From contig MEDY01000100.1 in NCBI GenBank assembly GCA_001724265.1, positions 1 through 64,000 on the forward strand: 64,000 nt of DNA. The letters are read 5' to 3'. This stretch comes from Rhizaria sp. SCN 62-66 (lineage: Eukaryota). The notes under the pieces are model-generated. The model was not told the origin of the DNA. It saw only the letters and a list, made by a program, of their open reading frames with translations, and made no database searches. This document shows positions 1 through 64,000 of the stretch, one piece after another. The position numbers were made by a program, and so were the translations under genes. Positions within the stretch are counted from its first letter, which is position 1. Each line of letters begins with the position of its first letter.

Positions 1-1
1 T

Positions 2-130
2 ATCGATAAAGGCAAGAAATTGCCGTTTTTCTACATTAACATGAACAAGACTGTGGAAACTGTCGAGAGCAAGAACATGAGCAAGACTGTGAAGCCTGTC
101 AAGAGGCAGGGGCGCCGCTCCGCAAAGTGA
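2..130 (+). CDS. Possible 3' end of a gene entering from the left edge (IDKGKKLPFFYINMNKTVETVESKNMSKTVKPVKRQGRRSAK*)
   Basis: Frame +2 is open from the window start to TGA at 128-130 and encodes a basic tail. No family recognised. Confidence 0.3.
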   Translation: MDKGKKLPFFYINMNKTVETVESKNMSKTVKPVKRQGRRSAK

Positions 131-399
131 CGTAGTTGCAGTTGATTGTTGTTGCTGAAGTTAGTGCTTTTGATTGGGTGATAATGTTGCGAGTGCATGC
201 TGTAGCTCGTCACTCGTGACTAAATTTTGACCGACGCTACGACCAAATTTGAGCGCCTGCGACATGTGATGAACCCTTGAGTGCGCGAGTTACTTTCGCC
301 GACACTATTTTGGCGTGGTACTGAAATTACATTGGATGAAGCGGTCGATATACCCTGGTTCATGTCCTATTAAATTTGACATATGAGCTCTCAGACTCA

Positions 400-770
400 C
401 TCCTCGGCCGCCGCAGGTCCTGCGGCGTCCCATGCCTCCCCATCTGCAGCTTGTAGAAGAGTTGCAGTTACTTGCTGCCAAGCGAGTGTTGGGCATCGCG
501 CACGAGGCGCGTGGCTTCGTCGTTTGTGGCGTCGGGCTTTTCGGCGTAAAGAACACGGAGGCGCTCTTATACGCTGGATGCGTGTTTCCGAAAGGCTTGC
601 GGCCAGTCTTCACGGGCGCACTCACAGTGCCAGTCTGCTTGAACTCGTTGATGACGTTGGTGACTGTACATCCGCGAACAAATTATGGCTTGCCCCGCTC
701 AGCCTTGCTCTTCAGAGGGTCCGCGACCCACTCCGCTACGATGGCGACCTTTTGGGGACAGGAACGAAAT
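400..770 (-). pseudogene. Degenerate Tc1/mariner-IS630-like transposase N-terminal HTH relic
   Basis: Minus strand reads QKVAIVAEWVADPLKSKAERGKP*FVRGCTVTNVINEFKQTGTVSAPVKTGRKP, resembling the TVxxI..F..TG.V....GRP motif. After a frameshift it reads *ERLRVLYAEKPDATNDE, resembling the second HTH. In-frame TAA at 683-685, 567-569 and 468-470. No DDE domain or terminal inverted repeats seen. Confidence 0.35.
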
Positions 771-1785
771 GACCTGTCGCTGCTGCCAGACCCGATCATA
801 CTACACCGCTTTGAACGCAGAGTGATCGTCCAAGCTCGTTGCGGGACATGATAACACAATTCAGAAGAAAGAAACCTTTCCAATATTCCAAATAAATAAA
901 CTGCTCAATTAACGTGTTTAAGTGTTGTGACAATAACATCTCTAACGGATGAGTTTAAAATCATGTTCATTCGTTCTTTGCATGCCGAGTTATTTTTCAC
1001 ACATGAGATAACCGTCGATGGACATCACCTCTCTATATTCACCTCTAGACTACACGTCACAAGGATGCGCCTTAGGGAGAACCGGTCCGCAGAGGTCCCT
1101 ACATGGTCTGGTAGGTCAAAGTTACTATCTTCGAGGAGCTAAAAAAGACTGGGGATGCGGAGGCAATACGTAAGAAGCACAATGCCCCCAAGCAGTTGCT
1201 TAGTCGCCTATATCGAGCGCTATCCACATATCCCCCGACGTCTTGGATCAGTCCCTTGCGTAAGCAATGCCTCCGCCCAATGATGGACGCAACCTCGACT
1301 CTACGCGCTTAAGGTACGTTGTGCTACACGATCGAGTGCAGATTTAGGCAGTAATTTGTTTTGCATTTCTCCATGTGATGATTTTTTTTTATTTCATTTT
1401 AACCGCACATTTCGTTAGTTTATGAGTGTTGTCATCGTTTAGACTAATCATTGATAAGATCTCCGCATAATTACGTTATCAAAAAGAGACAGTATAGTAT
1501 AATGTTTGTATTGATAATTAAAATGTTGTGCACTAACTCAAACACAATTTTACGACATATCTATCAAGATTTCGTCAATAACAGCAAACGGCCCAATTCG
1601 CGACCGCCCTGTTATAGCCGTTGGAGAAGTGGCTTGTTGCACCAATTGGAGACATCTCAAACAGGACGCTGCATTCGTCAAGGCAACAGTAAATAACGTA
1701 AATTAAACAAACACTGAAATTTACTATCATTTTTAAATTATGTTTCATAATCTTTCACTCTAACCTTCCAACCAGACCAGTCATC

Positions 1786-4700
1786 ATGCCAACTGTCCTG
1801 TGGGTCTCTTCCCCGAACACATCATGCGCTCTATCCGCCCAGGTACGCTCAAGCTTGATCATAACAGACATTGTCTGTATTTACCGACGATGATAACTTA
1901 CATCATGTAATATCGCTCTATTTTTGGACTTGATAGCCTTTGATAGAGTCGTACGCGCGCGTCAACGGGTGGCGCATCGTCCCTGTGTCTTCACTCTCTT
2001 GCCCCAAAGCGCAACTCTTCCTGCACTCCGACCCGACTTCCCCGCTCACCATCGTCACGGAAATCTACGTTGAAACAGTACTGAACGCACTTGTGCGCGT
2101 GAACCGCGATATTTCCGTCGTGTTCTATCCTCCCTACGACGTCGACAAACGTTACGCGGCTGCCGCCTACCCGCCGCCCCCTGCGACTGCCACAGCCTCT
2201 GCCTCGGCCTTCTTCCCTGCTCTCGCTCCCACGCCGCCGCCGGGCTTGACTCCCGCCGCGGCCCGGCTGGCGCGGACGCCGCAGGAGTTGGTCCAGGCCG
2301 TCGCCACCGCGCTGCGCCTGCCGCTGCGCGCGCCGCCGCTCTCGGCCTTCCTCGGTTTCGGTCTCGACCTTGATTCCACGGCTGCGGCCGCTAGCTGTGC
2401 CGACGGAGACAGGAGCGTGCAGATGCGGGCGCAGGTTTGCGGCCCCGTTGCCCCGCGTTACCAGACGAGTGTACGCCTGCTGAACCCTCCTAGCGTTCGC
2501 GACTACAACTGCAACAACTGCAATAGCCCCAGTCACTGCCACTGCAACTGCGACAGCAGCGGCAACATTAGGATGAGTGCAGGTTGTGGCGCGTATTCCG
2601 CCGGTTATGCGGGCTTTGCCGGCACCGCCGCTAGCGATGCTGCCGATCATTACGCGATGGTTGAGGCCGAGCCTTACGCGGGTGCTGCTGCAGAGGCCGC
2701 GGACCTCGCGGCCGTGGCTGCTGCGACCTACGCCACCGCCGCGGCCGCGCGGGCCAGCGGGGCGAACGCTGCCGAGCACGGACACCTGCCTCTGCACCTC
2801 CACGCGCACAGCCAGAGCGGCCGCAGAGACTGCTGCACTGGTGGCGCCGCCATTGCGACTGAGTGCGCCTGTGTTGGCGTATGCGAGTGCTCTTTCCCTC
2901 GCATCAGCTGCAACAACAACAGCAACAACACCACTCACTCTTATAGTGTCGCGAACAGCGTCCTGCTGTCCCACAGCTCCACCGACGGCGCCAGCGGTAA
3001 CGGCGCCAACGGTGTCGTTATGGCCCGGAGCAGCCTCGCGCCGCTGCCGCACTACACGCACTGGAAGCGCGCGCGCGGCGACGCCGCCCCCGCGGACAGC
3101 TACTTCCTCGCCACGGGCGCGGCGGCGGCGCCCAGCGTGGCGGTCGCCGCCGACGCCGCTGCCAACGCCGTAGAGCTACGACGGCGCGCGGCCGGACTGA
3201 AGCCTGCGTACGACACTGCGCGACGCTGCTGCGCTGCCCACGGCCACTGCGCCACTGCCCACGGTCACTGTAAGGGCGCTCACAGTCGCATGGAGGTGAG
3301 CGCAGGCAAGGGCAGTGTGAGCGTGAGCTTGAGCAGGGGTGGGTGTGGTGCGCGGTGCTGCAAACAACACGGTAGCTCGTGCACGTGCCGTTGTACGTGT
3401 GCTCGTGTCGCGACGCTTGCCGTGCATAAGACAAACGACAACAACACCACAGATATCAGCGGCAGTATGAGCAGGAGCAGCAGAACAAGTAGCTCTACCA
3501 TGAGTGAGCTTCGCAGTGCCCCTGCTGAGAACGACGAAGCGAAAGCTACAGTGGAAGATGACATCCTGATTTCCCAGCATCACATCTGCAGTTCTGGCGT
3601 CACTCAGAACGATATCAGAGACGTCAGTGACGGCAATCCCAGCCATGCAGTTGCCGACAGAAGCGGTAGCTCGGAGAGTAACGTAAACGCAGGCAGCACG
3701 TTTGTTCCTCAAGAGGAGACCAAAGAGCCCCACGTTTCTAGCTCTCGCGACGATGCTTGCACCGCCAGTCCATCTTGCGCCGCCTCGGGCTCTCGCCCTG
3801 CCACAGACGCCATCGCGCTCGTGACCATGCGCGACGCCCGCGTGCTGGCCGCACAGAGCGCGCTCGCAGCCGCGCGCGGCGCCGCCACCGCGGCCAGCGC
3901 CGCGGTCAGCGCCGCGGCCGCGGAGGGCGAGAGCGCCAGCATGCGCGACCTGAGCGCGCGCGTCGCCGCGTTTACGCAGCGCGCGCAGGCTCTGCTCGCG
4001 CAATCAAGCGCTGGCGCAAGCTCTGCCAGCAGCACGAGCGTGAACGCGAGCGCTCCCTCTGTGTCGGGTTGCGCGACTGAATTGAGAAATGACACGACAG
4101 TCCTTCGCCGCAGTTATCAGAGTGTTGCGCGCGCCGAGCCGCCAGCAGTCGAGGTCTTCGACTCGCCGCTTTGCCCGCTGGCCCGCCTGCTGAACACCAG
4201 CACCCACACCGCGGTCCCGCTCGACAACCGGTCGTGGCGATCCGTCGACCACTACCTGCTGCACCTGACGCTGCTCGCAGCGGCGCTGCCGGGTCCCGCG
4301 CAGAGCATGCTCACGGTCCCCACGGTTGCTGTCGCGCACTTGGTCGCTTCACAGGCGCTCGCGAAGGCCAAGGACGCGCAGACCAACGCGGGCGCGCTCC
4401 CCGTGTTCACCCCGCACCTCACCACGAACGCGGACGTGGACGTGAACGCGAGCTAGAGTTTGGCCGCTGCCTCGACGGGCGCGACGGGACCGCTGCCCGG
4501 CGGCCGCGACGGCGCGGGCCCGCTGCGGCGCCCCGGAGTAGCCGTCGCGGCCGCGGACTGGGACTGCAACTCGCGCGCGCACTGGACCTCCCCGTCGCTG
4601 CGGCTGCAGATGCTGCGCGCCGTAAAGGCCAAGCTGGCAGCGTGCCCCGAGCTTAGGACCGCGTTGACGGCCACGGCGGGGCGCCAGCTCGTGTGGCGGG

Positions 4701-4786
4701 AGACGGCGCGGCACTGCCCGTTTGCGGTCAAGGCCAACGAGCAGCTGATGAAGATCCTCATGGGTATCCGCGACGGCAAGCTCTAA
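1786..4786 (+). CDS. Cys-rich, low-complexity protein with C-terminal NADAR/YbiA-like domain; contains an in-frame TAG at 4454-4456 (about 968 aa if read through)
   Basis: Exons 1786-1842 and 1937-4786, intron GTACGC...TTGATAG. NADAR-like motifs lie on both sides of the TAG: LDNRSWRSVDHYL before it; DWD...RLQMLRAVKAKLAACPELRTALTATAGRQLV...NEQLMKILMGIRD after it. GC-rich coding style persists to TAA 4784-4786. An extra upstream exon (ATG 1267-1313, spliced to 1776) is possible. Confidence 0.7.
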
Positions 4787-5175
4787 GTCGACAGCAGCTG
4801 AGCTAGGTTCAATTCGACATGTTTACTCATTGAGAGACGACGATATATATAGTTTAAGATAGAAATATAGAAATACAATGTTACCGTTTGTGACCAATTG
4901 AACTTTGTATTGTTGAAGGACGCTTGTACTGGCCCTTCTTAAAATAACTTTAGATCTCGTAACCATCACTAAAAAGACGACACGTGAAACCTAAAACGTA
5001 CTGAGACACTTTAATAAAATATTTACGACTACATGCTACAAACAGAGTAAAAAACTACGTAAGAATAACAAACCAATCAAAGCAACACAAACCCGAGACA
5101 AACCAACATAACTTAACGTTGCTTGTTCCGCGGTTGCGGTTAGAATACGACTGTTGAGTTTAAATTGCGCACTTC

Positions 5176-8100
5176 TTAGTTGAGGTACTCGCTGATGCTC
5201 TCGCCGGCGAGCGCCTCGATGGTCTTGACGACATCCTGCGCAAGCTTCTCGACGAGCACGTTGGCGTCCTGCATGCGCTCGGCGATGGCGGGCACAACCT
5301 TGGGCAGCAGCAGCAGGAACTCCTCCTTGTTGCGGAGGAAGTACTCGTGCAGCGCGCGCAGGGCCGCGAAGCGTACCATCGACGGGTTCGCGGCCGCGGA
5401 GCCCGTGGCGGCGGAGCGCGTGTGCTGGTACTGACCCATATGGTTCATCGTGCACGTGGCGAGCGTGTCCCACACGGCGGGGCCCGAGTAGCCCAGGTGC
5501 TCGCTGATGGCGCCCAGACACGGGATGAGCACGTCCTCGGCGAAGGCAGGGTATGCCAACAGGCGGTCCTGCGCCACGGCCGCCGCGGGCAGCGTAACCG
5601 TGCCTGTTAAGGCGCCGCTGCCGCTGCTGCTGTCGGTCGTCGACGTCGCGCCCGAGTCGGGCATGCGCACCGTGTGGCCCACCTCGAGCTGCGCGCACAC
5701 CACGGGCACCAGCTTCTCGAGCGCGTCCTTGTTGATGATGTTGACCGTCTGCCCGCCCATGCCCTTGGCCAGCACCGTGTCGGCCTCGACCGCGCCCGTC
5801 AGCGCGCCCAGCGCCAGCGACGCCGCCTGCGCGCGCCAGATCTGCAGGTTCTGGCGGCGGCGCAGGAACGCGCGCGCAGTGCGCACCTCCTCATCCTCGT
5901 CGTCGGCCGCCGCCGCGGAGCCAGACTTGCCACCGTCATCGGCGTCGTCAGCATCGTCGTCGCTGTCGCTGTCGCCCGCGCGGCGCTTGCCCTTCTTGCC
6001 CTTAAGCACGGCGGCGGCCTTCTTGCCGCCAGCGGCCAGCGAGAGCTTGAGCACCTTGGCGTCGGTCTTGGCGACGAGCTTGATAAGCGCGCGCTGCTTC
6101 TTGCCCAGCCGTGCGGGCGCCGCGAGGTACGCCGTCAGCAGCGGCAGCTGCGGCAGCAGGTACGGCGTGAAGATGTGGCGCAGCGAGCGCGCCAGCTGCT
6201 GCGCCAGCCGCAGGTACGGCAGCGCGCGCGACAGCGACACGTCGGTCCCGTTCTCCGCGAACGGGTCGCTCGACTTAGCCGCGGCGCCCGCACCAGCGCT
6301 GGAGGCGGCGTCGTCGTCCTCGTCGTCGTGCTGGCCCGAGTTGGAGCTGCGGCCGCTGCCGTAGGCGAAGGTGGACTGCGCCGCGGCCGCCGCAGCCGCC
6401 GCGGTGGCGTCCTCGACGGGCGAACCGTGCGCGGTGACCCACTCGGTCATAGCGGCGAAGAGCTGCTTGAGGTTGTCCTCGTCAAGCTTGAGGATAAAGG
6501 CCACCATGGCGTCAACGAGCCCGCGCTCGACGGAGAGCAGCGACGCGTCGGCCCACACGTTGCCCGTGTGCGCGCGCGCGGGCTCCGCCGCGGCCGCCTC
6601 GGCACTGGCGGACCGCTCGGCCCACGCGAAGGGCAGCAGCGACGTGTGCAGCGACACGTGCTTCTTGTGCGCGACGGCGGCGGCGACCATGGCCGCGGAG
6701 GACTTGGAGCCGCGGACAGTGGCGCCGACGCCGGCGAAGAGCGCCGCGAAGGCGTCGGTGCTTGCACTAGCGCTGCTGCCGCTGTTCTTGCCGCCGCTCT
6801 TGGCGAGCGCGGCGCGGGTGGCCTGGAGCGTGGCCTGCTCGAACTGACGGCGCAGATCCATGGCGTTGGTGAAGAACTGCACGAGTGCGTCGTAGTACTT
6901 CTCCACGCCGCGCTCGTCGTTGTCCGAGAGGTCGAAGGCGTCGGCGTCGTCGTCGTCGCCGAAGGCCGCGGTGCCGTCCAGCCCGGCGGCCGCGAACTCA
7001 AACACCTCGGCCATGGCGCCGTCGTCGCCGTCACCGTCGCCGTCGCCTCCGTAGGCCGCCGAACGGCGAGCGGTGACGCGGCGCGCGCCCATCGGCGTGA
7101 GCGTCTCGGCCACGCGCGCCACGAGCGCCAGCAGGCGGGCCGCGGACACGGCACCGCCAGTGAGCGGCGAGATGGCGCCGTGCCACGCGCTCAGCAGCGG
7201 CGGCAGCAGCACGCGCGGCGAGATGCACACGGCCGCCGTGTGCAGGCACGTCGACACTAGGCCCGACGCCGCGTACGCAGACGCGTCAGCGTTGCTCTGC
7301 GTGCCGCCGTTGGCCGGGCTGCTCGCGGCGCCCGCACCGGTGGCGTCGGTCGCAGCGGCGCCCGCGGTGGCGGCGGCGGCGCCGGCAACGGTGGCGAAGC
7401 GGAGGTCGGCGGCCGAGAGCGCCGAACGCTCGGGCAGCGTCGGGCGGAGCAGCGCGCTGAGCAGCGCCGGCAGGTACGGCTCCAGGAACTGCGGGAAGGA
7501 GCGGATGACGGCGTCGAGCACGGCCAGCGATGACAGCTGCAGAGTCGCGCGGCTCGCCGCCGAGAGCGACTCCGCGGCGGAGCCGGACTCGGTCAGGGCG
7601 CGGGACTTCTTCTGCGCACTGACGTCGTCGTCGTCGCTGTCGTCGATGGTGTTGACGGCGTTGTCCAGGTCGGCGGTCTTGTCGAGGACGGCGATGGCGA
7701 GCGGCGCGAGGTGCGAGAGGTGCTTGAGGCTGCGGATGCCGCAGCGCGCCGCGAGCGTCGCCACGCAAAGCAGCGACGACGACAGCAGCAGCGCCCACTG
7801 CTCCACGCCGGGACCGGCGACGCTCACACCAGCAGGAGCAGCAGCAGAGCCCTTCTTGGAGGACTTGCTGACGGTGGCGGTGGTAACGGCGCTGTGCTGC
7901 TGGGGCAGGAAGGTGCCGTTGGCGGCGACGACGGCGACGCGGAGCACGAGCGCGTACACGTCGAGCAGCGACGCCGTGAGCGCCGCGGGCAGCGCGAAGG
8001 CGCGCTTGACGCCGCCGACCGTCGCGGCCGAGAGCGCGGCCAACGCCGCCGCGGGGGCCGTGGTGGGCGCCGACAGCAGGCACGCGACGTCGGAGAGCTC

Positions 8101-11100
8101 GTCGACGCACAGCAGCGCGGCCTGCAGGTTCTCCATGTCCTCGCCCGCAGCGACTGCGGCGACGTCGTCGCCGTTGTCGTCTACGCTGCCGTCGTCGACG
8201 GTGAGGCGCCACTTGGCGAGGACGTCCTTGACGCCCGCGGCGGCGGCGTGCTGCGCGAGGAAGGGCGCGATGAGCTGCGTCGTCAGCGCGGGCACGATGC
8301 TCGTCAGCGCGCGCTGGCGGCGCCGCATCTGCGCCAGCCAGAGCTTGCGGCGCGCGGCGCGGCGGCCCGCGGCGTCGAGGTGCGCGAACTCGGCCGCGTC
8401 CGTCAGCAGCGCCACGTCGATCTCGTCGTCGTCGTCCGCGTCGTCGTCGTCGTCGCTGGCGTTGTCACCGTCGGCCTCGTCATTGTCAGAGTCGGCGCTG
8501 CCGCCGGCGCGGCGGCGCTGCTTGGCGAGCGCGGTGCCCTTGTTCGACACCAGGTGCAGGAAGGCCTCAGCGTGCGCGCGTTGGCGCTCAGTGCGCACGC
8601 GCTCGATCACGAGCAGCAGCAGCCGCTTTACGATCACGCGGCGCGCAGGCGTGAACACCGCAGAGTTTGCACTGGCGCTGGCGCCGGTGCGCGCAGAGGC
8701 GGCAGCAACTGAGGCCACGGCGGCAGGCCCCGCGGCGGCGACGGCGGCGACGGGCACGGGGAGGGTGAGCGCCGCGGCCGAGCCGGGCGTGGCGCCGGGC
8801 CGCAGCGAGAGCGCGAAGAGTGACTTGAACACGGCCGCGAAGTGCTGCGTGGCGAGCGTGGCCGACAGCGCCGTCAGCGTCGCAGAGGCGGACGCGCCGA
8901 GCGAGCGCCAATGGTGCTGCACGGCCTCCTCGGTGCCGTTGGCCGCGGCGACCGCGGTGGACGTGGGGGAGCCGAGCGAGACGGTGTCTGCGTCGCCAGT
9001 GGCGGGCAGCGTGATGGCGTCGACGAGCGTGGACATCGAGAGCAGGCGCGCGGTCAGCACCGCGAACGACTGCGACACGAAACGGAACTCGCACGCCGCG
9101 CTCTCCTCCACGCTGCCGCCGCCGTTGGCCACGGCGATGTTGGTGGTGGCGGCGAGGTGCGAGATGCGCGCGAGCTGCGCCGTGAAGGCCGGATGCGCGG
9201 CCGCCGAGGCGACGACCGACAGCACGGCCGCCCGCAGCGCGGCGCAGGCCACGGGGGCCGCGATCACCGCCGACGGCACCGGGCTCGGCGCCGGCAGCAC
9301 CAGCGCCAGCGCGGACACGCCGGCGTCGGCGCTGTCGCCGCCGTTGTTGGGGCCCGCAGAGAGCGCGTAGGCGACCATGGCGGCCATGGCGGCGGCCTGG
9401 GCGTGCGCCGGGAACGCGCCCAGCAGCGCACGGGCGGCGCTCACGGCCGTGGCCGTCGCGCTGGCCGTCACGGCGCCGCTGGCCTTGCCCGCGCCGGCCG
9501 CCTTGCCGGGGGCCGTGAGCGCCGCGGCGAGCAGGGCGACGACGGCGGCGGCGATGACCGAGGGCGGCACGCGCGCCGCGACTGCGCCGTCGTAGCCGGC
9601 CGCGTCGCTGCCGACCGCGCCGACGCCGGCACTGCCCGCGGCGGTGCTGGCGCTGGCGGCGGTGTCGGCCGAGGAGAGCGGGGCCGTGAAGGCGGGCGCG
9701 GCTGCGTTGGCGCCCAGGCGAGCCGCGCGGAGCGCATGAACCGCAAGAAGCGGCAGCACCGACGCGGCGCCGGTGCGCGCGGCGCCCGCGGTGGCGGCCG
9801 AGGCCGACAGGCGCGCGAGGCGGGCCAGCGCCTTGGCCAGTGCCGAGGCCGAGCGCGAGCGGGCCTTCTTGGCCGCAGCAGCACGGGACTCCTCACTGTA
9901 CTCGCTGTCATCCTCGTCGTCCTCGTCGTCGTCGTTATCCTCGTCGTCGCTGCCGTCATCGCCGTTGAGGATGGCGAGCTCGTCGGCGTCGAACATGCCG
10001 CCCTTGCTCTCCTCCTCGGCCTCGGCCACGGCGGTCTGCGCGCGCGCCGCCAGCCGCGCCACCTCGCGCGACTCGACGCGCGCGCACCCGGCGCCCGCGC
10101 GGGCTCCGGCCGCGAGCAGCAGCAGCCGCGACGCCGCGTCCACCTTGACACCGCTAGTACTGCCGTTGCTGGCGGCGGCGAGCGCGTGGAGCAGCGCCGA
10201 CGCGGCGGGGAGCACGCGCGCGGCGGCGGCCAGACTGGGCAGCCCGGGGGGCAGCGCGGCCTCGTCCGCGGCCACGGCGGCGGCCGAGTTGACGTCCACC
10301 AGCGCGGCCAGCGCCGCGGGCTCGCTGTCGCCCTCGGCCGCGGCTGTCAGGTCCAGCAGCGAAGCCAGCGTGTCGGCGGCCTCGGCCTCGGCGCGCGTGG
10401 CGGCGGCCGTGGTAGCGACAGCGCCCAGCCCGAGCAGCAGCGCCTGCGCGCCTCGGAGGGCCGCGTGGGCCGGGTGCGCGGCCGCGGGCGTGCGCGCGAC
10501 GGCGGCGTCGAGAGGCAGCACGGGCGCGGGCGCCAGCGCGGGCGCCGCCACGGAGCGCAGCAGGCGCAGCGCCACGTCGAGCTGCGAGCCCGGCACGACG
10601 ACGCGGGACGGCGCGCTCGCCGGGTGCTGTGACGCGCGGGCCGCGGCGGCGGCCGAGGCCGACACGGCGGCGCCGTGCTTGCCGGCGCTTTCGTCGTCGT
10701 CCTCATCGTCGCCGTTGCCCTCGCCGTAGACGGTGGCGGCAGAGTCGTCGTCGTCGTCGTCGCTGTTGTTCGCGTTGCCGGCGTGAGAGCCAGCGCCGGC
10801 GGTGTGCTGCGCGGAGCGGACGAAGGCGCGCGTGGTGGAGGGGAAGGGGAAGCCGAGGGCCTTGGCGGCGGCCTCCTCGGCGGCGACGGCGGCGACGGCG
10901 GCCGAGGCCAGCGGCAGCACGTGGGGCGCCGCGAGCGCGGGCGCGTGCGCGGCGACGAGCGCGAGCAGCTGCAGCGCTGCGTCGCGCGCGCGCGTGCGGG
11001 CCGAAAGCAGGATCGCGTCCGTGGTGACGGTGGCCACGTTGCTACTCAGCACCACGGCCGCGCTCACCAGCGCCGTGCCGCCTGTGGTCGCGGCACCTGC

Positions 11101-14100
11101 AGCGGCGGAGCGAGAGGCGGAGGCGGGGTACATGTGGCGCGTGGCGAGGGACGCGACGAGCGCGATGTCGGCGGCCGTCACGAGCCCGCTGTCGGCGCCC
11201 TTGACCGCGGCGGCACTCGCGCTGCTCGCGGTCACCGTGGTGGCGAGCAGGGCGGGGTTGAGCACGAGTACCACGTGCACGGCCTCGGCCAGCGGGCTCA
11301 CGCGCGCCGACAACTCGGCGCTGCTCGAGGCCGCGTCGCCTGACTCGGACTCGGCCTGCTCGAACTGGGAGACGGCGAGTGCGAGCGCGCCGAAGAGGGG
11401 GCGGACGAGCGCGCGCGACTGCTTGACCGCGGCCGAACCGGCCGTGGTGAGCGCGCGCGTCAGCAGCGGCACGGCCGTCGCCATCAGCGCGGGCATCGCG
11501 GCCGCAGACGCGGCGCCCGCCTTCTTACCGCCGGTGCTCGCGGCGAGGGGCGTGATGTGGGGCAGGAAGAGCGCGGCGGGGAGGCGCGCGCCCGCGGCCG
11601 AGGTGGGCTCGATGAGGTACGCGACGACGGCCTCGACCACGGTCACGGGGGCCGTGGCCAGCGCCACGTGCGCCTGTGACAGAAGCGTCACCTTGCTCAC
11701 GGCCGACTCGCTGTCCTCATCGCCGTCGTCGTCACTGTCACCGTTGCTGTTGGAGGCGGCGAGGAGCAGGAGCGCGTCGAAGAGCGCCTGCTGCGCGGCG
11801 GGAGTGCCCGCCAGCGCGCGCAGGGCCCCGGGCGCGGCGCGGGCGAGGGCGTCCACGGCTGCCGCGGCAAAGCAGAAGCGCAGCGTCAGCAGCGACCCAG
11901 GCGCGGCGCCGGCGGCCAGCGGCAGCGCGCAGCGGGGGCCGGCCTTGAGCAGTGCCAGCACCGCGGCGAGGGACGCCGGCGCGGCGGCGAGCGCCGGGAG
12001 GTCCGAGAGCGCGAGCGGCAGCAGCGCCGAGTCGACAAGCGTGCGCACCGTCACGGCGTGGAGGCCGGCCGCGATCGCCACCGCGGGCGCAGACAGCGCG
12101 CTCTCAGTTTGACTCTGACTGGCGCCGGAGTGGGCGCCGGGGAGCAGCGCGAGGGCGGCGACGGCGGCTGCGGGCAGCGCGGGCACGGCGGCGAGCGCGG
12201 CGCGGGCTGCGGGGTCCGCGCAGAGCGGCGCGAACAGCGACGCCGCCAGCGCCGTGTGGCACGGGGACGCGCCGACACCGCCACTGGGGCCGGCAGCCGC
12301 GGCCTTCTTGCTGCTCGCGGCGGAGAGCCAGGAGGAGAGGAAGGGCGCGAACACGGTGGCGAGGGCGTGGGCCTCGCTCACGGTCAGTGACGCCGAGTCG
12401 ACAGCGCTGCTGACGTCATCGTTCTCGTCGCTCATAGCGGTCACCGCGCCCTTCTTGCCGCCCTTCTTGGCGGGCACAGCGGCGGCAGCGGCGGCGGTCT
12501 CTGCGGTGGCCGAGAGCGCGGCAGTGACGAGCGCGACGCCGACGGCCGCGCCCTCGGCCAGCGCCAGTTCCGGCGCGGCGGCGGCGACGGCGTCGAGCAG
12601 CTTGCCCGCGCCCGCCCAGGCCGACACATCGGTCGCACCTGCGGCGGCCGCGGCGGCGGCGTGCGCGGCGACGTGCGGCCGCAGCGCCGCTAGCAGCGCC
12701 AGCGCCGCCGCGGCGGGCACGGCCACGCTGGCGCCGCTGCCGCTGCCGCTGCTGGAGCCGGTGCTGCTGGTGCTGCTGGCGGCAGGGCGGGAGAGCAGCG
12801 CGCCGAGGGCGAGCACGAGCAGCTCGGCTAGCGCGGCCGGGGCCGCCACGGCGCTCGCGCTGACCGAGGCCGCCGAGACAGAGGCGCGCAGCAGCGCAGT
12901 GAGGTGGGCCAGCGCGGCTGCCGCGGCTGCCGCGGCGCGGGCGGGGTCCACCAACGCGGGCGAGGACGACAGCGCCGCCGACAGCATGCCGCGCGCGGCG
13001 GCCGCGGCGGGGGACACGGAGGCGTCGGCAGCCGTCTCAGCGCTAGAGCCGCTGCTGCTGCTGCTGCTGCTGCTGGCGGAAGCAGAGGCGAGGGCAGCGG
13101 CGGGGAAGGCCGCGGTGGGCACGAGCAGCGCCAGCGGGAGACTGGCCGAAGCGGAGCCGCCGCCGGGGACGCGGGAGGCGAGCAGGGCCCACAGGGCCTC
13201 GGCGCCCACGCGCACGCTGCACACGGGCCCGCTCACGGTCACCGCAGAGCTGGCGCCGTGGGAGCTGGATGCGGCAAGGAGGTAGGAGCCGTCGCCGGCG
13301 GCGCTGGCGGGCGCCCAGAGTCCGGCCGCGGGCTGCAGCAGCGTGAGGTACAGGCTCGCGACAACGCCCGCCGCGGCGGCCTCGCCGCAGCCCGCGCCGC
13401 CGCCGACGGCGGCCGCGGCGGCCTCGGCGAGTTCGCCGGCCGTGGCCAGGGCGCGGGGCGCCGTGGCGGCGGCGACGACGGCGTTGGCAACGGCGGCGCC
13501 CCAGCGCAGGTCCGTGCCCGCGGCGGCGGCGGCGGCGGGCGCGGGCAGAGAGGCGAGCGCGGCGGCGGCGGCGGCGCGCAGCAGTGCGCTCAGTGACGCC
13601 GGGGCAGCGGTTGCCGCGGTCAGGACGAACTTGCCCGCACCGGCGCCGCCAGTGCTGCTAGAGGCGGCCTTGCCCTTCTTGGCGACAGTCTCACCAGCGC
13701 CGGCGGCGGTGTAGACGGGGAGGGCGACCGTGCTCGCCTCGGCGGCAGCGGCGCCCGTGGCCGCGGTGGCGGCGGCGGTGTCGATGGCGGCGCCGGCGGC
13801 GGTCGCGCGGGTCAGCACCGCGGTCACGGCGGCGGCCACCGCGCCCGTGGCGGCGGCGGAGTCGGCACTGGCGCTATTGGCGAGGAACATGGCGGCGGCA
13901 GCGAGCGCGATGCGCTGCACGGCCGAGGGCAGCACGCCCAGGACCTGGGGCGCAGCGGGCGCGGCCGTAGCCGAGGCGCCCGCGGGGAACGACGGCACGG
14001 GCAGCGCAGGGTAGGGCCGCAGCAGCAGTGCGCGCAGGGCCGCCACGGGGCTGGCGCTGGTAGCCTTGGCCTTAGAGGAGGTGGTGAAGAGCGCGGTGGC

Positions 14101-17100
14101 GAAGGCGGCGGGCACGCACAGAGCATGCGCACTGCTGTCGGAACCCGAGCCGCTCACGGTCGCGGCGAGGGGCGCGAGGAGGGCGAGCAGAGACTTGTAC
14201 TCCGTCTCAGCCTCAGACTCCTCAGCCTCGTCGTCGCCCATCGACTCAGCGCTACTGGTGGCGCTCTCGAGCGCGGTCACGAGGGTGACGGTGAGCGGGA
14301 GCGCCTTGCCGGGCAGCGCGGCGAGCGCGGGCGCCGTGGCCGCGGCGGTGGGCACTGCGGGCAGGCGCGCGAGCGCGGCCAGCGCCTTGGACAGCGCCGA
14401 GCCCACCGCCACGGGGTGCAGCGCGTTGCGCACGGCAGCGGCGCCGGAGCCAGAGCCAGAGGCAGATTGGCGGACGGCGGCAGCCTCGAGGAAGAAGGGC
14501 AGGAGCGCGGCGGCGGCGGGGGCGCGCAGCGGGCAGCCGTCCTCGCCGGTCACGGGCAGCGCGGGCAGGTAGGCCGACAGGAAGGCCAGGACCGCTGTGA
14601 CCACGGTCACGGCGCCCAGCGGCGAGTGCACGGACCGCGCAGACACGGCCGCGTCGGGCTCCAGCGGCGCCAGCGCGGCCAGCGCGGCGGGCGTCGCGGC
14701 CGCGGCGGCCGTGGCGAGCGGGTTGGGCCCCGCCGCGACGCCCAGCGCGGCGAAGGCGCGGGTGAGGAGCGCGCTTAGTGCGGGCAGCAGCGCTGCGGGC
14801 GGCACCACGGCCGTGTCGGCCAGCGCGCCCACGGCCAGCACGCGCGCTAGCACGGGCACCGACGAGTCGAAGCGCAGGCGCGTCAGCAGCTGCGCCGTCA
14901 CGTCCGACGCGGACAGCAGCGCGGCGCCGGCGGCCACAGTCGTCGTGCTAGTAGGGCTGGAGTCGGAGGTGGACTTGCTCTCCTCCTCCGCGGCGGCGGC
15001 GGCCTCAGCCTCGTCGTCGTCATCGTCGGCGGAGGGCGCGAGCAGGGGCGCGGACAGAAACGAGAGGTCAATGTCGTCGTCGTCGGTCGCGGCCGCCGCC
15101 GTGAGGGCGCTAGCGACCGCGGCGGCGGTGGCGGACACCTTGCCGCCCTCCTTCTTGCCCGCGGCGGCACCCTTGTTGCCCTTGGCGGGGGCCTTGCGGA
15201 TGAGCGCAGCGGCCATCTCATCAAGTTTAGCTACGGCGGCCACACGCACGGCGTCCCCGCTCTTGCCGCCCGCCCCGGCACCGCCCTGGAGCGCAAGCAG
15301 CAGGGTCGTCTCGGCGCGCGCGAGCACTTCGTGGCGCGTGCCGTGGAAGACCTCCTGCAGCAGGCGCAGCAGCAGAGCGCGCGCGGGGATCGCGCCGCCC
15401 GCGCCGGCGGCCGCGGCCGAGGCCGGCACGGCGACGCCTAACTCCTCGACGAGCACCAGCGGCGCGAAGATGCGCGCCGTCGCCGGGTCCGCCGCGGCGG
15501 CCGTGAGCTCGGCCAGTGCGACGTCCATGAGCGCCGGGTGCAGTGCGTCTAGGTCCAGCAGCAGCGAGCGCAGCGCTGCGCTGTGCACCGTCTTGGACCA
15601 CACTGTGGCGGCGGCGGCGGCGGCGGGCTTGCCCGGTTTGGAGCGGGCCTCCTTGTGCGCGGCCTCGGCGGCCATGTGGGCCGTCATGGCGGGGATGAAG
15701 CCGCGGAGAACCCAGAGCACGACCCACGAGAAGCGCGGCTTGATGTCCACCGTCGCGATCACGGCGCGGAACGACGCGATCATGCGGCTGTTCAGAGGGA
15801 AGCTCTCCACAGCAGCAGTGCTGGCATTGGCATTGGCACCGCTGGCGGCAGCGGCAGTGGCGGCGGCGGGGCGCGTGGAGAGGAAGGAGCCGCAGAAGGC
15901 CTGCAGCACGGGCCAGAGCAGCGCCGTGGTGTCGTACTTGGCGGCCAGCGCGGCCAGAGCCTCCGGCAGCGCGGCGAGCTTGGCGAGGAAGTTGAAGGCG
16001 TGCGTGGGGAACACGGACACGGCGCCCGTCACGAACGACGCGTCGGCCACGGCCGCGGCCGCCTTCTTGTTCGACGCCGCGCGGGGCACGTTCGCTGCAG
16101 CAGCGGCGTCGCCACCAGCGTTGCTGCTGGCGCTGGCGTTGGCGTTGGAGGCGGTGAGAATGGCGACGCTGTTGTTGTACTGGTTAGCGTCGGTGAGGAC
16201 GGCGCGCTGCGACTCGAACAGCGCGAGTAGACAGGGCAGCGGGAACAGCAGCGACTGCGCCGACGCGTCCACGGGTACGTGCTTGCACAGCGCGTGGAGC
16301 AGATCCGACAGCACACGCGGCCGCAGGTGCGCGCGCGAGGCAAGCTGCGCCAGGATCATGTAGCTCGCGGTCTGCGCCTCGGGGTGGCGGGCCGCGGCCA
16401 GGCCCTGGACCAGCGAGGGGATGAGCGTGGCGACCAGGTCGTCCGAGACGCGGTCCACCGAGGCCAGCACGTCGACCACGGTCGCGGCGTAGAGGTGCAG
16501 CGCCTTGGGATTGCTGGGCGGGGCAGTCACCACGCCCAGCGCGGTGAGGTAGGCCTGCAGCCCGGGCGCGGCGATCGTCGGCCGCGAGAGATTCGTGCAG
16601 ATAAATGCCAGCACGGCCGGGTCGGCCAGGCAGCGGCGCACGAGCGTGGCGCGCGCGAGCGGCGTCTGCGCCTTTTGTGCGGGCTTGAGGAAGGACCACA
16701 GGGGGGTGCGGTCGAGGTTGAGCAGGTAAAGCATGCGCGAGAAAAAGGGGTGCTCGTGGAAGGGCAGGATGCACTCGAGCACGGCCTCAACGTTCTGCTC
16801 GTGGATGCTGTAACAGCGGATCAGGAACTCGAGGCACTTGTGTGCAGCCTTGTCCAGGAAGTGCGGGGACAGGATGCGGAGGAAGCAGGTCAACGACGCG
16901 TCGAGCTGCTTGCGCTCCTCCGACGAGAGGTTGGCGATGTGCGAGGGCTCGGGGATGCGCGCAAAGAGCGTCTTCTCGAAGGCGACGAAGACTTGGTTGA
17001 CCTTGACGAGCTCGAGCAGGCCGTTGCGGGCGAGGTTGAAGATGGTCTGCGAGTCGGTGTCCGAGGCTGTGCGCTGGTCGAAGAGGAACGACGGGCGCAC

Positions 17101-17172
17101 GCGCGTCGCGGGCTCGTTCGTGTTGTCCGAGCCGGCGAGCACGCGCAGCTGCGCGGCGAGGGCCAAAGACAT
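5176..17172 (-). CDS. HEATR1: HEAT repeat-containing protein 1 / U3 snoRNP protein Utp10, 3998 aa, single coding exon
   Basis: N-terminal LAAQL...PSFLFD...IFNLARNGLLEL...FLRILSPHFLDKAAHKCLEFLIRCYSIH...ILPFHE; ASYMILAQL motif; C-terminal BP28CT-like VAFILKLDEDNLKQLF and EEFLLLLPKVVPAIAERMQD...VEKLAQDVVKTIEALAGESISEYL. Confidence 0.93.
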   Translation of the reverse strand: MSLALAAQLRVLAGSDNTNEPATRVRPSFLFDQRTASDTDSQTIFNLARNGLLELVKVNQVFVAFEKTLFARIPEPSHIANLSSEERKQLDASLTCFLRILSPHFLDKAAHKCLEFLIRCYSIHEQNVEAVLECILPFHEHPFFSRMLYLLNLDRTPLWSFLKPAQKAQTPLARATLVRRCLADPAVLAFICTNLSRPTIAAPGLQAYLTALGVVTAPPSNPKALHLYAATVVDVLASVDRVSDDLVATLIPSLVQGLAAARHPEAQTASYMILAQLASRAHLRPRVLSDLLHALCKHVPVDASAQSLLFPLPCLLALFESQRAVLTDANQYNNSVAILTASNANASASSNAGGDAAAAANVPRAASNKKAAAAVADASFVTGAVSVFPTHAFNFLAKLAALPEALAALAAKYDTTALLWPVLQAFCGSFLSTRPAAATAAAASGANANASTAAVESFPLNSRMIASFRAVIATVDIKPRFSWVVLWVLRGFIPAMTAHMAAEAAHKEARSKPGKPAAAAAATVWSKTVHSAALRSLLLDLDALHPALMDVALAELTAAAADPATARIFAPLVLVEELGVAVPASAAAAGAGGAIPARALLLRLLQEVFHGTRHEVLARAETTLLLALQGGAGAGGKSGDAVRVAAVAKLDEMAAALIRKAPAKGNKGAAAGKKEGGKVSATAAAVASALTAAAATDDDDIDLSFLSAPLLAPSADDDDDEAEAAAAAEEESKSTSDSSPTSTTTVAAGAALLSASDVTAQLLTRLRFDSSVPVLARVLAVGALADTAVVPPAALLPALSALLTRAFAALGVAAGPNPLATAAAAATPAALAALAPLEPDAAVSARSVHSPLGAVTVVTAVLAFLSAYLPALPVTGEDGCPLRAPAAAALLPFFLEAAAVRQSASGSGSGAAAVRNALHPVAVGSALSKALAALARLPAVPTAAATAPALAALPGKALPLTVTLVTALESATSSAESMGDDEAEESEAETEYKSLLALLAPLAATVSGSGSDSSAHALCVPAAFATALFTTSSKAKATSASPVAALRALLLRPYPALPVPSFPAGASATAAPAAPQVLGVLPSAVQRIALAAAAMFLANSASADSAAATGAVAAAVTAVLTRATAAGAAIDTAAATAATGAAAAEASTVALPVYTAAGAGETVAKKGKAASSSTGGAGAGKFVLTAATAAPASLSALLRAAAAAALASLPAPAAAAAAGTDLRWGAAVANAVVAAATAPRALATAGELAEAAAAAVGGGAGCGEAAAAGVVASLYLTLLQPAAGLWAPASAAGDGSYLLAASSSHGASSAVTVSGPVCSVRVGAEALWALLASRVPGGGSASASLPLALLVPTAAFPAAALASASASSSSSSSSGSSAETAADASVSPAAAAARGMLSAALSSSPALVDPARAAAAAAAALAHLTALLRASVSAASVSASAVAAPAALAELLVLALGALLSRPAASSTSSTGSSSGSGSGASVAVPAAAALALLAALRPHVAAHAAAAAAAGATDVSAWAGAGKLLDAVAAAAPELALAEGAAVGVALVTAALSATAETAAAAAAVPAKKGGKKGAVTAMSDENDDVSSAVDSASLTVSEAHALATVFAPFLSSWLSAASSKKAAAAGPSGGVGASPCHTALAASLFAPLCADPAARAALAAVPALPAAAVAALALLPGAHSGASQSQTESALSAPAVAIAAGLHAVTVRTLVDSALLPLALSDLPALAAAPASLAAVLALLKAGPRCALPLAAGAAPGSLLTLRFCFAAAAVDALARAAPGALRALAGTPAAQQALFDALLLLAASNSNGDSDDDGDEDSESAVSKVTLLSQAHVALATAPVTVVEAVVAYLIEPTSAAGARLPAALFLPHITPLAASTGGKKAGAASAAAMPALMATAVPLLTRALTTAGSAAVKQSRALVRPLFGALALAVSQFEQAESESGDAASSSAELSARVSPLAEAVHVVLVLNPALLATTVTASSASAAAVKGADSGLVTAADIALVASLATRHMYPASASRSAAAGAATTGGTALVSAAVVLSSNVATVTTDAILLSARTRARDAALQLLALVAAHAPALAAPHVLPLASAAVAAVAAEEAAAKALGFPFPSTTRAFVRSAQHTAGAGSHAGNANNSDDDDDDSAATVYGEGNGDDEDDDESAGKHGAAVSASAAAAARASQHPASAPSRVVVPGSQLDVALRLLRSVAAPALAPAPVLPLDAAVARTPAAAHPAHAALRGAQALLLGLGAVATTAAATRAEAEAADTLASLLDLTAAAEGDSEPAALAALVDVNSAAAVAADEAALPPGLPSLAAAARVLPAASALLHALAAASNGSTSGVKVDAASRLLLLAAGARAGAGCARVESREVARLAARAQTAVAEAEEESKGGMFDADELAILNGDDGSDDEDNDDDEDDEDDSEYSEESRAAAAKKARSRSASALAKALARLARLSASAATAGAARTGAASVLPLLAVHALRAARLGANAAAPAFTAPLSSADTAASASTAAGSAGVGAVGSDAAGYDGAVAARVPPSVIAAAVVALLAAALTAPGKAAGAGKASGAVTASATATAVSAARALLGAFPAHAQAAAMAAMVAYALSAGPNNGGDSADAGVSALALVLPAPSPVPSAVIAAPVACAALRAAVLSVVASAAAHPAFTAQLARISHLAATTNIAVANGGGSVEESAACEFRFVSQSFAVLTARLLSMSTLVDAITLPATGDADTVSLGSPTSTAVAAANGTEEAVQHHWRSLGASASATLTALSATLATQHFAAVFKSLFALSLRPGATPGSAAALTLPVPVAAVAAAGPAAVASVAAASARTGASASANSAVFTPARRVIVKRLLLLVIERVRTERQRAHAEAFLHLVSNKGTALAKQRRRAGGSADSDNDEADGDNASDDDDDADDDDEIDVALLTDAAEFAHLDAAGRRAARRKLWLAQMRRRQRALTSIVPALTTQLIAPFLAQHAAAAGVKDVLAKWRLTVDDGSVDDNGDDVAAVAAGEDMENLQAALLCVDELSDVACLLSAPTTAPAAALAALSAATVGGVKRAFALPAALTASLLDVYALVLRVAVVAANGTFLPQQHSAVTTATVSKSSKKGSAAAPAGVSVAGPGVEQWALLLSSSLLCVATLAARCGIRSLKHLSHLAPLAIAVLDKTADLDNAVNTIDDSDDDDVSAQKKSRALTESGSAAESLSAASRATLQLSSLAVLDAVIRSFPQFLEPYLPALLSALLRPTLPERSALSAADLRFATVAGAAAATAGAAATDATGAGAASSPANGGTQSNADASAYAASGLVSTCLHTAAVCISPRVLLPPLLSAWHGAISPLTGGAVSAARLLALVARVAETLTPMGARRVTARRSAAYGGDGDGDGDDGAMAEVFEFAAAGLDGTAAFGDDDDADAFDLSDNDERGVEKYYDALVQFFTNAMDLRRQFEQATLQATRAALAKSGGKNSGSSASASTDAFAALFAGVGATVRGSKSSAAMVAAAVAHKKHVSLHTSLLPFAWAERSASAEAAAAEPARAHTGNVWADASLLSVERGLVDAMVAFILKLDEDNLKQLFAAMTEWVTAHGSPVEDATAAAAAAAAQSTFAYGSGRSSNSGQHDDEDDDAASSAGAGAAAKSSDPFAENGTDVSLSRALPYLRLAQQLARSLRHIFTPYLLPQLPLLTAYLAAPARLGKKQRALIKLVAKTDAKVLKLSLAAGGKKAAAVLKGKKGKRRAGDSDSDDDADDADDGGKSGSAAAADDEDEEVRTARAFLRRRQNLQIWRAQAASLALGALTGAVEADTVLAKGMGGQTVNIINKDALEKLVPVVCAQLEVGHTVRMPDSGATSTTDSSSGSGALTGTVTLPAAAVAQDRLLAYPAFAEDVLIPCLGAISEHLGYSGPAVWDTLATCTMNHMGQYQHTRSAATGSAAANPSMVRFAALRALHEYFLRNKEEFLLLLPKVVPAIAERMQDANVLVEKLAQDVVKTIEALAGESISEYLN

Positions 17173-17996
17173 CAGCGACGGGGGGCGGGCGGCGGCGACT
17201 GCGGCGCGGGTGTGTGGAAAGGAAGTAGTGGTGAGGTTGGGTCGGTTAGTGCAGCGAGCAAGAGGCTGGCGCTAAGCGAACGGGGGAAAAGAAAATAAGG
17301 GACTGAGAGCTGCGAGACGCGGCTGTTGGAGAGCTATAGAGGCAAGGTATTGCAGGGTACAATTATGAGAGGAGCCGGGTCGGTGAGAAAGAGAACGGGA
17401 CATGAAACGAGAGGGTGAGCAAATAGCAGTTGTTATCCCGAATGAGCCCACGGGGCAGAGGCTCCTGCGCGGGCGGACCGACAAGCATAGTCATGAAAAT
17501 TATGAATCTATTTAGCACAGATCATAGACTAATCAAAAATCTTTGTTAGATTGCTATTGGCAATATAACTGGTGCGCAAGACGGCAAACGCGTACTCGCC
17601 TCTCGACCACTGCGTCCACGGACCAAAACCCTTAGAGCGCCGCCCACGGTCACTCTGCAGTCTGTCTTGTCTCACAGTCAGTGTTGGCAATGCTCTGGAA
17701 GGCGTACGGCACCAGAGTGCCTGGCTCTATCTTCTCCGTCGATTGTTATCATTCACCCATGGTTGCTATTTTCCGCAAACTTTCTATTTAAATTTGTTAT
17801 CTACACTCCTGCGCAGTCGCGTCTTCCCCTTATACCCGATGCCTTAAAAGCACGCCTCACCGTGTCTTCTCGCGAAGACCGACCGCTCACATCCCCGTTC
17901 TCCCAACGTGCAATTCTTTTTGAATACTGAATTATGACACTAATCCTCAAACCATGCAACTTTGTTTTTCTATTTTTGTTATTCTCGCTGCCACAG
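17173..17996. promoter_or_regulatory. Divergent intergenic region between HEATR1 and GRWD1 (putative bidirectional promoter)
   Basis: Head-to-head ATGs about 820 nt apart. Each is preceded by a CTAAY branch-like motif, a pyrimidine tract and CAG. Confidence 0.5.
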
Positions 17997-19834
17997 ATGT
18001 CCAACTCGCTGCGCAAGAAGGACAACCGGTCTCGCGTCTCAGGCGAGCACGCCCCCGCCCCGTCCTCGAAGCGCCGCGGCGCGTCCGACAACAAGGGTGG
18101 CAACGGCGGCGACGACGAGGAGGATGGCAACGAGCTCGAGGACGAAGCGGACCTCGAGTTTGAGGACCCCTTCGGCGATGAGTTCGAGGAGGAGATCATC
18201 GTGGACGGCGACAGCGAGGAGGCCCGCGCCGACGCCGCGCGCTACGAGCCCGGTGGCGAGGGCGCCCCGGCGTCGACGCAGCGCGTGTGGCGCGCGGGGC
18301 TCGACCCGATCGGCGAGGACGAGGTGCTGGACCACGACCCCACGGCGTACACGCTCTTCCACAAGCTCAAGGTCGAGTGGCCGTGTCTGTCGATCGACAT
18401 CCTGCGCGACTCGCTGGGCGCGTACCGCACCAAGCTGCCCGCGGCGCTGTACATGGTTGCCGGCTCCCAGGCCGACGACGCCGGCAAGAACAAGGTCTCG
18501 CTGCTCAAAATCACGAACCTGTGCCGCACGTCGCTGCCCGACGAGGACGAGGACGACGACGACGACGATGACGAGGACGGCGCCGCGGGCCAGGACCCTC
18601 TGGTCGAGGCGCGCGCCTTCAAGCACCCCGGCGGCGTGAACCGCATCCGCGCGATGCCGCAGCAGCCGTCGCTCGTGGCCACGTGGGCCGACACGGGCGC
18701 CGTGCACCTGTGGAACATGTCTGCGCACTCGGCCAGCATCGACGCGCCCACCGAGGTCTTCGAGGCCAACAACAAGCCCATGGCCTCGATGCTCTCCTTC
18801 GAGGGTCACGGCAGCGAGGGCTTCGCGCTCGACTGGTCGCACGTCGCCGCGGGCCGCCTCGCTTCGGGCTGCTGCGGCGGCAAAATCTTCCTCTACACTG
18901 TTGACCCCGCAGGCGCCGTCACCGTCGACGCCGCGCCCTTCAACGTCCACGAGGGCGCCTCGGTCGAGGACATCCAGTGGTCCGCCACCGAGGAGTTCAT
19001 CTTCGCCGCGGGCGCCACCGACGGCACGGTGCGCATTTTCGACTCGCGCGCATATGCCCGCGGGCGCCACATGCTGTCGGTCAAGTGCCACGACGCCGAC
19101 GTCAACGTCATCTCGTGGAACCGTAACGGCGACGGCAGCATGCTCGCGTCGGGCGGTGACGACGGCCGTCTGCGCGTGTGGGACCTGCGGTACTTCTCTC
19201 AGACCTCGGTGCCGGCCGACTTCAATTACCACAAGAAGGCCATCACCTCGGTCCAGTGGCACCCGCACGAGGAGTCGGTGCTTATCGCATCCTCCGAGGA
19301 CGACTCCGTGTCCGTCTGGGACCTCGCGCTCGAGGCTGATGCAGAGGAGGTCGCGCGCGAGGCCACGGGCGCGCAGATGGTCGACTACTCGATCCCGCCA
19401 CAGCTGCTTTTCGTGCACATGGGCCAGACCCACATCAAGGAGGCCCACTTCCACCCCCAGGTACGTCTCTATTCACGTCTCTATTTGATGTCTATCAGAG
19501 GATATCTACAAGAATGATACTTTGTCACAACGAAATGTATCCATTTTCACTTGCTGTCACTTCATTTGGTGTCAAAAACATTCCCGTATTGCCTGACAAG
19601 GATCCACATTATGATATTTTATTTCCCGTTCTCACATTATCTCCCTTTCCTATGATCTCCGCAAACGCGTTTTTTTTTGCTGCTGCTGCACAGGTGCCTT
19701 CGCTGATTCTGACGACCGCATCTGAGGGCATCGACATCTTCAAGCCGGCCAACATGGACGTGCTGCTGCCGCCCGCCGCCGACGGCGCGGGTGCCGACGG
19801 CGCGGCCGCCGCTGACGGTGTCGCCGTCGACTAA
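17997..19834 (+). CDS. GRWD1: Glutamate-rich WD40 protein / ribosome assembly protein Rrb1, about 534 aa
   Basis: Exons 17997-19460 and 19694-19834. LEFEDPFGDEFEEE, DPTAYTLFHKLKVEWPCLSIDI, HPGGVNRIR, EGFALDWS, SVEDIQWS, DVNVISWN, PPQLLFVHMGQTHIKEAHFHPQ|VPSLILTTASEGIDIFKP. Confidence 0.93.
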
Positions 19835-20177
19835 GCACACAGTCCAGGCCCACGCAACGGCAAGGAACAATTTAATGTTCTGAATGATGCATGCGATGAC
19901 TTGTTGCTGTGGGATATCGTCTCTAAGTAGTTGTTTTATAAGAGTATGAGTATGAGTATAGTTCGATTTTGTTTTTGGTATGATATGTTTTTCGCAAGAT
20001 ATGTACAAGATAACATGACTCAGGATATTGTTACAATATATAATGTACAGATACACTAGCTAGTTACTTCTATCACATTTTTGATCGGAGATGTTATTGT
20101 TTGTGAACACTATGAGAACTTATGTAGTGTTTCTAGACTCCCGTGGCTGCAACACCGGATGGCACCCGTCAACCGAC

Positions 20178-20186
20178 TTTCGCGCC
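20178..20186 (+). promoter_or_regulatory. E2F-like site TTTCGCGCC upstream of POLA2
   Basis: Matches TTTSSCGC about 175 nt upstream of the ATG of a replication gene, in otherwise AT-rich DNA. Short motif, could be chance. Confidence 0.3.
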
Positions 20187-20359
20187 TTGCGAGGTTAGAC
20201 ATGTTTACATGTTCTGCGTGTCAATGCCGTCCGATATTATATCTATTTGACAATCATCCAGGGTGTATCACTAAGAATCCTAACTGTTCCAAATATTATA
20301 TGTCTCTAAACGATATCCCTGCTTCACGGTACATATTTTCCGACAGACAGCGCCCCACG

Positions 20360-23300
20360 ATGTCGAGTCGCCGCGTTCTCGACAACGACGATGACGAGGT
20401 CGATATCGACGCTCTCATCCTTAACCAGGGTACGATTTTAGCAACGTCATATTTATGTTCTACCGATTTACGCAGGTTGCATCCTTCCGCGCCTTTGTTG
20501 TCATAATGTGCACTCGTGTTTGTTCTCACGACCGACACCTTTGTTCCACTCCTTGGTCCTACTTGCTCCCCTTGCTCGCTTCACTCTGCGTCACACAGGC
20601 GCCACTGAGGACGCGTTTGCGGGCTTCACCAGCACCCCCACGGACAAGGGCATTGTTATGCGCGACGCTGATGACGTCGCCAACCTCGAAATCGACGACA
20701 TTTTCGACGGCCTCGCGCCTGAGCCCACCACCAGCTCCAGCTCCAGCTCTGCTTCGGCCTCTGCCGCCGGCGACTCGTTCACTACCCCGCGCCACGTGCG
20801 CTCCCGCGGCCGGTACACGGACGTTGCCAGCGGCACTCCGGGCTGGTTCCGGCTGCAGGCGTCGCCCCCCACCAGCACGCTCTACATCTCCCGCCAGGTA
20901 CTGCCACGTTCACTAAAGCCAGGATATCTCAACATAACTAAAACATTCTAACGTGTAACCTTGCTGCAATATGAATCTTGCGACATAACATTATTGTATG
21001 GAGTTTCCATCTAACATCTATTATCCTCGTTGTTTTGCACTCTGTATTCTACCTGTGCTCTCCAGGACCCCGGCCGCACTGTGTTGACTCTCCCGGCCCT
21101 CAGCTCAAGCTCTAGCTCTAGCTCTAACGCGCGCGCCAAGGCCGAAACCATCGAGTTCGAGCCCCCCGCGTCCGTCATCGGCGCCAGCACCTCGACCTCC
21201 GTTGCCCTCGACAACGGCATCGCCGCCATCAATCTGGATGACACCGCCGCCGCTGGCTCTCAGTCCGACGGGAACCCACACCAGCAGATCGCCATCAGCA
21301 CGGCGTCGGGCGCGCTCATGCCGCTGATTGACCAGCCCAAGTTCGAGATCCGGTCTGCTGCGGCCTCGGTGCGCGCCGCGAAGGAGGCCGCGGCGGCCAA
21401 GGCAGCCGAGGACAACCGCACGGGCGCCGAGGCGCAGCTCCGGTCCGCGCTGCTCTTCGGCGGTAAGGTCACCACGCGCGTCAACAACAGCACAGTCGAC
21501 AGCAAGGACAACAGCAGCAGCAGCTCTGCCAGCGCCAGTGCCAGCGCTGACTCGAGCTCCAGCTCGGCGAGTCATGTGACCGTGAGCAGCATCCCCCTGG
21601 GCCACGGCTACAGCATCCCACAGGACGACCTCCGGCAGCAAATCGACCGACTGGACGCCTCGGTGCTGCGCCGCACCTACAGCATCCTTGACAGCGAGGC
21701 TGTCAAGCTATATTCCGCGGTCAAGTCAGGCGCCATCGCCAACCCCGTCAAGACCGAGCCAGGCGCCGCGAGTGCTGACGCTGCCGCCGACGACGACGAT
21801 GACTGCGAGCCGATCGACTCGAGCGATCTCAGTGCGCTGGGCGCGCCGTCGCTGCGCGTGGGCTACTTCACCGGCCGCATCCGCGACGATGAGGCCGCGG
21901 GGCCCGGCGCGACGGGGCTCAACAAGCTCCGCCCCGGCAACGTCATCCTCGAGGGCGTCAAGGCGCTGCCCGGCTGCGCCCGCGTGCGACTCGGCCACGC
22001 CGCGCTGTCCAACGTCTCGCTCTTCCCCGGCCAGGTCGTCGTCGTGCGCGGCGTGAACCACACCGGCAGCACAATCGTCGCCGACGCCATCTTCAGCGAA
22101 TGCGCGCTGCCTACCAAGGAGGAGTTCTTCGGCGTCAACGTTAACACCTCCGCCGTCGGTGCCAGTACATCTGCGATGTCTGCCAGTGCGAAGATGACTG
22201 ACGGCGAGGAGGCCAAGAGCGAGAACAAGGCCGCCGCCAAGGGCGTCACCGTTAAGGCCGAGCCCGGCACCGCCGCCGCTGCCTCCGCGAGCTCTCACAG
22301 CGCGAGTAGTGACAGCCTCGCGCCCTCCGGCAGTAGTAGCTCGAGCGAGCCGACCGTGTTCTGTCCCGACGGGCTGTCGATGATCGTCGCGTGCGGCCCC
22401 TTCACGACGACGGACAACATAACCAACGCGCCGCTGTCGGACCTGCTGGCCTCGATCACAGCGTCGCCCGCGACCGCGCCCGCCGTGCTCATGCTCTGCG
22501 GCCCCTTCGTCGACGCAGAGAACCACCCCATGCTCAAGCCTGGTAAGTGACTATACCCCTATTAGGACAGAATTGAAATGATTTAAAAGGCTTGATTTCC
22601 ACCAATATCATGAAATATGTTTTTTTAACTCTATTTTGCGATTATTATCTTATCTTATTTTATTTTGCGTGATTTTTCATGAAAACAGATGTTTTCCGCA
22701 GCTCAACCTACGAGGGCTACTACGAGGCCCTGATCAACGACGTCGTCGTTCGGCTCGAGTCCGCCAAGCTTCCCACCAAGGTCATTGTTGTGCCTTCCCT
22801 CAAGGACACGCACCACTTCGGTTTCTCGCTGCCGCAGCCGCCGTTCGCGTTCAATCCGGACCCGTCGCGCGTGTTCAACGTGTCCAACCCCGCGCTGCTC
22901 AACATCGCAGGCACGCTCGTTGCCGTCACCAGCCACGACATTGTCTCCGAGCTCGGCCGCGTCGAGCTCTACGCGGAGCACAACAACGCCACTAACGCCG
23001 CGGTCAAGTCCGAGAAGTCCGAGACCGCTGCGAGCGACTCTTCGTCTACCTCAGCCTCTGCCTCCGCGATTGCTGAGGAGAGCAAGTCTGCAAGTAGTGC
23101 CGGTGCGAGTGCGGGTGCGTCAACGACGCACCCGAAGGACCGCCGTCTGATCCGCTTGGTTTCCGCGCTGCTGGACCAGGGCTCGTTCTACCCCATCTAC
23201 CCCCCGCCCGCGGGAACCAGCGTCGACCAGACGGCTTCGGCGCACGGGTTGGGCTTGTCGATTCCGGTCGCGCCCGACGTGCTCATCACGCCCTCGCGCC

Positions 23301-23512
23301 TCACGCGTTTCGCAGACCGTATCCCGCTGCCCGGCCGCGGCTTCTCAGGCCGCCGCAGTGACCCTGCGGTAGACTGCGAGCGCGCCGTCGTGTGCATCAA
23401 CCCGGAGTACCTCGCTAAAGGGCCCTCTGGCGGGTCCTACGCCGTGGTGACCGTGGGGCAGGGCAACGGGCCCGTGCCCGCCAGGACCAAGGTCGAGGTC
23501 GTCAAGATCTGA
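20360..23512 (+). CDS. POLA2: DNA polymerase alpha-primase subunit B (Pol12), about 889 aa
   Basis: Exons 20360-20429, 20599-20897, 21066-22542 and 22689-23512, phases consistent. GRI...KL...VILEG...SLFPGQVVVVRGVNHTG, VACGPFTT, CGPFVD, VVPSLKD, SNPALLNI, QGSFYPIYPP, PDVLITPS, CINP...GSYA. Confidence 0.9.
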
Positions 23513-23752
23513 AGTGAGAGGACAACAGATGTAATGTGTTGGAGTATTACTTAGATCCTCGACTGTGGCCTTGTTCGGGCCAGTTATATGTTGTGTTTGT
23601 CGATGATTTTGAGCAATAAAACAGTTTTTCTTGGATTTTAGTTGTCTGTATGTGTATTGATCGTGGATGACGACATTATCAGGCTAGGTAGTGATGGTTC
23701 CGAGTCTAGGTAAAGTTATGGAGCTCTGAGCAGGACAAGAGCAGCAGTAGCT

Positions 23753-24852
23753 TCAGTTGTTGCTGCCTGCCTCAGTCTCGGCGGCGGTGTCGCTGACCGT
23801 GGTGTTCAAGAGGGCCTCGAATGCAGCATAATCGTCCTCGTACGCCGCAAGCGCAGTCTCTGTAGAAGCGACTGTGTTGGCGTCTGTCTTAGCACTGTCC
23901 GTATCAACGCTGGTGCTGCCGTTAGCGTTGGTATCGGCATTGTCGTTACGACTAACAACGACCTTAAGCGGTGTCATTGCAAGCCGCTCTGATGCTGTTA
24001 AGGCAGTATCAACCGCGTAGCGAGCTTCGTTCACTGCCGCGGCGGCAGCGGCAGCGGCGTGGCTCGCGAACGCACTGTGGTCGCAGAGAGCAACAGCTAC
24101 ATCGGCGCATTCGGCGCCCGCAGCAAGCTTTAGCGTTGTCTGTGCAGTCACTGCACTCGCAGCGGCGGCGGCCGTAGCCCATTTGCGCCGCAGCTGAGTC
24201 AGCGGAGGCGTCATAGCGCGCAGAACTAAGTCTACAAGCTTAGATGACTGCAAACAGAAAATGAGAGGGATGGTACCAAACGGAATTGATGGATGTGAGA
24301 TAACAGCTATACCGGATTTCAACAAGTTTCCAAACATCATAAGCACACATGAATTAATAAAATATACATCATTCGTTTTGTTTTGCGACGTACCGAGCAG
24401 TAGATGTGGAAGTGGAGCGGCTCCGGCAGCGTAGCACCTGGCGGCGGCGGCGTCACTAGCGCGCCCCTGACCTCCACGACCACAGCAGCGGTCTGCGCCG
24501 CGGGCGCTGCGCCGTATGTCGTCGCCTGCTGCTGCTGCTGCTGTTTGTCGTGGTGCTGGAGCACACGCTGCCAGTCGACGGCGTGGACTGACTGTGCGAG
24601 ACCAAGTAACGACGGGAGCACGTCGGGCAGACCCAGGTGGGCGGCCTCAAAGAGCTCGAAACCGAGCAAAAGCTTCACGGGCGGCGGAGCCAGGCGCGCG
24701 GTGGAGCGGTTGAGTCCGAATTTGAGGCCCTCAAGCTCCTTGGGGTTGTATGGCACGGCTGGGACAAGGCCTGTGGACGTGGCAGGCATAGCGGGCCGCA
24801 GGCGCGGCGAGCCGCTCTGGCTGCGATCGAAAGACGAGCCTCGGTCGTACAT
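23753..24852 (-). CDS. Hypothetical protein, about 317 aa
   Basis: Exons 24852-24394 and 24247-23753 are joined in phase 0 by an AT-rich intron GTACGT...TTTGCAG. Coding-like composition with a polyQ tract; ends in TGA. No family recognised and the start is uncertain. Confidence 0.6.
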
Positions 24853-25315
24853 AATTGAAGACACAAAGTCGTATATACAAGGCACTGCTAATCAATATGT
24901 ATATAGCAGGTTTGACGATCAAGAACGGAAATACAAGCTCGATTCGCTGGTGTGCCCTCCTCAACTCGCACAGTGTTTCCAAGTTCGCAAAAAATCGGAG
25001 CGCTGACTGGAGGAGCGAGTCGACACACAGTCAAGATTTTTCGCAGCCAATTTGTGGCATGAGTTCATCGTTTAATTGTACCTAAACCAGTTATTCAAGG
25101 ATAAAACTTTATTTAATATTTGCTGACAACGTTCTTTTGCTATAATTTGTACGGTTGACTCATATACCTTATTTTTTACTGCTCCTGCCCGCATCTCCTC
25201 GAGTCCTCGCTTTAGTCTCTTCCTAGCGAGCCCACCACTTTTTCCCGAAGCCCCATAACATTTTCTATCAGCGAAGTAGATAGAGCCGCTGTTTTTCTAT
25301 CCTAACTCGCGTAAA

Positions 25316-26088
25316 ATGCCCGGTGGTATTTCTTCCTCGGGCGTTGCGAGCTTACCCGAGCCCCGGCGCGAATCTTCCCCCTCACAACCGGAGAGCGCCC
25401 CCGTGCTTCACGGCTCGGCCACTGCCCCGGACCCGCTCGCCAGCCCGCCAGCCCCGCACTGCCCGCCGTCCCCGTCCTCTGCCTCGCTCTCGGCGGGTAC
25501 GCGCACCCCCAGCAGTGCGGGCACGCCGTCTCCCGCCCGCTCCCGCGCGCACTCCCCGACCCTAAACTCGTCAACTCAACGAGAAACCGCAGGCAATTCA
25601 CCCCAGGCCGCCCCGCGCGCGCTCACGGTTGACCCCGAGCCCGACGCCACCGTCGCCGCTGCGGTGCATTTTGGCCCCGCGCCGGCGTCGCCCACCACGC
25701 GCCGCCGCCTGCTGCTGCGGCAGCCGCCCAGCGTTACCGTGACCGCCGCCACCACCGCAGAGACGCAAAGTAACAACAGCAACGGCCTTGTCACTGCAGC
25801 TCCTCTGCCGCCCCCGTCTGTGCCCCCTGCCCCGTCTCTTCCCCCCGCAACCTCTGTTTCTGTCACTGGCGCCGGCTCTAGCGCTGGCCCCGTGACTGCG
25901 ACTGCCACTGCGACTGGGACGGAGACCGGGACTGCGAGCGCTGCCGCTACCGTGCCGCCGGCGCTCGCCGTCTCCTCCGCGGCCGCGCACGCGCTGGACT
26001 CGCTCACGGCGCTGCTGCGCGGGCAGGCGCAGTTCCTTCTTGTCGCGGGCCACGAGCTGGGCGTGGACGGCGCCGACGACCTCGAGAT

Positions 26089-26125
<37 letters not shown>

Positions 26126-29100
26126 GATGCGAGCAACACTCTCGTCGCCCGGAGCAAGGGCAGCAACTCGGTCGACGGCTACGAGGGCATCCGTCTTGCA
26201 GCCGGGCTGCCAGACGGCTTAACTTCCACCTCCAGCACCGTTGGCGACGCTGGCGGCCTGCATTCCACCTCTACAAGCCCTAACGCCGCCGCGGCCGCTG
26301 CCGCGGCCGCTGCCGCCGCGGCCGCTGCCGCCGCGGCCGCCGACGCCGCCGACGCCGAGGGCGCGGCCGCCGTGGCCGCCGAGCGCCGCCGCCGCCGTGC
26401 GCTGTTGCGGGCGGCGCGGCACACGCGCTGGGAGGTGCCGCTACCCATGGGCGCTGCGGCAGTGCTGGAATACGAGCAGCTGCACGGGTCGCTGCCGGAG
26501 CCGGGGACGGCCGAAAGCGACGCTCTCTTCCACATCACTTCCAACAACAACAGCGCCAACGTCAACGGCAATGGGAGCAGCACCGCGGGCAAGTTTCAGT
26601 CCGGCCTCGTCGGTGCGAGTTTGAGCGTGAGTCTCAGCCACGCTGGCAGCGGCGCTCACCGGCCCGGGCTGCGGCAGGGGCTGTCCGAGGTCGCGCTCGA
26701 CGCCGCCACGTTAGCCCGCGACGATACGTTCAATAACAACTTTAGCGCGAGTCCGAGCGCGAACGTCGGGGGCAACTTCACTAACGGCGGCTTCTTTTCG
26801 CTCGCGCGCAACAACGGGCTCGTGCCTTCTGACTCCGCCGCGAACGGCGGCAGCGCGCTGCTGAACAGCTCGAGCGTCGCGGACGGCGACAGCGGCTTTG
26901 TCGGCAGCAGCAGCGGCTGGGGCGGCGACGGCGAGCGCCTCAGCAGCCTCGACCCCGGCGCGTACAACTACACTGACACGGCTACAGACGACAACAACAA
27001 CAATAACAATACTAACAACGCCAACTCTTTGGGCCACACCGCACCGAATGCGCTTGTGTTGTCGTCGTCGAACTTGTCGAGTAACGCGAACAACAGCACC
27101 GCAAGCCTGGTTTCGACGCCGACCGCCGCGGCCGGACTGGGCCTGTCGCTGGCGTCGTCGTCGCGCCTCGGCGGGTCGCTGCTGGAGGCGCGCGAGGACG
27201 GCTCCCGCACGCACACGGTCACCAACAACGTCGTGCGCTGGCTTAAGGTGTGCATCAAGCCCGCCAAGTACGTCGGCCCCGACGAGCGCGCCGCCGCCAA
27301 GCGCAGGCAGGAGCAGGAACGGCTGCACGGCCAGTCGCAGTCGCGGCGCATCGTCATGGACACGCTTGGCATGGGCATCGCGGCTTCGGCGAAAACTAAC
27401 TACAACAGCAAATCAAACGCGTACGTCTTATAACCACTTCACAGAGCGATCTCCTCTGTAATGTTGCATTTTCACACAATTATATTATTTTAGTTTCCCA
27501 CTCATTTTTAACACCCTTTCATTCTTCGCCCCACACAGCGCTGACGACGTCGCTGCGGCGGACAAGGCCGCGGACGAGTTCATCGCCTCGCACCCGGTCT
27601 GGGACGGCGTGCGCACACGCCAGGACAAGATCGACCAGTACAAGCAGCGCTCCCTGCACTTTTTCGAGCCCGAACACCCGTTCCGGCGCGCGTGCATCAT
27701 GACGGTGCACAACAAGTGGTTCGACCGGCTAATCGCAGTCACCGTCTTCGTCTGCTTCTTGTTCCTCGCCTTCGCCTCGGCGCGGGAGTCCCGCACCATG
27801 GCTACGGAGAAGAACATCTTCTACTGGGCCGAGCTGTCCTTTTCCACGCTCTTCACGATCGAGTTCCTGCTCAAGATTGTCGCCATGGGCTTCATCAACG
27901 CCGGGCCCCGCAGCTACCTCCGCAGCGGGTATAACATCATCGACTTCTGCGTGCTCTGGGTGGGCTGGATGTCGCTATCGCCACAGATCCGCTGGACCGC
28001 CATCCGGTCTCTGCGTTTGCTGCGTATCATCAAAATCGTCAACGCCATCAAGGGCATCCGCATCCAGGTCACCGCGATCATCTCGTCCATCCCTTCGCTG
28101 CGGTCAGTCTTCATGTTTTCCATGTACATCATCGTGCTCTTCGCCGTCTTCTTCACGCGCTTCGCCATGGGCGAAATGCGCTACCGCTGCACCGACTCGT
28201 CCACGGCCACAGCGCCGCCGGAGGTCGTGCTTTCGGGCCCCATGTGCTCCACGGACCCGTTCTGGGGCCGCAAATGCTCCGTGGCCGACTACGGGCCCGA
28301 CGCGGGCTGCCGCGACATCGGTGCCAATCCGAACTGGGGCGTTACGTCCTTCGACAACGTCGGCGTTGCCGCACTTAACATGCTCATCTGCACCTCGATG
28401 GAAGGCTGGAGCGAGATTATGTACTTGTACGGCGAAGTGACGACGCGCTGGATGTACATCCCGTTCCTCATCTTCATGCTGCTGGCCGCCTACGTCGCGC
28501 TGCGCTTTATCTCAGCCGTGCTGGTGCTGCGCTACGAGCAGGGCAAGGCCGCCGCCGAGTCGATTGAGGCGCTGTTCAAGTGGAAGAAGACCCGCCAGCA
28601 GCGCATCACGGTCAACAAGGTCGGCGGCATCGACGGCCAGGTCGCCGACATCTCCGCGCCGCAGCCCTCCGCGGCTTTCAGCGAGCTGGACAGAACCGTG
28701 AGCGTGGCTCCTGTGGCGACATCCATGGGCGCTGTGCTGGCGCAGGTCTCGCCCCGCGCGCTCTCCGCGAACAGCGCGTGCGGCGGCGCGGGCAGCAGCG
28801 GCAACCTGCTCACGCACAGCTCGAGCGTTTTCGCCAGCTCCGGATCCGGCGCCACCGCCACCGCTAGCGCTAGCAATGGCTCTGCTGCTGGTGCTGCTGG
28901 CAAGGGGCATGATGTGCCTCTGTATCTCGCTGCTGCGGCTGAGGTCGAGGCCGCCGCCGCTGCTGCTGCCGCCGCCGTCGCGGTCACCGACAACTCGACT
29001 GCGAGTGCAGGCGTGGAGATGCCGGTGCCCGCTGACCTGCCGTTCGAGATCCCCGTCTCCGCTCCCGTGACCTTCGCGATGGCGCTGGCGTGGCAACAGG

Positions 29101-32100
29101 TCGGCGACAAGGCCTCGTCCTTTGTCCACTCGGACCTCACCGGCAGCGCTGCCAACGCCAACGCGGCCTCGGCTGAGGCTGCGACTGCCGGCGCGGGTGA
29201 CGCGGCGGGGAAGACGCGCTCTCGCTCGGGCACGAAGACCTCGGTGCCCCGGGCTCCCAGTGCTCCGAGCGCGGCTGCTGCTGGCGGCATCATTGCGAGT
29301 AAGTTCAACGAGGAGGAGGAAGAGGAGGATGCCGTGAGGCCCATGCCTAGCTTTGGCCGCACCGCCGCTGCCTCCACGGCCTCAGTCGCCCCCGTCACCG
29401 CGCCTACTCAGGGCGCTCAGAGCGCGCAGAGCGAGCATGCTCACGATCATATGGTGCTGCGCCTGAACACGGGGCTGACGATCAACAGCAACGTCGACGA
29501 CAGCGACGACGATGACGAGCACGCCCACGCCCGCCACATCGTCGACTCCAACGGCATTGCGGGGACGCTGACAGGCGACAACGACAACGGCGACGACTTC
29601 GGGCTCGCGTCCCCGAACCAGTTCACCGCGCCGCCCACCCAGCCCATGCCGCTCACGCCCTCGGTCTCGCTCACCGTCACAAACAGCCGCAACGCCGCCG
29701 CGGGCCCCGTCATCGGCGGCGGCGGCGGCCCGTACAAGTCCCCTGGGGTGGTCCCGCGGTCGCCGCGCTGCTCCCCGCTGGCGCTGGCGATGCCGCTGCC
29801 GGCGATCACGCCCACCGCGCGCCTCAGCATCGTCGGCACAGGCTCGCTCCTCGCGCCGCACGACCCCAACGCCAGCGGCCACGCCACCGCCGCCGCGGGC
29901 GACTCGGCGACAGACCCGCAGCAGCAGCAACAGGCGCAGACGCCATTGCAGCAGCAGATGCAGCGTCGCCGCGCGTCCTTCAACCGCTCCTCCGCCACGG
30001 GCGCCTCCCTGAGCCGCGGCTGGGACGTCGACACGCTCGACTCAGGCTACGGCGGACCCTCGGCCGACCCCCTCGCGGCCGCCGGATTTACGCAGCCACC
30101 CATGGACGCCGGCCTGCAGCCGCCGCAGCAGTACGGCCGGTCGCCGGTGGTCCCGGGCGCCGCCGGCAACACGCTCACGGTTCCCGGGCTGTTGCTGACC
30201 GCCGCGGGCGCCCCGGGCGGCAGCCGCGGCAACAGCCCCGGCGCCAGCCCCCGGGGCAGCGTCAGCCGCGGCATGCCCTTCTTCAGCCCCGGTGGCCGCG
30301 CCAACCCCGGGAGCAGCTCGGCCGCGACGCCGGTCGGCGTGATGGGCGACGACGCGGTCATCGCCCCCCGCAGCGCCAGCGCCAGTGTGGCGTCACCGCG
30401 CAAGGTGCCCGACCTGGCGCTACCGCCGCCGCCCGTGCCGGCCCCACCGCCCCCGGACGACGACGACGACGATGTCCACGACGGCGGCAGCAGGGGCCCG
30501 CTGGCGCCCCCGCACCCGCCGCCGCGCCCCGACGGCAGCGGCGCGAACGACGGCACGCCCGCGACCGCTGCCGCTGACGCAGAGGCGCTGGCCGAACTGA
30601 CGCGGCAGCGCGGCGCGTCCCGGCTCCGGTCCGACACCGTCTCCCTCGTGTCCCCCTCGAACGCCAACGCTGATATCGCTGACAACGTCGACTTCAATCG
30701 CCAGGCCAGCGGCAGCGTCTCGCGCAGCGGCGGTGTCGAGTCCGGCAACAGCTTCCGCGGCCAGCCCCGGCTGCGCGCGGCGACCCAGGCGCTGCCGCCG
30801 CAGCAGCAGCAGGCGCCGCCGTCGCCGGTGCCGAGCAACAGCGCACGGCTGCTGGGCGCGGGCGGTGCGGCGGGCAGCAGCAGCAGCGGGACACCTATGC
30901 AGCGCAGCAGGTTCTACTCGCAGACGCACTAGCCACAGGCGCTGTCACAGCAGGGGGAGCGGTCCAACACGCAGCAACAGCAGCAGCAGCAGCAGCGGAG
31001 ACTGCGGCACCGCGTGCCTAAGGCTACCGGTGTGTCTTCAACCGGCGATAACGGTGACACAAACAACAACGCGGGCGGCGCCAGCGACATGTTCACGTTC
31101 GGCTACGACCACGACGACGATCACGACGACAACAACGACGATGGTGACGACAACTACAACGGCGAAAACGCCGCGGCCGCCGGTGAGAAGGCCGGTCTGA
31201 GCAAGGACAAGGACAACTCACGGTCCTTTTGGGAGGCGCTGCGCATCGGCTGCGTGCGATGCTGCCAGCGCGGCGGCTCGGGCGGCTGCTTCGCGCGCTC
31301 GGACCCGCGGTATGACCCCGCGCTGGGCTACGCCGTGGACCAAAAGAAGGACAAGGCCGAGGACGAATACCACGGCTGCTACTCGAAGCGCGCTGTGTGT
31401 GTGCGCAACCCCTTCCGGCTGCGCGTGGGCCACGTCGTCCGGTCCATTGTGTTCCAGCTCGTGATTTACCTGATCGTGCTGTACAACACTGTGACCATCT
31501 CGGTGCAGTACTACGGCATGAGCACCAGCATGAGCGACTGGATCTACGCGTCCACGCTCTGCTGCACCGCGCTTTTTCTCGCCGAGGGCCTGCTCAAGCT
31601 CTACGGTCTGGGCCCCTACGAGTACTTCCGCTCCGGCTACAACCTCGCTGAGGCCGCGGTCACCATCGGCGCGCTCATTGAAGCTATTTTGACCGACGGC
31701 GTGTCCATCTCGGCGCTCCACGTGCTGCGGTTCATCCGCCTCTTCGAGGAGGACACGTTGCTGAAGGCCGCGAAGGACTACCGCGCCTGGCAGCTGCTGC
31801 GCAAGCAGGAGGCCGTGCAGCGCGCCTCGGACGCTGGCGACGCCGCCGCTTTGGCGGCCGCGACCGCGGCGCTGGCTGAGGAGGAGGAGGCCGCCGCCAA
31901 CGCCAACGGCGGCGGGGCGTCGTGGCAGCAGAGCAGCAAGTTCATTCGGACTAAGTACTTCATCCGTACCATCGTGTCCTCGGCTAAGGACACCTTCTAC
32001 TGCATCTGCATCCTGATCGCGTTCATCTTCTTCGCCGCCGTCATCGGCCGCTCGTTCTTGGAGGGCAAGATGGTCGACCTCGACGGATTCCCCGTGCGCA

Positions 32101-35100
32101 ACAACTTCAACTCGTTCTTCTGGTCCTGCGTCACCGTCTTCCAGGTCATGACGCCCGAGAACTGGAACACGGTGCTCTACGACGCCAAGCACGCCGTCGG
32201 CTGGCCGGGCGCGATCTTCATCCTCGGCATCTTCCTCCTCGGCTTCTACATCATGATGTCGCTGTTTCTGGCCGTGATGGTCGTCAACTTCGACGTGCAG
32301 ACCGAGGAGGGCGCACAGGTCGCCGACGAAGAGAAGGAACGCAAAGACCAGGAAGTGTGTGTCGTGCTCGCGGCCACGGTCACCGCGCTCAGCCACACGG
32401 AGCAGCTGCCCGTGCTCTACCACCGGTACACCACGGAGCGCGCCACGGCGCCCGCGCTCGCGGGCGGCGACTCGCGCCACATCACCGGGCTGCAGCAGCA
32501 GGTCGCGCGCCGCGTCGCCGCCTCGCACACGCACCGCGGCAGCGCCGCCGCGGCCGCTGCTGCGGCGGGGCACAGTGTGTACGGCGCCAACGCGGCCGCC
32601 GGCGGGAGTCAGTTCAGCACGATGAGTAGCAACGGCGCCGGCTCTGTCGGCGGACATAGGCGCCGCAACGGCAACACCACGCGGCAGAACACGGCCACCG
32701 GCAGCAAAAACTCGCCACCGCCGCCCCCGCCCCCGCAGCAGAGGCCCACGACCAGCCCCAACTCGAACAGCTCCGACTCTGGCTCCACTGCAGGCAGCGG
32801 GGGCAACGGCGGCGGGACTACCCCCGTGCCTCTGGCTCGTAGTCCGCTCGGCATGTCTTTCTTCACGCCTCCCTCTGCCCTCGCAGACGCCAACAGCAAC
32901 GGCGGCGACAGCGACCGCGCGGACGGCGACGACGACAACGTCGGGCCGATGCCGCGCTTCGGCGCCGGCGGTGGCGGTAGTGGTGGCGGCAACGGCCGTC
33001 CGCTGCCGCCGCCGCCGGCCCCGCCCGCGCCCCCCGGCCCGCCCGCTCTGCTGTCCACGGCGGTGAGCCGCGTCTCCGTGGACCACGGGAAGGCCTTTGC
33101 CGCCGCCACGGCCGCCGGCCCCGTCGCCACGATCGCGGCCTCCGTCTCGGACAGCGTCGCGGGGCTGGAAGCGAGCGCCAGCATGCCCGACAGCGGCGAC
33201 GGCGGCGGCGCCAGCTTCGCGTCACCGGCCGCGTCCCACGCCGCTCAAGCGCCCATCTACGACGAGTACTACCTCTCTGAGCACCTGGACGACCTCGCGG
33301 CCCTGCCGGAGCCGTACGTGCCCGCCGTGGTGCCTTCGGCCGTCGCGGCCACGGCCTCGGTGACGCGGCTGCCGTACACGCACCTGGCCTTCCACAATCA
33401 TGAGCACCGACTCACGCGCGCCGAGAGCGTCTTCGGCCGCTGCTGCTCGCGCCTCGCCAAGACGCGCTCGCGCGGCCAGACGGGCCACAAGCAGGGCAGC
33501 GGCACTGTCACGGCCTCGGCGCGCGCGGAAAGCAAGACCGGTGCCCCGGCCGCTGGCGGCAACAGCAGCGCCGCCGCCGCGGTGGTCGGCGCGGGCGGCA
33601 CCGGGAGCGACGTGTCCATGTCTGGCGGCATCGGCGACGGGCCCTTCACGCTCATCGACGGCGACGTCGCCGCCGGCGTGCGCAAGCACGCCTGGGAGGT
33701 CGGCCGCCGCTGGCGTAGGCTTGTGTCGGCGGCACTCAGCTCCACGCGCGCCGTGCTGCGCGGCTACGGGAGCAGTGACGCGCAGATCGAAGAAGAACTG
33801 GAAAACACAGCGACCGAGGACATCGTGAAGCAACACAACGTCAATGTGTACAACGGCGTGGTGTCATACCGCGACCTCAAGTACCCGCCCGGATCCTTCA
33901 GCAAGCTCACCAACTTTGTCGTCGACCTCAAGGTCTACGACAAGTCGCGCGCCAAGCTCTTCGGCATGGACCTTACCTCGGAGCTGCGGCTGCTGTGCAT
34001 CGCATGCGCCAACTCGGCCCTCACGCGCACCGACTTCGAGTCGCTCTTCGGCCGCCGCTTCCTGGCGCGCGAGCACGCCGTCATCGCGCGCAGGCTGCTC
34101 GCGATGCGGTCCGCCGCGGCGCAGGCGGCCAACGCGGCGCCTGGCGAGCGCGAGTTTGCGCTACTATGCCGCGTCAACCCGTGGGAGCTGGTGACTGAGA
34201 TCTCGGGCGTGTTCGGCGAAAACGAAGAGGAGGAGTACATCGACGACTACGAGGCTTCGTCGCTGCACGGCTTCCCCGGCTACCCGTACTTCCCCGAAGA
34301 CGAGGGCTGGCTGCGCGAGGAGGTCGTCGAGAGGGCCACAGGCATCCCCTTCCGCGACCGGCCGCTGGTCCAGCTGCCGTACATGCTCGGCGCGCAGGAC
34401 CGCGCCGCCCCTGACAGCGGCAGCACCGCTGGCACGGGCGCTGGCACCGGATCGAGCGTCTACAGCGGCGGCAGCTCTGTGGGCTCGAGCACGGGCGCGC
34501 CGCCCGAGCTGGAGCACCGCCGCTCGCTCATCGGCGGATCAAACAGCGCGACAGTGAATAGCCTTGTGCGCCCCAGCTTCGGCCGGCCGTCGTCGTTGCT
34601 GATGCAGCCGCGCTCCTCCCTGCTCGCCCTAAAGGAGCAGCAGCAGGGCAATGGTGGCATCGCGCCGGCCCTGTTGGCTCAGGCGCAGGCGCAGGGCAAT
34701 GGCAAGATGCCCGAGCTGCTGAGCGCGTCGCAAACCCAGTCCGCGGCGTCCTTCGGCGCCACTCCCGCGTTCGGCCGCCAGACCTCGCCGCCGCCGCTGT
34801 TGGCCTCGCTGTCCGGCAGCAGCACCGGCAGCGGCGGCCCGCCCCCGCTGCGCCGCCAGAGCACGCACGCGCGCCTCATGTCCTCTGATATGATGTTTGA
34901 CGGCGAGATGCTCGGCGACAGCGGCAGCGGCCCGGGCTACGGGCTCTACGGCAGCAGCAGCAGTCTGGCCGGCGCGGGCGCGAGCAGCCCCACGATGAGC
35001 CGCGGCGGGAGCAGTCGCCGTCTCTTGGCGGTCAACGAGAGCTCCAGCGCCGGCATGGGGCTGCACGTCACCAGTAGCTCGGTCGGCTCGGCTCTCACCT

Positions 35101-38100
35101 CGAGCAGCACCAACATCACGAGCGCAGGCGATCAACAACAGCAACAGCAGCAGGACAACAGCCATGTGGCCGAGGCCGTCAGCGCCGCCGTCGCCGCCAC
35201 CGAGGCCATAAACTCTCAGAACGTCACCCTCGCGCAGCTGTCAATGTCGCAGCCGTTCTACTCCACCTCCGGCTTCAACTTCAACCTCAGCCACACCAAC
35301 GCGTCGATGACGCTGCCCGGCTACGCCGCGGCCTCCGGCATCGCGGCCGCGGTGCACGCGCGCTGGTACCTCCGCGACCTGGACGACTTCAAGTCGGGCC
35401 GCGACGTGCTGATCCTCAATGGCCGCCTTGTCACGCCGCCCGCACCGCCTACGCTCTTCCCCGGCCAGACGCTCAACAGCAACCCCGACAGCGTCAGTGA
35501 CTCCGCCGCCGCCGCTGCTGCGGCTGGGTCGCCCAGCAGCGCGGCGACCGCGGGCACAGTGCTTAACGCAGCCGTCTCGCACGCCATCGCGTTCGCGGCG
35601 GCCACGCACCCACGCGACCTCATCACGCCCTTCTACTACACGGCCTACATCCGCGGCACGCGCCGCCTCGAGCGCCTCCGCTGCGCGCTGGCGCAGGCGC
35701 GCGCGGACGCATTCCCGTCCCCCGCCGTCACCGCGGCGTCGGCGGCGCTCAAGGCTGACGTCATTGCTTATCTGCGCGGCAAGGCCGGGCTGAGCACGCT
35801 CAAGCGCCACGGCGTCAACGTCAACCGCCTGCGCTGGGCCGTGCACGAGCGGCGCTCCTTCTCGCCCCTGGGTGCGCTGCTGCACACGGCCGACTTCCTG
35901 GTCGGCGACGAGAGCTCCGTACTCGCTTTCAACTCGCCGCTGCAGGACCGCCAGATGTTCTCCTCGACGTACTCGCACTACAACATGCGGCTCACCTCGC
36001 GCATCGTGGACCCGCTCAACCGCTTGCTGCGCCCCGTGTGGGACGTCTCGGCGCGCCCGCCACGCAGCACGGTCGACCACGCGTCGCCGTACGCCGCGCT
36101 GGCGGCCCGCGCGAAGCTGCGCGCCGTGCTCAGCGCGCCGCACAACGAGGCCGTCACCGTCGCGTGGCAGGTCCCCGGCCTGCAGACCGCACTGCACGGC
36201 GGCGCGCCGCATGCGGGCGGCAGCGCGGGCGGCAGCGCCGGTGTGGGCTCGAGCGCGTACAACAGTATGAGCAGCGGCGCGCTCACTGCAAGCGGGGCTG
36301 CAAGCCCGCATGCTACGACGGGCAGCCACAGCACCTTGATGCGCCGCGGCGGCAGTGCGTACAACGTTAACACGTACAACGGCAGCAACGGCGGCACGTT
36401 CAACGGCAACACGTACAACGGCGGCACGTCTAAGTTCAGCACCAAGCTGACTGGCTACGTCAACAACCTCATTTCCGACTCGTCCGCGTCCTCGCTGTCG
36501 GCCGACTTTACCTCCGACGCCGCGTCCGAGGCTGAACGCATCCTCTGGGGCATCCCGTCGAACCCCGCCGCGTTTGCCGCCGCCACGGCCGCCGCGCGCG
36601 CCGCGGCCTACGGAGCGCCCCCGACCCGCAGCAGCGACTACTCGAGCAGCAGCGCCAGCGATACGTCGATGACCTCGGCGGGCCCTGCCTTCGCCCTGGG
36701 CGCTCCCGTGTCTGCGCTGCTGGCGCCCCCGCGTGTGCCGGTGTTGCCCGCGCGGTTTGGCATCCAGTACGCGATTCCGGTTCCGCCGCGGCGGCCCGTG
36801 GACAAGAAGATGCTCAAGCGTATTGAACGCCGCGAGACCCGCGAGAAGGACGCGCTCGAGGCCCTGTTCACGACGGTCAACGCGGTGCGGTCCGCGCTGG
36901 GCGAGGACGAGCTCGTTCGCGACTTGATCGGACTGGAGGCGATGGAGGCAGCGGAGCATCTGCACGAGGCTGAGACCGCCGCTGCACGCGCTGCCGCCGC
37001 CCCAACCGCGGCTGCCGAGGTCAGCAAGACGGCTGTGGCGGCGGCGACCGCCGGCCCGAGAGTGCCGGCGACGCCGACGGGCGGCAGGAAGCTCATGTTC
37101 TCACTCGACGCGCTGCCGAGAGTGCTGCCGGACGACAGTGCCGCCGCACAGGCCGAGGCCGAGGCCAACGCCGCATACGCCGCCGCGGCCGCCGAGGCCG
37201 CCGCGGTGTCTGCCGCGGCGCCGCTGCCTCTGCAGGGCTCTGGCTCGCTGACGCAGCAGCAGTCGACGCGCCAGGCCTCGCAGACCTCGGGCACGCCCAG
37301 TTTGCCGCGCCGCGCCAGCACCGTCACCGGCCCCGGCGCCTCCGCGGCCGCCACCGCCGCCGCCGCCGACGCGGCCGCCGCGGCGCCGTCTACGACGACG
37401 GTCCTGCACCCGGATGACGAGCGTCTGCTCATGGACCGCGAGCCCTACTGCGTGTGCTGCGAAGCCTCGCTGCCGCCCGCGGTCCGCGACTGCGTCGTGC
37501 GTCTGCGTTACCGCGACTACAACTTCGGCTTCATCTCGCGCTCGCATCCCTCGCGCCGCTACGCGCTCCAGCTCGTGCTTCACCCCGCTTTTGAACTCAC
37601 CTTCATGGTGCTCATTTTCTTCTCGTGCGTCGTGCTCGCGCTCGACCACCCCGATGTCCACGCGCAGTCGCGCCTGGGCCGGTTCGTGTCTATATCCAAC
37701 TGGTTCATCACCATCGTCTTCGCGCTGGAAATCCTGCTCAAGATCTGGGCCCACGGCCTTATCCTCAACATCAACGCCTACCTGCAGGACGGCTGGAACG
37801 TCTTCGACTTTATTGCCGTCGTCGTCTCCACCATTTCCTTCTTTGTCCGCTCCACGCGATTCGCCATGGGTCTTCGCTCGCTCCGCGGGCTTCGTGCGCT
37901 GCGCTTTGTGTCATACTTTGAGTCGACGCGCGAGGTCGCGTCCGGCATCGGCAAGGCCTTTGTGGCGTGCATCCCCATCTTCCTCTTCGGGCTGCTGCTC
38001 TTTGTGCTCTACGGCTCGCTGGGTGTCGCCTTCTTCAAGGGCAAGCTGCGCCGCTGCTACGACCCCTTCTCGGCGACGCCGTTGGAGGAGCTGCCGTTCG

Positions 38101-41100
38101 ATGAGATCTCGTGTTTGGCGCAGAACTTCATCTGGCGCAACCCCTTCGCGTTCGGCAACTTCGACTCGCTGGGCGCGGCCTTCCTCGTGCTCTTCGAGTT
38201 CTGCACCATGGAGGGCTGGCCCGGCTACATGTACCTGCTCGCCGACGCCACGCCTGTGGGCATGCAGCCCAAGGTCAACTATAACCCGTACAATGCCCTC
38301 TACGTCGTCTTCGCGATCATTCTCTTCGGGTTTTTCTACCTTAACCTGTTCATCGGTACCATCGTCGACTCGTTCGACTCGTCCGTCGCAACCGACCTCA
38401 ACGAACTCCAGGTCGCCTGGCTGCAGACGTACCGCCTCATCCTCGACCACCGCCCCGTGACGCGGCTGCTGGAGCCCCGCACGGGCCCCATTGACGACGC
38501 CGACTCGTCCTCATCCTCGTCCTCCTCGAGCGACTCCTCGGACAACGAGGCCGAGGACGACGGCAAGGGCGGCAAGCGCGGCGGCAAGTCCGCCAAGAGC
38601 GGCGCCGCTATCACGCTCGACGCCAACGGCGACGCGGTCATTACGCGCGCTGCCGCGTCGGCCAAGACCTCGGTCGCGCGCTGGCAACGCTCGCACGCCG
38701 CCGTGCGCATGCGCCGCGCCGAGCGCGAGAGCTTTGCGGAGCTCAAGCGGCTGCGCATCCACCGCCGCGCCGTCGCGCACGTGGCGCGCTCGGCGGGGCT
38801 TCACCTCGAGCAGTACCAAGGCCAGAGCCAGTCTGCCGCTGCCACTGCCGCTGCGGCGGCATCGACCGAGGCGAACAACCTGAAGGACGCCGTGTCGGCT
38901 GCTGTGAACCACTCCAGCGCGAATAACACATCTGCTGCACCTGGCGCTGGCGCTGGCGCTGGCGCTGGCGCTGGCAGTGCGAGGCCCAAGGTCCCCGCGC
39001 CGCCGGCCTACTTCGACGCCTTCAACTTGCACTCGGCGCACCCGTACCTGCCCAACACCAACTACATCTTCGACGAAGAGGCGCTGCAGCGTGACATCGC
39101 GCTCCCGGCGCCCGCGGACTCGCGCGGCGTGCTACGTCTGCTTGCCGTCGCGCCAGTCGTGACGCAGGAGACGCGCATGCTCACCGAGCTCCTCAAGCTC
39201 GGACAGGCGCAGGTACGGATACTAGTTTTGATTCACATCGATATAATTGAAAAGCATATGTTTCTGAATAACTCCTCTCACATTTCGTAACTTTCCTATG
39301 TTGACTCCTTTGTTTCTCCTTTGTATCTCAGGGCTCGGGCCCCGCGTCCGCCCGCCTCCGCGAGCTGCGCCGGCTGCACCGCGTGGCGCAGGCCAACTCG
39401 GCGGCGCTGGCTGCGCAGCTGGCGCAGGCCCGTGAGCGCGTGACGAGCATCGCCGACGCGGCGGGCTCGGGCGAGGCCATCACCGTCGACACGTCCGTCT
39501 ACGGCGTTACCGAGACGGAGCTGCCGTGGTGGCGCCGCGCGCTGGCGACCGTGTGCTGCTGCTGCTTCGACAGCGGGGAGAAGAAGGTCATCGCACTTGA
39601 TGAGTACGGCAACGAGAGAACGCCCAACGGCAGCTCGGCCGGCGCGGGCGGGCTCGGTGCGATGTTCGGCCTCGCCAGGGGCCACCAGTCCGGCGCCGGC
39701 GGCGACGCCAACGCGGACGGCAATGACTCAAGCGCCAGCACGAGCAGCCGGTCGAAGCGCGTGAGCCGCGCAGTGTGGGCCGTGGTGCGCACCGCGCGCC
39801 ACAGCCTGTTCCAGCTCGTCTCGCTATCTGGCTTCAACGACTTCATGCTCGGCGTGCTCTGCTTCAACATCATCGTCATGATTATGCAGTACGCCGGCAT
39901 GGGTCACACGTACGCGCGCGTGCTCGAGATCGCCCACGACTGCTGCTCCATCGCGTTCATGACCGAGTGCGTGTTCAAGATTCTCGGCATCGGCTTCCAC
40001 CAATACTTCCGCAACCGCTGGTTCCAGGTACGTTTAACACTTAAGTAGCACACATTTACTTGCGATATTCCTTTCTATCTCTACATGTATCAATGGTTAT
40101 TCAAGTTTCTTCTTGCACTCATTCCACTTTGTTTTCTTTCTTTATATCTCAATAGGTTGAAGCGCTGATTGCGGTCGCGTGCGGCATCGACTTCGTGTGC
40201 ACGTCGATGGGCGTGTACAACTTCTCCCAGGTTGGAGTCGACCCGCAGATCTTTACGTCAATCCGCCTGTTGCGCGCCATCTACATTGCGCGTCGTGTGT
40301 CTTCTTTCCGCCAAATCTCCAACACGATCATGTTCTCGTTCCGCGCGCTTAAGAACGTCGGTTTCATCTTCCTCATCGTCATGTTCGTCTACTCGGTCAT
40401 GGGCATGAACCTCTTTGCGCACGTCAAGAAGTTCGACCGCCTCGACTCGCGCGCCAACTTTGACAACTTCATCAACGCCTTTTTGGTATTGTTCCGCGCC
40501 GTCACAGGCGAGGACTGGAACCCAATCATGCGCGAGCTGGCCATCCCGCCGCCCTTCTGCGACCCCACCGCTGGCGACTGCGGCTCCGCACCCCAGGCCT
40601 ACGTGTTCTTTGTCACGTTCCAGCTTATCCTCGCCTTCCTGCTGCTTAACATGGTAATCGCCGTCATCTTCAAGCAGTTCGAGCAGGAGATGGTGCTCTT
40701 CAAGGCGCGTCAGCAACTCGCCTCGAGCGACTCGGCGGGCGCGCTCGTCTCGGCGGGTCAGCACTCGCGCGGCGCCGGCACGCGCGGGCTCTGCAACAAG
40801 CTGCGCGTGTACATCTACCGCACACTCTTGCCGGGCGGCTTTCTCTTCTTCCTGCTCTCACCCGCGCAGTGGCACCGCTGGGTCTGCTGCAAGCCCTGCT
40901 ACAGCAAGACGCACGCGCGCGCCGCGCGCGAGTACGCTCGCCGCAAGTTCGCCGCCACCGCCGCCGCCAACAACGGCAACGGCAACGGTAACGGCGGCAA
41001 CGGCGTGGGTAGAAGCGCGAGTAGAACGGACCGCGTCCTCACTGCTGGCGCTGACACCGCCCCCGCGTTTGTCAACAGCGCGAGCCCCAGCAGCGCCAAC

Positions 41101-44100
41101 AGCGCCGGCGAGATCGAGATGAGCGTCATCAGCCCCGCCACGGCCAACTTCGCCCGAGCGGCCTCGAACACGATTAACGGCAATACCGCGGGCAACACCG
41201 CCGGCACTGCGACAGCGAGCAGTGACGCTGCGCCCTCATCCTCGTCGCCCCCCGCGAGCGCGGCGCCCGCGACCAACGCGAGCGCCCATAGCCCCACCAA
41301 CGGCAACGGCAACGGCAACGGGGCCAGCGCGACGATGTCCGCGTCGGCGTGCGTGCGCGCGGCGACCGAGACGCTGCTGTTGGCGGCGCAGTCGACGCTG
41401 CCGCCGCTGCTGGCGCACGAGTCCATCACGAGCCGCGCCATCGACGCCGAGCTGCGCACCTACGAAAAGCGCCTCCGCAAGACGCTCGTCAAGTTTGCGT
41501 GGGGCGTGCTCGAGGGCTCGTTCGCGGGCCGGGGTTTCGACGCCAACGGCGCGCTCGTGCTCATCGATGCCGCCGCCACGCTCAACCCAGGTCAAAACGC
41601 CACCGTTGCTGTGTCCTCGGCTTCCTCCGCAATCACAGTGAACGCCCCCGCGGCGGCCGCGAAGATCGCCGGCGCGGTAACCCTGGCCCCCGCGCACTCG
41701 CCGACGATGCCCGCGCTGGCGGCCGCCGCGGCGTCGGCGTCGCCGTTCCCGGCGTACGTCAAGGTCGCCGCGCTGCAGCCCGCCGTGCTCACGGCGACTG
41801 TGCGCCGCCGCCTCACCGCCGCCGCCGCGCTTGCCGCACGCGCGCGCGCGCACCGGCCGTTCCGTGCGGCCGTGCGCCGCAACCTTTTTTACTCGAACGC
41901 GGCCGGCACGCGCACGCTCGCTGACGCGCTCGAAGTGACTGCGGCGGACCCCGCGCTCGCTGGACTTGGCCAAAAGGCTGTTGAAGCAGAGCTTGCGTCG
42001 CTCAAACGCTCGTTTGAGTTCGAGTCCGACCTCAACGCCGCGTTCAACGAGGCGCTCGTCGAGGCTGTGATCGCGTCCAACACCAACGCCTCCGAGAGCA
42101 ACGCCGCTGGCAACAGCAACTCGGTCGGCAGCAAGATGGCCGTGCAGAACGCGGTCGCCGTGGCCGCCAGCGACGTCGCCGCGGCCTCGGCGGCCCAGGT
42201 GCTCGTCGCGCTTAAGGCCGAGGGCGAGGGCGACGTCGTCTCCGTGTTCCCTGTCCCGCTGCGCATCCCTCTCGCATCACACACCGCCGCCGCTGCTACC
42301 GCGGCCGCCTCTGCGGGCGCCAACGCTGCGGCTGCGGCAGTCGCGACTGAGGCAGTAGCCGCCGGTGCCGCCGCAGTCGCCGCTGGCTCCGCGTTCACTG
42401 TCACCTCTGCTGCTCCTGCGGCCGGCAGCGGCGGCCTGTACGGCGACGTGCCGCCCCCGCCCGCTGTGTACGACCGCAGCACCGGCGCGCCCGTGGGCGG
42501 CGTCGCGGTCGTGCCCGCGCCCGCGCCCCAGCAGAGCGCGCCCGGCCAACCCGCGGGACTCGCGACCCGCCCCGGCCAGGCCGCCGCCGCCGCCGGCGTG
42601 CTGGCGCCCCCCGAGGTGCAGCGCTCGCAGTCGGTGATCCCGCTCAACCCGGGCTACAACGTCTCCGACTCGGAGTCCGAGTACGACGGCTTCTCGCGCC
42701 AGAACACGCTCTCGCTTGACAAGCAGGACTCAGTCGAGTCGAACCCCAACAGCAACGGCCGGGGCCCGCTGCCACCCCCGCCCTTGCCTTTGTCTCACTC
42801 GAGCGACGCTGCCAACGTGGTCGCCGCTGCCGCCGCTGAGGCCGAGGCCGACGCCCGCGCTCGCGCCATCGCCGCCGCGACCGCGGCCGCGGACATGACC
42901 GACAGCTTCGAGCCCCTGCCGCTGCCTCCCGGCCTGACTCTGTTCTCCGGCTTCGCCTGCGACACCTCTCAGGTCACGTGCACGCTCATCGCCTCCGCGG
43001 CCCACGTCGCTCTGCTGTCCAACACCGCCAACGGCGCGGTTGGAACCTCGTCCACTGCGATCGGCGCCGCCCTGTCGTCGACGCCCCTCTCGACCTCGCC
43101 CAGCAACGGGTCGCTGCCCAGCAACGCGAGCACGAGCGAGGCGACCACCCCGAGTGCGAGCGCCACCGCCCACGCGATGCCCGCGCTGGGCGAGTTCGAC
43201 GAAGAGACTGACGCGTCGCTCTCGTTCGGCGCTTCGGCCGAGCAGGCCCACGCGCTGCGTTTGGCCCGCGGCCTGAGCTCCCTCACGCGCCGCACCGCGC
43301 TCAACGTGGCGACGCACAAGCCGTCCTCGGCCGCGGACCTGGAGCTGCACCGCATCACGGCCAACGCCGCGGCCGCGACCTCGGGCGTGTCCACGGGCAA
43401 GGTACTCCCGATCCTCGCCAGCCACATGCTGCAGTTCAACCAGCAGTGGACGCATCTCAGCTACGCAGGGCTCCCGGACACCTCGCACCTGGCCTCGGAC
43501 GCCGCGCGCCGCGCCGCCCGCGTCGGTAACGCGCTGTCGCCGCGCCACTTCTACGACCCCGAGCTGCCCGCCGTGCCGCTGCTGCGCGTCTCGCACCTGC
43601 CCGTGCTGCTTGCGCGCCTGCCGCCGCCGCTGCGGCCCGTGCTGCGCCCGCCCGTGCTGCGCGCGCTGTCGGAGCACGTGCGCCGCAAGGTCTTCGTCGA
43701 CTTCGACACGCACACGCTGGGCCCCGCGCGCAGGCGCATGGCGCGCCAGCAGCGTCGCGCCTACGCGCTGCACGCGCGCCTCACGCGCGCGCATAGGCTG
43801 CTAGTCAAGCGCGCCAGGTGCAACAACAAGTCCTACGACGACGAGGATGCTGACGGTGCCATCACGGACGACGAGGACGACGCCTTCATCGCCCTTGCCC
43901 ACGCGATCTACGCCCCTGCCGACGCCAAGAACAGCGCACCCGGCTCCAGCGCGCGCGTGCCGGTGCCTCATTCCCTGTCGTCCCTGTCGACCCCCGACCT
44001 CACTGCCGCGTACACCGCGCTGCTGTCGGCCTACATAGCCCTGGAGCGCTCCCGCCGCGGCCACGCGCGCGCCTACACGGCGGCGCTGGCGACCCGCGAC

Positions 44101-46230
44101 GCGCTGATGGCGTCCCCGGCCGTGACGAACCCCGTGGCGGCGAACCCGGCGCTGGCGATGGTGTGGCTTATCGACGACCTGGCCATCCCCACCGACGGCC
44201 TCTACGTGCACTACGTCGACGTGCTTTACCGCCTCTGTCTGCACGCGTTCGCGCGCCAGTCGCCGCTCGGCGCCGCCGCGGCCGCACTGCAGCAGGCCAC
44301 CGAGGCGCTCCGCTCCCACGGCGCGAGCAACGGCCCTGCGCACAAGACGGCGACCGACGCCGCTGGCGCCACCGGTGCCGGCGGGGCCGAGCTGTCCGCG
44401 GCGGCCGCGCTGGTGCTGCACTTCGCGCAGCCGCCGGCGGACTTCGCGTCCTTTGCGCTGGCCGCCGTGCGCGCGCGCGTGCTCGAGGTGGCGACCATGG
44501 CCCGCGTGCGCGCGGTCATCCAGCGCCACAGCTACTTCGACGAGAACCTCGTCAAGGAAATCCGCTCGCAGCAGCGCGCAGACGGCGGCACCTCCGCGGC
44601 CGCTGCGGCGGCCGCGGCGGCCGCTGCCGCGGCCGCAGCTGCAGCTGCGGCTGAGGCCGCGGCCGCGGCCGCGAACGGGCAGGCGGCAGGCGGCCTGGAC
44701 ACCGCCGGCGGGCACAGTGTGTACAGCACCAACTCCGTCGGTATGAGCAAGGGCGGCACCGTGCGCCTCGCGGGCACGCGCTCGCGCGCCGGCACCGCCT
44801 CGTTCCCCGGCGGCTACAACGGCAGCTCGGTCTCGGTCTCGGTTAACGCCGGTAACAACCACGGCCACGCGGCGGGCGCGGGCGGCCGGTCGGTGCTGTC
44901 CCCCATCGCGGGCTCCCCGGCCTCGGTGGGGACGACGCTTAACACCACGGGCGGCTCCTCGCCGGCCACCGGCTCCGGACTGGGCAGCGGCGGGCTGACT
45001 CTGCGCCACGGTCGCATCAGCCTCGGTGGCAGCGTCTACGGTGGCAGCGTCAACGGTGGCAGCGTCAACGGCAACAGCACTGGTGACGCCGGCATTGCCG
45101 CCGGCGCCCCTGCGTACGTCACGGCGCCCCACCACGACGCATCCACGGCTTTGTCGCACGCCAGCTCTGGTGACAACAGTCACTTTGCTGCCAACACGAA
45201 CAGCGACCGCGACTCGGGCAACTCCCCGCTCAGCGTGACCCGCACGATCAACCACACGGGCAGCAGCCACAGCAACGCCAACAGCCTCCGCTATAACGGC
45301 CACAACGGCGTCGCGACCCACTCGGCGATCACGCCCGCGGCCGTCGCGGCCAGCGTGGCGGCCGCGGACGCCGCGGCGACCGAGGAGGCGTGGGCCAACA
45401 ACCGGCGCAAGATCGCGACCTGGCTGGCGCGCGCGCACAACGCCCCCACGCTGGCCTCGCCGTCGCCTGACCAGCGCTACAACCTGATCGACTTCGACGC
45501 GCTCCTCGCTGACATCCACGCCGATGCCTACGACAACACCACGGGCAGCTCCGCCGCGGCTGCGAGTCCGAACGCGAGCGAGTGGCGCGCGCGCTTCGCG
45601 CACGGCAGCGAGTTCTCGATCGACGAGAAGTCTCCCGCGTTGCGCCTGACGGGGCTGACGGCGCTCGAGGCCGTGGAGCGCGTGGTCGATCTGGTCCCCA
45701 GCGACGACGTCAAGCTCGAGACGCTGCGCGCGCAGGCGCAGGAGAAGTTCCCCGAGCTCTATGAGCGCAAACCGATCCTGCTCGACGCGGGCGTCGTGCT
45801 GCGCGTGATCCGCATCCAGCGCTGGTGGCGCGCCGTCGCGTTGCCCCGCGTGCTGGCGAAACGCATCGCCGAGGAGCGGGAGCGCCTCGTTGAGGTCGAG
45901 CGCTCCGTGCGCCTTGCGGCGGCTGCGGCTGCGGCGGCCAAGGGCGTTGGCGCCGCGGCCACGGCGGACAATGACAACCACACCGATATGAACACCACCA
46001 GCGCCACCACCGGCAGCAGCAGTCTGAATCCGCCACCCGCGCCGCCGCTTTACAGCGGAACCGCGGGCGGACTGGCGTACAACAGCGTCGGCGGCAGCTC
46101 CGTGTACCACGGCAGGCCCGCATTTGACACCATCGTCGGGAGCAGCAGCGCGAGCAACAATGTGATGCCGCAGTTTTCCGCCCTCGGCGAAGCAGGTGGC
46201 GCGAATGGCAATGAGACTGACTTGTGGTAA
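25316..46230 (+). CDS. Giant four-domain (4x6TM) Ca2+-type voltage-gated-superfamily channel alpha subunit, EEEE filter, about 6849 aa; contains an in-frame TAG at 30930-30932
   Basis: Exons 25316-27420, 27539-39212, 39332-40027 and 40156-46230, all with GTACG donors and consistent phases. Pore motifs SMEGW (E 28401), TPENW (32157), TMEGW (38211), TGEDW (40510); S4 segments such as IRSLRLLRIIK and LRSLRGLRALRF; IQ motif IQRWWR at 45814. Confidence 0.9.
26092..26341 (+). repeat. Coding (GAC)n poly-Asp and (GCN)n poly-Ala tracts in the channel N-terminus
   Basis: GAC run at about 26093-26122 and a run of 19 Ala codons at 26285-26341. Similar tracts occur throughout the large CDSs, e.g. 44596-44672. 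Confidence 0.8.
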
Positions 46231-47552
46231 GACTTAAGAGTCGGAACTAACGTAGTGCCGACTACAACAGCAATATGCTAGCATTTTTGTTTCTAATACT
46301 ATCTTTGTTTACTTGTTCTGATTGATATCGTTGAACATTTTTGTTTTTACAATGTTTGTTATAATATTGTAAGCTCGTTCTTTTGTTTGTTTTTTCGCCT
46401 GGTTAGAAAGAGAGAAAGTGTTTCTATATTGATTATTTGATGTTTTGGAAAGCTCAATGCTCCTATTCCGTCTAGTAGTTCTTTTAACTGACAGGTGTTG
46501 CGACAAGTACTTACTTGTACGTTCCAGTCTGTGCCCTTTCCATACGCTTGTGAAGCATCTAAACATACTCTTTTTGAGACGAACAGTTTCAGAGATATCT
46601 TGACGGTTTCCTTTACTTTGCGCACCATTCATATTTTGTTTTGTTTTTGTTTTATTTTCATCACACTTTGGGGTGCAAAACCAAATGAGTGAGTGTGACT
46701 TTGGCAGAATCAACAAAGTTGCAGTTGCTTCACGTGTCACACAGCATTTGGTCTACACCCTCGAATAGTCCTTCGCCCTCGTGACAGGTTGCCTTTTAAT
46801 TTTAACAGTACTCAGCAACAATACACATTTCGTTTCAATTTCTTTACACTGTACGCGCATATGTCACTCACAATTCGGAATCATAGTGGCATTTTGATCT
46901 CAGTTCATCACTGGAAACATTTAATAAATTGTTGATGTATATATTGCTTTGATTTGTTGTACCGTAATAATCCGTATTACATGTGTTCAAAATAAAAATA
47001 AAATTGCAATCGTCACAATTGACTCTCACGACCCAATGTTTTTGTAAGAGCGCATGTGCGCTACGCGCAAAAACGCGCAGATGCAGGCACACATGCCAAG
47101 ACACTGGTGTTTGGCGCCGAAACGCGGCAAAACCATATACACTCAGTGTCATAGCACTCTCCCATATGTCGACTCGTCTTTAGGTGTCGGCATGTCCCCT
47201 ATTTCTTTTGTTTTGTTCTCACCGACTAGACAGATGAAGAAGATTTCTTAAACCGCCTCTCGGTGTTCATTTTTGCTAAATATTCTTATGACTTTGTTTA
47301 AAGCTGTAAACAAAGGCAACGGCAACGGCAACGACACTTCCCACTTATCACGATAAAATCTGACGCATACGAGTTTTCGCACTCATTTGCATCTTCAGCA
47401 CGCAACAAGTGACAAGCGCCGACTGACATAACTTATGTTCTACTTTCTCACCACTCATTATCCAAGCACCAATGACAAATCCCGCAAACACGACTGCGCT
47501 CAAGGACTATGTGCAAGGGCTTGGCCTATGATGTGTTGGGTCGAGCGCTCGC

Positions 47553-48530
47553 TTAGAGACTGACGCCGTAGAACTTCTTGACGATGTCGGTGGCGGACTG
47601 CGCGAGCTCCTTGGCGTTGTCCTTGGTGACGGGGCCGGGGGCGTCGGCGAGGCCCAGGCGCGCGTCATGCTTGGCCTCGGCGGGGGTCGCGTAGGCCCAT
47701 TCGGCCCAGCGGCCGAAGGTGCGCATGTTAGCGCCGCCCTCGCGCGTGTAGAAGTCGGTGTGCTTGCCCGCGAGGTCAGTCTTGACGTCGCGGTAGAAGG
47801 GCACGGTGACCGATCCCGCCGCGGGGGGCAGCGGGAAGCGCGGCGCAGCCTCGAGCAGCATCTGGTTGGGGAAGGCGGGCAGGTACTCGCCGGTGTTGGC
47901 CTTGGCCTCGGCGTAGTGCTCGGGCGCAAAGGCAGAGTTGGGGTGCGCCGTCTCGGCTTTGTCGATCGCGAAGGCGACGAGCGACGAGCGCACGTTCGCG
48001 GCAGTCTCGTTGTTGCGGTAGACAATGGAGAAGGCGCCCGCGGTGATGACAGCGGCGGCGAGCGTGGTGGCGAGCGGGCCGATGGAGGACGCGGGGAGGC
48101 CCTTGGAGACGCGGAAGGAGAAGAGCGAGTTGATGCAGCGCGCGCCGATGTACGAGATGGCGGACGCGACACCACCGGAGAAGAAGGCCGTGGTGAGGAG
48201 GTTGGCGGCACCGGCCTTGCGGGCGATGCTCTCGTTGAAGCCGGCGGCGGCGTAGACGGACTTGGCCTTGTGGGCCGAGTAGGCCGCGGCGGCGAGTGAT
48301 ACGGCAGAGGACGTGCGGAGAGTGAGGCCGGAGCCCATGAAGCGCGTCAGACGGGAGGGATCAACGGTCAGAGCGCGGCAGACAAAGGGCATGATGTAGG
48401 TCAGGGTGAGGAGGTTGTTGCCGTGGGCAGAGGCGACGAGGCGGATGGCCGCGGCCTGGGTGTCGGCATCGCACTCGACCTGCTTGGGCTTGAACAGACG
48501 ACGCAGAGACGCATCGGAGAAGAACTCCAT
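47553..48530 (-). CDS. Hypothetical, probably membrane protein, 325 aa
   Basis: Clean ORF with strong C-ending codon bias, several hydrophobic Ala/Gly/Ser-rich segments, acceptor-like CTCTCCATAG 9 nt before the ATG, ends TAA. No family recognised. Confidence 0.75.
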   Translation of the reverse strand: MEFFSDASLRRLFKPKQVECDADTQAAAIRLVASAHGNNLLTLTYIMPFVCRALTVDPSRLTRFMGSGLTLRTSSAVSLAAAAYSAHKAKSVYAAAGFNESIARKAGAANLLTTAFFSGGVASAISYIGARCINSLFSFRVSKGLPASSIGPLATTLAAAVITAGAFSIVYRNNETAANVRSSLVAFAIDKAETAHPNSAFAPEHYAEAKANTGEYLPAFPNQMLLEAAPRFPLPPAAGSVTVPFYRDVKTDLAGKHTDFYTREGGANMRTFGRWAEWAYATPAEAKHDARLGLADAPGPVTKDNAKELAQSATDIVKKFYGVSL

Positions 48531-49319
48531 ATTCCGTGTCTATGGAGAGTATGTCGTGAAGTGTTCGTAGGTGGTGCGGAGAAGCGTGTTGAGATGTTAG
48601 TGCGCGTGGCGGTGGAGCAGAGGAGAACATGGCGAAGGTAAGGGAGCGGTGAGCGAGCGAAGAGCCGGTAAAAGAGAGGATCATATGGATGGCAGAGTGA
48701 GTGCGTGTAAATGTGGAGCGAGCACGTATATAAACTCACTACTGATACGTCCTCTCATACGACTATAAGGCCCTATAGAGCCCGAGAAGTCCTTCTCTGA
48801 GGGGCTCGGACGGCAGGCGAGTGCAACGTAGGACGACCGTGAAGACGAGTCTGCTGCCAGAGAGGATATCAGCTAGTAGTCAACGTCAACAAAATAGCAG
48901 ACGTGATATATCAAACATGGACACATTAGCTACCCCATTCCCAAACAAAAAGCATAAACAAGAACACCCTTATCCCGAACGAACCCGTTCTAGAGCGTCT
49001 TCTTTGTGGGCCAACGCAGACCGCTGGGAGTGTTGGGGTCGCTGCCAGTCACCGGTCTGACCGGCCGACCGAGACCGGTCCCAGTCCCGGTCAGTCAGCC
49101 AGTCAGTCGTCTCGCCAGTCGGACCGAAGTCAAGCCGCGCCGAAAGTCAAGTCGGATTTGGGGGCTCGAAACTCCCAACACGAGGCGATTCGTGAGCGGC
49201 AAGAAAGGAGAGACTTGTGACTCGTGGACTCCGCTAAGGCGGATATTGCAGATGTATTCGGGAGGCTTGCACTGGCTCACACCCCATATTTTATTATTTC
49301 TTCCTACGACAGAACGCGT

Positions 49320-51563
49320 ATGTCTGACGTCGAGACGAACCCTGAGGTCAACACTGCCACCGAGCAGACCACCCCCGAGGCTGCCCCTGCCGCTGCCGAG
49401 ACCCCCGTCCGTACGTTCCCGTCCGCGCTGATTCCCTCGTGAACCGCGTCTTAACGCTTCTTCCTTGCTTTCTATACCGCGTATCCACTTCTGCAAGCTT
49501 ATATCACCGCAAACACGTTGTTGCAGAGCCCGCTTTGCCTTGAACACGCGCCGCCTCGTGCCGGGTCTTGACACGCGGGCACGCGCGCGCTTTCATCGCG
49601 CGCCGTTCTCTGCTGCACTTGATTATCAATCGCAAACAACACTCTCGACATATCCCGGCCTCTATGCTGCCATTTACTGCATCTCAGCGATTGCAACACG
49701 AACAAAACAACTCTCTATGCATCTGCACGCCGCCCCTTCGCATGCCATACCCGCTCTCGCTCATCCACCCCTTGCTCGCACGCTGTCCGCTCGCTCGCCC
49801 TTATCGCCCTCTCTCTCTGATGATCCGTTGTGCTCTGCCTGACTCCCTCTTTGCTATCACACACACAACCACGCATGCGTCCTTGCTTTTGTCTCTCGTA
49901 CTGACTTGCCTCCTCGTTTCATGCTCCTTTGCAACACGAACAACACACACGTACAGTTTCCGAGATCAAGGCCGCTGCTCTTCAGAAGAAGGCTGTGCAG
50001 CTCGGTGGCGGCGCCGTCGGCTGCGTCATCTGCGAGAAGCGCTCCTACCCCGCCGAGACGGTGTACTTCGACCAGGTTCCCTACCACGTCGAGTGCTTCA
50101 AGTGCTACAAGTGCACTCAGAAGATCCAGGGCACTGTCGACGCCGCCCAGTACGAGCACAACCTCTACTGCCGCCGCTGCTTCACCAACTCCGGCTTCAA
50201 CCGCCTCCAGGCGCAGGTCAAGTGGACCCCCAAGACCAACTCCGGCTCGTCCACTGCCACCAACGCCGCCTTCGCCAACCTCGGCGGCGGCTCCACCCCT
50301 TGCCACTCCTGCTCTAAGCCCTGCTACCCGGCCGAGACCGTGTCCTTCGAGGGCAACCGCTACCACGGCGACTGCATTGCCTGCTCCGAGTGCTCGACCA
50401 AGTGCACCGTGAACCAGATCAACCAGTTCGACAACAAGCTCTACTGCGGCAAGTGCTGGAACAACGGCAACTATGCCCAGAAGCAGATTGCCAACCGCAA
50501 CCCCTCTGGCCCCAAGTCCGGCAACTACTCCGCCGTCACCCTCAAGCTCGGCGGCGGCTCCACTCCTTGCGCGTCCTGCGAGAAGCCCTGCTACCCCGCT
50601 GAGACCGTTTCGTTCGAGGGCAAGCGCTACCACGGCGACTGCATTGCCTGCTCCGAGTGCTCCACGAAGTGCACTGTCAACCAGATCTCTCAGTTCGAGG
50701 GCAAGCTTTTCTGCGGCAAGTGCTGGCACCACGGCAACTATGCCCAGAAGCAGCTCGCGGCCCGCAAGGACAACCCTGCCGGCGGCGCCAAGTCGGGCAA
50801 CTACAACGCCATCGCGCTCAAGCTCGGCGGCGGCTCCACGCCCTGCCACTCGTGCGAGAAGCCGTGCTATCCCGCTGAGACTGTGTCCTTCGAGGGCAAC
50901 CGCTACCACGGTGACTGTATCGCGTGCTCCGAGTGCTCCACGAAGTGCACCGTGAACCAGATCAACCAGTTCGAGAACAAGCTCTACTGCGGCAAGTGCT
51001 GGACTCAGGGCAACTTTGCGCAGAAGCAGGTTGCTTCCCGCACCGCCACCAAGGGCACCTACAACGCTATTGCGCTCAAGCTCGGCGGCGGCTCCAACCC
51101 CTGCACTGCGTGCCAGAAGCCCTGCTACCCGGCCGAGACTGTTTCGTTCGAGGGTAACCGCTACCACGGTGACTGCATTGCCTGCTCCGAGTGCTCTGTC
51201 AAGACGACTGTGAACAACATCAACAAGTTCGACGACAAGCTCTTCTGCGGCAAGTGCTGGACTCAGGGCAACTACGCCACCAAGCAGCGCGACGTCAAGT
51301 GGGAGAAGAAGGAGACCAACGGCGCCGTCAACCCCATCGCGGCCAAGCTTGGCGGCGGCGGCACCAAGTGCTGCATCTGCACCAAGACGTGCTACCCCGC
51401 CGAGACGCTCAACTACGAGGGCAACCCCTACCACGCACAGTGCTTCAACTGCAAGCACTGCGGCATCCGCATCTCTGCCGTGGCCCAGGCCCAGCACAAG
51501 CGCGGCGACGTCTATTGCGCCAAGTGCTTCCAGGAGCTCGGCCTCTGGCGCCCTGATGCCTAA
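49320..51563 (+). CDS. Six-LIM-domain protein (CRP/MLP-like, probably actin-cytoskeletal), about 565 aa
   Basis: Exons 49320-49410 and 49957-51563 (phase 1 intron GTACGT...GTACAG). Six CxxC...YPAE...HxxCxxCxxC...CxxC units, each preceded by LGGG. Strong codon bias. Confidence 0.9.
50280..51290 (+). repeat. Four near-identical tandem LIM-coding units of about 260-270 nt
   Basis: The core KPCYPAETVSFEG(N/K)RYHGDCIACSECS recurs four times, differing mainly at synonymous sites. Confidence 0.85.
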
Positions 51564-52963
51564 GTAAAACGCGCATTAGAGCAGCAGTTGCACTTAGCTA
51601 GGGATCGTACCGTGCGACGACAGCACGCGCATTACAGCAAAAGCACGTCTGGTGAGCGAACTTTTCTCGTACCCTCCTGCTTCGCTTTTTGCTTGTTACT
51701 GTTGTTCGTCTTGATTTCTTCTCTTTTTGTCTCTCGTTGTTTTTCGTGTCTTTTTTGTCATGTCCTTGTAACTTCTTGTCTTTTCTTTTAATCACACAAA
51801 TATCATACCAACCATAATAGTTCTCAAACTACATAACTAAACAATACCTTCTTATAATTGTCTTTTTCACCATGTGTGTGTTGTCATGTCGTCACTGCCT
51901 GCATTACCGTCATGTTCTTCATTGCTGTCTTCGCTGTACTACAGTCAGACTGTGCTCTTTGTGGTTGCCATTGTCTTATGAGTTTGTTTCTCCTGTGCTG
52001 TTCGTGTGAAGTGTTAGTATTCGTGTGTCTGTGTGTTAGTGTGTTTTCCTTTTCGCACGCACGCGTCACCTTTGTACAGTTCAAAACTTACTCACTTCAC
52101 CACACATGACACATTGAAGCATGCCATAATTCGTTCACAACATTAACATTCAAAGCGCGAAAAACTGTGTTGCCGTCGACGACGATGGGTCCTGTGCTAG
52201 TATCACAAAGTGCTGGTTGTGGCATGTGGCAGCGCGCTGGTGTGCGCACTATGACGTGCTTACATCGACACACGCACGCAGACTGGCATGTGTGCTCTGT
52301 TGGCGTGCGCGAGGTTGTGATTTTTATACCCACAATACAAATCTAAGAATATAAACTTTGTAACATTGAGCTTGTAACATTGAGCTTCAATTAATCGGCC
52401 TTAAACGGTGTGCGATTTCAATTGATTGCTTTGTATTGAAACTCGTAAGTACGGGTTGTTGATGTACTTACGGATGTATAGCATGACTTATATAATCAGA
52501 AAGTGTTCTGCTGCGGCCTCAGTACGTACAGATCAGGTAACACGTCCGAGCGCAGCAACAACCGTTAAGCTCACACATCAGAAGCAACGAAGCAAAACAG
52601 GAGCATAGGTAACCATGTGAATTATACATACACATAAAGGTAGAAACAGGATAATATAGAACAAAGTGTACAGTGGTATTGTTGCGGTTAACAGAAATTA
52701 CTCGAGTCTTAACACAGAAACAAAGTAAAACAAGAAAACAGACATGATCGAAAGAGTTCAAATACTGAGGATTCAAACAAAGTAGGGCAGTAGAGTACAT
52801 CGCGAGACAAAGGCGATGATGGACGTCTCCGTGTAATTATGATACAAAATAAATAAAGAAATGAATGAAAGAAAAATCCATCATGGAGAGAGCCCATGCC
52901 TTTGAACTCGCATCGCGAGCTGCAGCTACGCTCGGTCGGAGACGAGGGATGTCGCTGACTCCC

Positions 52964-53992
52964 TCACTGTTGCTGATGCTGGAAGTTCGCCGGCTGCTTG
53001 GGCATCGACCGCAGCAGCGCGTGCAGCCCGCTGCCGGCCTGGTAGCCCGCTCTGCTGCTGCCCACACTGGCGTTGTGGGCGCCGCCGTTGGTGTTCGCGG
53101 ACGAGCCGTTCCCGCCGCCGCTGACGTAGCTGCTGCCCGCGCCATCGTTGATGTTCTCGGCGACGGCCGCGAGCGGCGAGGTGGAAGTGTCGGCGGAGAA
53201 GGAGGGCGTCGCACCGGCCATGCCGAGGGTCATGTTGACCATCGACATCGGCGTCGCCACAATGCCGCCGCCGCCGCCACCGCCGCCGCCGCTGAGAGCA
53301 CCGCTGCCAACGCTGCCAACGCTGACCGTGCTCACGCCGCCGCCAGAGGCGGAGCGCTGCCAGCCCGGCTGCGGCAGTGCCAGATTGCTGCCGCCGGCGC
53401 TATTGGCACCGACAGGACCGGCCGCGATCACGGAGACACCGAAGTTCCCCGCGGCAGGATTATTCCCACTGACGCCGGTGTTGTTGGCCGTGGGCGTGCC
53501 CGGCGCGGCGACGGAGACGTGGTACTGGCTGTGTGCGCGGCTCGTAGAGCCCGGGGTCTGCGGCCGGTACTGCGGCTGCGGCGTCTGACGACCGCTCTGC
53601 AACTGTTGCTGATGCTGTTGCTGTTGCAACTGCTGCTGCTGGTACAGATACTGCTGCTGCTGCTGCATTTGTTGCTGAGCAAGCATGCTCTGGCTCAGCT
53701 GGCTCTGAGCCTGGCTCTGGCTCTGATGCGGGTGCTGGTACAGATACGCGGTGTCGGCTTGGCTAACGTCGAAGCCGCCGCTCACACTAGGATTATACCC
53801 ATGCTGCATCATCATCTGCTGCTGATACTGCTGCTGTTGAGGCTGCATCGAGCGCGCCGGGGAGCCCACAGTCATGTAGCTACGCGCCACACTCCCGTTG
53901 ACCGCGTTGCCGTTGTAGCTCATGTTCCCGCCGCTGACGTTCATGTGACTGTGCGTGTTGACGTTGTAGCTCATCGGGCCCCGCGCCATCAC

Positions 53993-54025
<33 letters not shown>

Positions 54026-56770
54026 ATAGTGGCTCTGCGCAAGCGTGGGCCCGTGGTGCCCCGCCGAGGCCGGCAGCAGCACGGGCGACATGCCGCGCGC
54101 AAGTCCCAGCCCGACGCTGTTGTTCCCAGCGCCACCGCCGACGTTGAGGCGATTGGGCATCGGCATCGCGCGTGGCGTCGACGCCCCTGACGCCGTCACA
54201 GACCCGCGGCGACTGCCCGCGCCGCCGCCGCCGCCGGCGGCAGTGGCGCTGCGCTGCTGCGGCTGCTGCGATTGGGGTTGCGACTGCCCGTTGCGCGATG
54301 AGTACTCGGACCCCGTGTCCGAGTCCGACGAGAGCTCCAGCACCTCGCCGCCCCTGAGCACGAGGAAGGACGCCGAGGGCGTCTTGGGCGGCGACTGGCC
54401 GCGCTGGCCGTGGCCGCCCTGCGGCGGGCCCGCCGCGTGAGCGTTCTTGGGGTTGTAAGTGGCCGGGATGGTCCCGGGCGCGGGCGCGGGCGCGGTGCTG
54501 CCGCTTGTGCTGCCGTTGTGAGTGACCGCGGGCGTGCTGGCGGTGGTGTAGGGTGACGGCGTCGCGCGGCCGGAGACGCCGCGGTGCAGGCTCTGCGGCT
54601 GCAGCATGCCCTGTTGCTGCTGTTGCTGCTGGTAGTGCTGTGGAGTCGTATGCGTGCGATACTGCTGCTGTCCCTGCTGCTGCTGCTGCTGCTGCTGCGG
54701 CAGCGGCGCCTGGCCCTGATGCTGTTGCTGCTGCATCGCTGCGAGCGACGGCGTCGACACATACGACACCAACGGCACGTACGACCCCGCGCGCGAGGCC
54801 GGCCGCGACGGGCCCCGGGACTCGAGCCCGCCGCCGCCGGTCACGCCCACCACGCTACTATGGGTCGGGCCGGGGGTGCCGGGCACTGCGCCGCCGCCGT
54901 GGCCCTGGCCCTGACTGAAGCTGTGAGTGTTGGGAAGCATGCGGGGCGTCTGTGGGGCGCTGAGGTCGCCGGGGCGGCGCTGCTGACCCTTAGACTGCTG
55001 GCCGCCAGCGCCGCCAGCGACTGCGCCAGCAGCACTGGCGGTCGTGGTGTTAAACGTAGCCGAGCCGGACAGCGTGAACACGCCGCCACCGCTGTTGTTG
55101 GCGTTGACGTTGCTGTTGGCGCCGATGGTGCTGCTGCGCGACAGGGGGGCAGCGCCGCCGTTGTTGGCGTTACTGGGGTTATTGAGAGCGAACGTGCTGG
55201 TAGAGCGGTCCAGCAGCGTCGACGCGCCCTGCCGAGGCGTGCTCGGCGGCACGCCTGACCCACCGGTACTGGCGCTACTGCTGTTCCCGCCCGAAGCCGT
55301 GACCGCTGAGAAGCCGAAGAAGCGGTCTGCGAGCACGCTTTCGCCGGCGAGCGTGCTGGCAACTGTGGGCGCGGCGGTCGGCCGGTCGCCCATCAGCAGC
55401 GTGCCCGCGCGGCTGCGCGTGACCGCGGCCGCTGCAGCGTCGCCAGAGCAGTCGCCGGCGTAGACGTCGGCGCCGATGCTCGTTTGCGTGCGGGAAAGCA
55501 GCCCGGGGGTGCGCGCAACGCTGCGGTCAATGCCGCCGCCGACAGCGTTACCGTTACCGTTGTTATTCAAGGCTGCGACGGCGTTGGGGTCGTCGGTGAA
55601 CTCGTGGTAGTCGCCCTTGTTGTTCGTTGCGAGCTCTCCAGCCCCGTCGCCGTAGTCGTACTCGTAGCCGTATGCGTTGCTGTGCGCCGCAGCGTAGGCG
55701 TGCGCAGCGCCGGCAGCCGCGGCGGCCGCGATGGCGGCGTCGTCGTTGCCGCCGCCGCCGTTGATGCCATCGGAAGGCTCATCGGCGCTGTCGCCGCAGC
55801 AGGAGACACAGCAAGCGACCCAGGTGCGGACGCGGAAGAAGCGTACACAGGGGCAGCAGCCGGCAATCTTGGCGTAGTTTTTCATGCAGAAACCGAGCAG
55901 GCAGTAGATGGCCATGAGGAGCGCGCCCGAGGTGAGGAAGATGGCGCTCTGCCGCAGCGAGCGGCGGTGGCGTTTCTCGTCGACGGCGAACGAGTCGGCG
56001 TCCTGCAGCGACACGCGTGCCACGTCGACGCTGGGGGACATGCGGTGGAAGCAGGGGAAGAAGCTGCCGACGCTGTAGGTCGCGGTGCACACGGCCTCAG
56101 CGGCCTCGATGGTCAGGTTCGCCGTGACCACCGTGGGCGCGAACACAGGCGGCTCAGCGGGCCCAGCGGGTGCAGTGAGCAGACCGGAGCGAGCGCTTGT
56201 GGGAGAGTTTGAGCTGTAGGTCGACAAATGCGCATCAGTAATGCTTAGCTGGCCTGCATGCTCCTGCTGTCGCCCGTGTTGTTGACCCTTTTGCTGTGGG
56301 TCGACAGCGGTGGGGTCACCAACAGTGATGTCGACCGCAGTCGCGGTGAGCGTCGAGGGCGTAAAAGAGAAGTCGACGAGGACGCGGCACACGTCGCAGT
56401 GGAAGTCCTCGCGGCACGGATGGTAGTAGTCGACCTTGCGTGCGGTGCACACGACCTCGCGCCAGAGGCCCGGGTGCGGGTCAGGCACCGAGGTGAACTG
56501 GAACACGCCCATGGCGATCATCACGAACGAGGCGATCAGCAGCAGCAGCACCTTGGAGCCAATCCAGGCGCGAATTGAGTGGCAACTGCAGCCGCCCGAG
56601 CGCTTGCGCGCCTTGGTGGGCCTCTTGGTGCCCGCGGCGTGAGCTGTGGCGCCCAGGCTGGACTGGGGGCGCGAATGCGAGTGTGCGTGCGAGCTAGCGT
56701 ACGAGAGCGACTGCGAGCGAGAGACGCCGGCGCCGCTAGAGGAGGACGAGCGGCCGCCGGAGTGGGGCAT
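52964..56770 (-). CDS. Two-TM protein with a Cys-rich loop and a long Q/G/S-rich disordered C-tail, about 1268 aa
   Basis: TM1 VLLLLIASFVMIAMGVFQF; loop WREVVC...HPCREDFHCDVCRVLVDF...CTATYSVGSFFPCF; TM2 AIFLTSGALLMAIYCLLGFC followed by Cys clusters (GCCPC, CCVSCC); polyQ tracts; ends TGA. First ATG at 56770. Confidence 0.75.
53590..54735 (-). repeat. Several coding (CAG/CAA)n polyQ tracts
   Basis: (TGC)n/(TGT) runs on the + strand at about 53600-53680, 53810-53840 and 54610-54735. Confidence 0.8.
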
Positions 56771-57501
56771 GGCTGCTGTTGCTACGCTCTGCGCTGCTCT
56801 CAGCACGGCTCGGGGCTGTCTGTTTCGGCGCGGCTCTGCTTCGCTCCAGCAAGCGGCTAAGCGTTAAATCTCAGAGGTTGAAGTAGAAAGGTCAGATTCG
56901 ACCGTGGAGAACTGCTATAAAAGCGTTGTGGATATTTTGTGGTATGTGGTGTGTGAGGGAAGTGTGGATTCGTATTGACGATCATGGTGGTGTGAGAATG
57001 AGGTCGAAAGATAGCCCCCACCAGTCTCCAGATCGCTACGTCTCTCCACGCAGTCCCCCCAGTCTGCCACTCGACCATGTCACGAGGCGATACACGAAAA
57101 AATACTTCAGGGGGCAAACATATCCAAACGCGTTCAAACTCTTGATATGCCATAATATGCATAGTAAATCGCACTTTATTAAGTTCACATATGATGACTT
57201 GTTTCTATTAAGTCCTTTTATTACTCCGTTTTGAAGTTCACCGAGCGGGTGAGGCCACTTGAAAACTGCCTCACGACAGCACAAATCAGACATAACAATG
57301 CAAAAGCACTGAATAATATAGAAATAAGATAGATGACAAAGATTAGTTTATATAACGCGTCATATCTTTTGAAATGTAGAACAGATGGCCCATTGTACAT
57401 GGCCCTCAGGGTCCTCTCGCTGACCCTCGTCAGGAGATAAGATCGGCATCTTTCTTTCTCATAGCTGTGCTGTTGCGCGACTGCATTCCCTCACTGCATG
57501 C

Positions 57502-60500
57502 TCACATAGGCTGCAACGCCGAGTCGGGCCTGACCGCGATCCGCGCCCTGCGCTCCTCGATGAGTGCGCGCAGCTGCCGGATCTGCCCGCGCTGCGCCTC
57601 GAGCACCTGCATCGTCTCGGCGTCGGCCGCACCCGCGCCGCCCGCGCCCGGCTGCGCGCCGTCGCCGCCGTCGCCCCACTGCCCGCCCGCGCCGGGACCC
57701 GTGGCGCCCATGGCGGCAGCAGCGGGCGCGGTAATCATGTCGCGCTGGCGTTGAACCTGGTGGATCATCTTGAGCTCGCGGCGCATCTGGTTGATCTCCT
57801 TGATCAGCGCCACGTTCTCCTGCATCACGCGCACGTTGTCGTTCTTGCCCAGCTCGGCGTCGTGCGCCAGCCGCTGCTTGACGGCCGCCACGGAGCGCTC
57901 CAGGTATTGGCGCTGGCGGCGGTACTCGAGCGAGACCTCTGCGTCGAGGCGCGCGCCGCGCACGCGGTCAGTGACGTACTTGCCGTGCAGCTGCTTGACG
58001 GCCGCACGCAGCAGCACCGGGTCCTGCAGGTACCCGATCGCCGTCGTCGTGTCGGCGCACATCTGCCGCGCCTCGCGCAGCGCGCGCCGGCACTGCGACT
58101 TGACGGCAAGCACCTCGACGTGCTTAGCCTGCAGGCGCTCGGCCATGGCGCGGACCTCTTCCTGCAGGATGCCGTTATGCGCGTGGAAGGCCTCGAGACG
58201 CGAGTCGAGCCGGTCGACTGTGTCGCGCAGGTCCGCAATCTCCGCCTCGCGCGGCTCGATGCGCCGCTTCAGTTCCTTGATCTGGAAGTCGAGCACAAAC
58301 TTGTACTTTTCCAGGCCCTGGTTCCCGCGCTTGACCTCGAAGATCTGCCGCTCTTTCTCCGAGATGACGGCGTCGCGCGCGCTGATGGCCTGCCGCTGCT
58401 CCTCCAGCTTGGCCTTGAGCGAGTACGTGTGCTCCAACAGCTCCTCCTCCTGCGTCTGCAGCGCGAGCTTCGCCTCGCCCAGGTCCTCCAGATCGCGCTG
58501 GAGCGCCTTGAACTTCTTCTGGATGATGCCGTTCTCGCCCTTAAGCCGCAGCGTGACGTCGCGCTCTTGCTCCAGTCGCCCGCGGTAGCGCTGCAGCAGC
58601 AACTCGATCTCCGTGTCCAGGTCTTCCTCGGTCTGCGTGCGGTCCTCGGCGAACTTGCGCGCGAGGTCCGACTGCGCCTCGCGCACGCGGCCACCCTCGC
58701 CGCGCTCGCTCTGCAGCTCCGCCTCGCGCCGCGCGCGCAGCGCAGCCATGTTGGCCGCGTGCTGCTCGTCGCGCTGCCGCGCCGCCAGCTCCCGCGCGGC
58801 GCGCGCGCGGTCGAGTCCCTCCTGGAGGCCCTGCAGGCGCGTGACCTGGCGCATGAAGGCCTTCTGGTACTGCACGGCCTGTGCGTGCAGCTCGGCATTG
58901 TGGCGCTGCTGCAGCGCGAAGACCTTCTCCTGCGCCTCGGTGTCGGCCTCCTGCTTCTCGTCGCGCCGCATCTGCACCTTGGCACGGTCGTGCTCGAGCC
59001 GCAGCACGTATTCGTGCGTCAGCCGCTTGAGCGCGTCCTGGTGTGCCACGTCCTTGGCGCGCAACGTGTACTCTTTGTTGTCACGCAGCTCCTCCAGCTT
59101 CGCCTCAAGCTCATGCGCGAGCGCGTTCTGGTCCTCGAGGTCCTGCAGGTGCACCAGGACTTCCTCCGAGTACTGGAGCGCGTCTGGGTCGTCGCGGCGC
59201 GCGAGACGGCCGCGCTCCTCCTCGATCGCCAGCACCGACACGCAGCCGTCGTCCGAGGCGGCGACGAGGTAGCAGTCGTCCGCCGTGATGCGCAGCCGCG
59301 AAACGGCGCGCGCGTGACACTGGTAGTCCTTGACGTCGCCGGTGAGCGGGAAGCGGAAGGCGCGGATGACGCCGTTGACGGTGCCCGCAAAGAGCATGCG
59401 TTCGGGCGCGTGGCCGACGACGAGCTGCGTAAGCACGACGCCCGCGTCTAGCGACTTGAGCACGCCGCGGCCCGCGATCTCCTTGAGGATGTGGTCGTCG
59501 CCGACGGCGAAGAGCTTGCCGTCCTGAGTCGCTACGGCCGCCGTGAAGCGGCAGCCCTTCTGGATGTACTCCTGCGCGCGCGCCGAGAGCTCGAGCCGGC
59601 GCTCAAAGACGGCGCCGTCCGCGCCCGCGGTGACGATGGCGGCGTCGTCGCGCGCCCAGAAGATGGAGCGCACGGCGCTGGTGTGGCCGCGAAACGAGTG
59701 CAGCGGCTCGCACGTGTAGGTCGCGAACACGTGCACAGAGCCACCCTGCGCCGCCGCGAACAGGTGCCCGCCGTTGCTGAACAGACACTCAGTGCAGTGC
59801 TTGATGGGGAGCTCTTTGAACGGAGAAATGGAGGAATAGAGCAGCGCGCAGAGCTTGAGCCGGTCCGCGAAGCCGATGAGGATGTAGTGGCCCGACGGGT
59901 GCAGCGCCACAGACAGCGGTGGCTCGGGGAACTTGACGCACAGATCGAGTTCGCGCGTGAGAAAGTTCCACACGCGCACGGTGTGGTCGGCTGAGCACGT
60001 CGCGATCAGCGGCTTGCGGGCGCACACGTCGAGCCCCGTGATGGGCGCAGAGTGGAACGACGACGACAGAGGCACCAGCTTTGCCACGGGCAGCGCCGCG
60101 TTGCCGGAGCCGGCGCCAGCGCCACTGCTGCTGCTGCTGCTGCTGCTGGCGACAGCTGTGGAGGCGGCGGAGTCGCTGGCCTCGGGATTATTGGAGTCCG
60201 AGGCGGCGGCGGCGGCGGGGTGGGAGGCTGAGTCCGTCGCGTTGCCGCTGCTGGCGCTGGAGCCGTCCTCGGGGTTACTGGCGGGCGCAGGGCCCGCGGC
60301 CACACCAACGCTTGCACCGGTGCCCCCGCTGACTGCGGGCGCGGCGACCGCGACGGACTCGGGCCCGAAGCGGCTGACCTTGTAGATCTGCGCGGCCGAG
60401 GTGGTCACGACCACGGTCTCGTCGGCCGCGTTGGCGGCGATGCAGCGGATGCGTTCAGCCGAGGTCGCGCTGTCGAGCGCGTCGAGCGCGGCCTCGTGCA

Positions 60501-61703
60501 CGCACGTGAGGCGCCCACTGCGGTTGCTGCCGTTGCTGGCCACGCCCGCGGCGGGAGCGAAGAGCGCCAGACGGCCCAGCGGCGACGCCGCAACGAAGCC
60601 CGTCGGGTAGGTGGCCAGCGCCGCGATGGGCTGGCCCGCCATCGCGGGCGGCATCGTCAGCACGGAGCGGAACACGCAGTCGTCGACCACGATCACCTGA
60701 ACACGAGTAAACCGATTAGAATTGAAGGGGGGCGTAAATGAGTATGTGCCATTACAAAATTGAAATTTCAAATATTAAATCTCGTTGTAAATTATTACTG
60801 ATTAAAGTTAACAATAAATGTTTCGATTTGGTGAAGCTATATAGCCGTACCTGTCCGCGGTTTGTGCCGACGAGCGTGCGCTTGCCGTCACCCCAGGCGT
60901 GGCACGTGTAGTCGTCCTGCGGCGCGCCGGCCAGGGACGCCAGCACAGGGCGCAGGTGCGTGGCGCCGGGGTCGGCCTCGTAGTAGAGCAGCGCGCGCGG
61001 GCCGGAGAGGCACAGCAGCGTGGGGTCCGCGGGGCAGAAGGAGCAGGCGGTGAGCGAGTCGCGCACGTCGACGCGCTCCAGGTGCACTGGCCGCGCCTTG
61101 TGCCAGAGCCAGTTGATCAGCGGCGTGTCGGGGCCAGAGCCCAGCGAGAGAAGGTACTTGGAGTCGGGCGAGAAGCACAGTGACACGTACTCGGTGCAGC
61201 GCAGCTCAGTCGTGACCAGGACCTTGCGTTTCTTAAGGGTCCGCAGGTCGTAGACGGAGATAGTCGCGAACTCGCGCGCACGCTCGGCGATTGCGCAAAA
61301 GCGGCGGTTCGGAGATACAGCGAGCGCGGTAATCTCGGCCTTCTCAAAGCGCGGGTCGTTGACGTCGGAGCCGAAGAGAAAGCGCTGCGTCTTGGTCTGC
61401 GGGTTGAAGAGTACGACTGTGTGGCCGGCGGGGTAGATGATGCTGTCATCCTCGCCGAAGTGGATGTTATTCTTCACGTCAGCCTTAAGCCCAAAGATAT
61501 GCCTACGCAACAGATTCAAGCAAGGTAGAACGGGCCGATATGGAGTGATTCAAAAAATAGTATTGGGTGAGAGAAGTGTGCGGGCAGGCACAGCGAAACG
61601 AGGATTGGGCCACAGCTTGAGCGCAGACCAGGACCTGAAGGAGTGTGTGAGGGCATAGCTGGATTATGGCGTACCTATGGGTTAGGACTGGTGTGGAGTC
61701 CAT
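57502..61703 (-). CDS. CFAP57: Cilia- and flagella-associated protein 57 (WDR65), about 1291 aa
   Basis: Exons 61703-61675, 61502-60851 and 60696-57502. N-terminal HIFGLKADVKNNIHF...IIYPAGH, FHSAPITGLDVCARKPLIATCSADHTVRVWN, SVALHPSG, and a coiled-coil tail with LKGENGIIQKKF, NQGLEKYKFVLDFQIKELKRRIEPRE, MQENVALIKEINQMRRE. Confidence 0.93.
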
Positions 61704-62586
61704 CGTAAGTGGACTGTCAAGGTGGTGAATGAAGGATTAAGTGGTGTGGAGCGGGGCAAAGATGAGGAAAGAGTGACAGAGTAAGGTGAGGCAAACGGAC
61801 GGGAAACAGACAGCTGTTTGACCGGAAGACGTGCGAATTGAGGGCCCTAAAAAGACGTATAAACAAATCACACAGCAAAGACATAAGAAATCATATCCAG
61901 TATTTAACTGCACGAGCACAACATCCCTAAGTTCGTATTTCTTTTCACCCCTGCAGTAACCGACTGCAGTCAACTTTTTCGCGAACTTGCTATAGTCGTT
62001 GGACTTCAACAGTCACAGCCGGCTGGTCGTTTTGTGACGGAGAGAGAATCGACCGGTGAGAGGGGGAGGCCGCCACGGCGTCCACTTACGCGAGTGGGGT
62101 GCTGTACGATAACTGCTCGCGGTTAATTCGAAATGTTGAATTAATCAAGTGGCACTTGACAATTTCTTGCGAATTCTTTTTTTAATTCTTGAAAAAAGGT
62201 ATCATCTAGGTCGTGACAAGTCATTCGCGTAGCAGACCCTTGATGTTTGCACCGCTCCGATCAGTACCTTGCCACCCTTTTGTCTGGCGTCAGCTTACGC
62301 CACAAGCTTTTTATATCTCCACTTTCTGTCGATTCCGTCTCTTCTTCAACTCATCCCCCCTGTGCGCACTTCTGTTCACCCTGCTTTTGACCTGTTTTGA
62401 ACAGACCTGCGTGGACCTCTCCGGCCCCCACCGACAGACCTCCCTCAGCCCCTCGCACCGCGTCGCTGCCGCCGTGCGCTACCATTGTATCAGCTCTTTG
62501 ACAAGACCTCTCGCAGTGTCTTGTCCCTAAATCCACCCCCGTTGAAGTTTGTTTCGCGGGCGGTCCCTTTTTGTCTACACATCAGC

Positions 62587-64000
62587 ATGCCACCTGCATC
62601 TGCTGCCCCTTCGTCGTCTTCCTCCTCCGGAGCCACCGTTGTTCCTGAGATGACTGCGACCGCTGCGCCGGTGCGCGCAAGCACGCGCTCATCCCCCGTA
62701 GCCGCGGCTGCAGCCGCCACCCTTGCTCCGGCTGCCGCCCTCGCGACGGCTGCCGGGGGGGCAGGCTCGACGAATGCGGCCGTGGCGGCCGCCAACGCGC
62801 GCCCGCGCCGCAAGCGCAACGCCCCCGGCTCCCCGCTCGCCTCCGCCTCTTCCGCGCCCGGTGCCAGCGCCCTCCCGGCCACCCCCGCTGCCGCCGCTGC
62901 TGCTGCTGCTGCTGGTGTCCCTAGCGCTACCGCTGCCAACGCCACTACTAGCGGGGGCTTCGTTGTCCCCTCAGCCGCGTTGGTGACCCCGGTGGCGAGC
63001 CGCCGTCGTCGCGCCACGGGCTCCGCCGTCGCCTCGGCCTCGGCCGCCGCGCCCGGCTCCGCCACGGTCGTCGGCGGGGCTGCTCCGTCAAGCGCCAACG
63101 CTGCTGGTGAGGCCGGGCTCGATACGACGCCGCCCGGCGCTGGCAGTGCCTCCGCGGCCGCTGCGCCCGGGGCCCCTGTCGCCCCCGTGGCCGGCGTCGT
63201 GGTGGTGGGCCCCGAGCTGCCCCCCACGCCCGTGAGTATTCTCGCGCAGTCGCGCTACGTCCCCGCCACATCGTCCTCGTCCTCCTCGTCCGTGCCGTCT
63301 CACAGTCACGGGCACGGCCACGGCCACGCTGCGTCGGGCCTCTCAGTCGTCGTCAACGGCGTCGGCGCCGCCCGCTCCGGCCCCAACGGCAACGGCTACA
63401 GCGTCTATGGCCACGGCCACGGTCACGCGCATGGCGGAAACAGCGCGGTGGCGTCCCCGGGCCACAGCCCGCTGTTGATGCCCGCGCCGCTGCCCGTCCG
63501 CGGCAACAGCCACGGTGGCCACGCCGCGGCCTCGGCTGCCGCGGCCGCCGGCGCCGCCCACGGTCACTCTGCCACGGGCGCTGGCCACGGCACCAACAGC
63601 CAGGGCGACACCCCGAGCCATCACCACGGCGGCGGCGGCGGCGGCAACGCGGGCATGCGTGTGTCGGGCCACACGCTGACCGTGAACGGGGCCGGCAGCG
63701 GCGCCACGGCGGGCTCGATGGGGCCGGCCACGACCTTCTTCGGCGCCTCGGCCGCGCCCGCGTACGGCATCGCCGCGCACCTGCAGCCCCTGCACAACAG
63801 CAACAACAGCAACCACGGCGGCACTCACGGTCCCAGCCATCAATACGGTCACGGTCACGGCCAGCAGCACGGCACTGGTGCGAACGCGGCGGCGCACGGC
63901 TACAGCGGTCACGGCAACAGTGGCTTCGCCAGCGCGAGTAGCGGCGGCGCGAGCGCGGTGGCGCTGCAGACGGTGCTGTCACACACGCAGTCCGGGCACG
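62587..64000 (+). CDS. 5' part of a low-complexity (Ala/Ser/Pro, then His/Gly-rich) protein running off the window
   Basis: ATG 62587 follows TTTTTGTCTACACATCAG. The frame MPPASAAPSSSSSSGATVVPE... shows no stop before the window end, has an NLS-like RPRRKR and HGHGHGH repeats. It is absent from the ORF track because it has no stop. Confidence 0.7.
   Translation, partial: MPPASAAPSSSSSSGATVVPEMTATAAPVRASTRSSPVAAAAAATLAPAAALATAAGGAGSTNAAVAAANARPRRKRNAPGSPLASASSAPGASALPATPAAAAAAAAAGVPSATAANATTSGGFVVPSAALVTPVASRRRRATGSAVASASAAAPGSATVVGGAAPSSANAAGEAGLDTTPPGAGSASAAAAPGAPVAPVAGVVVVGPELPPTPVSILAQSRYVPATSSSSSSSVPSHSHGHGHGHAASGLSVVVNGVGAARSGPNGNGYSVYGHGHGHAHGGNSAVASPGHSPLLMPAPLPVRGNSHGGHAAASAAAAAGAAHGHSATGAGHGTNSQGDTPSHHHGGGGGGNAGMRVSGHTLTVNGAGSGATAGSMGPATTFFGASAAPAYGIAAHLQPLHNSNNSNHGGTHGPSHQYGHGHGQQHGTGANAAAHGYSGHGNSGFASASSGGASAVALQTVLSHTQSGH

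Follow-up and report, generated by a model that had tools for sequence, protein, structure and literature searches.

Does the organism represented by contig MEDY01000100.1 (Rhizaria sp. SCN 62-66) read UAG as an amino acid while UAA and UGA remain terminators? The question is posed by two genes in the first 64,000 nucleotides of this contig (the whole stretch of DNA that was analysed, hereafter the window), each of which carries a TAG within its reading frame (Table 1). The best explanation appears to be that UAG is read as sense, with UAA and UGA still acting as terminators, a reading which is given slightly better than even odds (probability about 0.55).

Table 1. Positions of the genes, introns and in-frame TAG codons discussed in the text
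Feature	Position	Strand	Description
Gene 1	2423..4786	+	787 codons and TAA stop; N-terminal part low-complexity
Gene 1, C-terminal domain	about 4073-4783	+	YbiA/NADAR-like; interrupted by TAG
TAG no. 1	4454..4456	+	In gene 1, codon 678 (residue 128 in the analysed C-terminal domain)
UTP10/HEATR1-like gene	5176..17172	-	3998 codons without in-frame stop, ending in TAA; included in codon and terminator census
GRWD1/RRB1 gene	17934..19517	+	Ends in TGA; used to place the organism
Intron of DNA polymerase alpha subunit B gene	22543..22688	+	GTAAGT...ACAG, AT-rich; reference intron
Channel gene, exon 1	27699..39212	+	Ion_trans domains I, II and III; spliced frame open
TAG no. 2	30930..30932	+	Codon 1078; in the low-complexity stretch linking domain I to domain II
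Channel gene, intron 1	39213..39331	+	GTACGG...TCAG, AT-rich
Channel gene, exon 2	39332..40027	+	Ion_trans domain IV, first part (profile 4-69)
Channel gene, intron 2	40028..40155	+	GTACGT...ATAG, AT-rich
Channel gene, exon 3	40156..46230	+	Ion_trans domain IV, second part (profile 71-235); long tail

In-frame stops and terminators

The distribution of stop codons within the modelled genes is the starting point of the argument. The first TAG (TAG 4454) lies in the frame of the open reading frame (ORF) 2423-4786 and the second (TAG 30930) in that of ORF 27699-39290. Spliced models of 11 genes, 16,445 codons in all, contain these two in-frame stops and neither a TAA nor a TGA, and the ten complete genes terminate in TAA (6) or TGA (4) and never in TAG. 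This census reproduces what a preliminary description of the locus had reported, namely the positions of both codons, exactly one in-frame stop in each of the two genes, and the terminator counts. Out of frame, the coding sequences of the 11 modelled genes hold 69 TAG, 81 TAA and 354 TGA. The frequency of in-frame TAG, 2 of 16,445 or about 0.01%, is similar to that of the rarest ordinary codons (ATA 4, TTA 7).

In-frame stops inside intact, conserved genes are unexpected. That both of them are TAG, to which the preliminary description had attached weight, is uninformative, because about 72% (71-74%) of random nonsense point mutations in genes of this GC-rich codon usage lead to TAG; under random nonsense mutation both would be TAG with P of about 0.5. 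The TAG-free set of ten terminators is only mildly informative, its probability under the standard code lying between 0.013 (assumed TAG share 35%) and 0.20 (15%). The claim of a variant code is supported in part: it agrees with every test made in the window, while two of its original supports, the identity of the two stops and the small sample of terminators, carry less weight than was assigned to them.

These same numbers leave room for a more conventional explanation, in which a standard code applies and both TAG codons are recent nonsense mutations that became fixed in the population, the genes being pseudogenes or truncated alleles so young that the coding signature downstream has not had time to decay. 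With TAG the outcome of some 72% of nonsense mutations no special code would be needed, the lack of TAG terminators fits at P up to 0.2, and both codons fall in loops with nothing else marking selection; yet two of 11 genes would have to be broken while the remaining 16,443 codons are free of stops and frameshifts, and TAG would have to be a terminator that none of the ten complete genes uses. This explanation is judged unlikely, and several of the findings below bear on it.

Gene 1

The preliminary description held that the same frame continues beyond each TAG, and the coding bias bears this out. After TAG 4454 the frame has a GC content at third positions (GC3) of 0.91, a log-likelihood ratio of +0.18 per codon and zero stops, whereas the remaining two forward frames score -0.66 and -1.18 per codon; the 600 nt downstream of TAG 30930 have a GC3 of 0.85 and a log-likelihood ratio of +0.40 per codon.

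The family to which gene 1 belongs is also revealing. A first homologue search with the gene returned none, the candidates probably having been swamped by low-complexity words, and a search of 1.84 billion proteins then gave six matches. Two of these are ORFs of this same organism, split precisely where the TAG lies, and the others are homologues (31-55% identity), all four of which contain both halves of the domain within a single ORF. Such conservation of the half that follows the TAG argues against a fixed nonsense mutation. More specifically, the five-sequence family alignment has 33 invariant columns, 20 of them after the TAG, and a search for an ATG between TAG 4454 and the conserved C-terminal half found none.

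An AlphaFold2 model of the gene 1 domain (pTM 0.66, mean pLDDT 73) packs the two halves together, with pLDDT of at least 90 in two segments (about residues 41-100 and 171-237), and places TAG 4454 in a disordered, low-confidence loop (residues 108-161). The two best Foldseek matches, YbiA (2b3w; probability 1.00, TM by target 0.64) and NADAR (8bau; probability 0.99, TM by target 0.57), align over both halves, though with weak E-values of 0.08 and 0.2, and none of the matches reached E<=0.001. The modelled domain thus appears to resemble the YbiA/NADAR fold (DUF1768) over its whole length; Pfam gave zero families for gene 1 even at E<=10, and a PDB sequence search gave no relevant match. Taken together, the alignment and the model indicate that the sequence downstream of the TAG is needed for a complete domain.

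The channel gene

The second gene has four Ion_trans (PF00520) repeats, which form a single polypeptide only when TAG 30930 is read through. Domain I (codons 5-284) is upstream of the TAG, and domains II, III and IV are downstream. The TAA at 39288-39290 that appears to end the ORF sits within the first channel intron, and the true terminator is the TAA at 46228-46230; domain IV was validated across the second intron, its two parts matching consecutive stretches of the profile. We take this layout to be that of the four-domain voltage-gated cation channels Cav, Nav, NALCN and Cch1, in which the four Ion_trans domains are likewise encoded in one gene, although the channel found here is distinguished by its length (about 6094 codons) and by very long low-complexity linkers. 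Judging from this domain content, the sequence after the TAG is needed for the complete four-domain protein. To our knowledge, a four-domain channel lacking domain I is without precedent, and this again counts against two genes truncated by mutation. A homologue search with the channel had as its sole match the organism's own post-TAG ORF, and provided no residue of a relative at the position of TAG 30930.

The statement in the preliminary description that each frame runs on into recognisable conserved sequence therefore stands for the channel, by way of Ion_trans domains II to IV, and for gene 1 by way of its homologues and predicted fold, but not by way of any Pfam family.

Introns and splicing

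A further possibility is that the TAG codons are removed from or altered in the mature mRNA, whether by an atypical GC-rich in-frame intron, by RNA editing of UAG to UGG, or by translational bypass. Frame-preserving GT..AG pairs are available at both sites (224 around TAG 4454 and 189 around TAG 30930, including a 54-nt GTGTTC...CTAG candidate in gene 1), and the closest homologue of gene 1 is without about 29 residues around the TAG. A different homologue, however, has a loop as long as that of gene 1. In the window, exons are GC-rich, and introns and spacers are AT-rich; the three verified introns measure 119-146 nt, begin with GTAAGT or GTACG and have GC contents of 0.28-0.35. The GT..AG candidates listed, by contrast, have GC contents of 0.62-0.78 and match the consensus 5' site at 4-5 of six positions, and for these reasons introns spanning the TAG codons are implausible. 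No AT-rich island was found in 3621-4770 around the first TAG or in 28431-31440 around the second, and codon bias runs up to and past both codons. No plausible intron spans either TAG, as the preliminary description had maintained in stating that there was no drop in GC and no consensus intron.

Other assemblies and RNA

Neither TAG is an assembly error. The preliminary description had called for confirmation beyond the assembly, and both codons were recovered in other contigs, the second also in RNA-derived data. A metagenome contig (L001) is identical to window positions 3721-6821, with 0 mismatches in 3101 positions, and retains TAG 4454; the ORF that ends at this codon has been recorded from four contigs and the ORF that starts after it from six. 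Around TAG 30930, a contig from run X4 spans 30755-31155 with 0 differences, and a 578-nt contig from run X5 (30455-31032) has the TAG unchanged and unspliced, its one difference not being among the differences listed away from contig ends. Run X5 is a polyA metatranscriptome, and the RNA evidence is this one assembled contig from one run, in which DNA carry-over is possible. An unspliced, unedited TAG in this contig speaks against removal or editing of the codon in the mRNA, with the qualification that assembled contigs drop rare variants and that partial editing could go unnoticed. In view of this and of the intron comparison, alteration of the mRNA is regarded as very unlikely. The pieces listed from runs X3 and X6 include none over position 30930, and the joints of the channel introns are absent among the 15 splice joints listed (631 further joints exist).

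The persistence of TAG 30930 in runs dated 2015 to 2025 and belonging to different studies is not what would be expected of a recently broken gene. The runs are nearly identical in this stretch, with few differences over 19.5 kb, and may therefore represent one clone sampled repeatedly, a circumstance more favourable to fixed mutations. Of the differences from other runs after TAG 30930, six of ten are synonymous, a small sample from mixed contigs which nonetheless argues against loss of function downstream of the codon.

Readthrough and the meaning of UAG

The observations in favour of a sense UAG would be explained equally if UAG were a terminator elsewhere in the genome and were read through at these two sites, either by context-dependent or ambiguous decoding or by programmed readthrough that relies on a near-cognate or suppressor tRNA. 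Codes with an ambiguous stop/sense meaning have been reported from other protists. The extreme rarity of TAG would suit site-specific events, and with ten terminators sampled, TAG stops may be present in other genes. However, the contexts of the two codons differ (AGC TAG AGT and CAC TAG CCA) and neither seems to match the known UAG-CARYYA motif of readthrough; the process would also have to be efficient, because truncation destroys a domain in both genes, and a UAG that terminates elsewhere sits uneasily with ten complete genes devoid of TAG terminators. Site-specific readthrough is thus considered distinctly improbable, more so than fixed nonsense mutations.

In the preferred reading, in which UAG is sense, ribosomes would insert an amino acid at UAG, presumably by means of a tRNA whose anticodon is CUA; eRF1 would no longer terminate efficiently at UAG, and UAA and UGA would be kept as terminators. 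UAG would then be a very rare sense codon, encountered so far only in weakly constrained loops. We infer both translation through UAG and its extension to the whole genome; for the latter, the two codons and ten terminators are suggestive of a variant code. In the 64-kb window no tRNA genes and no Rfam families were found, and eRF1 is not among the genes that it contains.

Neither TAG falls at a conserved column, both being located in variable, probably disordered loops or linkers, and the encoded amino acid consequently cannot be read from an alignment. Glutamine, which the preliminary description favoured, is the likeliest candidate as the single mutational source (CAG to TAG), with leucine and others possible. 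The rarity of the codon and its placement in loops are in keeping with either a recent reassignment or poor decoding of the codon. It may tentatively be proposed that this is a wastewater protist of uncertain placement, perhaps rhizarian, in early codon capture, in which UAG has disappeared as a terminator and is re-emerging as an ultra-rare sense codon. Were this so, the organism would offer a snapshot of a predicted but rarely observed intermediate stage in the change of a genetic code, as well as an independent origin of UAG-only reassignment.

Known codes in which UAG alone is reassigned

Only a small number of codes treat UAG differently from UAA, and every lineage added to them provides a test of the release-factor and tRNA changes behind the split. 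In exLh, 384 in-frame UAG codons occur in 71 genes, many of them at conserved leucine columns, terminators are restricted to UAA (56) and UGA (15), and UAG is rarest in the most highly expressed genes. The genes described here are similar in that UAG is the sole in-frame stop and that UAA and UGA are the sole terminators, but they differ in having two UAG codons in 11 genes and none at a conserved column. Iotanema spirale (Fornicata) reads UAG as glutamine and has UAA as its dominant stop (PMC5304391; PMC11687900); in that organism a likelihood test, together with conserved columns, proved the meaning of UAG, and eRF1 carries T32G (PMC5304391). The division of meaning between UAG and UAA in I. 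spirale is that proposed here, and its amino acid is also the likeliest mutational source here, although it belongs to a different supergroup. The precedents named in the preliminary description were incomplete, since they did not include Scotinosphaera (Ser), the phyllopharyngean ciliates (Leu, Gln) and Protocruzia tuzeti (Gln), a green alga and ciliates in which UAG alone is reported to be reassigned and UAA keeps its meaning (PMC11687900). UAG-only codes thus appear to have arisen repeatedly. Amoeboaphelidium was set aside as a UAG-only precedent; the literature describes UAR as glutamine in this organism.

If the present reading is confirmed, these codes would gain a further lineage, an uncultured one met repeatedly in metagenomes of bioreactors and wastewater, and its very low UAG usage could reveal an early stage of reassignment. 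There would also be a practical consequence: gene callers cut genes of this organism at TAG, and its annotation and binning under the standard code would then be systematically wrong. In public protein collections, gene 1 is already represented by two ORFs, and the portion of the channel that follows the TAG by an ORF of its own.

Relatives and placement

A closer relative of the organism than L002 (see below) shares 69% identity with it in GRWD1 and 55% in gene 1. A scan of metagenomes with the gene 1 family returned only L001, described above, and L002, a distant relative (30% identity, GC 0.53). In the 20.5 kb of L002 there was no in-frame TAG and no fusion of ORFs when TAG was read as sense, and its ORFs end five times in TAA and once in an ambiguous 'TAG GTA TGA'; the lack of in-frame TAG was counted against a sense UAG, but the contig was set aside as uninformative on the code of the organism studied here. 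The only GRWD1 match in contigs of prokaryote genomes (L003) proved to be an unrelated cyanobacterial WD40 locus and was likewise discarded. A single-gene tree places the organism weakly beside Rhizaria, a group in which the one known case reads UAG as leucine.

In-frame TAG codons and stop codon usage

The spliced models of 11 genes in the window comprise 16,445 codons, and their sole in-frame stops are the two TAG codons reported in the preliminary description, at 4454-4456 in gene 1 and at 30930-30932 in the channel gene. The tally of terminators in the ten complete genes given there (TAA in six, TGA in four, TAG in none) is likewise correct, though two apparent ORF ends, TGA 22548-22550 and TAA 39288-39290, are intronic; the true ends are TGA 23510-23512 for the DNA polymerase alpha subunit B gene and TAA 46228-46230 for the channel gene. 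A search of the gaps added one coding-like ORF, the upstream exon of the WD40/EML-like gene, and the weaker gap ORFs that were checked have TGA or TAA as their stop, never TAG. The TAG count of 2 (about 0.012% of codons) compares with 4 for ATA and 7 for TTA, the rarest sense codons. Such rarity is compatible with site-specific or ambiguous readthrough, in which UAG would still be a stop elsewhere, and the census, in which no complete gene stops at TAG, speaks against that rather improbable reading.

Two GC-richer patches between AT-rich islands, neither with Pfam support, could represent short genes of several exons; missing 5' exons of the DNA polymerase alpha subunit B gene may be among them, and the patches could contribute more terminators to the census.

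Coordinates of features in the window
Feature	Positions	Strand	Remarks
Gene 1	2423-4786	+	C-terminal YbiA/NADAR-like domain
UTP10/HEATR1-like gene	5176-17172	-	3998 codons, one exon, very Ala-rich interior
GRWD1 gene	17934-19517	+	
GC-richer patch	19517-21318		
Intron, DNA polymerase alpha subunit B gene	22543-22688	+	verified, open frame after removal
GC-richer patch	23753-24852	-	
Channel gene	27699-46230	+	giant, about 6094 codons, three exons
Intron 1, channel gene	39213-39331	+	verified, open frame after removal
Intron 2, channel gene	40028-40155	+	verified, open frame after removal; joins Ion_trans profile 4-69 and 71-235
LIM gene	49977-51563	+	six tandem LIM domains, TAA end
WD40/EML-like gene, two exons	57502-60654 and 60752-61549	-	upstream exon is the EML first beta-propeller

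Requirement for the sequence after each TAG

The part that follows the TAG is indispensable in both interrupted genes. Four-domain channels are single polypeptides, and in the channel gene Ion_trans domain I lies 5' of the TAG while domains II, III and IV lie 3' of it; no channel protein consisting of domains II-IV alone is known. The linkers between the four domains are low-complexity, rich in Ala, Gly, Ser and Gln, and hundreds to >1,000 residues long, and the tail after domain IV runs to roughly 1,800 residues with no Pfam match.

Gene 1 matched zero Pfam families, even at E<=10. An exhaustive HMMER search with its domain, run against 1.84 billion proteins, matched six, two of which are ORFs of the same organism severed exactly at the TAG (one ending at residue 127, the other starting at residue 130). 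The remaining hits are four homologues, at 55, 36, 39 and 31% identity, every one of which carries both halves in a single ORF. Of 33 invariant columns in the five-row family alignment, 20 fall after the TAG, and no ATG was found between TAG 4454 and the conserved C-terminal half. The AlphaFold2 model built from this alignment predicts the two halves with confidence, packed against each other (pTM 0.66), and has the TAG, at residue 128, inside a disordered loop (108-161). Its top two PDB fold matches, with 222-250 columns aligned, are E. coli YbiA and Phytophthora NADAR (probability 1.00 and 0.99, with weak E-values of 0.08 and 0.2). Around the TAG, the closest homologue is shorter by about 29 residues and another has an equally long loop; loop length is therefore naturally variable.

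The family is very small (members P0005-P0008 and P0130), with four homologues among 1.84 billion representatives, all metagenomic. In the whole-protein members (P0008, P0130 and gene 1) the domain forms the end of a long protein of low complexity.

The statistical force implied by the preliminary description proved weaker. With codons used as they are here, TAG is the outcome of 71-74% of random nonsense point mutations, and the probability that both would be TAG under simple decay is therefore about 0.5; TAG in none of ten terminators has P 0.013-0.20 at TAG shares of 35-15%, which are assumed values and not measured in a comparable genome. Recent fixed nonsense mutations, with which these figures are compatible, are an unlikely alternative when set against the weight of the case, which is biological: two of 11 genes are interrupted before indispensable parts, with 16,443 other codons intact.

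Presence of the TAGs in other assemblies, and of one in an RNA run

Both interruptions recur, fixed, across sequencing runs dated ten years apart. The metagenome contig L001 matches 3721-6821 with 0 mismatches in 3101 positions and keeps TAG 4454, and the ORFs flanking that codon are recorded from four and six contigs. TAG 30930 is spanned by two contigs: one of 401 nt, without differences, from public run X4, a run of unrecorded kind, and one of 578 nt from the polyA RNA run X5, a library that may also hold DNA; the single difference of the latter contig is absent from the differences listed away from contig ends. None of the differences listed in four runs falls at 30930-30932, and the post-TAG channel ORF is recorded from three contigs. 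In a small and mixed sample, six of the ten differences 3' of TAG 30930 are synonymous. No intron joint of the channel gene is among the joints listed. At 36765-37415, over GCC/GCG-rich low-complexity sequence, X5 depth spikes to 7362 versus about 2-20 elsewhere, most likely through cross-mapping from other organisms and not expression.

An explanation in which the codons are removed from the RNA or altered there could draw on the 224 (4454) and 189 (30930) frame-preserving GT..AG pairs that enclose them. The best-ranked listed pairs fit the 5' consensus at 4-5 of 6 positions and have a GC of 0.62-0.78, versus about 0.28-0.35 for the three verified introns, which begin with GTAAGT or GTACG and end in a pyrimidine-rich tract followed by YAG. 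Codon bias and GC3 (0.85-0.91) persist on either side of each TAG with the frame unchanged, and no AT-rich island was found near either. Such removal or alteration is very improbable.

Probable decoding of UAG and comparison with known codes

The best explanation, with a probability of roughly 0.55, is that a putative tRNA with a CUA anticodon would insert an amino acid at UAG, which would have lost efficient termination. Of the earlier proposal that UAG is a sense codon, the observation stands and the interpretation is partly supported, on two in-frame TAGs. CUA is the sole anticodon reading UAG without UAA, according to PMC5304391. Both sites lie in non-conserved loops, where no alignment column points to a particular amino acid. 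Among single mutational paths to TAG, the one from CAG is the commonest, as estimated from codon counts in the window, and the channel site lies within a Gln-rich stretch.

Changes of UAG alone are described, in PMC5304391 and PMC11687900, for exLh (Leu), Iotanema (Gln), Scotinosphaera (Ser), phyllopharyngean ciliates and Protocruzia; Amoeboaphelidium reads UAR as Gln according to the literature, not UAG alone. The sainouroid exLh is the only rhizarian precedent in that material. Its terminators, as described there, are confined to UAA and UGA, like those counted here; in contrast to the scarcity in this window, in-frame UAG is common in exLh (384 in 71 genes). If real, the present code would add to an already known kind and be notable for very low UAG use.

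Host organism and other genes

The window sequence is eukaryotic. Runs matching it are labelled as bioreactor, wastewater, activated-sludge and microbial-fuel-cell metagenomes, one being a polyA metatranscriptome. Contigs of the organism in the gene catalogue are as long as 203 kb. Among the best named matches, its GRWD1 protein shares 43-45% identity with oomycetes and 46% with the rhizarian Plasmodiophora; proteins of environmental relatives are closer, at 69% and 58%. A quick single-gene tree, built from 26 rows picked out of 120 listed matches, puts the window inside a clade of seven unnamed sequences (SH-aLRT 96), which joins Rhizaria weakly at a fork drawn open (SH-aLRT 92). This tree weakly suggests a rhizarian affinity.

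Exons are GC-rich (GC3 0.78-0.92), and introns and spacers are AT-rich (GC about 0.3), an extreme contrast that makes gene and intron boundaries recognisable from composition alone throughout the window. Between the two WD40/EML-like exons lies an intron that is AT-rich and about 97 nt long.

Contig L002 (1-20552, GC 0.53) comes from a distant relative whose gene 1 family member shows 30% identity. It encodes an NSUN-type methyltransferase, PLAC8, Aha1 and EFTUD2/Snu114; its ORFs end in TAA (five) or 'TAG GTA TGA' (one), and TGA ends none of the convincing ORFs.

The UTP10/HEATR1-like gene is about twice the protein's usual length, and its Pfam matches lie at the two ends only (U3snoRNP10 at residues 247-323, BP28CT at 3541-3589). 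The LIM gene probably starts in an upstream exon, and its repeat units measure 258-279 nt with 71-84% DNA identity.

Follow-up and report, generated by a model that had tools for sequence, protein, structure and literature searches.

How should a TAG be read that stands in frame inside a predicted protein domain, with conserved sequence on both sides of it? The question arises at gene A, near the start of the window (the whole 64-kb stretch of DNA that was analysed), where the initial annotation had proposed that a single TAG splits a NADAR-like domain in half and is probably decoded. The gene is laid out as follows, with residues numbered as in P0001.

1786..1842, + strand: predicted first exon of gene A, with ATG at 1786 and GTACGC directly after it at 1843
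1843..1936, + strand: intron 1 of gene A, 94 nt, 36% GC, GTACGC...GATAG, with the features of the 8 other introns in the window
1937..4786, + strand: main exon of gene A, 949 codons with the TAG at 4454-4456 among them, then TAA at 4784-4786
4148..4393, + strand: N-terminal half of the predicted NADAR/YbiA-like domain, P0001 residues 17-98, with an S-V-D-H-Y motif
4394..4555, + strand: disordered, length-variable loop joining the domain halves, P0001 residues 99-152
4454..4456, + strand: in-frame TAG (AGC TAG AGT TTG), the 840th codon of the main exon and residue 119 of P0001
4556..4783, + strand: C-terminal half of the predicted NADAR/YbiA-like domain, P0001 residues 153-228
4784..4786, + strand: terminator TAA of gene A, beyond which GC3 drops to ~0.4; the homologue P0004 ends in the same alignment column

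The frame is continuous across the TAG. The ORFs on either side (1940..4456, 838 aa, and 4460..4786, 108 aa) were said to be one frame, and they do share it, with the single TAG at 4454-4456 between them; the peptides quoted from them are where they were placed, SWRSVDHYL upstream of the TAG and MLRAVKAKL, PELRTALTATAGRQLV and LMKILMGIRD downstream. The coding signature carries on as well, with a GC3 of 0.921 for 4151-4453 and 0.908 for 4457-4783, as against 0.41 for 4787-5175. AT-rich sequence was said to begin only after the TAA at 4784-4786, and it does: the next 100 nt are 36% GC, compared with 84% GC for the 100 nt past the TAG. The downstream ORF of 108 codons is more than a chance opening, because homologues of other organisms match it (P0004 at 1.2e-40) and so does YbiA in its C-terminal half. 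P0002, the ORF piece terminated by the TAG, occurs on 2 contigs that are shorter than the window (up to 3,159 nt), and the stop is therefore not confined to this one assembly. None of the bacterial and archaeal genome contigs searched contains the 39 nt surrounding the TAG at 4454 in identical form.

Only four homologues other than the protein itself were recovered among 1.84 billion representatives, and in 4/4 of them the domain is uninterrupted; P0005 aligns as one stretch through the TAG column (query 8-225). The gene A domain itself is split in the database into two ORF entries, P0002 and P0003. The alignment of the five homologues (A1), a check that had been asked for, has gaps or non-conserved residues at the TAG column. 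Searches with the read-through domain for homologues of similar length returned only the window's own piece, and searches for longer ones showed no full-length, unsplit close relative, which is weak evidence. In bacterial and archaeal genome contigs, 192 pattern matches yielded 0 confirmed relatives of the domain. The main exon is colinear with a 1067-aa homologue, P0007 (E 4e-15 for the C-terminal domain, E 0.005 for a middle segment), which bears only a loose likeness to the N-terminus of gene A (E 0.17). If the TAG is read, gene A (1786-1842 joined to 1937-4786) would encode a single protein of ~968 residues, with much low-complexity sequence and a divergent NADAR/YbiA-like C-terminus.

What is the domain that the TAG divides? 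Neither the separate halves nor the read-through matched any Pfam or NCBIfam family, even at E<=10. Matches to PF08719 are sub-threshold in 3/5 homologues (best E 0.018), and the gene A domain falls under the Pfam gathering score for that family. The NADAR-like call is borne out by a profile of the five homologues, which among PDB sequences finds E. coli YbiA (2b3w) with an E-value of 9.8e-8, in two aligned segments that flank the TAG (YbiA 33-74 and 64-157); the Phytophthora NADAR 8bau scores E 0.14. An AlphaFold (AF2) model of the read-through, built on an input alignment of 5 sequences only, has a pLDDT of 75.8 and a pTM of 0.68, both halves being confident. Foldseek ranks 2b3w first (prob 1.00, target-normalised TM 0.64, a weak E of 0.014) and 8bau second (prob 0.98, target-normalised TM 0.59, a weak E of 0.37), and its other 21 matches have prob <= 0.10. 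By profile and predicted fold, the C-terminus of gene A is a divergent NADAR/YbiA-like domain.

The model also agrees with the proposed split, in that residues ~17-98 and 153-228 are predicted to fold confidently as one domain, with the TAG at residue 119 in a low-confidence loop. The N-terminal half (block-mean pLDDT 76-95) aligns to YbiA 33-74 and has its invariant columns in A1 between D21 and A83. The C-terminal half, with pLDDT 87-97 from residue 161 on and a mean of 69 for block 151-160, aligns to YbiA 64-157 and has its invariant columns between R159 and R224. In the loop, pLDDT is below 50 at residues 99-136 and 138-152, and its length varies in A1, with ~28 residues less in P0004 and far fewer in P0006. 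As the TAG lies within loop 99-152, it divides the domain halves and the core itself is not struck.

The order of motifs is that of YbiA and 8bau, an N-terminal S-x-[ED]-H-Y block and then a C-terminal helical block with an N-x-L-x-x-I-L-x-x-I-R end. Unlike in the NADAR superfamily, 5/5 homologues have Asp (the invariant D50 of P0001) instead of the conserved Glu of the first block. That Glu is a conserved catalytic acid in NADAR, according to PMC11543638. An invariant H205 falls in the region, near the C-terminal block, of NADAR's second catalytic Glu/Asp/His, a position that could not be placed exactly, and the D-x-x-W-G region of YbiA is unrecognisable. Compared with YbiA, the gene A domain carries an inserted loop of ~55 residues between its halves and is fused to ~740 low-complexity residues. 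Together with its four homologues it defines a small, lineage-restricted and divergent NADAR-like branch.

Gene A is not the only gene in the window with an in-frame TAG. The second case lies in a four-domain ion-channel gene.

25316..46230, + strand: four-domain ion-channel gene, exons 25316-27420, 27539-39212, 39332-40027 and 40156-46230
27421-27538, 39213-39331 and 40028-40155, + strand: introns of the channel gene
30930..30932, + strand: second in-frame TAG (CAC TAG CCA CAG), within the linker that joins channel domains I and II

The exon at 25316-27420 is predicted to belong to this gene. Ion_trans domains I to IV are all placed in it, domain I upstream of the TAG and domains II-IV downstream, with the third intron dividing domain IV into parts that match profile positions 4-69 and 71-235. 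With the TAG read, one open frame extends over 27462-39287, and the 60 codons flanking the TAG at 30930 have a GC3 of 0.93 on one side and 0.80 on the other. As in gene A, the codon sits where little appears to constrain it, here in a low-complexity linker. Gene calling under the standard code would make a one-domain "channel" of a four-domain gene.

How do these two codons compare with the rest of the window? The 9 genes contain 16,283 in-frame coding codons, 2 of them TAG, with 0 TAA and 0 TGA; an in-frame TAG followed by a part that the protein needs is thus present in 2/9 genes, gene A and the channel. In this small sample of terminators there are 6 TAA, 3 TGA and 0 TAG. The absence of TAG is a weak statistic, with P ~0.03-0.08 for a TAG share of 25-33% among stops. 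TAG usage amounts to 0.12 per 1000 codons; since CAG is used 476 times and TTG 67 times, a freely used TAG synonym should be far commoner. That both internal stops are TAG favours neither reassignment nor mutation, because 71-74% of one-step nonsense changes yield TAG at a GC3 of ~0.9. A search of the 64-kb window for tRNA genes and Rfam families returned 0 of each, and the gene for eRF1 lies outside it.

The genome is GC-rich and intron-poor in this window. A phylogenetic placement, based on one protein and a quick search (SH-aLRT 92/91), unites the window's RRB1/GRWD1 protein with those of Bigelowiella, Amorphochlora and Plasmodiophora in one clade (SH-aLRT 92).

Together, these results suggest that UAG, a rare codon here, is read as sense in this rhizarian-like organism, as it is in the rhizarian exLh, a reading to which we give a probability of about 60%. 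The original proposal that the TAG of gene A is probably decoded is strengthened by the second in-frame TAG in the channel gene and by the 0/9 TAG terminators, the decoding itself being deduced from sequence. On this account the TAG at 4454-4456 would be translated as an amino acid within a disordered loop, translation of gene A would stop at the TAA at 4784-4786, and the TAG at 30930-30932 in the channel I-II linker would likewise be read as an amino acid. The simplest cause would be that UAG is a rarely used sense codon while UAA and UGA are kept as terminators, the reading being carried out, by analogy with known cases, by a tRNA with anticodon CUA. What the sequence shows is a continuous frame, an unbroken coding signature, an intact domain, a second case and the counts of stop codons; the decoding, its extent across the genome and this tRNA mechanism we infer. 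Which amino acid might be inserted? Both TAGs are in unalignable, disordered linkers, and as there are only two of them, no conserved column is available from which the residue could be assigned; Gln and Leu are candidates, by precedent in other lineages.

A bolder version of the sense-codon reading is that in this uncultured, rhizarian-like eukaryote with its GC-rich genome we see an early stage of stop-to-sense reassignment of UAG, separate from the heavily used code of exLh. UAG would have gone from the terminators, UAA would dominate in spite of a GC3 of ~0.9, and UAG would have come back as sense at unconstrained, disordered sites only, at ~0.1 per 1000 codons. We regard this as possible and advance it tentatively. 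If true, it would offer a natural snapshot of an intermediate step in a nuclear code change.

Could the TAGs instead be true premature stops? They might be recent nonsense mutations, in young pseudogenes or null alleles whose downstream sequence has not yet decayed, or miscalled bases in the assembled sequence. The mutational bias is as this would have it, TAG making up 71-74% of one-step nonsense outcomes in this codon usage; the DNA around both sites is repetitive, of low complexity and prone to slippage, and the source is an environmental assembly whose quality is not auditable from the window. However, 2/9 genes would have to have been hit within 64 kb and, given that nonsense accounts for 2.3% of random substitutions, two errors imply ~90 substitution errors in 49 kb, which sits poorly with 16,283 codons free of frameshifts and further stops. 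Decay would also have had to spare a GC3 of 0.91 over 109 codons, where local non-coding sequence is ~37% GC. The domain is intact in the relative P0004, and 2 other contigs carry the TAG-ended ORF piece. Premature stops are for these reasons an unlikely explanation.

Somewhat less likely still is that the code is standard and that both UAGs are leaky or programmed stops, passed by near-cognate readthrough so that some full-length protein is made while UAG still terminates elsewhere. Such an arrangement would fit the presence of two sites only and the extremely low usage, any residue would be tolerated at both, and the channel TAG is directly followed by C. A C at position +4 after UAG makes for a leaky termination context. 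The contexts of the two TAGs nevertheless have nothing in common (AGC TAG AGT TTG and CAC TAG CCA CAG), and the RNA that starts at each TAG (107 nt) folds no more stably than shuffled sequence, with z of -1.28 and +0.55 (controls +0.98 and -0.09). The two TAGs thus have neither the common stimulatory context nor the stable downstream RNA structure of a programmed readthrough element. Programmed readthrough in viruses and cells resembles the present case in that indispensable coding sequence continues beyond one in-frame UAG; it differs in that here no context or structure is shared and two unrelated genes are hit. A four-domain channel made through inefficient readthrough only is hard to rationalise, and leaky termination leaves the 0/9 TAG terminators unexplained.

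Removal or change of the TAG in the RNA, through U-to-C editing or the splicing of an unconventional short GC-rich intron (in gene A one of 15, 21 or 54 nt), fares worst and we think it very improbable, even though frame-preserving GT..AG spans do lie over both TAGs and the stretch absent from P0004 ends near the TAG at 4454. The spans proposed initially are present (4442-4456, 4436-4456 and 4403-4456), and the judgement that such GTG...TAG mini-introns are unlikely is upheld, since they are 60-70% GC and none has a GTA start, unlike the window's nine real introns, which are AT-rich (94-233 nt, 29-49% GC) and start with GTA in 9/9 cases (GTACG in 7/9) and end in YAG in 9/9. The wider set of frame-preserving GT..AG spans of <= 150 nt enclosing a TAG, 8 in gene A and 7 in the channel, was rejected on the same grounds of composition and splice-site pattern (0/15 with a GTA start, all 60-70% GC compared with 29-49% in the real introns). 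Candidates of 114-141 nt in gene A would moreover remove conserved residues, including an invariant V-A-H, and in the channel no frame-preserving span is shorter than 90 nt (30911-31000), while one that ends at the TAG itself takes at least 105 nt. As for editing, U-to-C changes in nuclear transcripts are not known from organisms of this kind.

If UAG is indeed read as sense, gene calling under the standard code splits gene A and the channel, and the code should be established before this genome is annotated. Nuclear reassignment of UAG alone is rare, the papers cited here reporting it for exLh, Iotanema and some phyllopharyngean ciliates, and a further lineage would inform how code changes begin, the more so if its genome is strongly GC-rich and the codon seldom used. 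According to McGowan et al. 2024 (PMC11687900), phyllopharyngean ciliates read UAG as Leu or Gln and prefer UAA as a stop. These are, like the case proposed here, UAG-only reassignments from mined environmental genome assemblies, but UAG is widely used as sense in them and suppressor tRNA genes have been identified, whereas usage in the window is minimal. In Iotanema spirale (Fornicata), as summarised in PMC5304391, UAG is Gln and UAA the main stop; the likeness is that UAG alone is reassigned and UAA is still a stop, and the differences are an unrelated lineage (Metamonada) and an amino acid fixed from many conserved columns.

The nearest comparison is exLh (Sainouroidea). The account of its code in Panek et al. 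2017 (PMC5304391) gives UAG as Leu, stops of 56 UAA and 15 UGA, and 384 UAG in 71 genes at conserved Leu columns; the terms 'GC content', 'GC-rich' and 'G+C' have 0 occurrences in that paper, and no statement on GC content was found there. Usage of UAG is an estimated 100-fold higher in exLh than the 2 in 16,283 codons seen here, and its UAGs stand at conserved Leu columns, in contrast to the unalignable loops of gene A and the channel. The two cases are alike in having in-frame UAG in ordinary genes and in ending genes with UAA and UGA only, UAA being dominant in both (56:15 there, 6:3 here), and exLh is a rhizarian, the group with which the window's RRB1 is placed too.

The gene at 1786-4786 (gene A, + strand) carries an in-frame TAG (4454-4456, context AGC TAG AGT TTG) as the sole separator between two open reading frames (ORFs) of the same frame, 1940..4456 (838 aa) and 4460..4786 (108 aa). 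GC at third codon positions (GC3) is 0.921 upstream of it (4151-4453) and 0.908 downstream (4457-4783), against 0.41 past the terminator (4787-5175), and the 100 nt 3' of the TAG are 84% GC, compared with 36% for the 100 nt 3' of TAA 4784-4786, so the coding signature is continuous across the TAG and stops at the TAA. The initial annotation, which described same-frame ORFs parted by a TAG with AT-rich sequence only past the TAA, was correct in every detail. The main exon is apparently preceded by a short exon and an intron.

Predicted structure of gene A
1786 to 1842, + strand, predicted first exon, from ATG 1786
1843-1936, + strand, putative intron 1, 94 nt, GTACGC...GATAG
1937-4786, + strand, main exon

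Neither half of the domain around the TAG, nor its 228-aa read-through (P0001, X at the TAG), matches any Pfam or NCBIfam family, even at E<=10. Searched exhaustively with HMMER, 1.84 billion representatives yielded six proteins: the two ORF pieces of the window itself (P0002, P0003) and four homologues, all four of which carry both domain halves in one unbroken chain.

Homologues of the gene A domain
P0004, 251 aa, 55% identity
P0005, 455 aa
P0006, 249 aa
P0007, 1067 aa

P0007 is colinear with the whole read-through product, weakly in an N-terminal segment (E 0.17), at E 0.005 in a middle segment and at E 4e-15 in the C-terminal domain. Low-complexity Cys/His-rich runs (C-x-C-x-C, H-C-x-x-x-H-G-H-C) at 2480-2560, 2830-2900 and 3200-3400 of gene A are also present in P0007 at the same relative position.

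A five-sequence profile matches E. coli YbiA (PDB 2b3w) at E 9.8e-8 as two stretches, YbiA 33-74 matched by the part upstream of the TAG and 64-157 by the part downstream; its match to the Phytophthora NADAR 8bau is weak (E 0.14), and members scanned singly against PF08719 gave sub-threshold matches in three of five (best E 0.018). The AlphaFold2 model of P0001 (pLDDT 75.8, pTM 0.68, from a 5-row alignment) is confident at residues ~17-98 and 153-228, with pLDDT below 50 at 99-136 and 138-152. In a Foldseek search of the PDB, 2b3w comes first (probability 1.00; TM 0.64, normalised to the target) and 8bau next (0.98; TM 0.59), the other 21 matches having probabilities of 0.10 or less. From profile and model we conclude that the C-terminal domain has a divergent NADAR/YbiA fold, one half on each side of the TAG. 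The earlier proposal that the TAG splits a NADAR-like domain in half is thereby borne out: both the YbiA stretches and the confident model segments flank it, and the top structural matches are NADAR proteins. The domain is not a textbook member, since the Glu of the S-x-E-H-Y block, conserved across the superfamily, is Asp in all five sequences (excerpts of PMC11543638 describe the role of this residue), and no residue could be matched to the second acidic position of the superfamily.

The TAG is residue 119 of P0001 and therefore lies inside the low-confidence loop between the halves. This loop varies in length: P0004 lacks ~28 of its residues, and P0006 nearly all of it. In the homologue alignment, a check that the initial annotation had proposed, the TAG column faces gaps or unconserved residues, so the homologues give no amino acid for it.

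A scan for single stops with long open, GC3-rich frames on both flanks found a second in-frame TAG at 30930-30932 (+), in the context CAC TAG CCA CAG. Read as sense, it leaves one open frame from 27462 to 39287. In the Pfam matches, Ion_trans domain I precedes it, domains II and III follow it in the same exon, and domain IV is interrupted by an intron (40028-40155; profile positions 4-69 and 71-235). By these matches the gene at 25316-46230 is a classical four-domain cation channel with the TAG in its I-II linker. Termination there would yield a protein with a single domain and leave domains II-IV with no start; ORF calling with the standard code splits the gene into 1107-aa and 2758-aa pieces. 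The 705-aa ORF at 25316-27420, which has no Pfam match and ends in GTACGT...CACAG before coding resumes at 27539, probably belongs to the channel gene as its 5' exon and is not a gene of its own. Between the channel gene and the convergent gene at 47556 lies the window's longest AT-rich spacer (46202-47483, ~1.3 kb, 36-42% GC).

Across nine genes, 16,283 in-frame codons include two TAG, no TAA and no TGA, with 476 CAG and 67 TTG among the sense codons. After three apparent ORF ends were reassigned as introns, the terminators comprise six TAA, three TGA and no TAG.

Terminators of the nine genes
TAA 4784, + strand, gene A
TAA 5176, - strand, UTP10
TAA 19833, RRB1
TAA 46228, + strand, channel
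TAA 47553, - strand, ORF at 47556
TAA 51561, ORF at 49905
TGA 23510, POLA2
TGA 52964, - strand, ORF at 52967
TGA 57502, - strand, ORF at 57505

The C-terminus of a relative, P0009, matches the spliced RRB1 exon and so confirms both the intron and the TAA. With ~90% G+C at third positions, composition alone predicts the opposite of the observed preference for TAA, which ends six of the nine genes.

These observations suggest, at a probability of about 0.6, that the organism has UAG as a rare sense codon and for that reason translates it, and the sequence evidence favours the earlier view that the gene A TAG is probably decoded. Real nonsense alleles or assembly errors are an improbable explanation, though the best placed of the others. 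Given the codon usage, TAG would result from 71-74% of single-step nonsense changes, so that both stops are TAG proves nothing. However, nonsense makes up 2.3% of random substitutions, and two would imply ~90 substitution errors in 49 kb, whereas the 16,283 codons hold no frameshift or further stop; the gene A ORF piece that ends at the TAG (P0002) is recorded on two contigs, neither longer than 3,159 nt, and hence in other assemblies; and this explanation would need fresh damage to two of the nine genes in a single window. Site-specific readthrough under the standard code seems slightly less likely still: the two TAG contexts have nothing in common, and predicted RNA folding over the 107 nt from each TAG is no more stable than in shuffled controls (z -1.28 and +0.55; two control stretches, +0.98 and -0.09). 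The window contains no tRNA genes and no Rfam families.

The nine introns are AT-rich islands amid exons of 65-80% GC.

Introns of the window
1843-1936
19461-19693
20430-20598
20898-21065
22543-22701
27421-27538
39213-39331
40028-40155
60697-60850, - strand

They span 94-233 nt at 29-49% GC, with 5' GTA and 3' YAG in all nine; there is striking uniformity at the 5' splice site (seven GTACG, one GTAAG, one GTACT). Removal of the TAGs by odd splicing or editing is most doubtful. As to splicing, the GT..AG spans that cover a TAG, keep the frame and measure no more than 150 nt (eight in gene A, among them the 15, 21 and 54 nt mini-introns already judged unlike any intron here, and seven in the channel) are 60-70% GC, never start with GTA and, when longer in gene A, would cost conserved residues.

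The window is eukaryote-like, with long ORFs of 65-80% GC, AT-rich spacers and a few short AT-rich introns. Its RRB1/GRWD1 homologue (17934-19460 + 19694-19835) has a relative of 69% identity, whereas named matches reach only 43-46%. In a quick maximum-likelihood tree of 36 of 120 listed matches, picked for names or closeness, it falls with Bigelowiella, Amorphochlora and Plasmodiophora (SH-aLRT 92 and 91 on two nested forks), a single-gene hint that the organism may be rhizarian. The UTP10/HEATR1 homologue (5176-17172, -) is encoded without introns by one 3998-aa ORF, roughly double the usual length for this protein, with U3snoRNP10 and BP28CT domains and GC up to 80%. No Pfam family matches three further genes rich in GC3, 47556-48530 (-), 52967-56806 (-) and 49905-51560 (+); the last combines a GC3 of 0.89 with unusually low GC (0.49) at the first two codon positions.

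Codes that reassign UAG alone and retain UAA and UGA for termination are described in PMC5304391 for the rhizarian exLh (UAG = Leu; 71 genes with 384 in-frame UAG; 56 UAA and 15 UGA terminators) and Iotanema spirale (UAG = Gln), and in PMC11687900 for phyllopharyngean ciliates; among the matches listed by full-text literature searches, no further rhizarian case was found. A freely used synonym for Gln or Leu should be much commoner than two TAG beside 476 CAG and 67 TTG, so either decoding is young, inefficient or selected against, or else the phenomenon is local. The window has the same shape as the known UAG-only codes: UAG occurs in frame but ends no gene, and UAA dominates among the terminators. 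Unlike them, it has both its UAGs in disordered linkers, and its UAG usage is, by our estimate, ~100x lower than that of exLh.

Follow-up and report, generated by a model that had tools for sequence, protein, structure and literature searches.

An in-frame TAG inside a four-domain, Cav-like channel gene and the possible use of UAG as a sense codon in a GC-rich eukaryotic contig

The 64-kb stretch of DNA analyzed here, which we call the window, carries on its forward strand a channel gene that is divided into four exons and comprises 6,849 codons if an in-frame TAG in exon 2 is decoded. Exon 1 (25316..27420), which was traced by its GC3 phase, starts at ATG 25316, encodes a low-complexity N-terminus and ends two nucleotides into a codon. 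The splicing of intron 1 (27421..27538; 118 nt, GC 0.38, GTACGT..CACAG) is predicted from frame and signals: an acceptor at 27538/27539 matches both the donor, GTACGT at 27421, and the interrupted codon. Exon 2 (27539..39212) is 11,674 nt long (about 11.7 kb) and contains channel domains I, II and III as well as the TAG. Intron 2 (39213..39331; 119 nt, GC 0.34, GTACGG..TCTCAG) is in phase 0 on both sides, and exon 3 (39332..40027; 232 codons) encodes the first part of domain IV. This domain is interrupted by intron 3 (40028..40155; 128 nt, GC 0.32, GTACGT..CAATAG) and is completed in exon 4 (40156..46230), which also encodes a long low-complexity tail and ends with TAA 46228-46230. The Ion_trans match in exon 4 begins at profile position 71, and the first 70 positions therefore lie upstream.

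Four Ion_trans (6TM) repeats are present in the gene, in the order I to IV, with Pfam matches in all three open reading frame (ORF) pieces. Domain I (27711..28550) was located with Pfam as residues 84-363 of the ORF that begins at 27462 and by alignment with domain I of Cav1.2, domain II (31431..32345) with HMMER against Cav1.2 domain II (query residues 1298-1602), and domain III (37563..38459) with Pfam and the Cav1.2 alignment (query residues 3342-3640). In the HMMER comparison, domains I, II and III align with domains I, II and III of Cav1.2, respectively. The best match among solved structures is human Cav1.2 (8fd7_K, E 7.2e-88), and identity to the best of 766 matches is just 35-38%. Each pore loop contributes one Glu to an acidic EEEE filter. 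The motifs are TSMEGW in domain I and TPENW in domain II, taken from the Cav1.2 alignment, and CTMEGW in domain III and TGEDW in domain IV, picked by eye from the translation. Arg/Lys-rich S4 segments were read from the translations as IRSLRLLRIIKIV in domain I, LHVLRFIRLF in domain II, LRSLRGLRALRF in domain III and IRLLRAIYIARRV in domain IV.

The ordered repeats, the four pore Glu residues and the charged S4 segments are shared with Cav alpha-1 subunits. On these sequence features, the gene is classified as a four-domain Cav-like channel with an EEEE pore, and a calcium-selective, voltage-gated current is predicted. It differs from Cav alpha-1 in its length of 6,849 residues, as opposed to about 1,600-2,500, in its low-complexity linkers (about 940 residues between domains I and II and about 1,700 between II and III), and in the TAG within the I-II linker. 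A single four-domain polypeptide is produced only if this TAG is decoded. Searches with domain I against a metagenome contig collection matched 41 stretches, of which six were confirmed, each only 28-31% identical, and gave no homologue of the I-II linker. A protein search with the 300 residues surrounding the TAG scored none of 7,999 candidates, as low-complexity words swamped the search.

The TAG occupies positions 30930..30932 of the forward strand, in the context CAC TAG CCA. A preliminary description of this DNA had drawn attention to an in-frame TAG in a Gln-rich linker between the first two channel domains. The codons it quoted are present as described, reading TCG CAG ACG CAC TAG CCA CAG GCG CTG TCA CAG CAG ... 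CAG CAA (CAG)6. It had also stated that the frame runs, 27 codons later, into a 2758-aa ORF holding domains II and III. We find that this ORF opens with GTG 31014, the first in-frame ATG, GTG or TTG, and that both domains are within it; an ATG follows at 31089, 52 codons 3' of the TAG. In stop-to-stop terms, two ORFs of the same frame abut at the TAG (27462..30932, 1156 aa, and 30933..39290, 2785 aa), with Ion_trans E-values of 9.8e-38 upstream and 1.8e-77 downstream.

Several observations indicate that coding continues through this position. The sense frame of exon 2 contains one stop in 3,891 codons, which is the TAG itself, and the other two frames contain 50 and 59. Past the TAG are 2,785 stop-free codons, then two correctly phased introns and domain IV; no stop or frameshift was found in the 2,785 + 232 + 2,024 downstream codons. 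The GC3 phase runs without a break from 27540 to 39212. Around the TAG, GC is 0.75 before and 0.65 after, and GC3 is 0.92 before and 0.76 after. As controls, we used nine ORF ends. In eight, GC after the end is 0.28-0.50 and GC3 is 0.29-0.51; the ninth (GC 0.60 after) turned out to belong to an ORF on the wrong strand, the actual gene being on the forward strand with TAA at 51561. Coding-level GC and GC3 thus persist across the TAG, whereas they drop sharply past genuine gene and exon ends. These data support the conclusion that the TAG is internal to one uninterrupted coding region. A search for a paralogous copy of its surroundings matched the site alone.

An intron of the genome's usual type cannot remove the TAG. 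All eight recognized introns start with GTA, are 118-233 nt long and have a GC content of 0.32-0.41. The 392 in-frame GT/GC..AG candidates that span the TAG all lack a GTA donor, and none has a GC content below 0.63. The lowest GC in any 40-nt segment within 200 nt is 0.475, which agrees with the earlier remark that no AT-rich gap is present. That remark had also held that the nearest GT...TAG, of 22 nt, would shift the frame. This is correct: the span opens with GT 30911 and closes with the AG contained in the TAG, and it and the other closest GT..AG span, of 28 nt, are both out of frame.

The TAG is also not an assembly error. Examining reads at 30930 was among the checks proposed in the preliminary description, on the grounds that CAG might be found instead. 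Bridging sequence from another study has T at this position, although as assembled contigs rather than a raw pileup. Two such contigs, one of run X4 (30455-31032) and one of run X5 (30755-31155), date from 2025, ten years after the 2015 source assembly, and the differences listed for four runs include none at 30930. The other two runs, X2 and X3, have near-identical tables that share all eight contig pieces listed, none of which spans 30930, and they probably represent one data set filed twice. The listed part of the table of contig joints was filled with low-complexity artefacts.

A second in-frame TAG lies in another gene of the window, at 4454..4456 of the forward strand (context AGC TAG AGT), between the two halves of a conserved C-terminal domain (4130..4786) that ends with TAA 4784-4786 and is followed by AT-rich DNA. 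Downstream of this TAG, GC is 0.80 and GC3 is 0.90. An exhaustive HMMER search with the domain gave six matches, namely, the window's own two halves and four relatives with 57, 36, 42 and 32% identity. The match runs unbroken over the TAG position in two of the relatives and falls into two stretches in the other two; in the alignment, all four hold both halves in one chain. Invariant columns number 13 on the 5' side of the TAG and 19 on the 3' side, and the conserved residues 3' of it are all retained. The TAG itself falls in an alignment gap of all four relatives, within a variable low-complexity stretch. The 290 in-frame GT/GC..AG candidates across it all lack a GTA donor and have a GC content of at least 0.62. 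Neither Pfam nor PDB sequence searches with the domain around this TAG found anything significant. NADAR matches of three of the four relatives (E 0.018-0.2) score 12-16 bits, below the cut-off of 35.1, so a kinship with NADAR is a lead only.

Across the window, 15,555 sense-frame codons include two TAG, no TAA and no TGA. When all frames were scanned, GC3 resembled that of coding DNA on either side of 11 stops, of which the two TAGs alone are in sense frames and nine are antisense to long ORFs. Nine terminators were assigned from where GC falls, not from orthologue ends, and in this small sample six are TAA, three are TGA and none is TAG. Under the standard code, with TAG as 20-25% of stops, we estimate the chance of seeing none among nine at about 0.08-0.13, so its absence is only mildly unlikely. 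The base after the terminator is G in eight of nine cases; after the in-frame TAGs, it is C (30930) and A (4454). No tRNA gene was found within the window, nor any Rfam match.

With the TAG at 30930 internal, no intron to fit it and a second case at 4454, translation of UAG by the organism is the simplest account. On this basis, UAG is probably a sense codon here, with UAA and UGA as the stops, a reading that depends on just two TAG codons. The channel gene would then yield one 6,849-residue polypeptide with the UAG-encoded residue within the I-II linker, and a dedicated tRNA with anticodon CUA would presumably decode it. The preliminary description had gone further and proposed that UAG encodes Gln. 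Translation of in-frame UAG is favored by the continuous coding, the lack of an intron, the TAG at 4454 and the lack of TAG terminators. The identity of the amino acid is another matter, since no alignable residue exists, the precedent in Rhizaria is Leu, and TAG is too scarce. Because both TAGs are in poorly conserved, low-complexity stretches, no conserved column gives the inserted residue. As a guess on priors only, Gln might still be preferred, with Leu as the main alternative: one transition turns CAG into TAG, the surrounding sequence is rich in Gln, and Gln has the most precedents. As for scarcity, a free Gln synonym would be expected about 43 times, given 448 CAG codons and a TTG/CTG ratio of 0.096, and TAG is seen twice. 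It is thus some 20-fold rarer than a neutral Gln synonym, so decoding of UAG may be recent, or less efficient than that of ordinary codons.

The same scarcity could mean that UAG is tolerated rather than freely used, as would be expected if it is still a stop in a standard code and is suppressed at some frequency. Leaky readthrough, whether general or specific to these two sites, would give a one-domain product of 1,832 residues and, at a lower level, the 6,849-residue channel. We consider this unlikely. Both TAGs are in linkers, which would accept any residue, and the one in the channel gene is followed by C, in contrast to the G found after eight of nine real stops; C after a stop codon weakens eukaryotic termination. 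An open frame that leads into functional sequence is a further resemblance to programmed readthrough in eukaryotes and viruses. A stimulatory motif 3' of readthrough stop codons is CARYYA, and the context in tobacco mosaic virus is UAG-CAA-UUA. The window has no such context at either TAG (CCA CAG GCG and AGT TTG GCC follow them), and the two sites, CAC TAG CCA CAG and AGC TAG AGT TTG, are unlike each other. Nor do the 120 nt downstream fold better than shuffled sequences at either site: with 200 shuffles, z is -0.10 at 30930 (88 of 200 as good) and -1.09 at 4454 (30 of 200), and the controls gave -0.78 and -0.17. The leaky UAG-C alternative that had been raised for the channel therefore gains no support from sequence context or downstream structure. 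In addition, programmed readthrough would have to be very frequent to account for two unrelated sites in a 64-kb window with about 12 genes, and the 4454 product, if cut at the TAG, would be without half of a conserved domain.

The TAGs could instead be nonsense alleles or mark young pseudogenes, perhaps on one haplotype of a diploid, so that a one-domain fragment or nothing useful is made. The codons open to such a change include 448 CAG and 101 TGG, compared with 52 CAA and 16 CGA, which makes CAG to TAG the most accessible change. In a CAG-rich genome, no nonsense mutation is likelier than this one, so the fact that both cases are TAG says little by itself. TAG is rare in frame, and a second allele could be hidden in assembled contigs, the form in which the bridging runs, including the poly(A) RNA run X4, were examined. 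These points are offset by others, which make this explanation improbable too. The T at 30930 is the same in the 2015 source and the two 2025 runs, although the strain of the later study differs from the source at other sites. Seven such differences lie downstream of the TAG, and five are synonymous. The thousands of downstream codons have acquired no other stop or frameshift, the GC3 signal is intact past both TAGs, and the conserved residues after 4454 have all been kept. Two such lesions in about 12 genes would again be a very high rate.

Removal or change of the TAG at the RNA level, through splicing of an unusual, GC-rich intron or through U-to-C editing, is very improbable. It draws on the 4454 gene, where an insert relative to the closest homologue stops exactly at the TAG and a span of about 54 nt, GTGTTC..TAG, measured by eye, would preserve the frame. 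Nevertheless, the known introns, eight of eight, are AT-rich with a GTA start, none of the candidates across either TAG is alike, and the spans nearest the channel TAG are out of frame. The X4 contig is also colinear with the genome at 30930, with a T and no gap; this is weak evidence against splicing or editing, because in the same run a contig (27356-27704) retains intron 1 unspliced. X4 coverage is little or none in the bins with introns 2 and 3. Finally, two adjacent genes, one with a single domain ending at the TAG and one with three domains starting at GTG 31014 or at the available ATG 31089, are extremely improbable, because no spacer is present (spacers in the window are hundreds of bases long with GC 0.28-0.50, and here GC is 0.65-0.75 with the same codon phase) and the domains follow the order I-IV of Cav1.2.

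The affiliation of the organism was approached through GRWD1. In a tree of 33 rows, hand-picked from the 120 matches listed, the window and environmental relatives are placed beside three rhizarians with moderate support (83/91), and this single-gene tree weakly suggests a grouping with Rhizaria. The best named GRWD1 matches have at most about 49% identity. One relative is 69% identical and lies on a 36-kb contig, and relatives of the source contig reach 203 kb. A query of an atlas pointed vaguely to fungi. The host appears to be an uncultured, GC-rich wastewater protist, possibly a rhizarian. A scan with the GRWD1 alignment for relatives misbinned in prokaryote contigs matched 27 stretches, of which one was confirmed, and this locus turned out to be ordinary bacterial sequence matched by chance out of frame.

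Reassignment of UAG alone has precedents. UAG is described as Gln in Iotanema spirale and as Leu in the rhizarian exLh (PMC5304391), and as Ser in Scotinosphaera, Leu or Gln in some phyllopharyngean ciliates, and Gln in Protocruzia (PMC11687900). Nuclear codes with different meanings for UAG and UAA are known from only a handful of lineages (PMC5304391, PMC11687900), and the one UAG reassignment known in Rhizaria is to Leu (PMC5304391). In common with such codes, the window has in-frame UAG in more than one gene (two, a small sample). UAA is dominant and UGA is kept, with 56 UAA and 15 UGA reported for exLh and six TAA and three TGA in the window (PMC5304391). Usage differs, in that exLh has 384 UAG codons in 71 genes and the window has far fewer, two in 15,555 codons; the exLh codons are apparently translated less efficiently than ordinary ones (PMC5304391). 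The genome of the window is also strongly GC-rich (GC3 about 0.9), unlike the UAG-only systems listed above. No relevant paper was among those listed in a search for stop-codon reassignment in wastewater eukaryotes, and other literature searches gave known cases alone.

If UAG is a sense codon, a tentative extension, which we regard as speculative, is that this protist is at an early stage of UAG capture or in a low-efficiency hold. UAG would have gone from gene ends, stops would be reinforced by G, and UAG would have come back only in the unconstrained linkers of giant proteins; the channel mRNA could then also give both one-domain and four-domain products. The protein library that we searched stores the two halves of the 4454 gene as separate proteins. 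Gene callers that split genes at TAG would leave the predicted proteomes of such metagenomes fragmented. The channel itself, at 6,849 residues, would be among the longest Cav-like proteins and, if made whole, would show the degree of disordered insertion that a four-domain scaffold tolerates. More broadly, a UAG code in a free-living eukaryote from wastewater that has strongly GC-rich DNA and lacks close sequenced relatives would represent an additional case of independent origin, and its very low UAG usage and G-reinforced terminators may offer a rare view of an intermediate stage in the capture of a stop codon.

A four-domain, Cav-like channel gene runs from ATG 25316 to TAA 46228 on the forward strand, with a coding sequence of 20,547 nt, or 6,849 codons. 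Its four exons are joined correctly by the phases of three AT-rich introns, as read from the sequence: 27421-27538 (118 nt, donor GTACGT), 39213-39331 (119 nt, GTACGG) and 40028-40155 (128 nt, GTACGT), with GC contents of 0.32-0.38. In exon 2, a TAG at 30930-30932 (CAC TAG CCA) divides two same-frame stop-to-stop ORFs of 1,156 and 2,785 codons, and in the translation of 27462-39290 it is the sole stop ahead of the end. The Pfam family Ion_trans matches the ORF upstream of the TAG (E = 9.8e-38), the one downstream in three stretches (E = 1.8e-77) and ORF 40156-46230 (E = 1.1e-25). Intron 3 interrupts domain IV, and the exon 4 match begins at profile position 71. The best match among solved structures is human Cav1.2 (E = 7.2e-88), whose domains I, II and III correspond to domains I, II and III of the channel. 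The pore loops TSMEGW, TPENW, CTMEGW and TGEDW give an EEEE filter, and the nearest of 766 database relatives share just 35-38% identity.

The TAG lies in the low-complexity I-II linker of about 940 residues, and a product terminated there would have 1,832 residues and domain I only. The preliminary description quoted this sequence exactly, and its 2758-aa downstream ORF is reproduced by the earliest possible start past the TAG, GTG 31014, 27 codons on; the first ATG is 52 codons on.

Coding character continues through this position. The phase of third-position GC is unchanged from 27540 to 39212, and the 150 nt past the TAG have a GC content of 0.65 and a GC3 of 0.76, compared with 0.28-0.50 and 0.29-0.51 past eight of nine other tested ORF ends; the ninth, G_end, turned out to close an ORF on the wrong strand. 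Strain differences past the TAG are synonymous in five of seven cases; the sample is small, and a single contig supplies three of these five, close to its end.

Eight introns were recognised in the window, seven from AT-rich islands plus channel intron 3. All begin with GTA (GTACGT in four, GTACGG in two, GTACTG and GTAAGT in one each), with GC contents of 0.32-0.41 and, in the four with exact lengths, sizes of 118-233 nt. One of them, in the GRWD1 gene, is confirmed by homology, because the spliced product (...HFHPQ joined to VPSLILTTASEGIDIFKPAN) agrees with the consensus of its relatives. This AT-rich intron (19461-19693, 233 nt) lies close to the 3' end of the gene; the 527-aa library protein runs into it, so its C-terminus is mis-called. 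The 392 in-frame GT/GC..AG spans over the channel TAG all lack a GTA donor and have GC contents of at least 0.63, in agreement with the earlier statement that there is no AT-rich gap or consensus donor here. The nearest GT..TAG span, of 22 nt, would break the frame, as was also claimed.

Inspection of reads at 30930 had been proposed as a check. A run search listed 16 sequencing runs, 14 of them with part of the stretch, and four (X2 to X5) were compared with the window as assembled contigs. In all four, position 30930 is absent from the listed differences. In X4, a poly(A) RNA library of 2025 from another study, a 578-nt contig spans 30455-31032 free of gaps, with one differing letter that is outside the listed places and is not among that run's two T>C changes; in X5, a 401-nt contig spans 30755-31155 with zero differences. 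No piece bridging 30930 is among those listed for X2 and X3. The tables of these two runs are near-identical, with the same contig pieces listed in each; the runs, entered under separate studies with different years, are probably a duplicate deposit of a single data set. Because the four runs differ from the window elsewhere (11 places in all), they are not the same assembly, and the comparison shows the channel TAG to be stable in the organism across ten years and two studies. At 27356-27704, an X4 contig retains intron 1 at a depth similar to that of exons, which suggests that DNA was carried over or that splicing is poor; this run therefore cannot demonstrate mature mRNA.

A scan of every stop in the six frames flagged 11 that are flanked on each side by 80 or more open codons with coding-like GC3. 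Nine are antisense to long ORFs; the remaining two, at 30930 and 4454, are TAGs in sense frames. The second (4454-4456) lies inside a conserved, weakly NADAR-like C-terminal domain of a gene at about 1937-4786 (+). Past it, another 109 codons are open in this frame (GC 0.80, GC3 0.90) up to a TAA at 4784, with AT-rich DNA directly after. The 218 residues around this TAG, searched exhaustively with HMMER against 1.84 billion representatives, gave six matches, of which two are the window's own halves, cut at the TAG by gene callers and standing as separate proteins in the protein library. The remaining matches are four relatives (57, 36, 42 and 32% identity), and alignment places both halves of the domain in one chain in all of them; the HMMER match crosses the TAG position as one stretch in two relatives and is divided into two stretches in the other two. 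Their alignment has 13 invariant columns ahead of the TAG and 19 past it. The NADAR family gives weak, sub-threshold matches in three of the four, one of which covers both halves. The TAG falls within an insert absent from the relatives, so the encoded residue cannot be read off.

Nine gene ends could be placed in the window (4784, 5178(-), 19832, 23510, 46228, 47555(-), 51561, 52966(-) and 57504(-)). Six are TAA, the chief terminator despite a GC3 of about 0.9, three are TGA and none is TAG. A G directly follows eight of the nine, which suggests strong selection on termination context; the base after the in-frame TAG is C in the channel and A in the second gene. The 15,555 sense-frame codons include 2 TAG, no TAA or TGA, 448 CAG and 52 CAA, with a TTG/CTG ratio of 0.096. 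About 43 TAG would be expected of a neutral CAG synonym, versus the 2 observed.

The contig as a whole is GC-rich and eukaryotic, and originates from a bioreactor or wastewater metagenome. Across the window, exons have a GC content of 0.6-0.8 (about 0.9 at third positions), and introns and spacers 0.3-0.5. Low-complexity inserts rich in Ala, Ser, Gly and Gln hugely expand the proteins of 5176-17271 (-) and 25316-46230 (+); the Utp10/HEATR1 homologue has 4,031 codons in one exon. A 552-codon ORF at 49905-51563 (+), to which Pfam gives no match, contains near-identical repeat units, its ...AAGTGCACCGTGAACCAGATCAAC... motif recurring at a distance of 543 nt. On the opposite strand, 572 codons are open as well, in a codon phase that misfits the GC3 signal.

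Taken together, both sites are most simply explained by an organism that translates UAG, with UAA and UGA as terminators. That UAG is decoded in some manner, readthrough counted in, appears quite likely; that it is a sense codon genome-wide is the best supported reading and a somewhat favoured one, resting on two codons. A rival is a standard code with leaky readthrough at both TAGs, offered for the channel TAG in the preliminary description, which has a low but real probability; however, the two sites share no common context and downstream RNA folding is no better than in shuffles (z = -0.10 and -1.09). Nonsense alleles are unlikely, given that the channel TAG persists across studies, the downstream frame is intact for 5,000 codons and residues past the second TAG are conserved. 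Two separate genes meeting at the channel TAG are likewise unlikely, as there is no spacer whatever.

As for the residue, the earlier proposal that UAG encodes Gln finds support as regards decoding, with two in-frame TAGs and no TAG among nine terminators; Gln itself is unproven and favoured only on priors, namely a single transition from abundant CAG, Gln-rich surroundings and the commonest precedent. In a GRWD1 tree of 33 rows, the organism and its environmental relatives stand beside three rhizarians (support 83/91), which keeps Leu in play. The low usage of TAG suggests that decoding is recent or inefficient, an argument also made for the rhizarian exLh on the ground that its ribosomal protein genes seldom contain UAG (PMC5304391). 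Codes in which UAG is sense and UAA and UGA are stops are described for Iotanema (Gln), exLh (Leu), Scotinosphaera (Ser) and several ciliates (PMC5304391, PMC11687900). With UAG read as sense, the window adds another case to an already known type of nuclear code.
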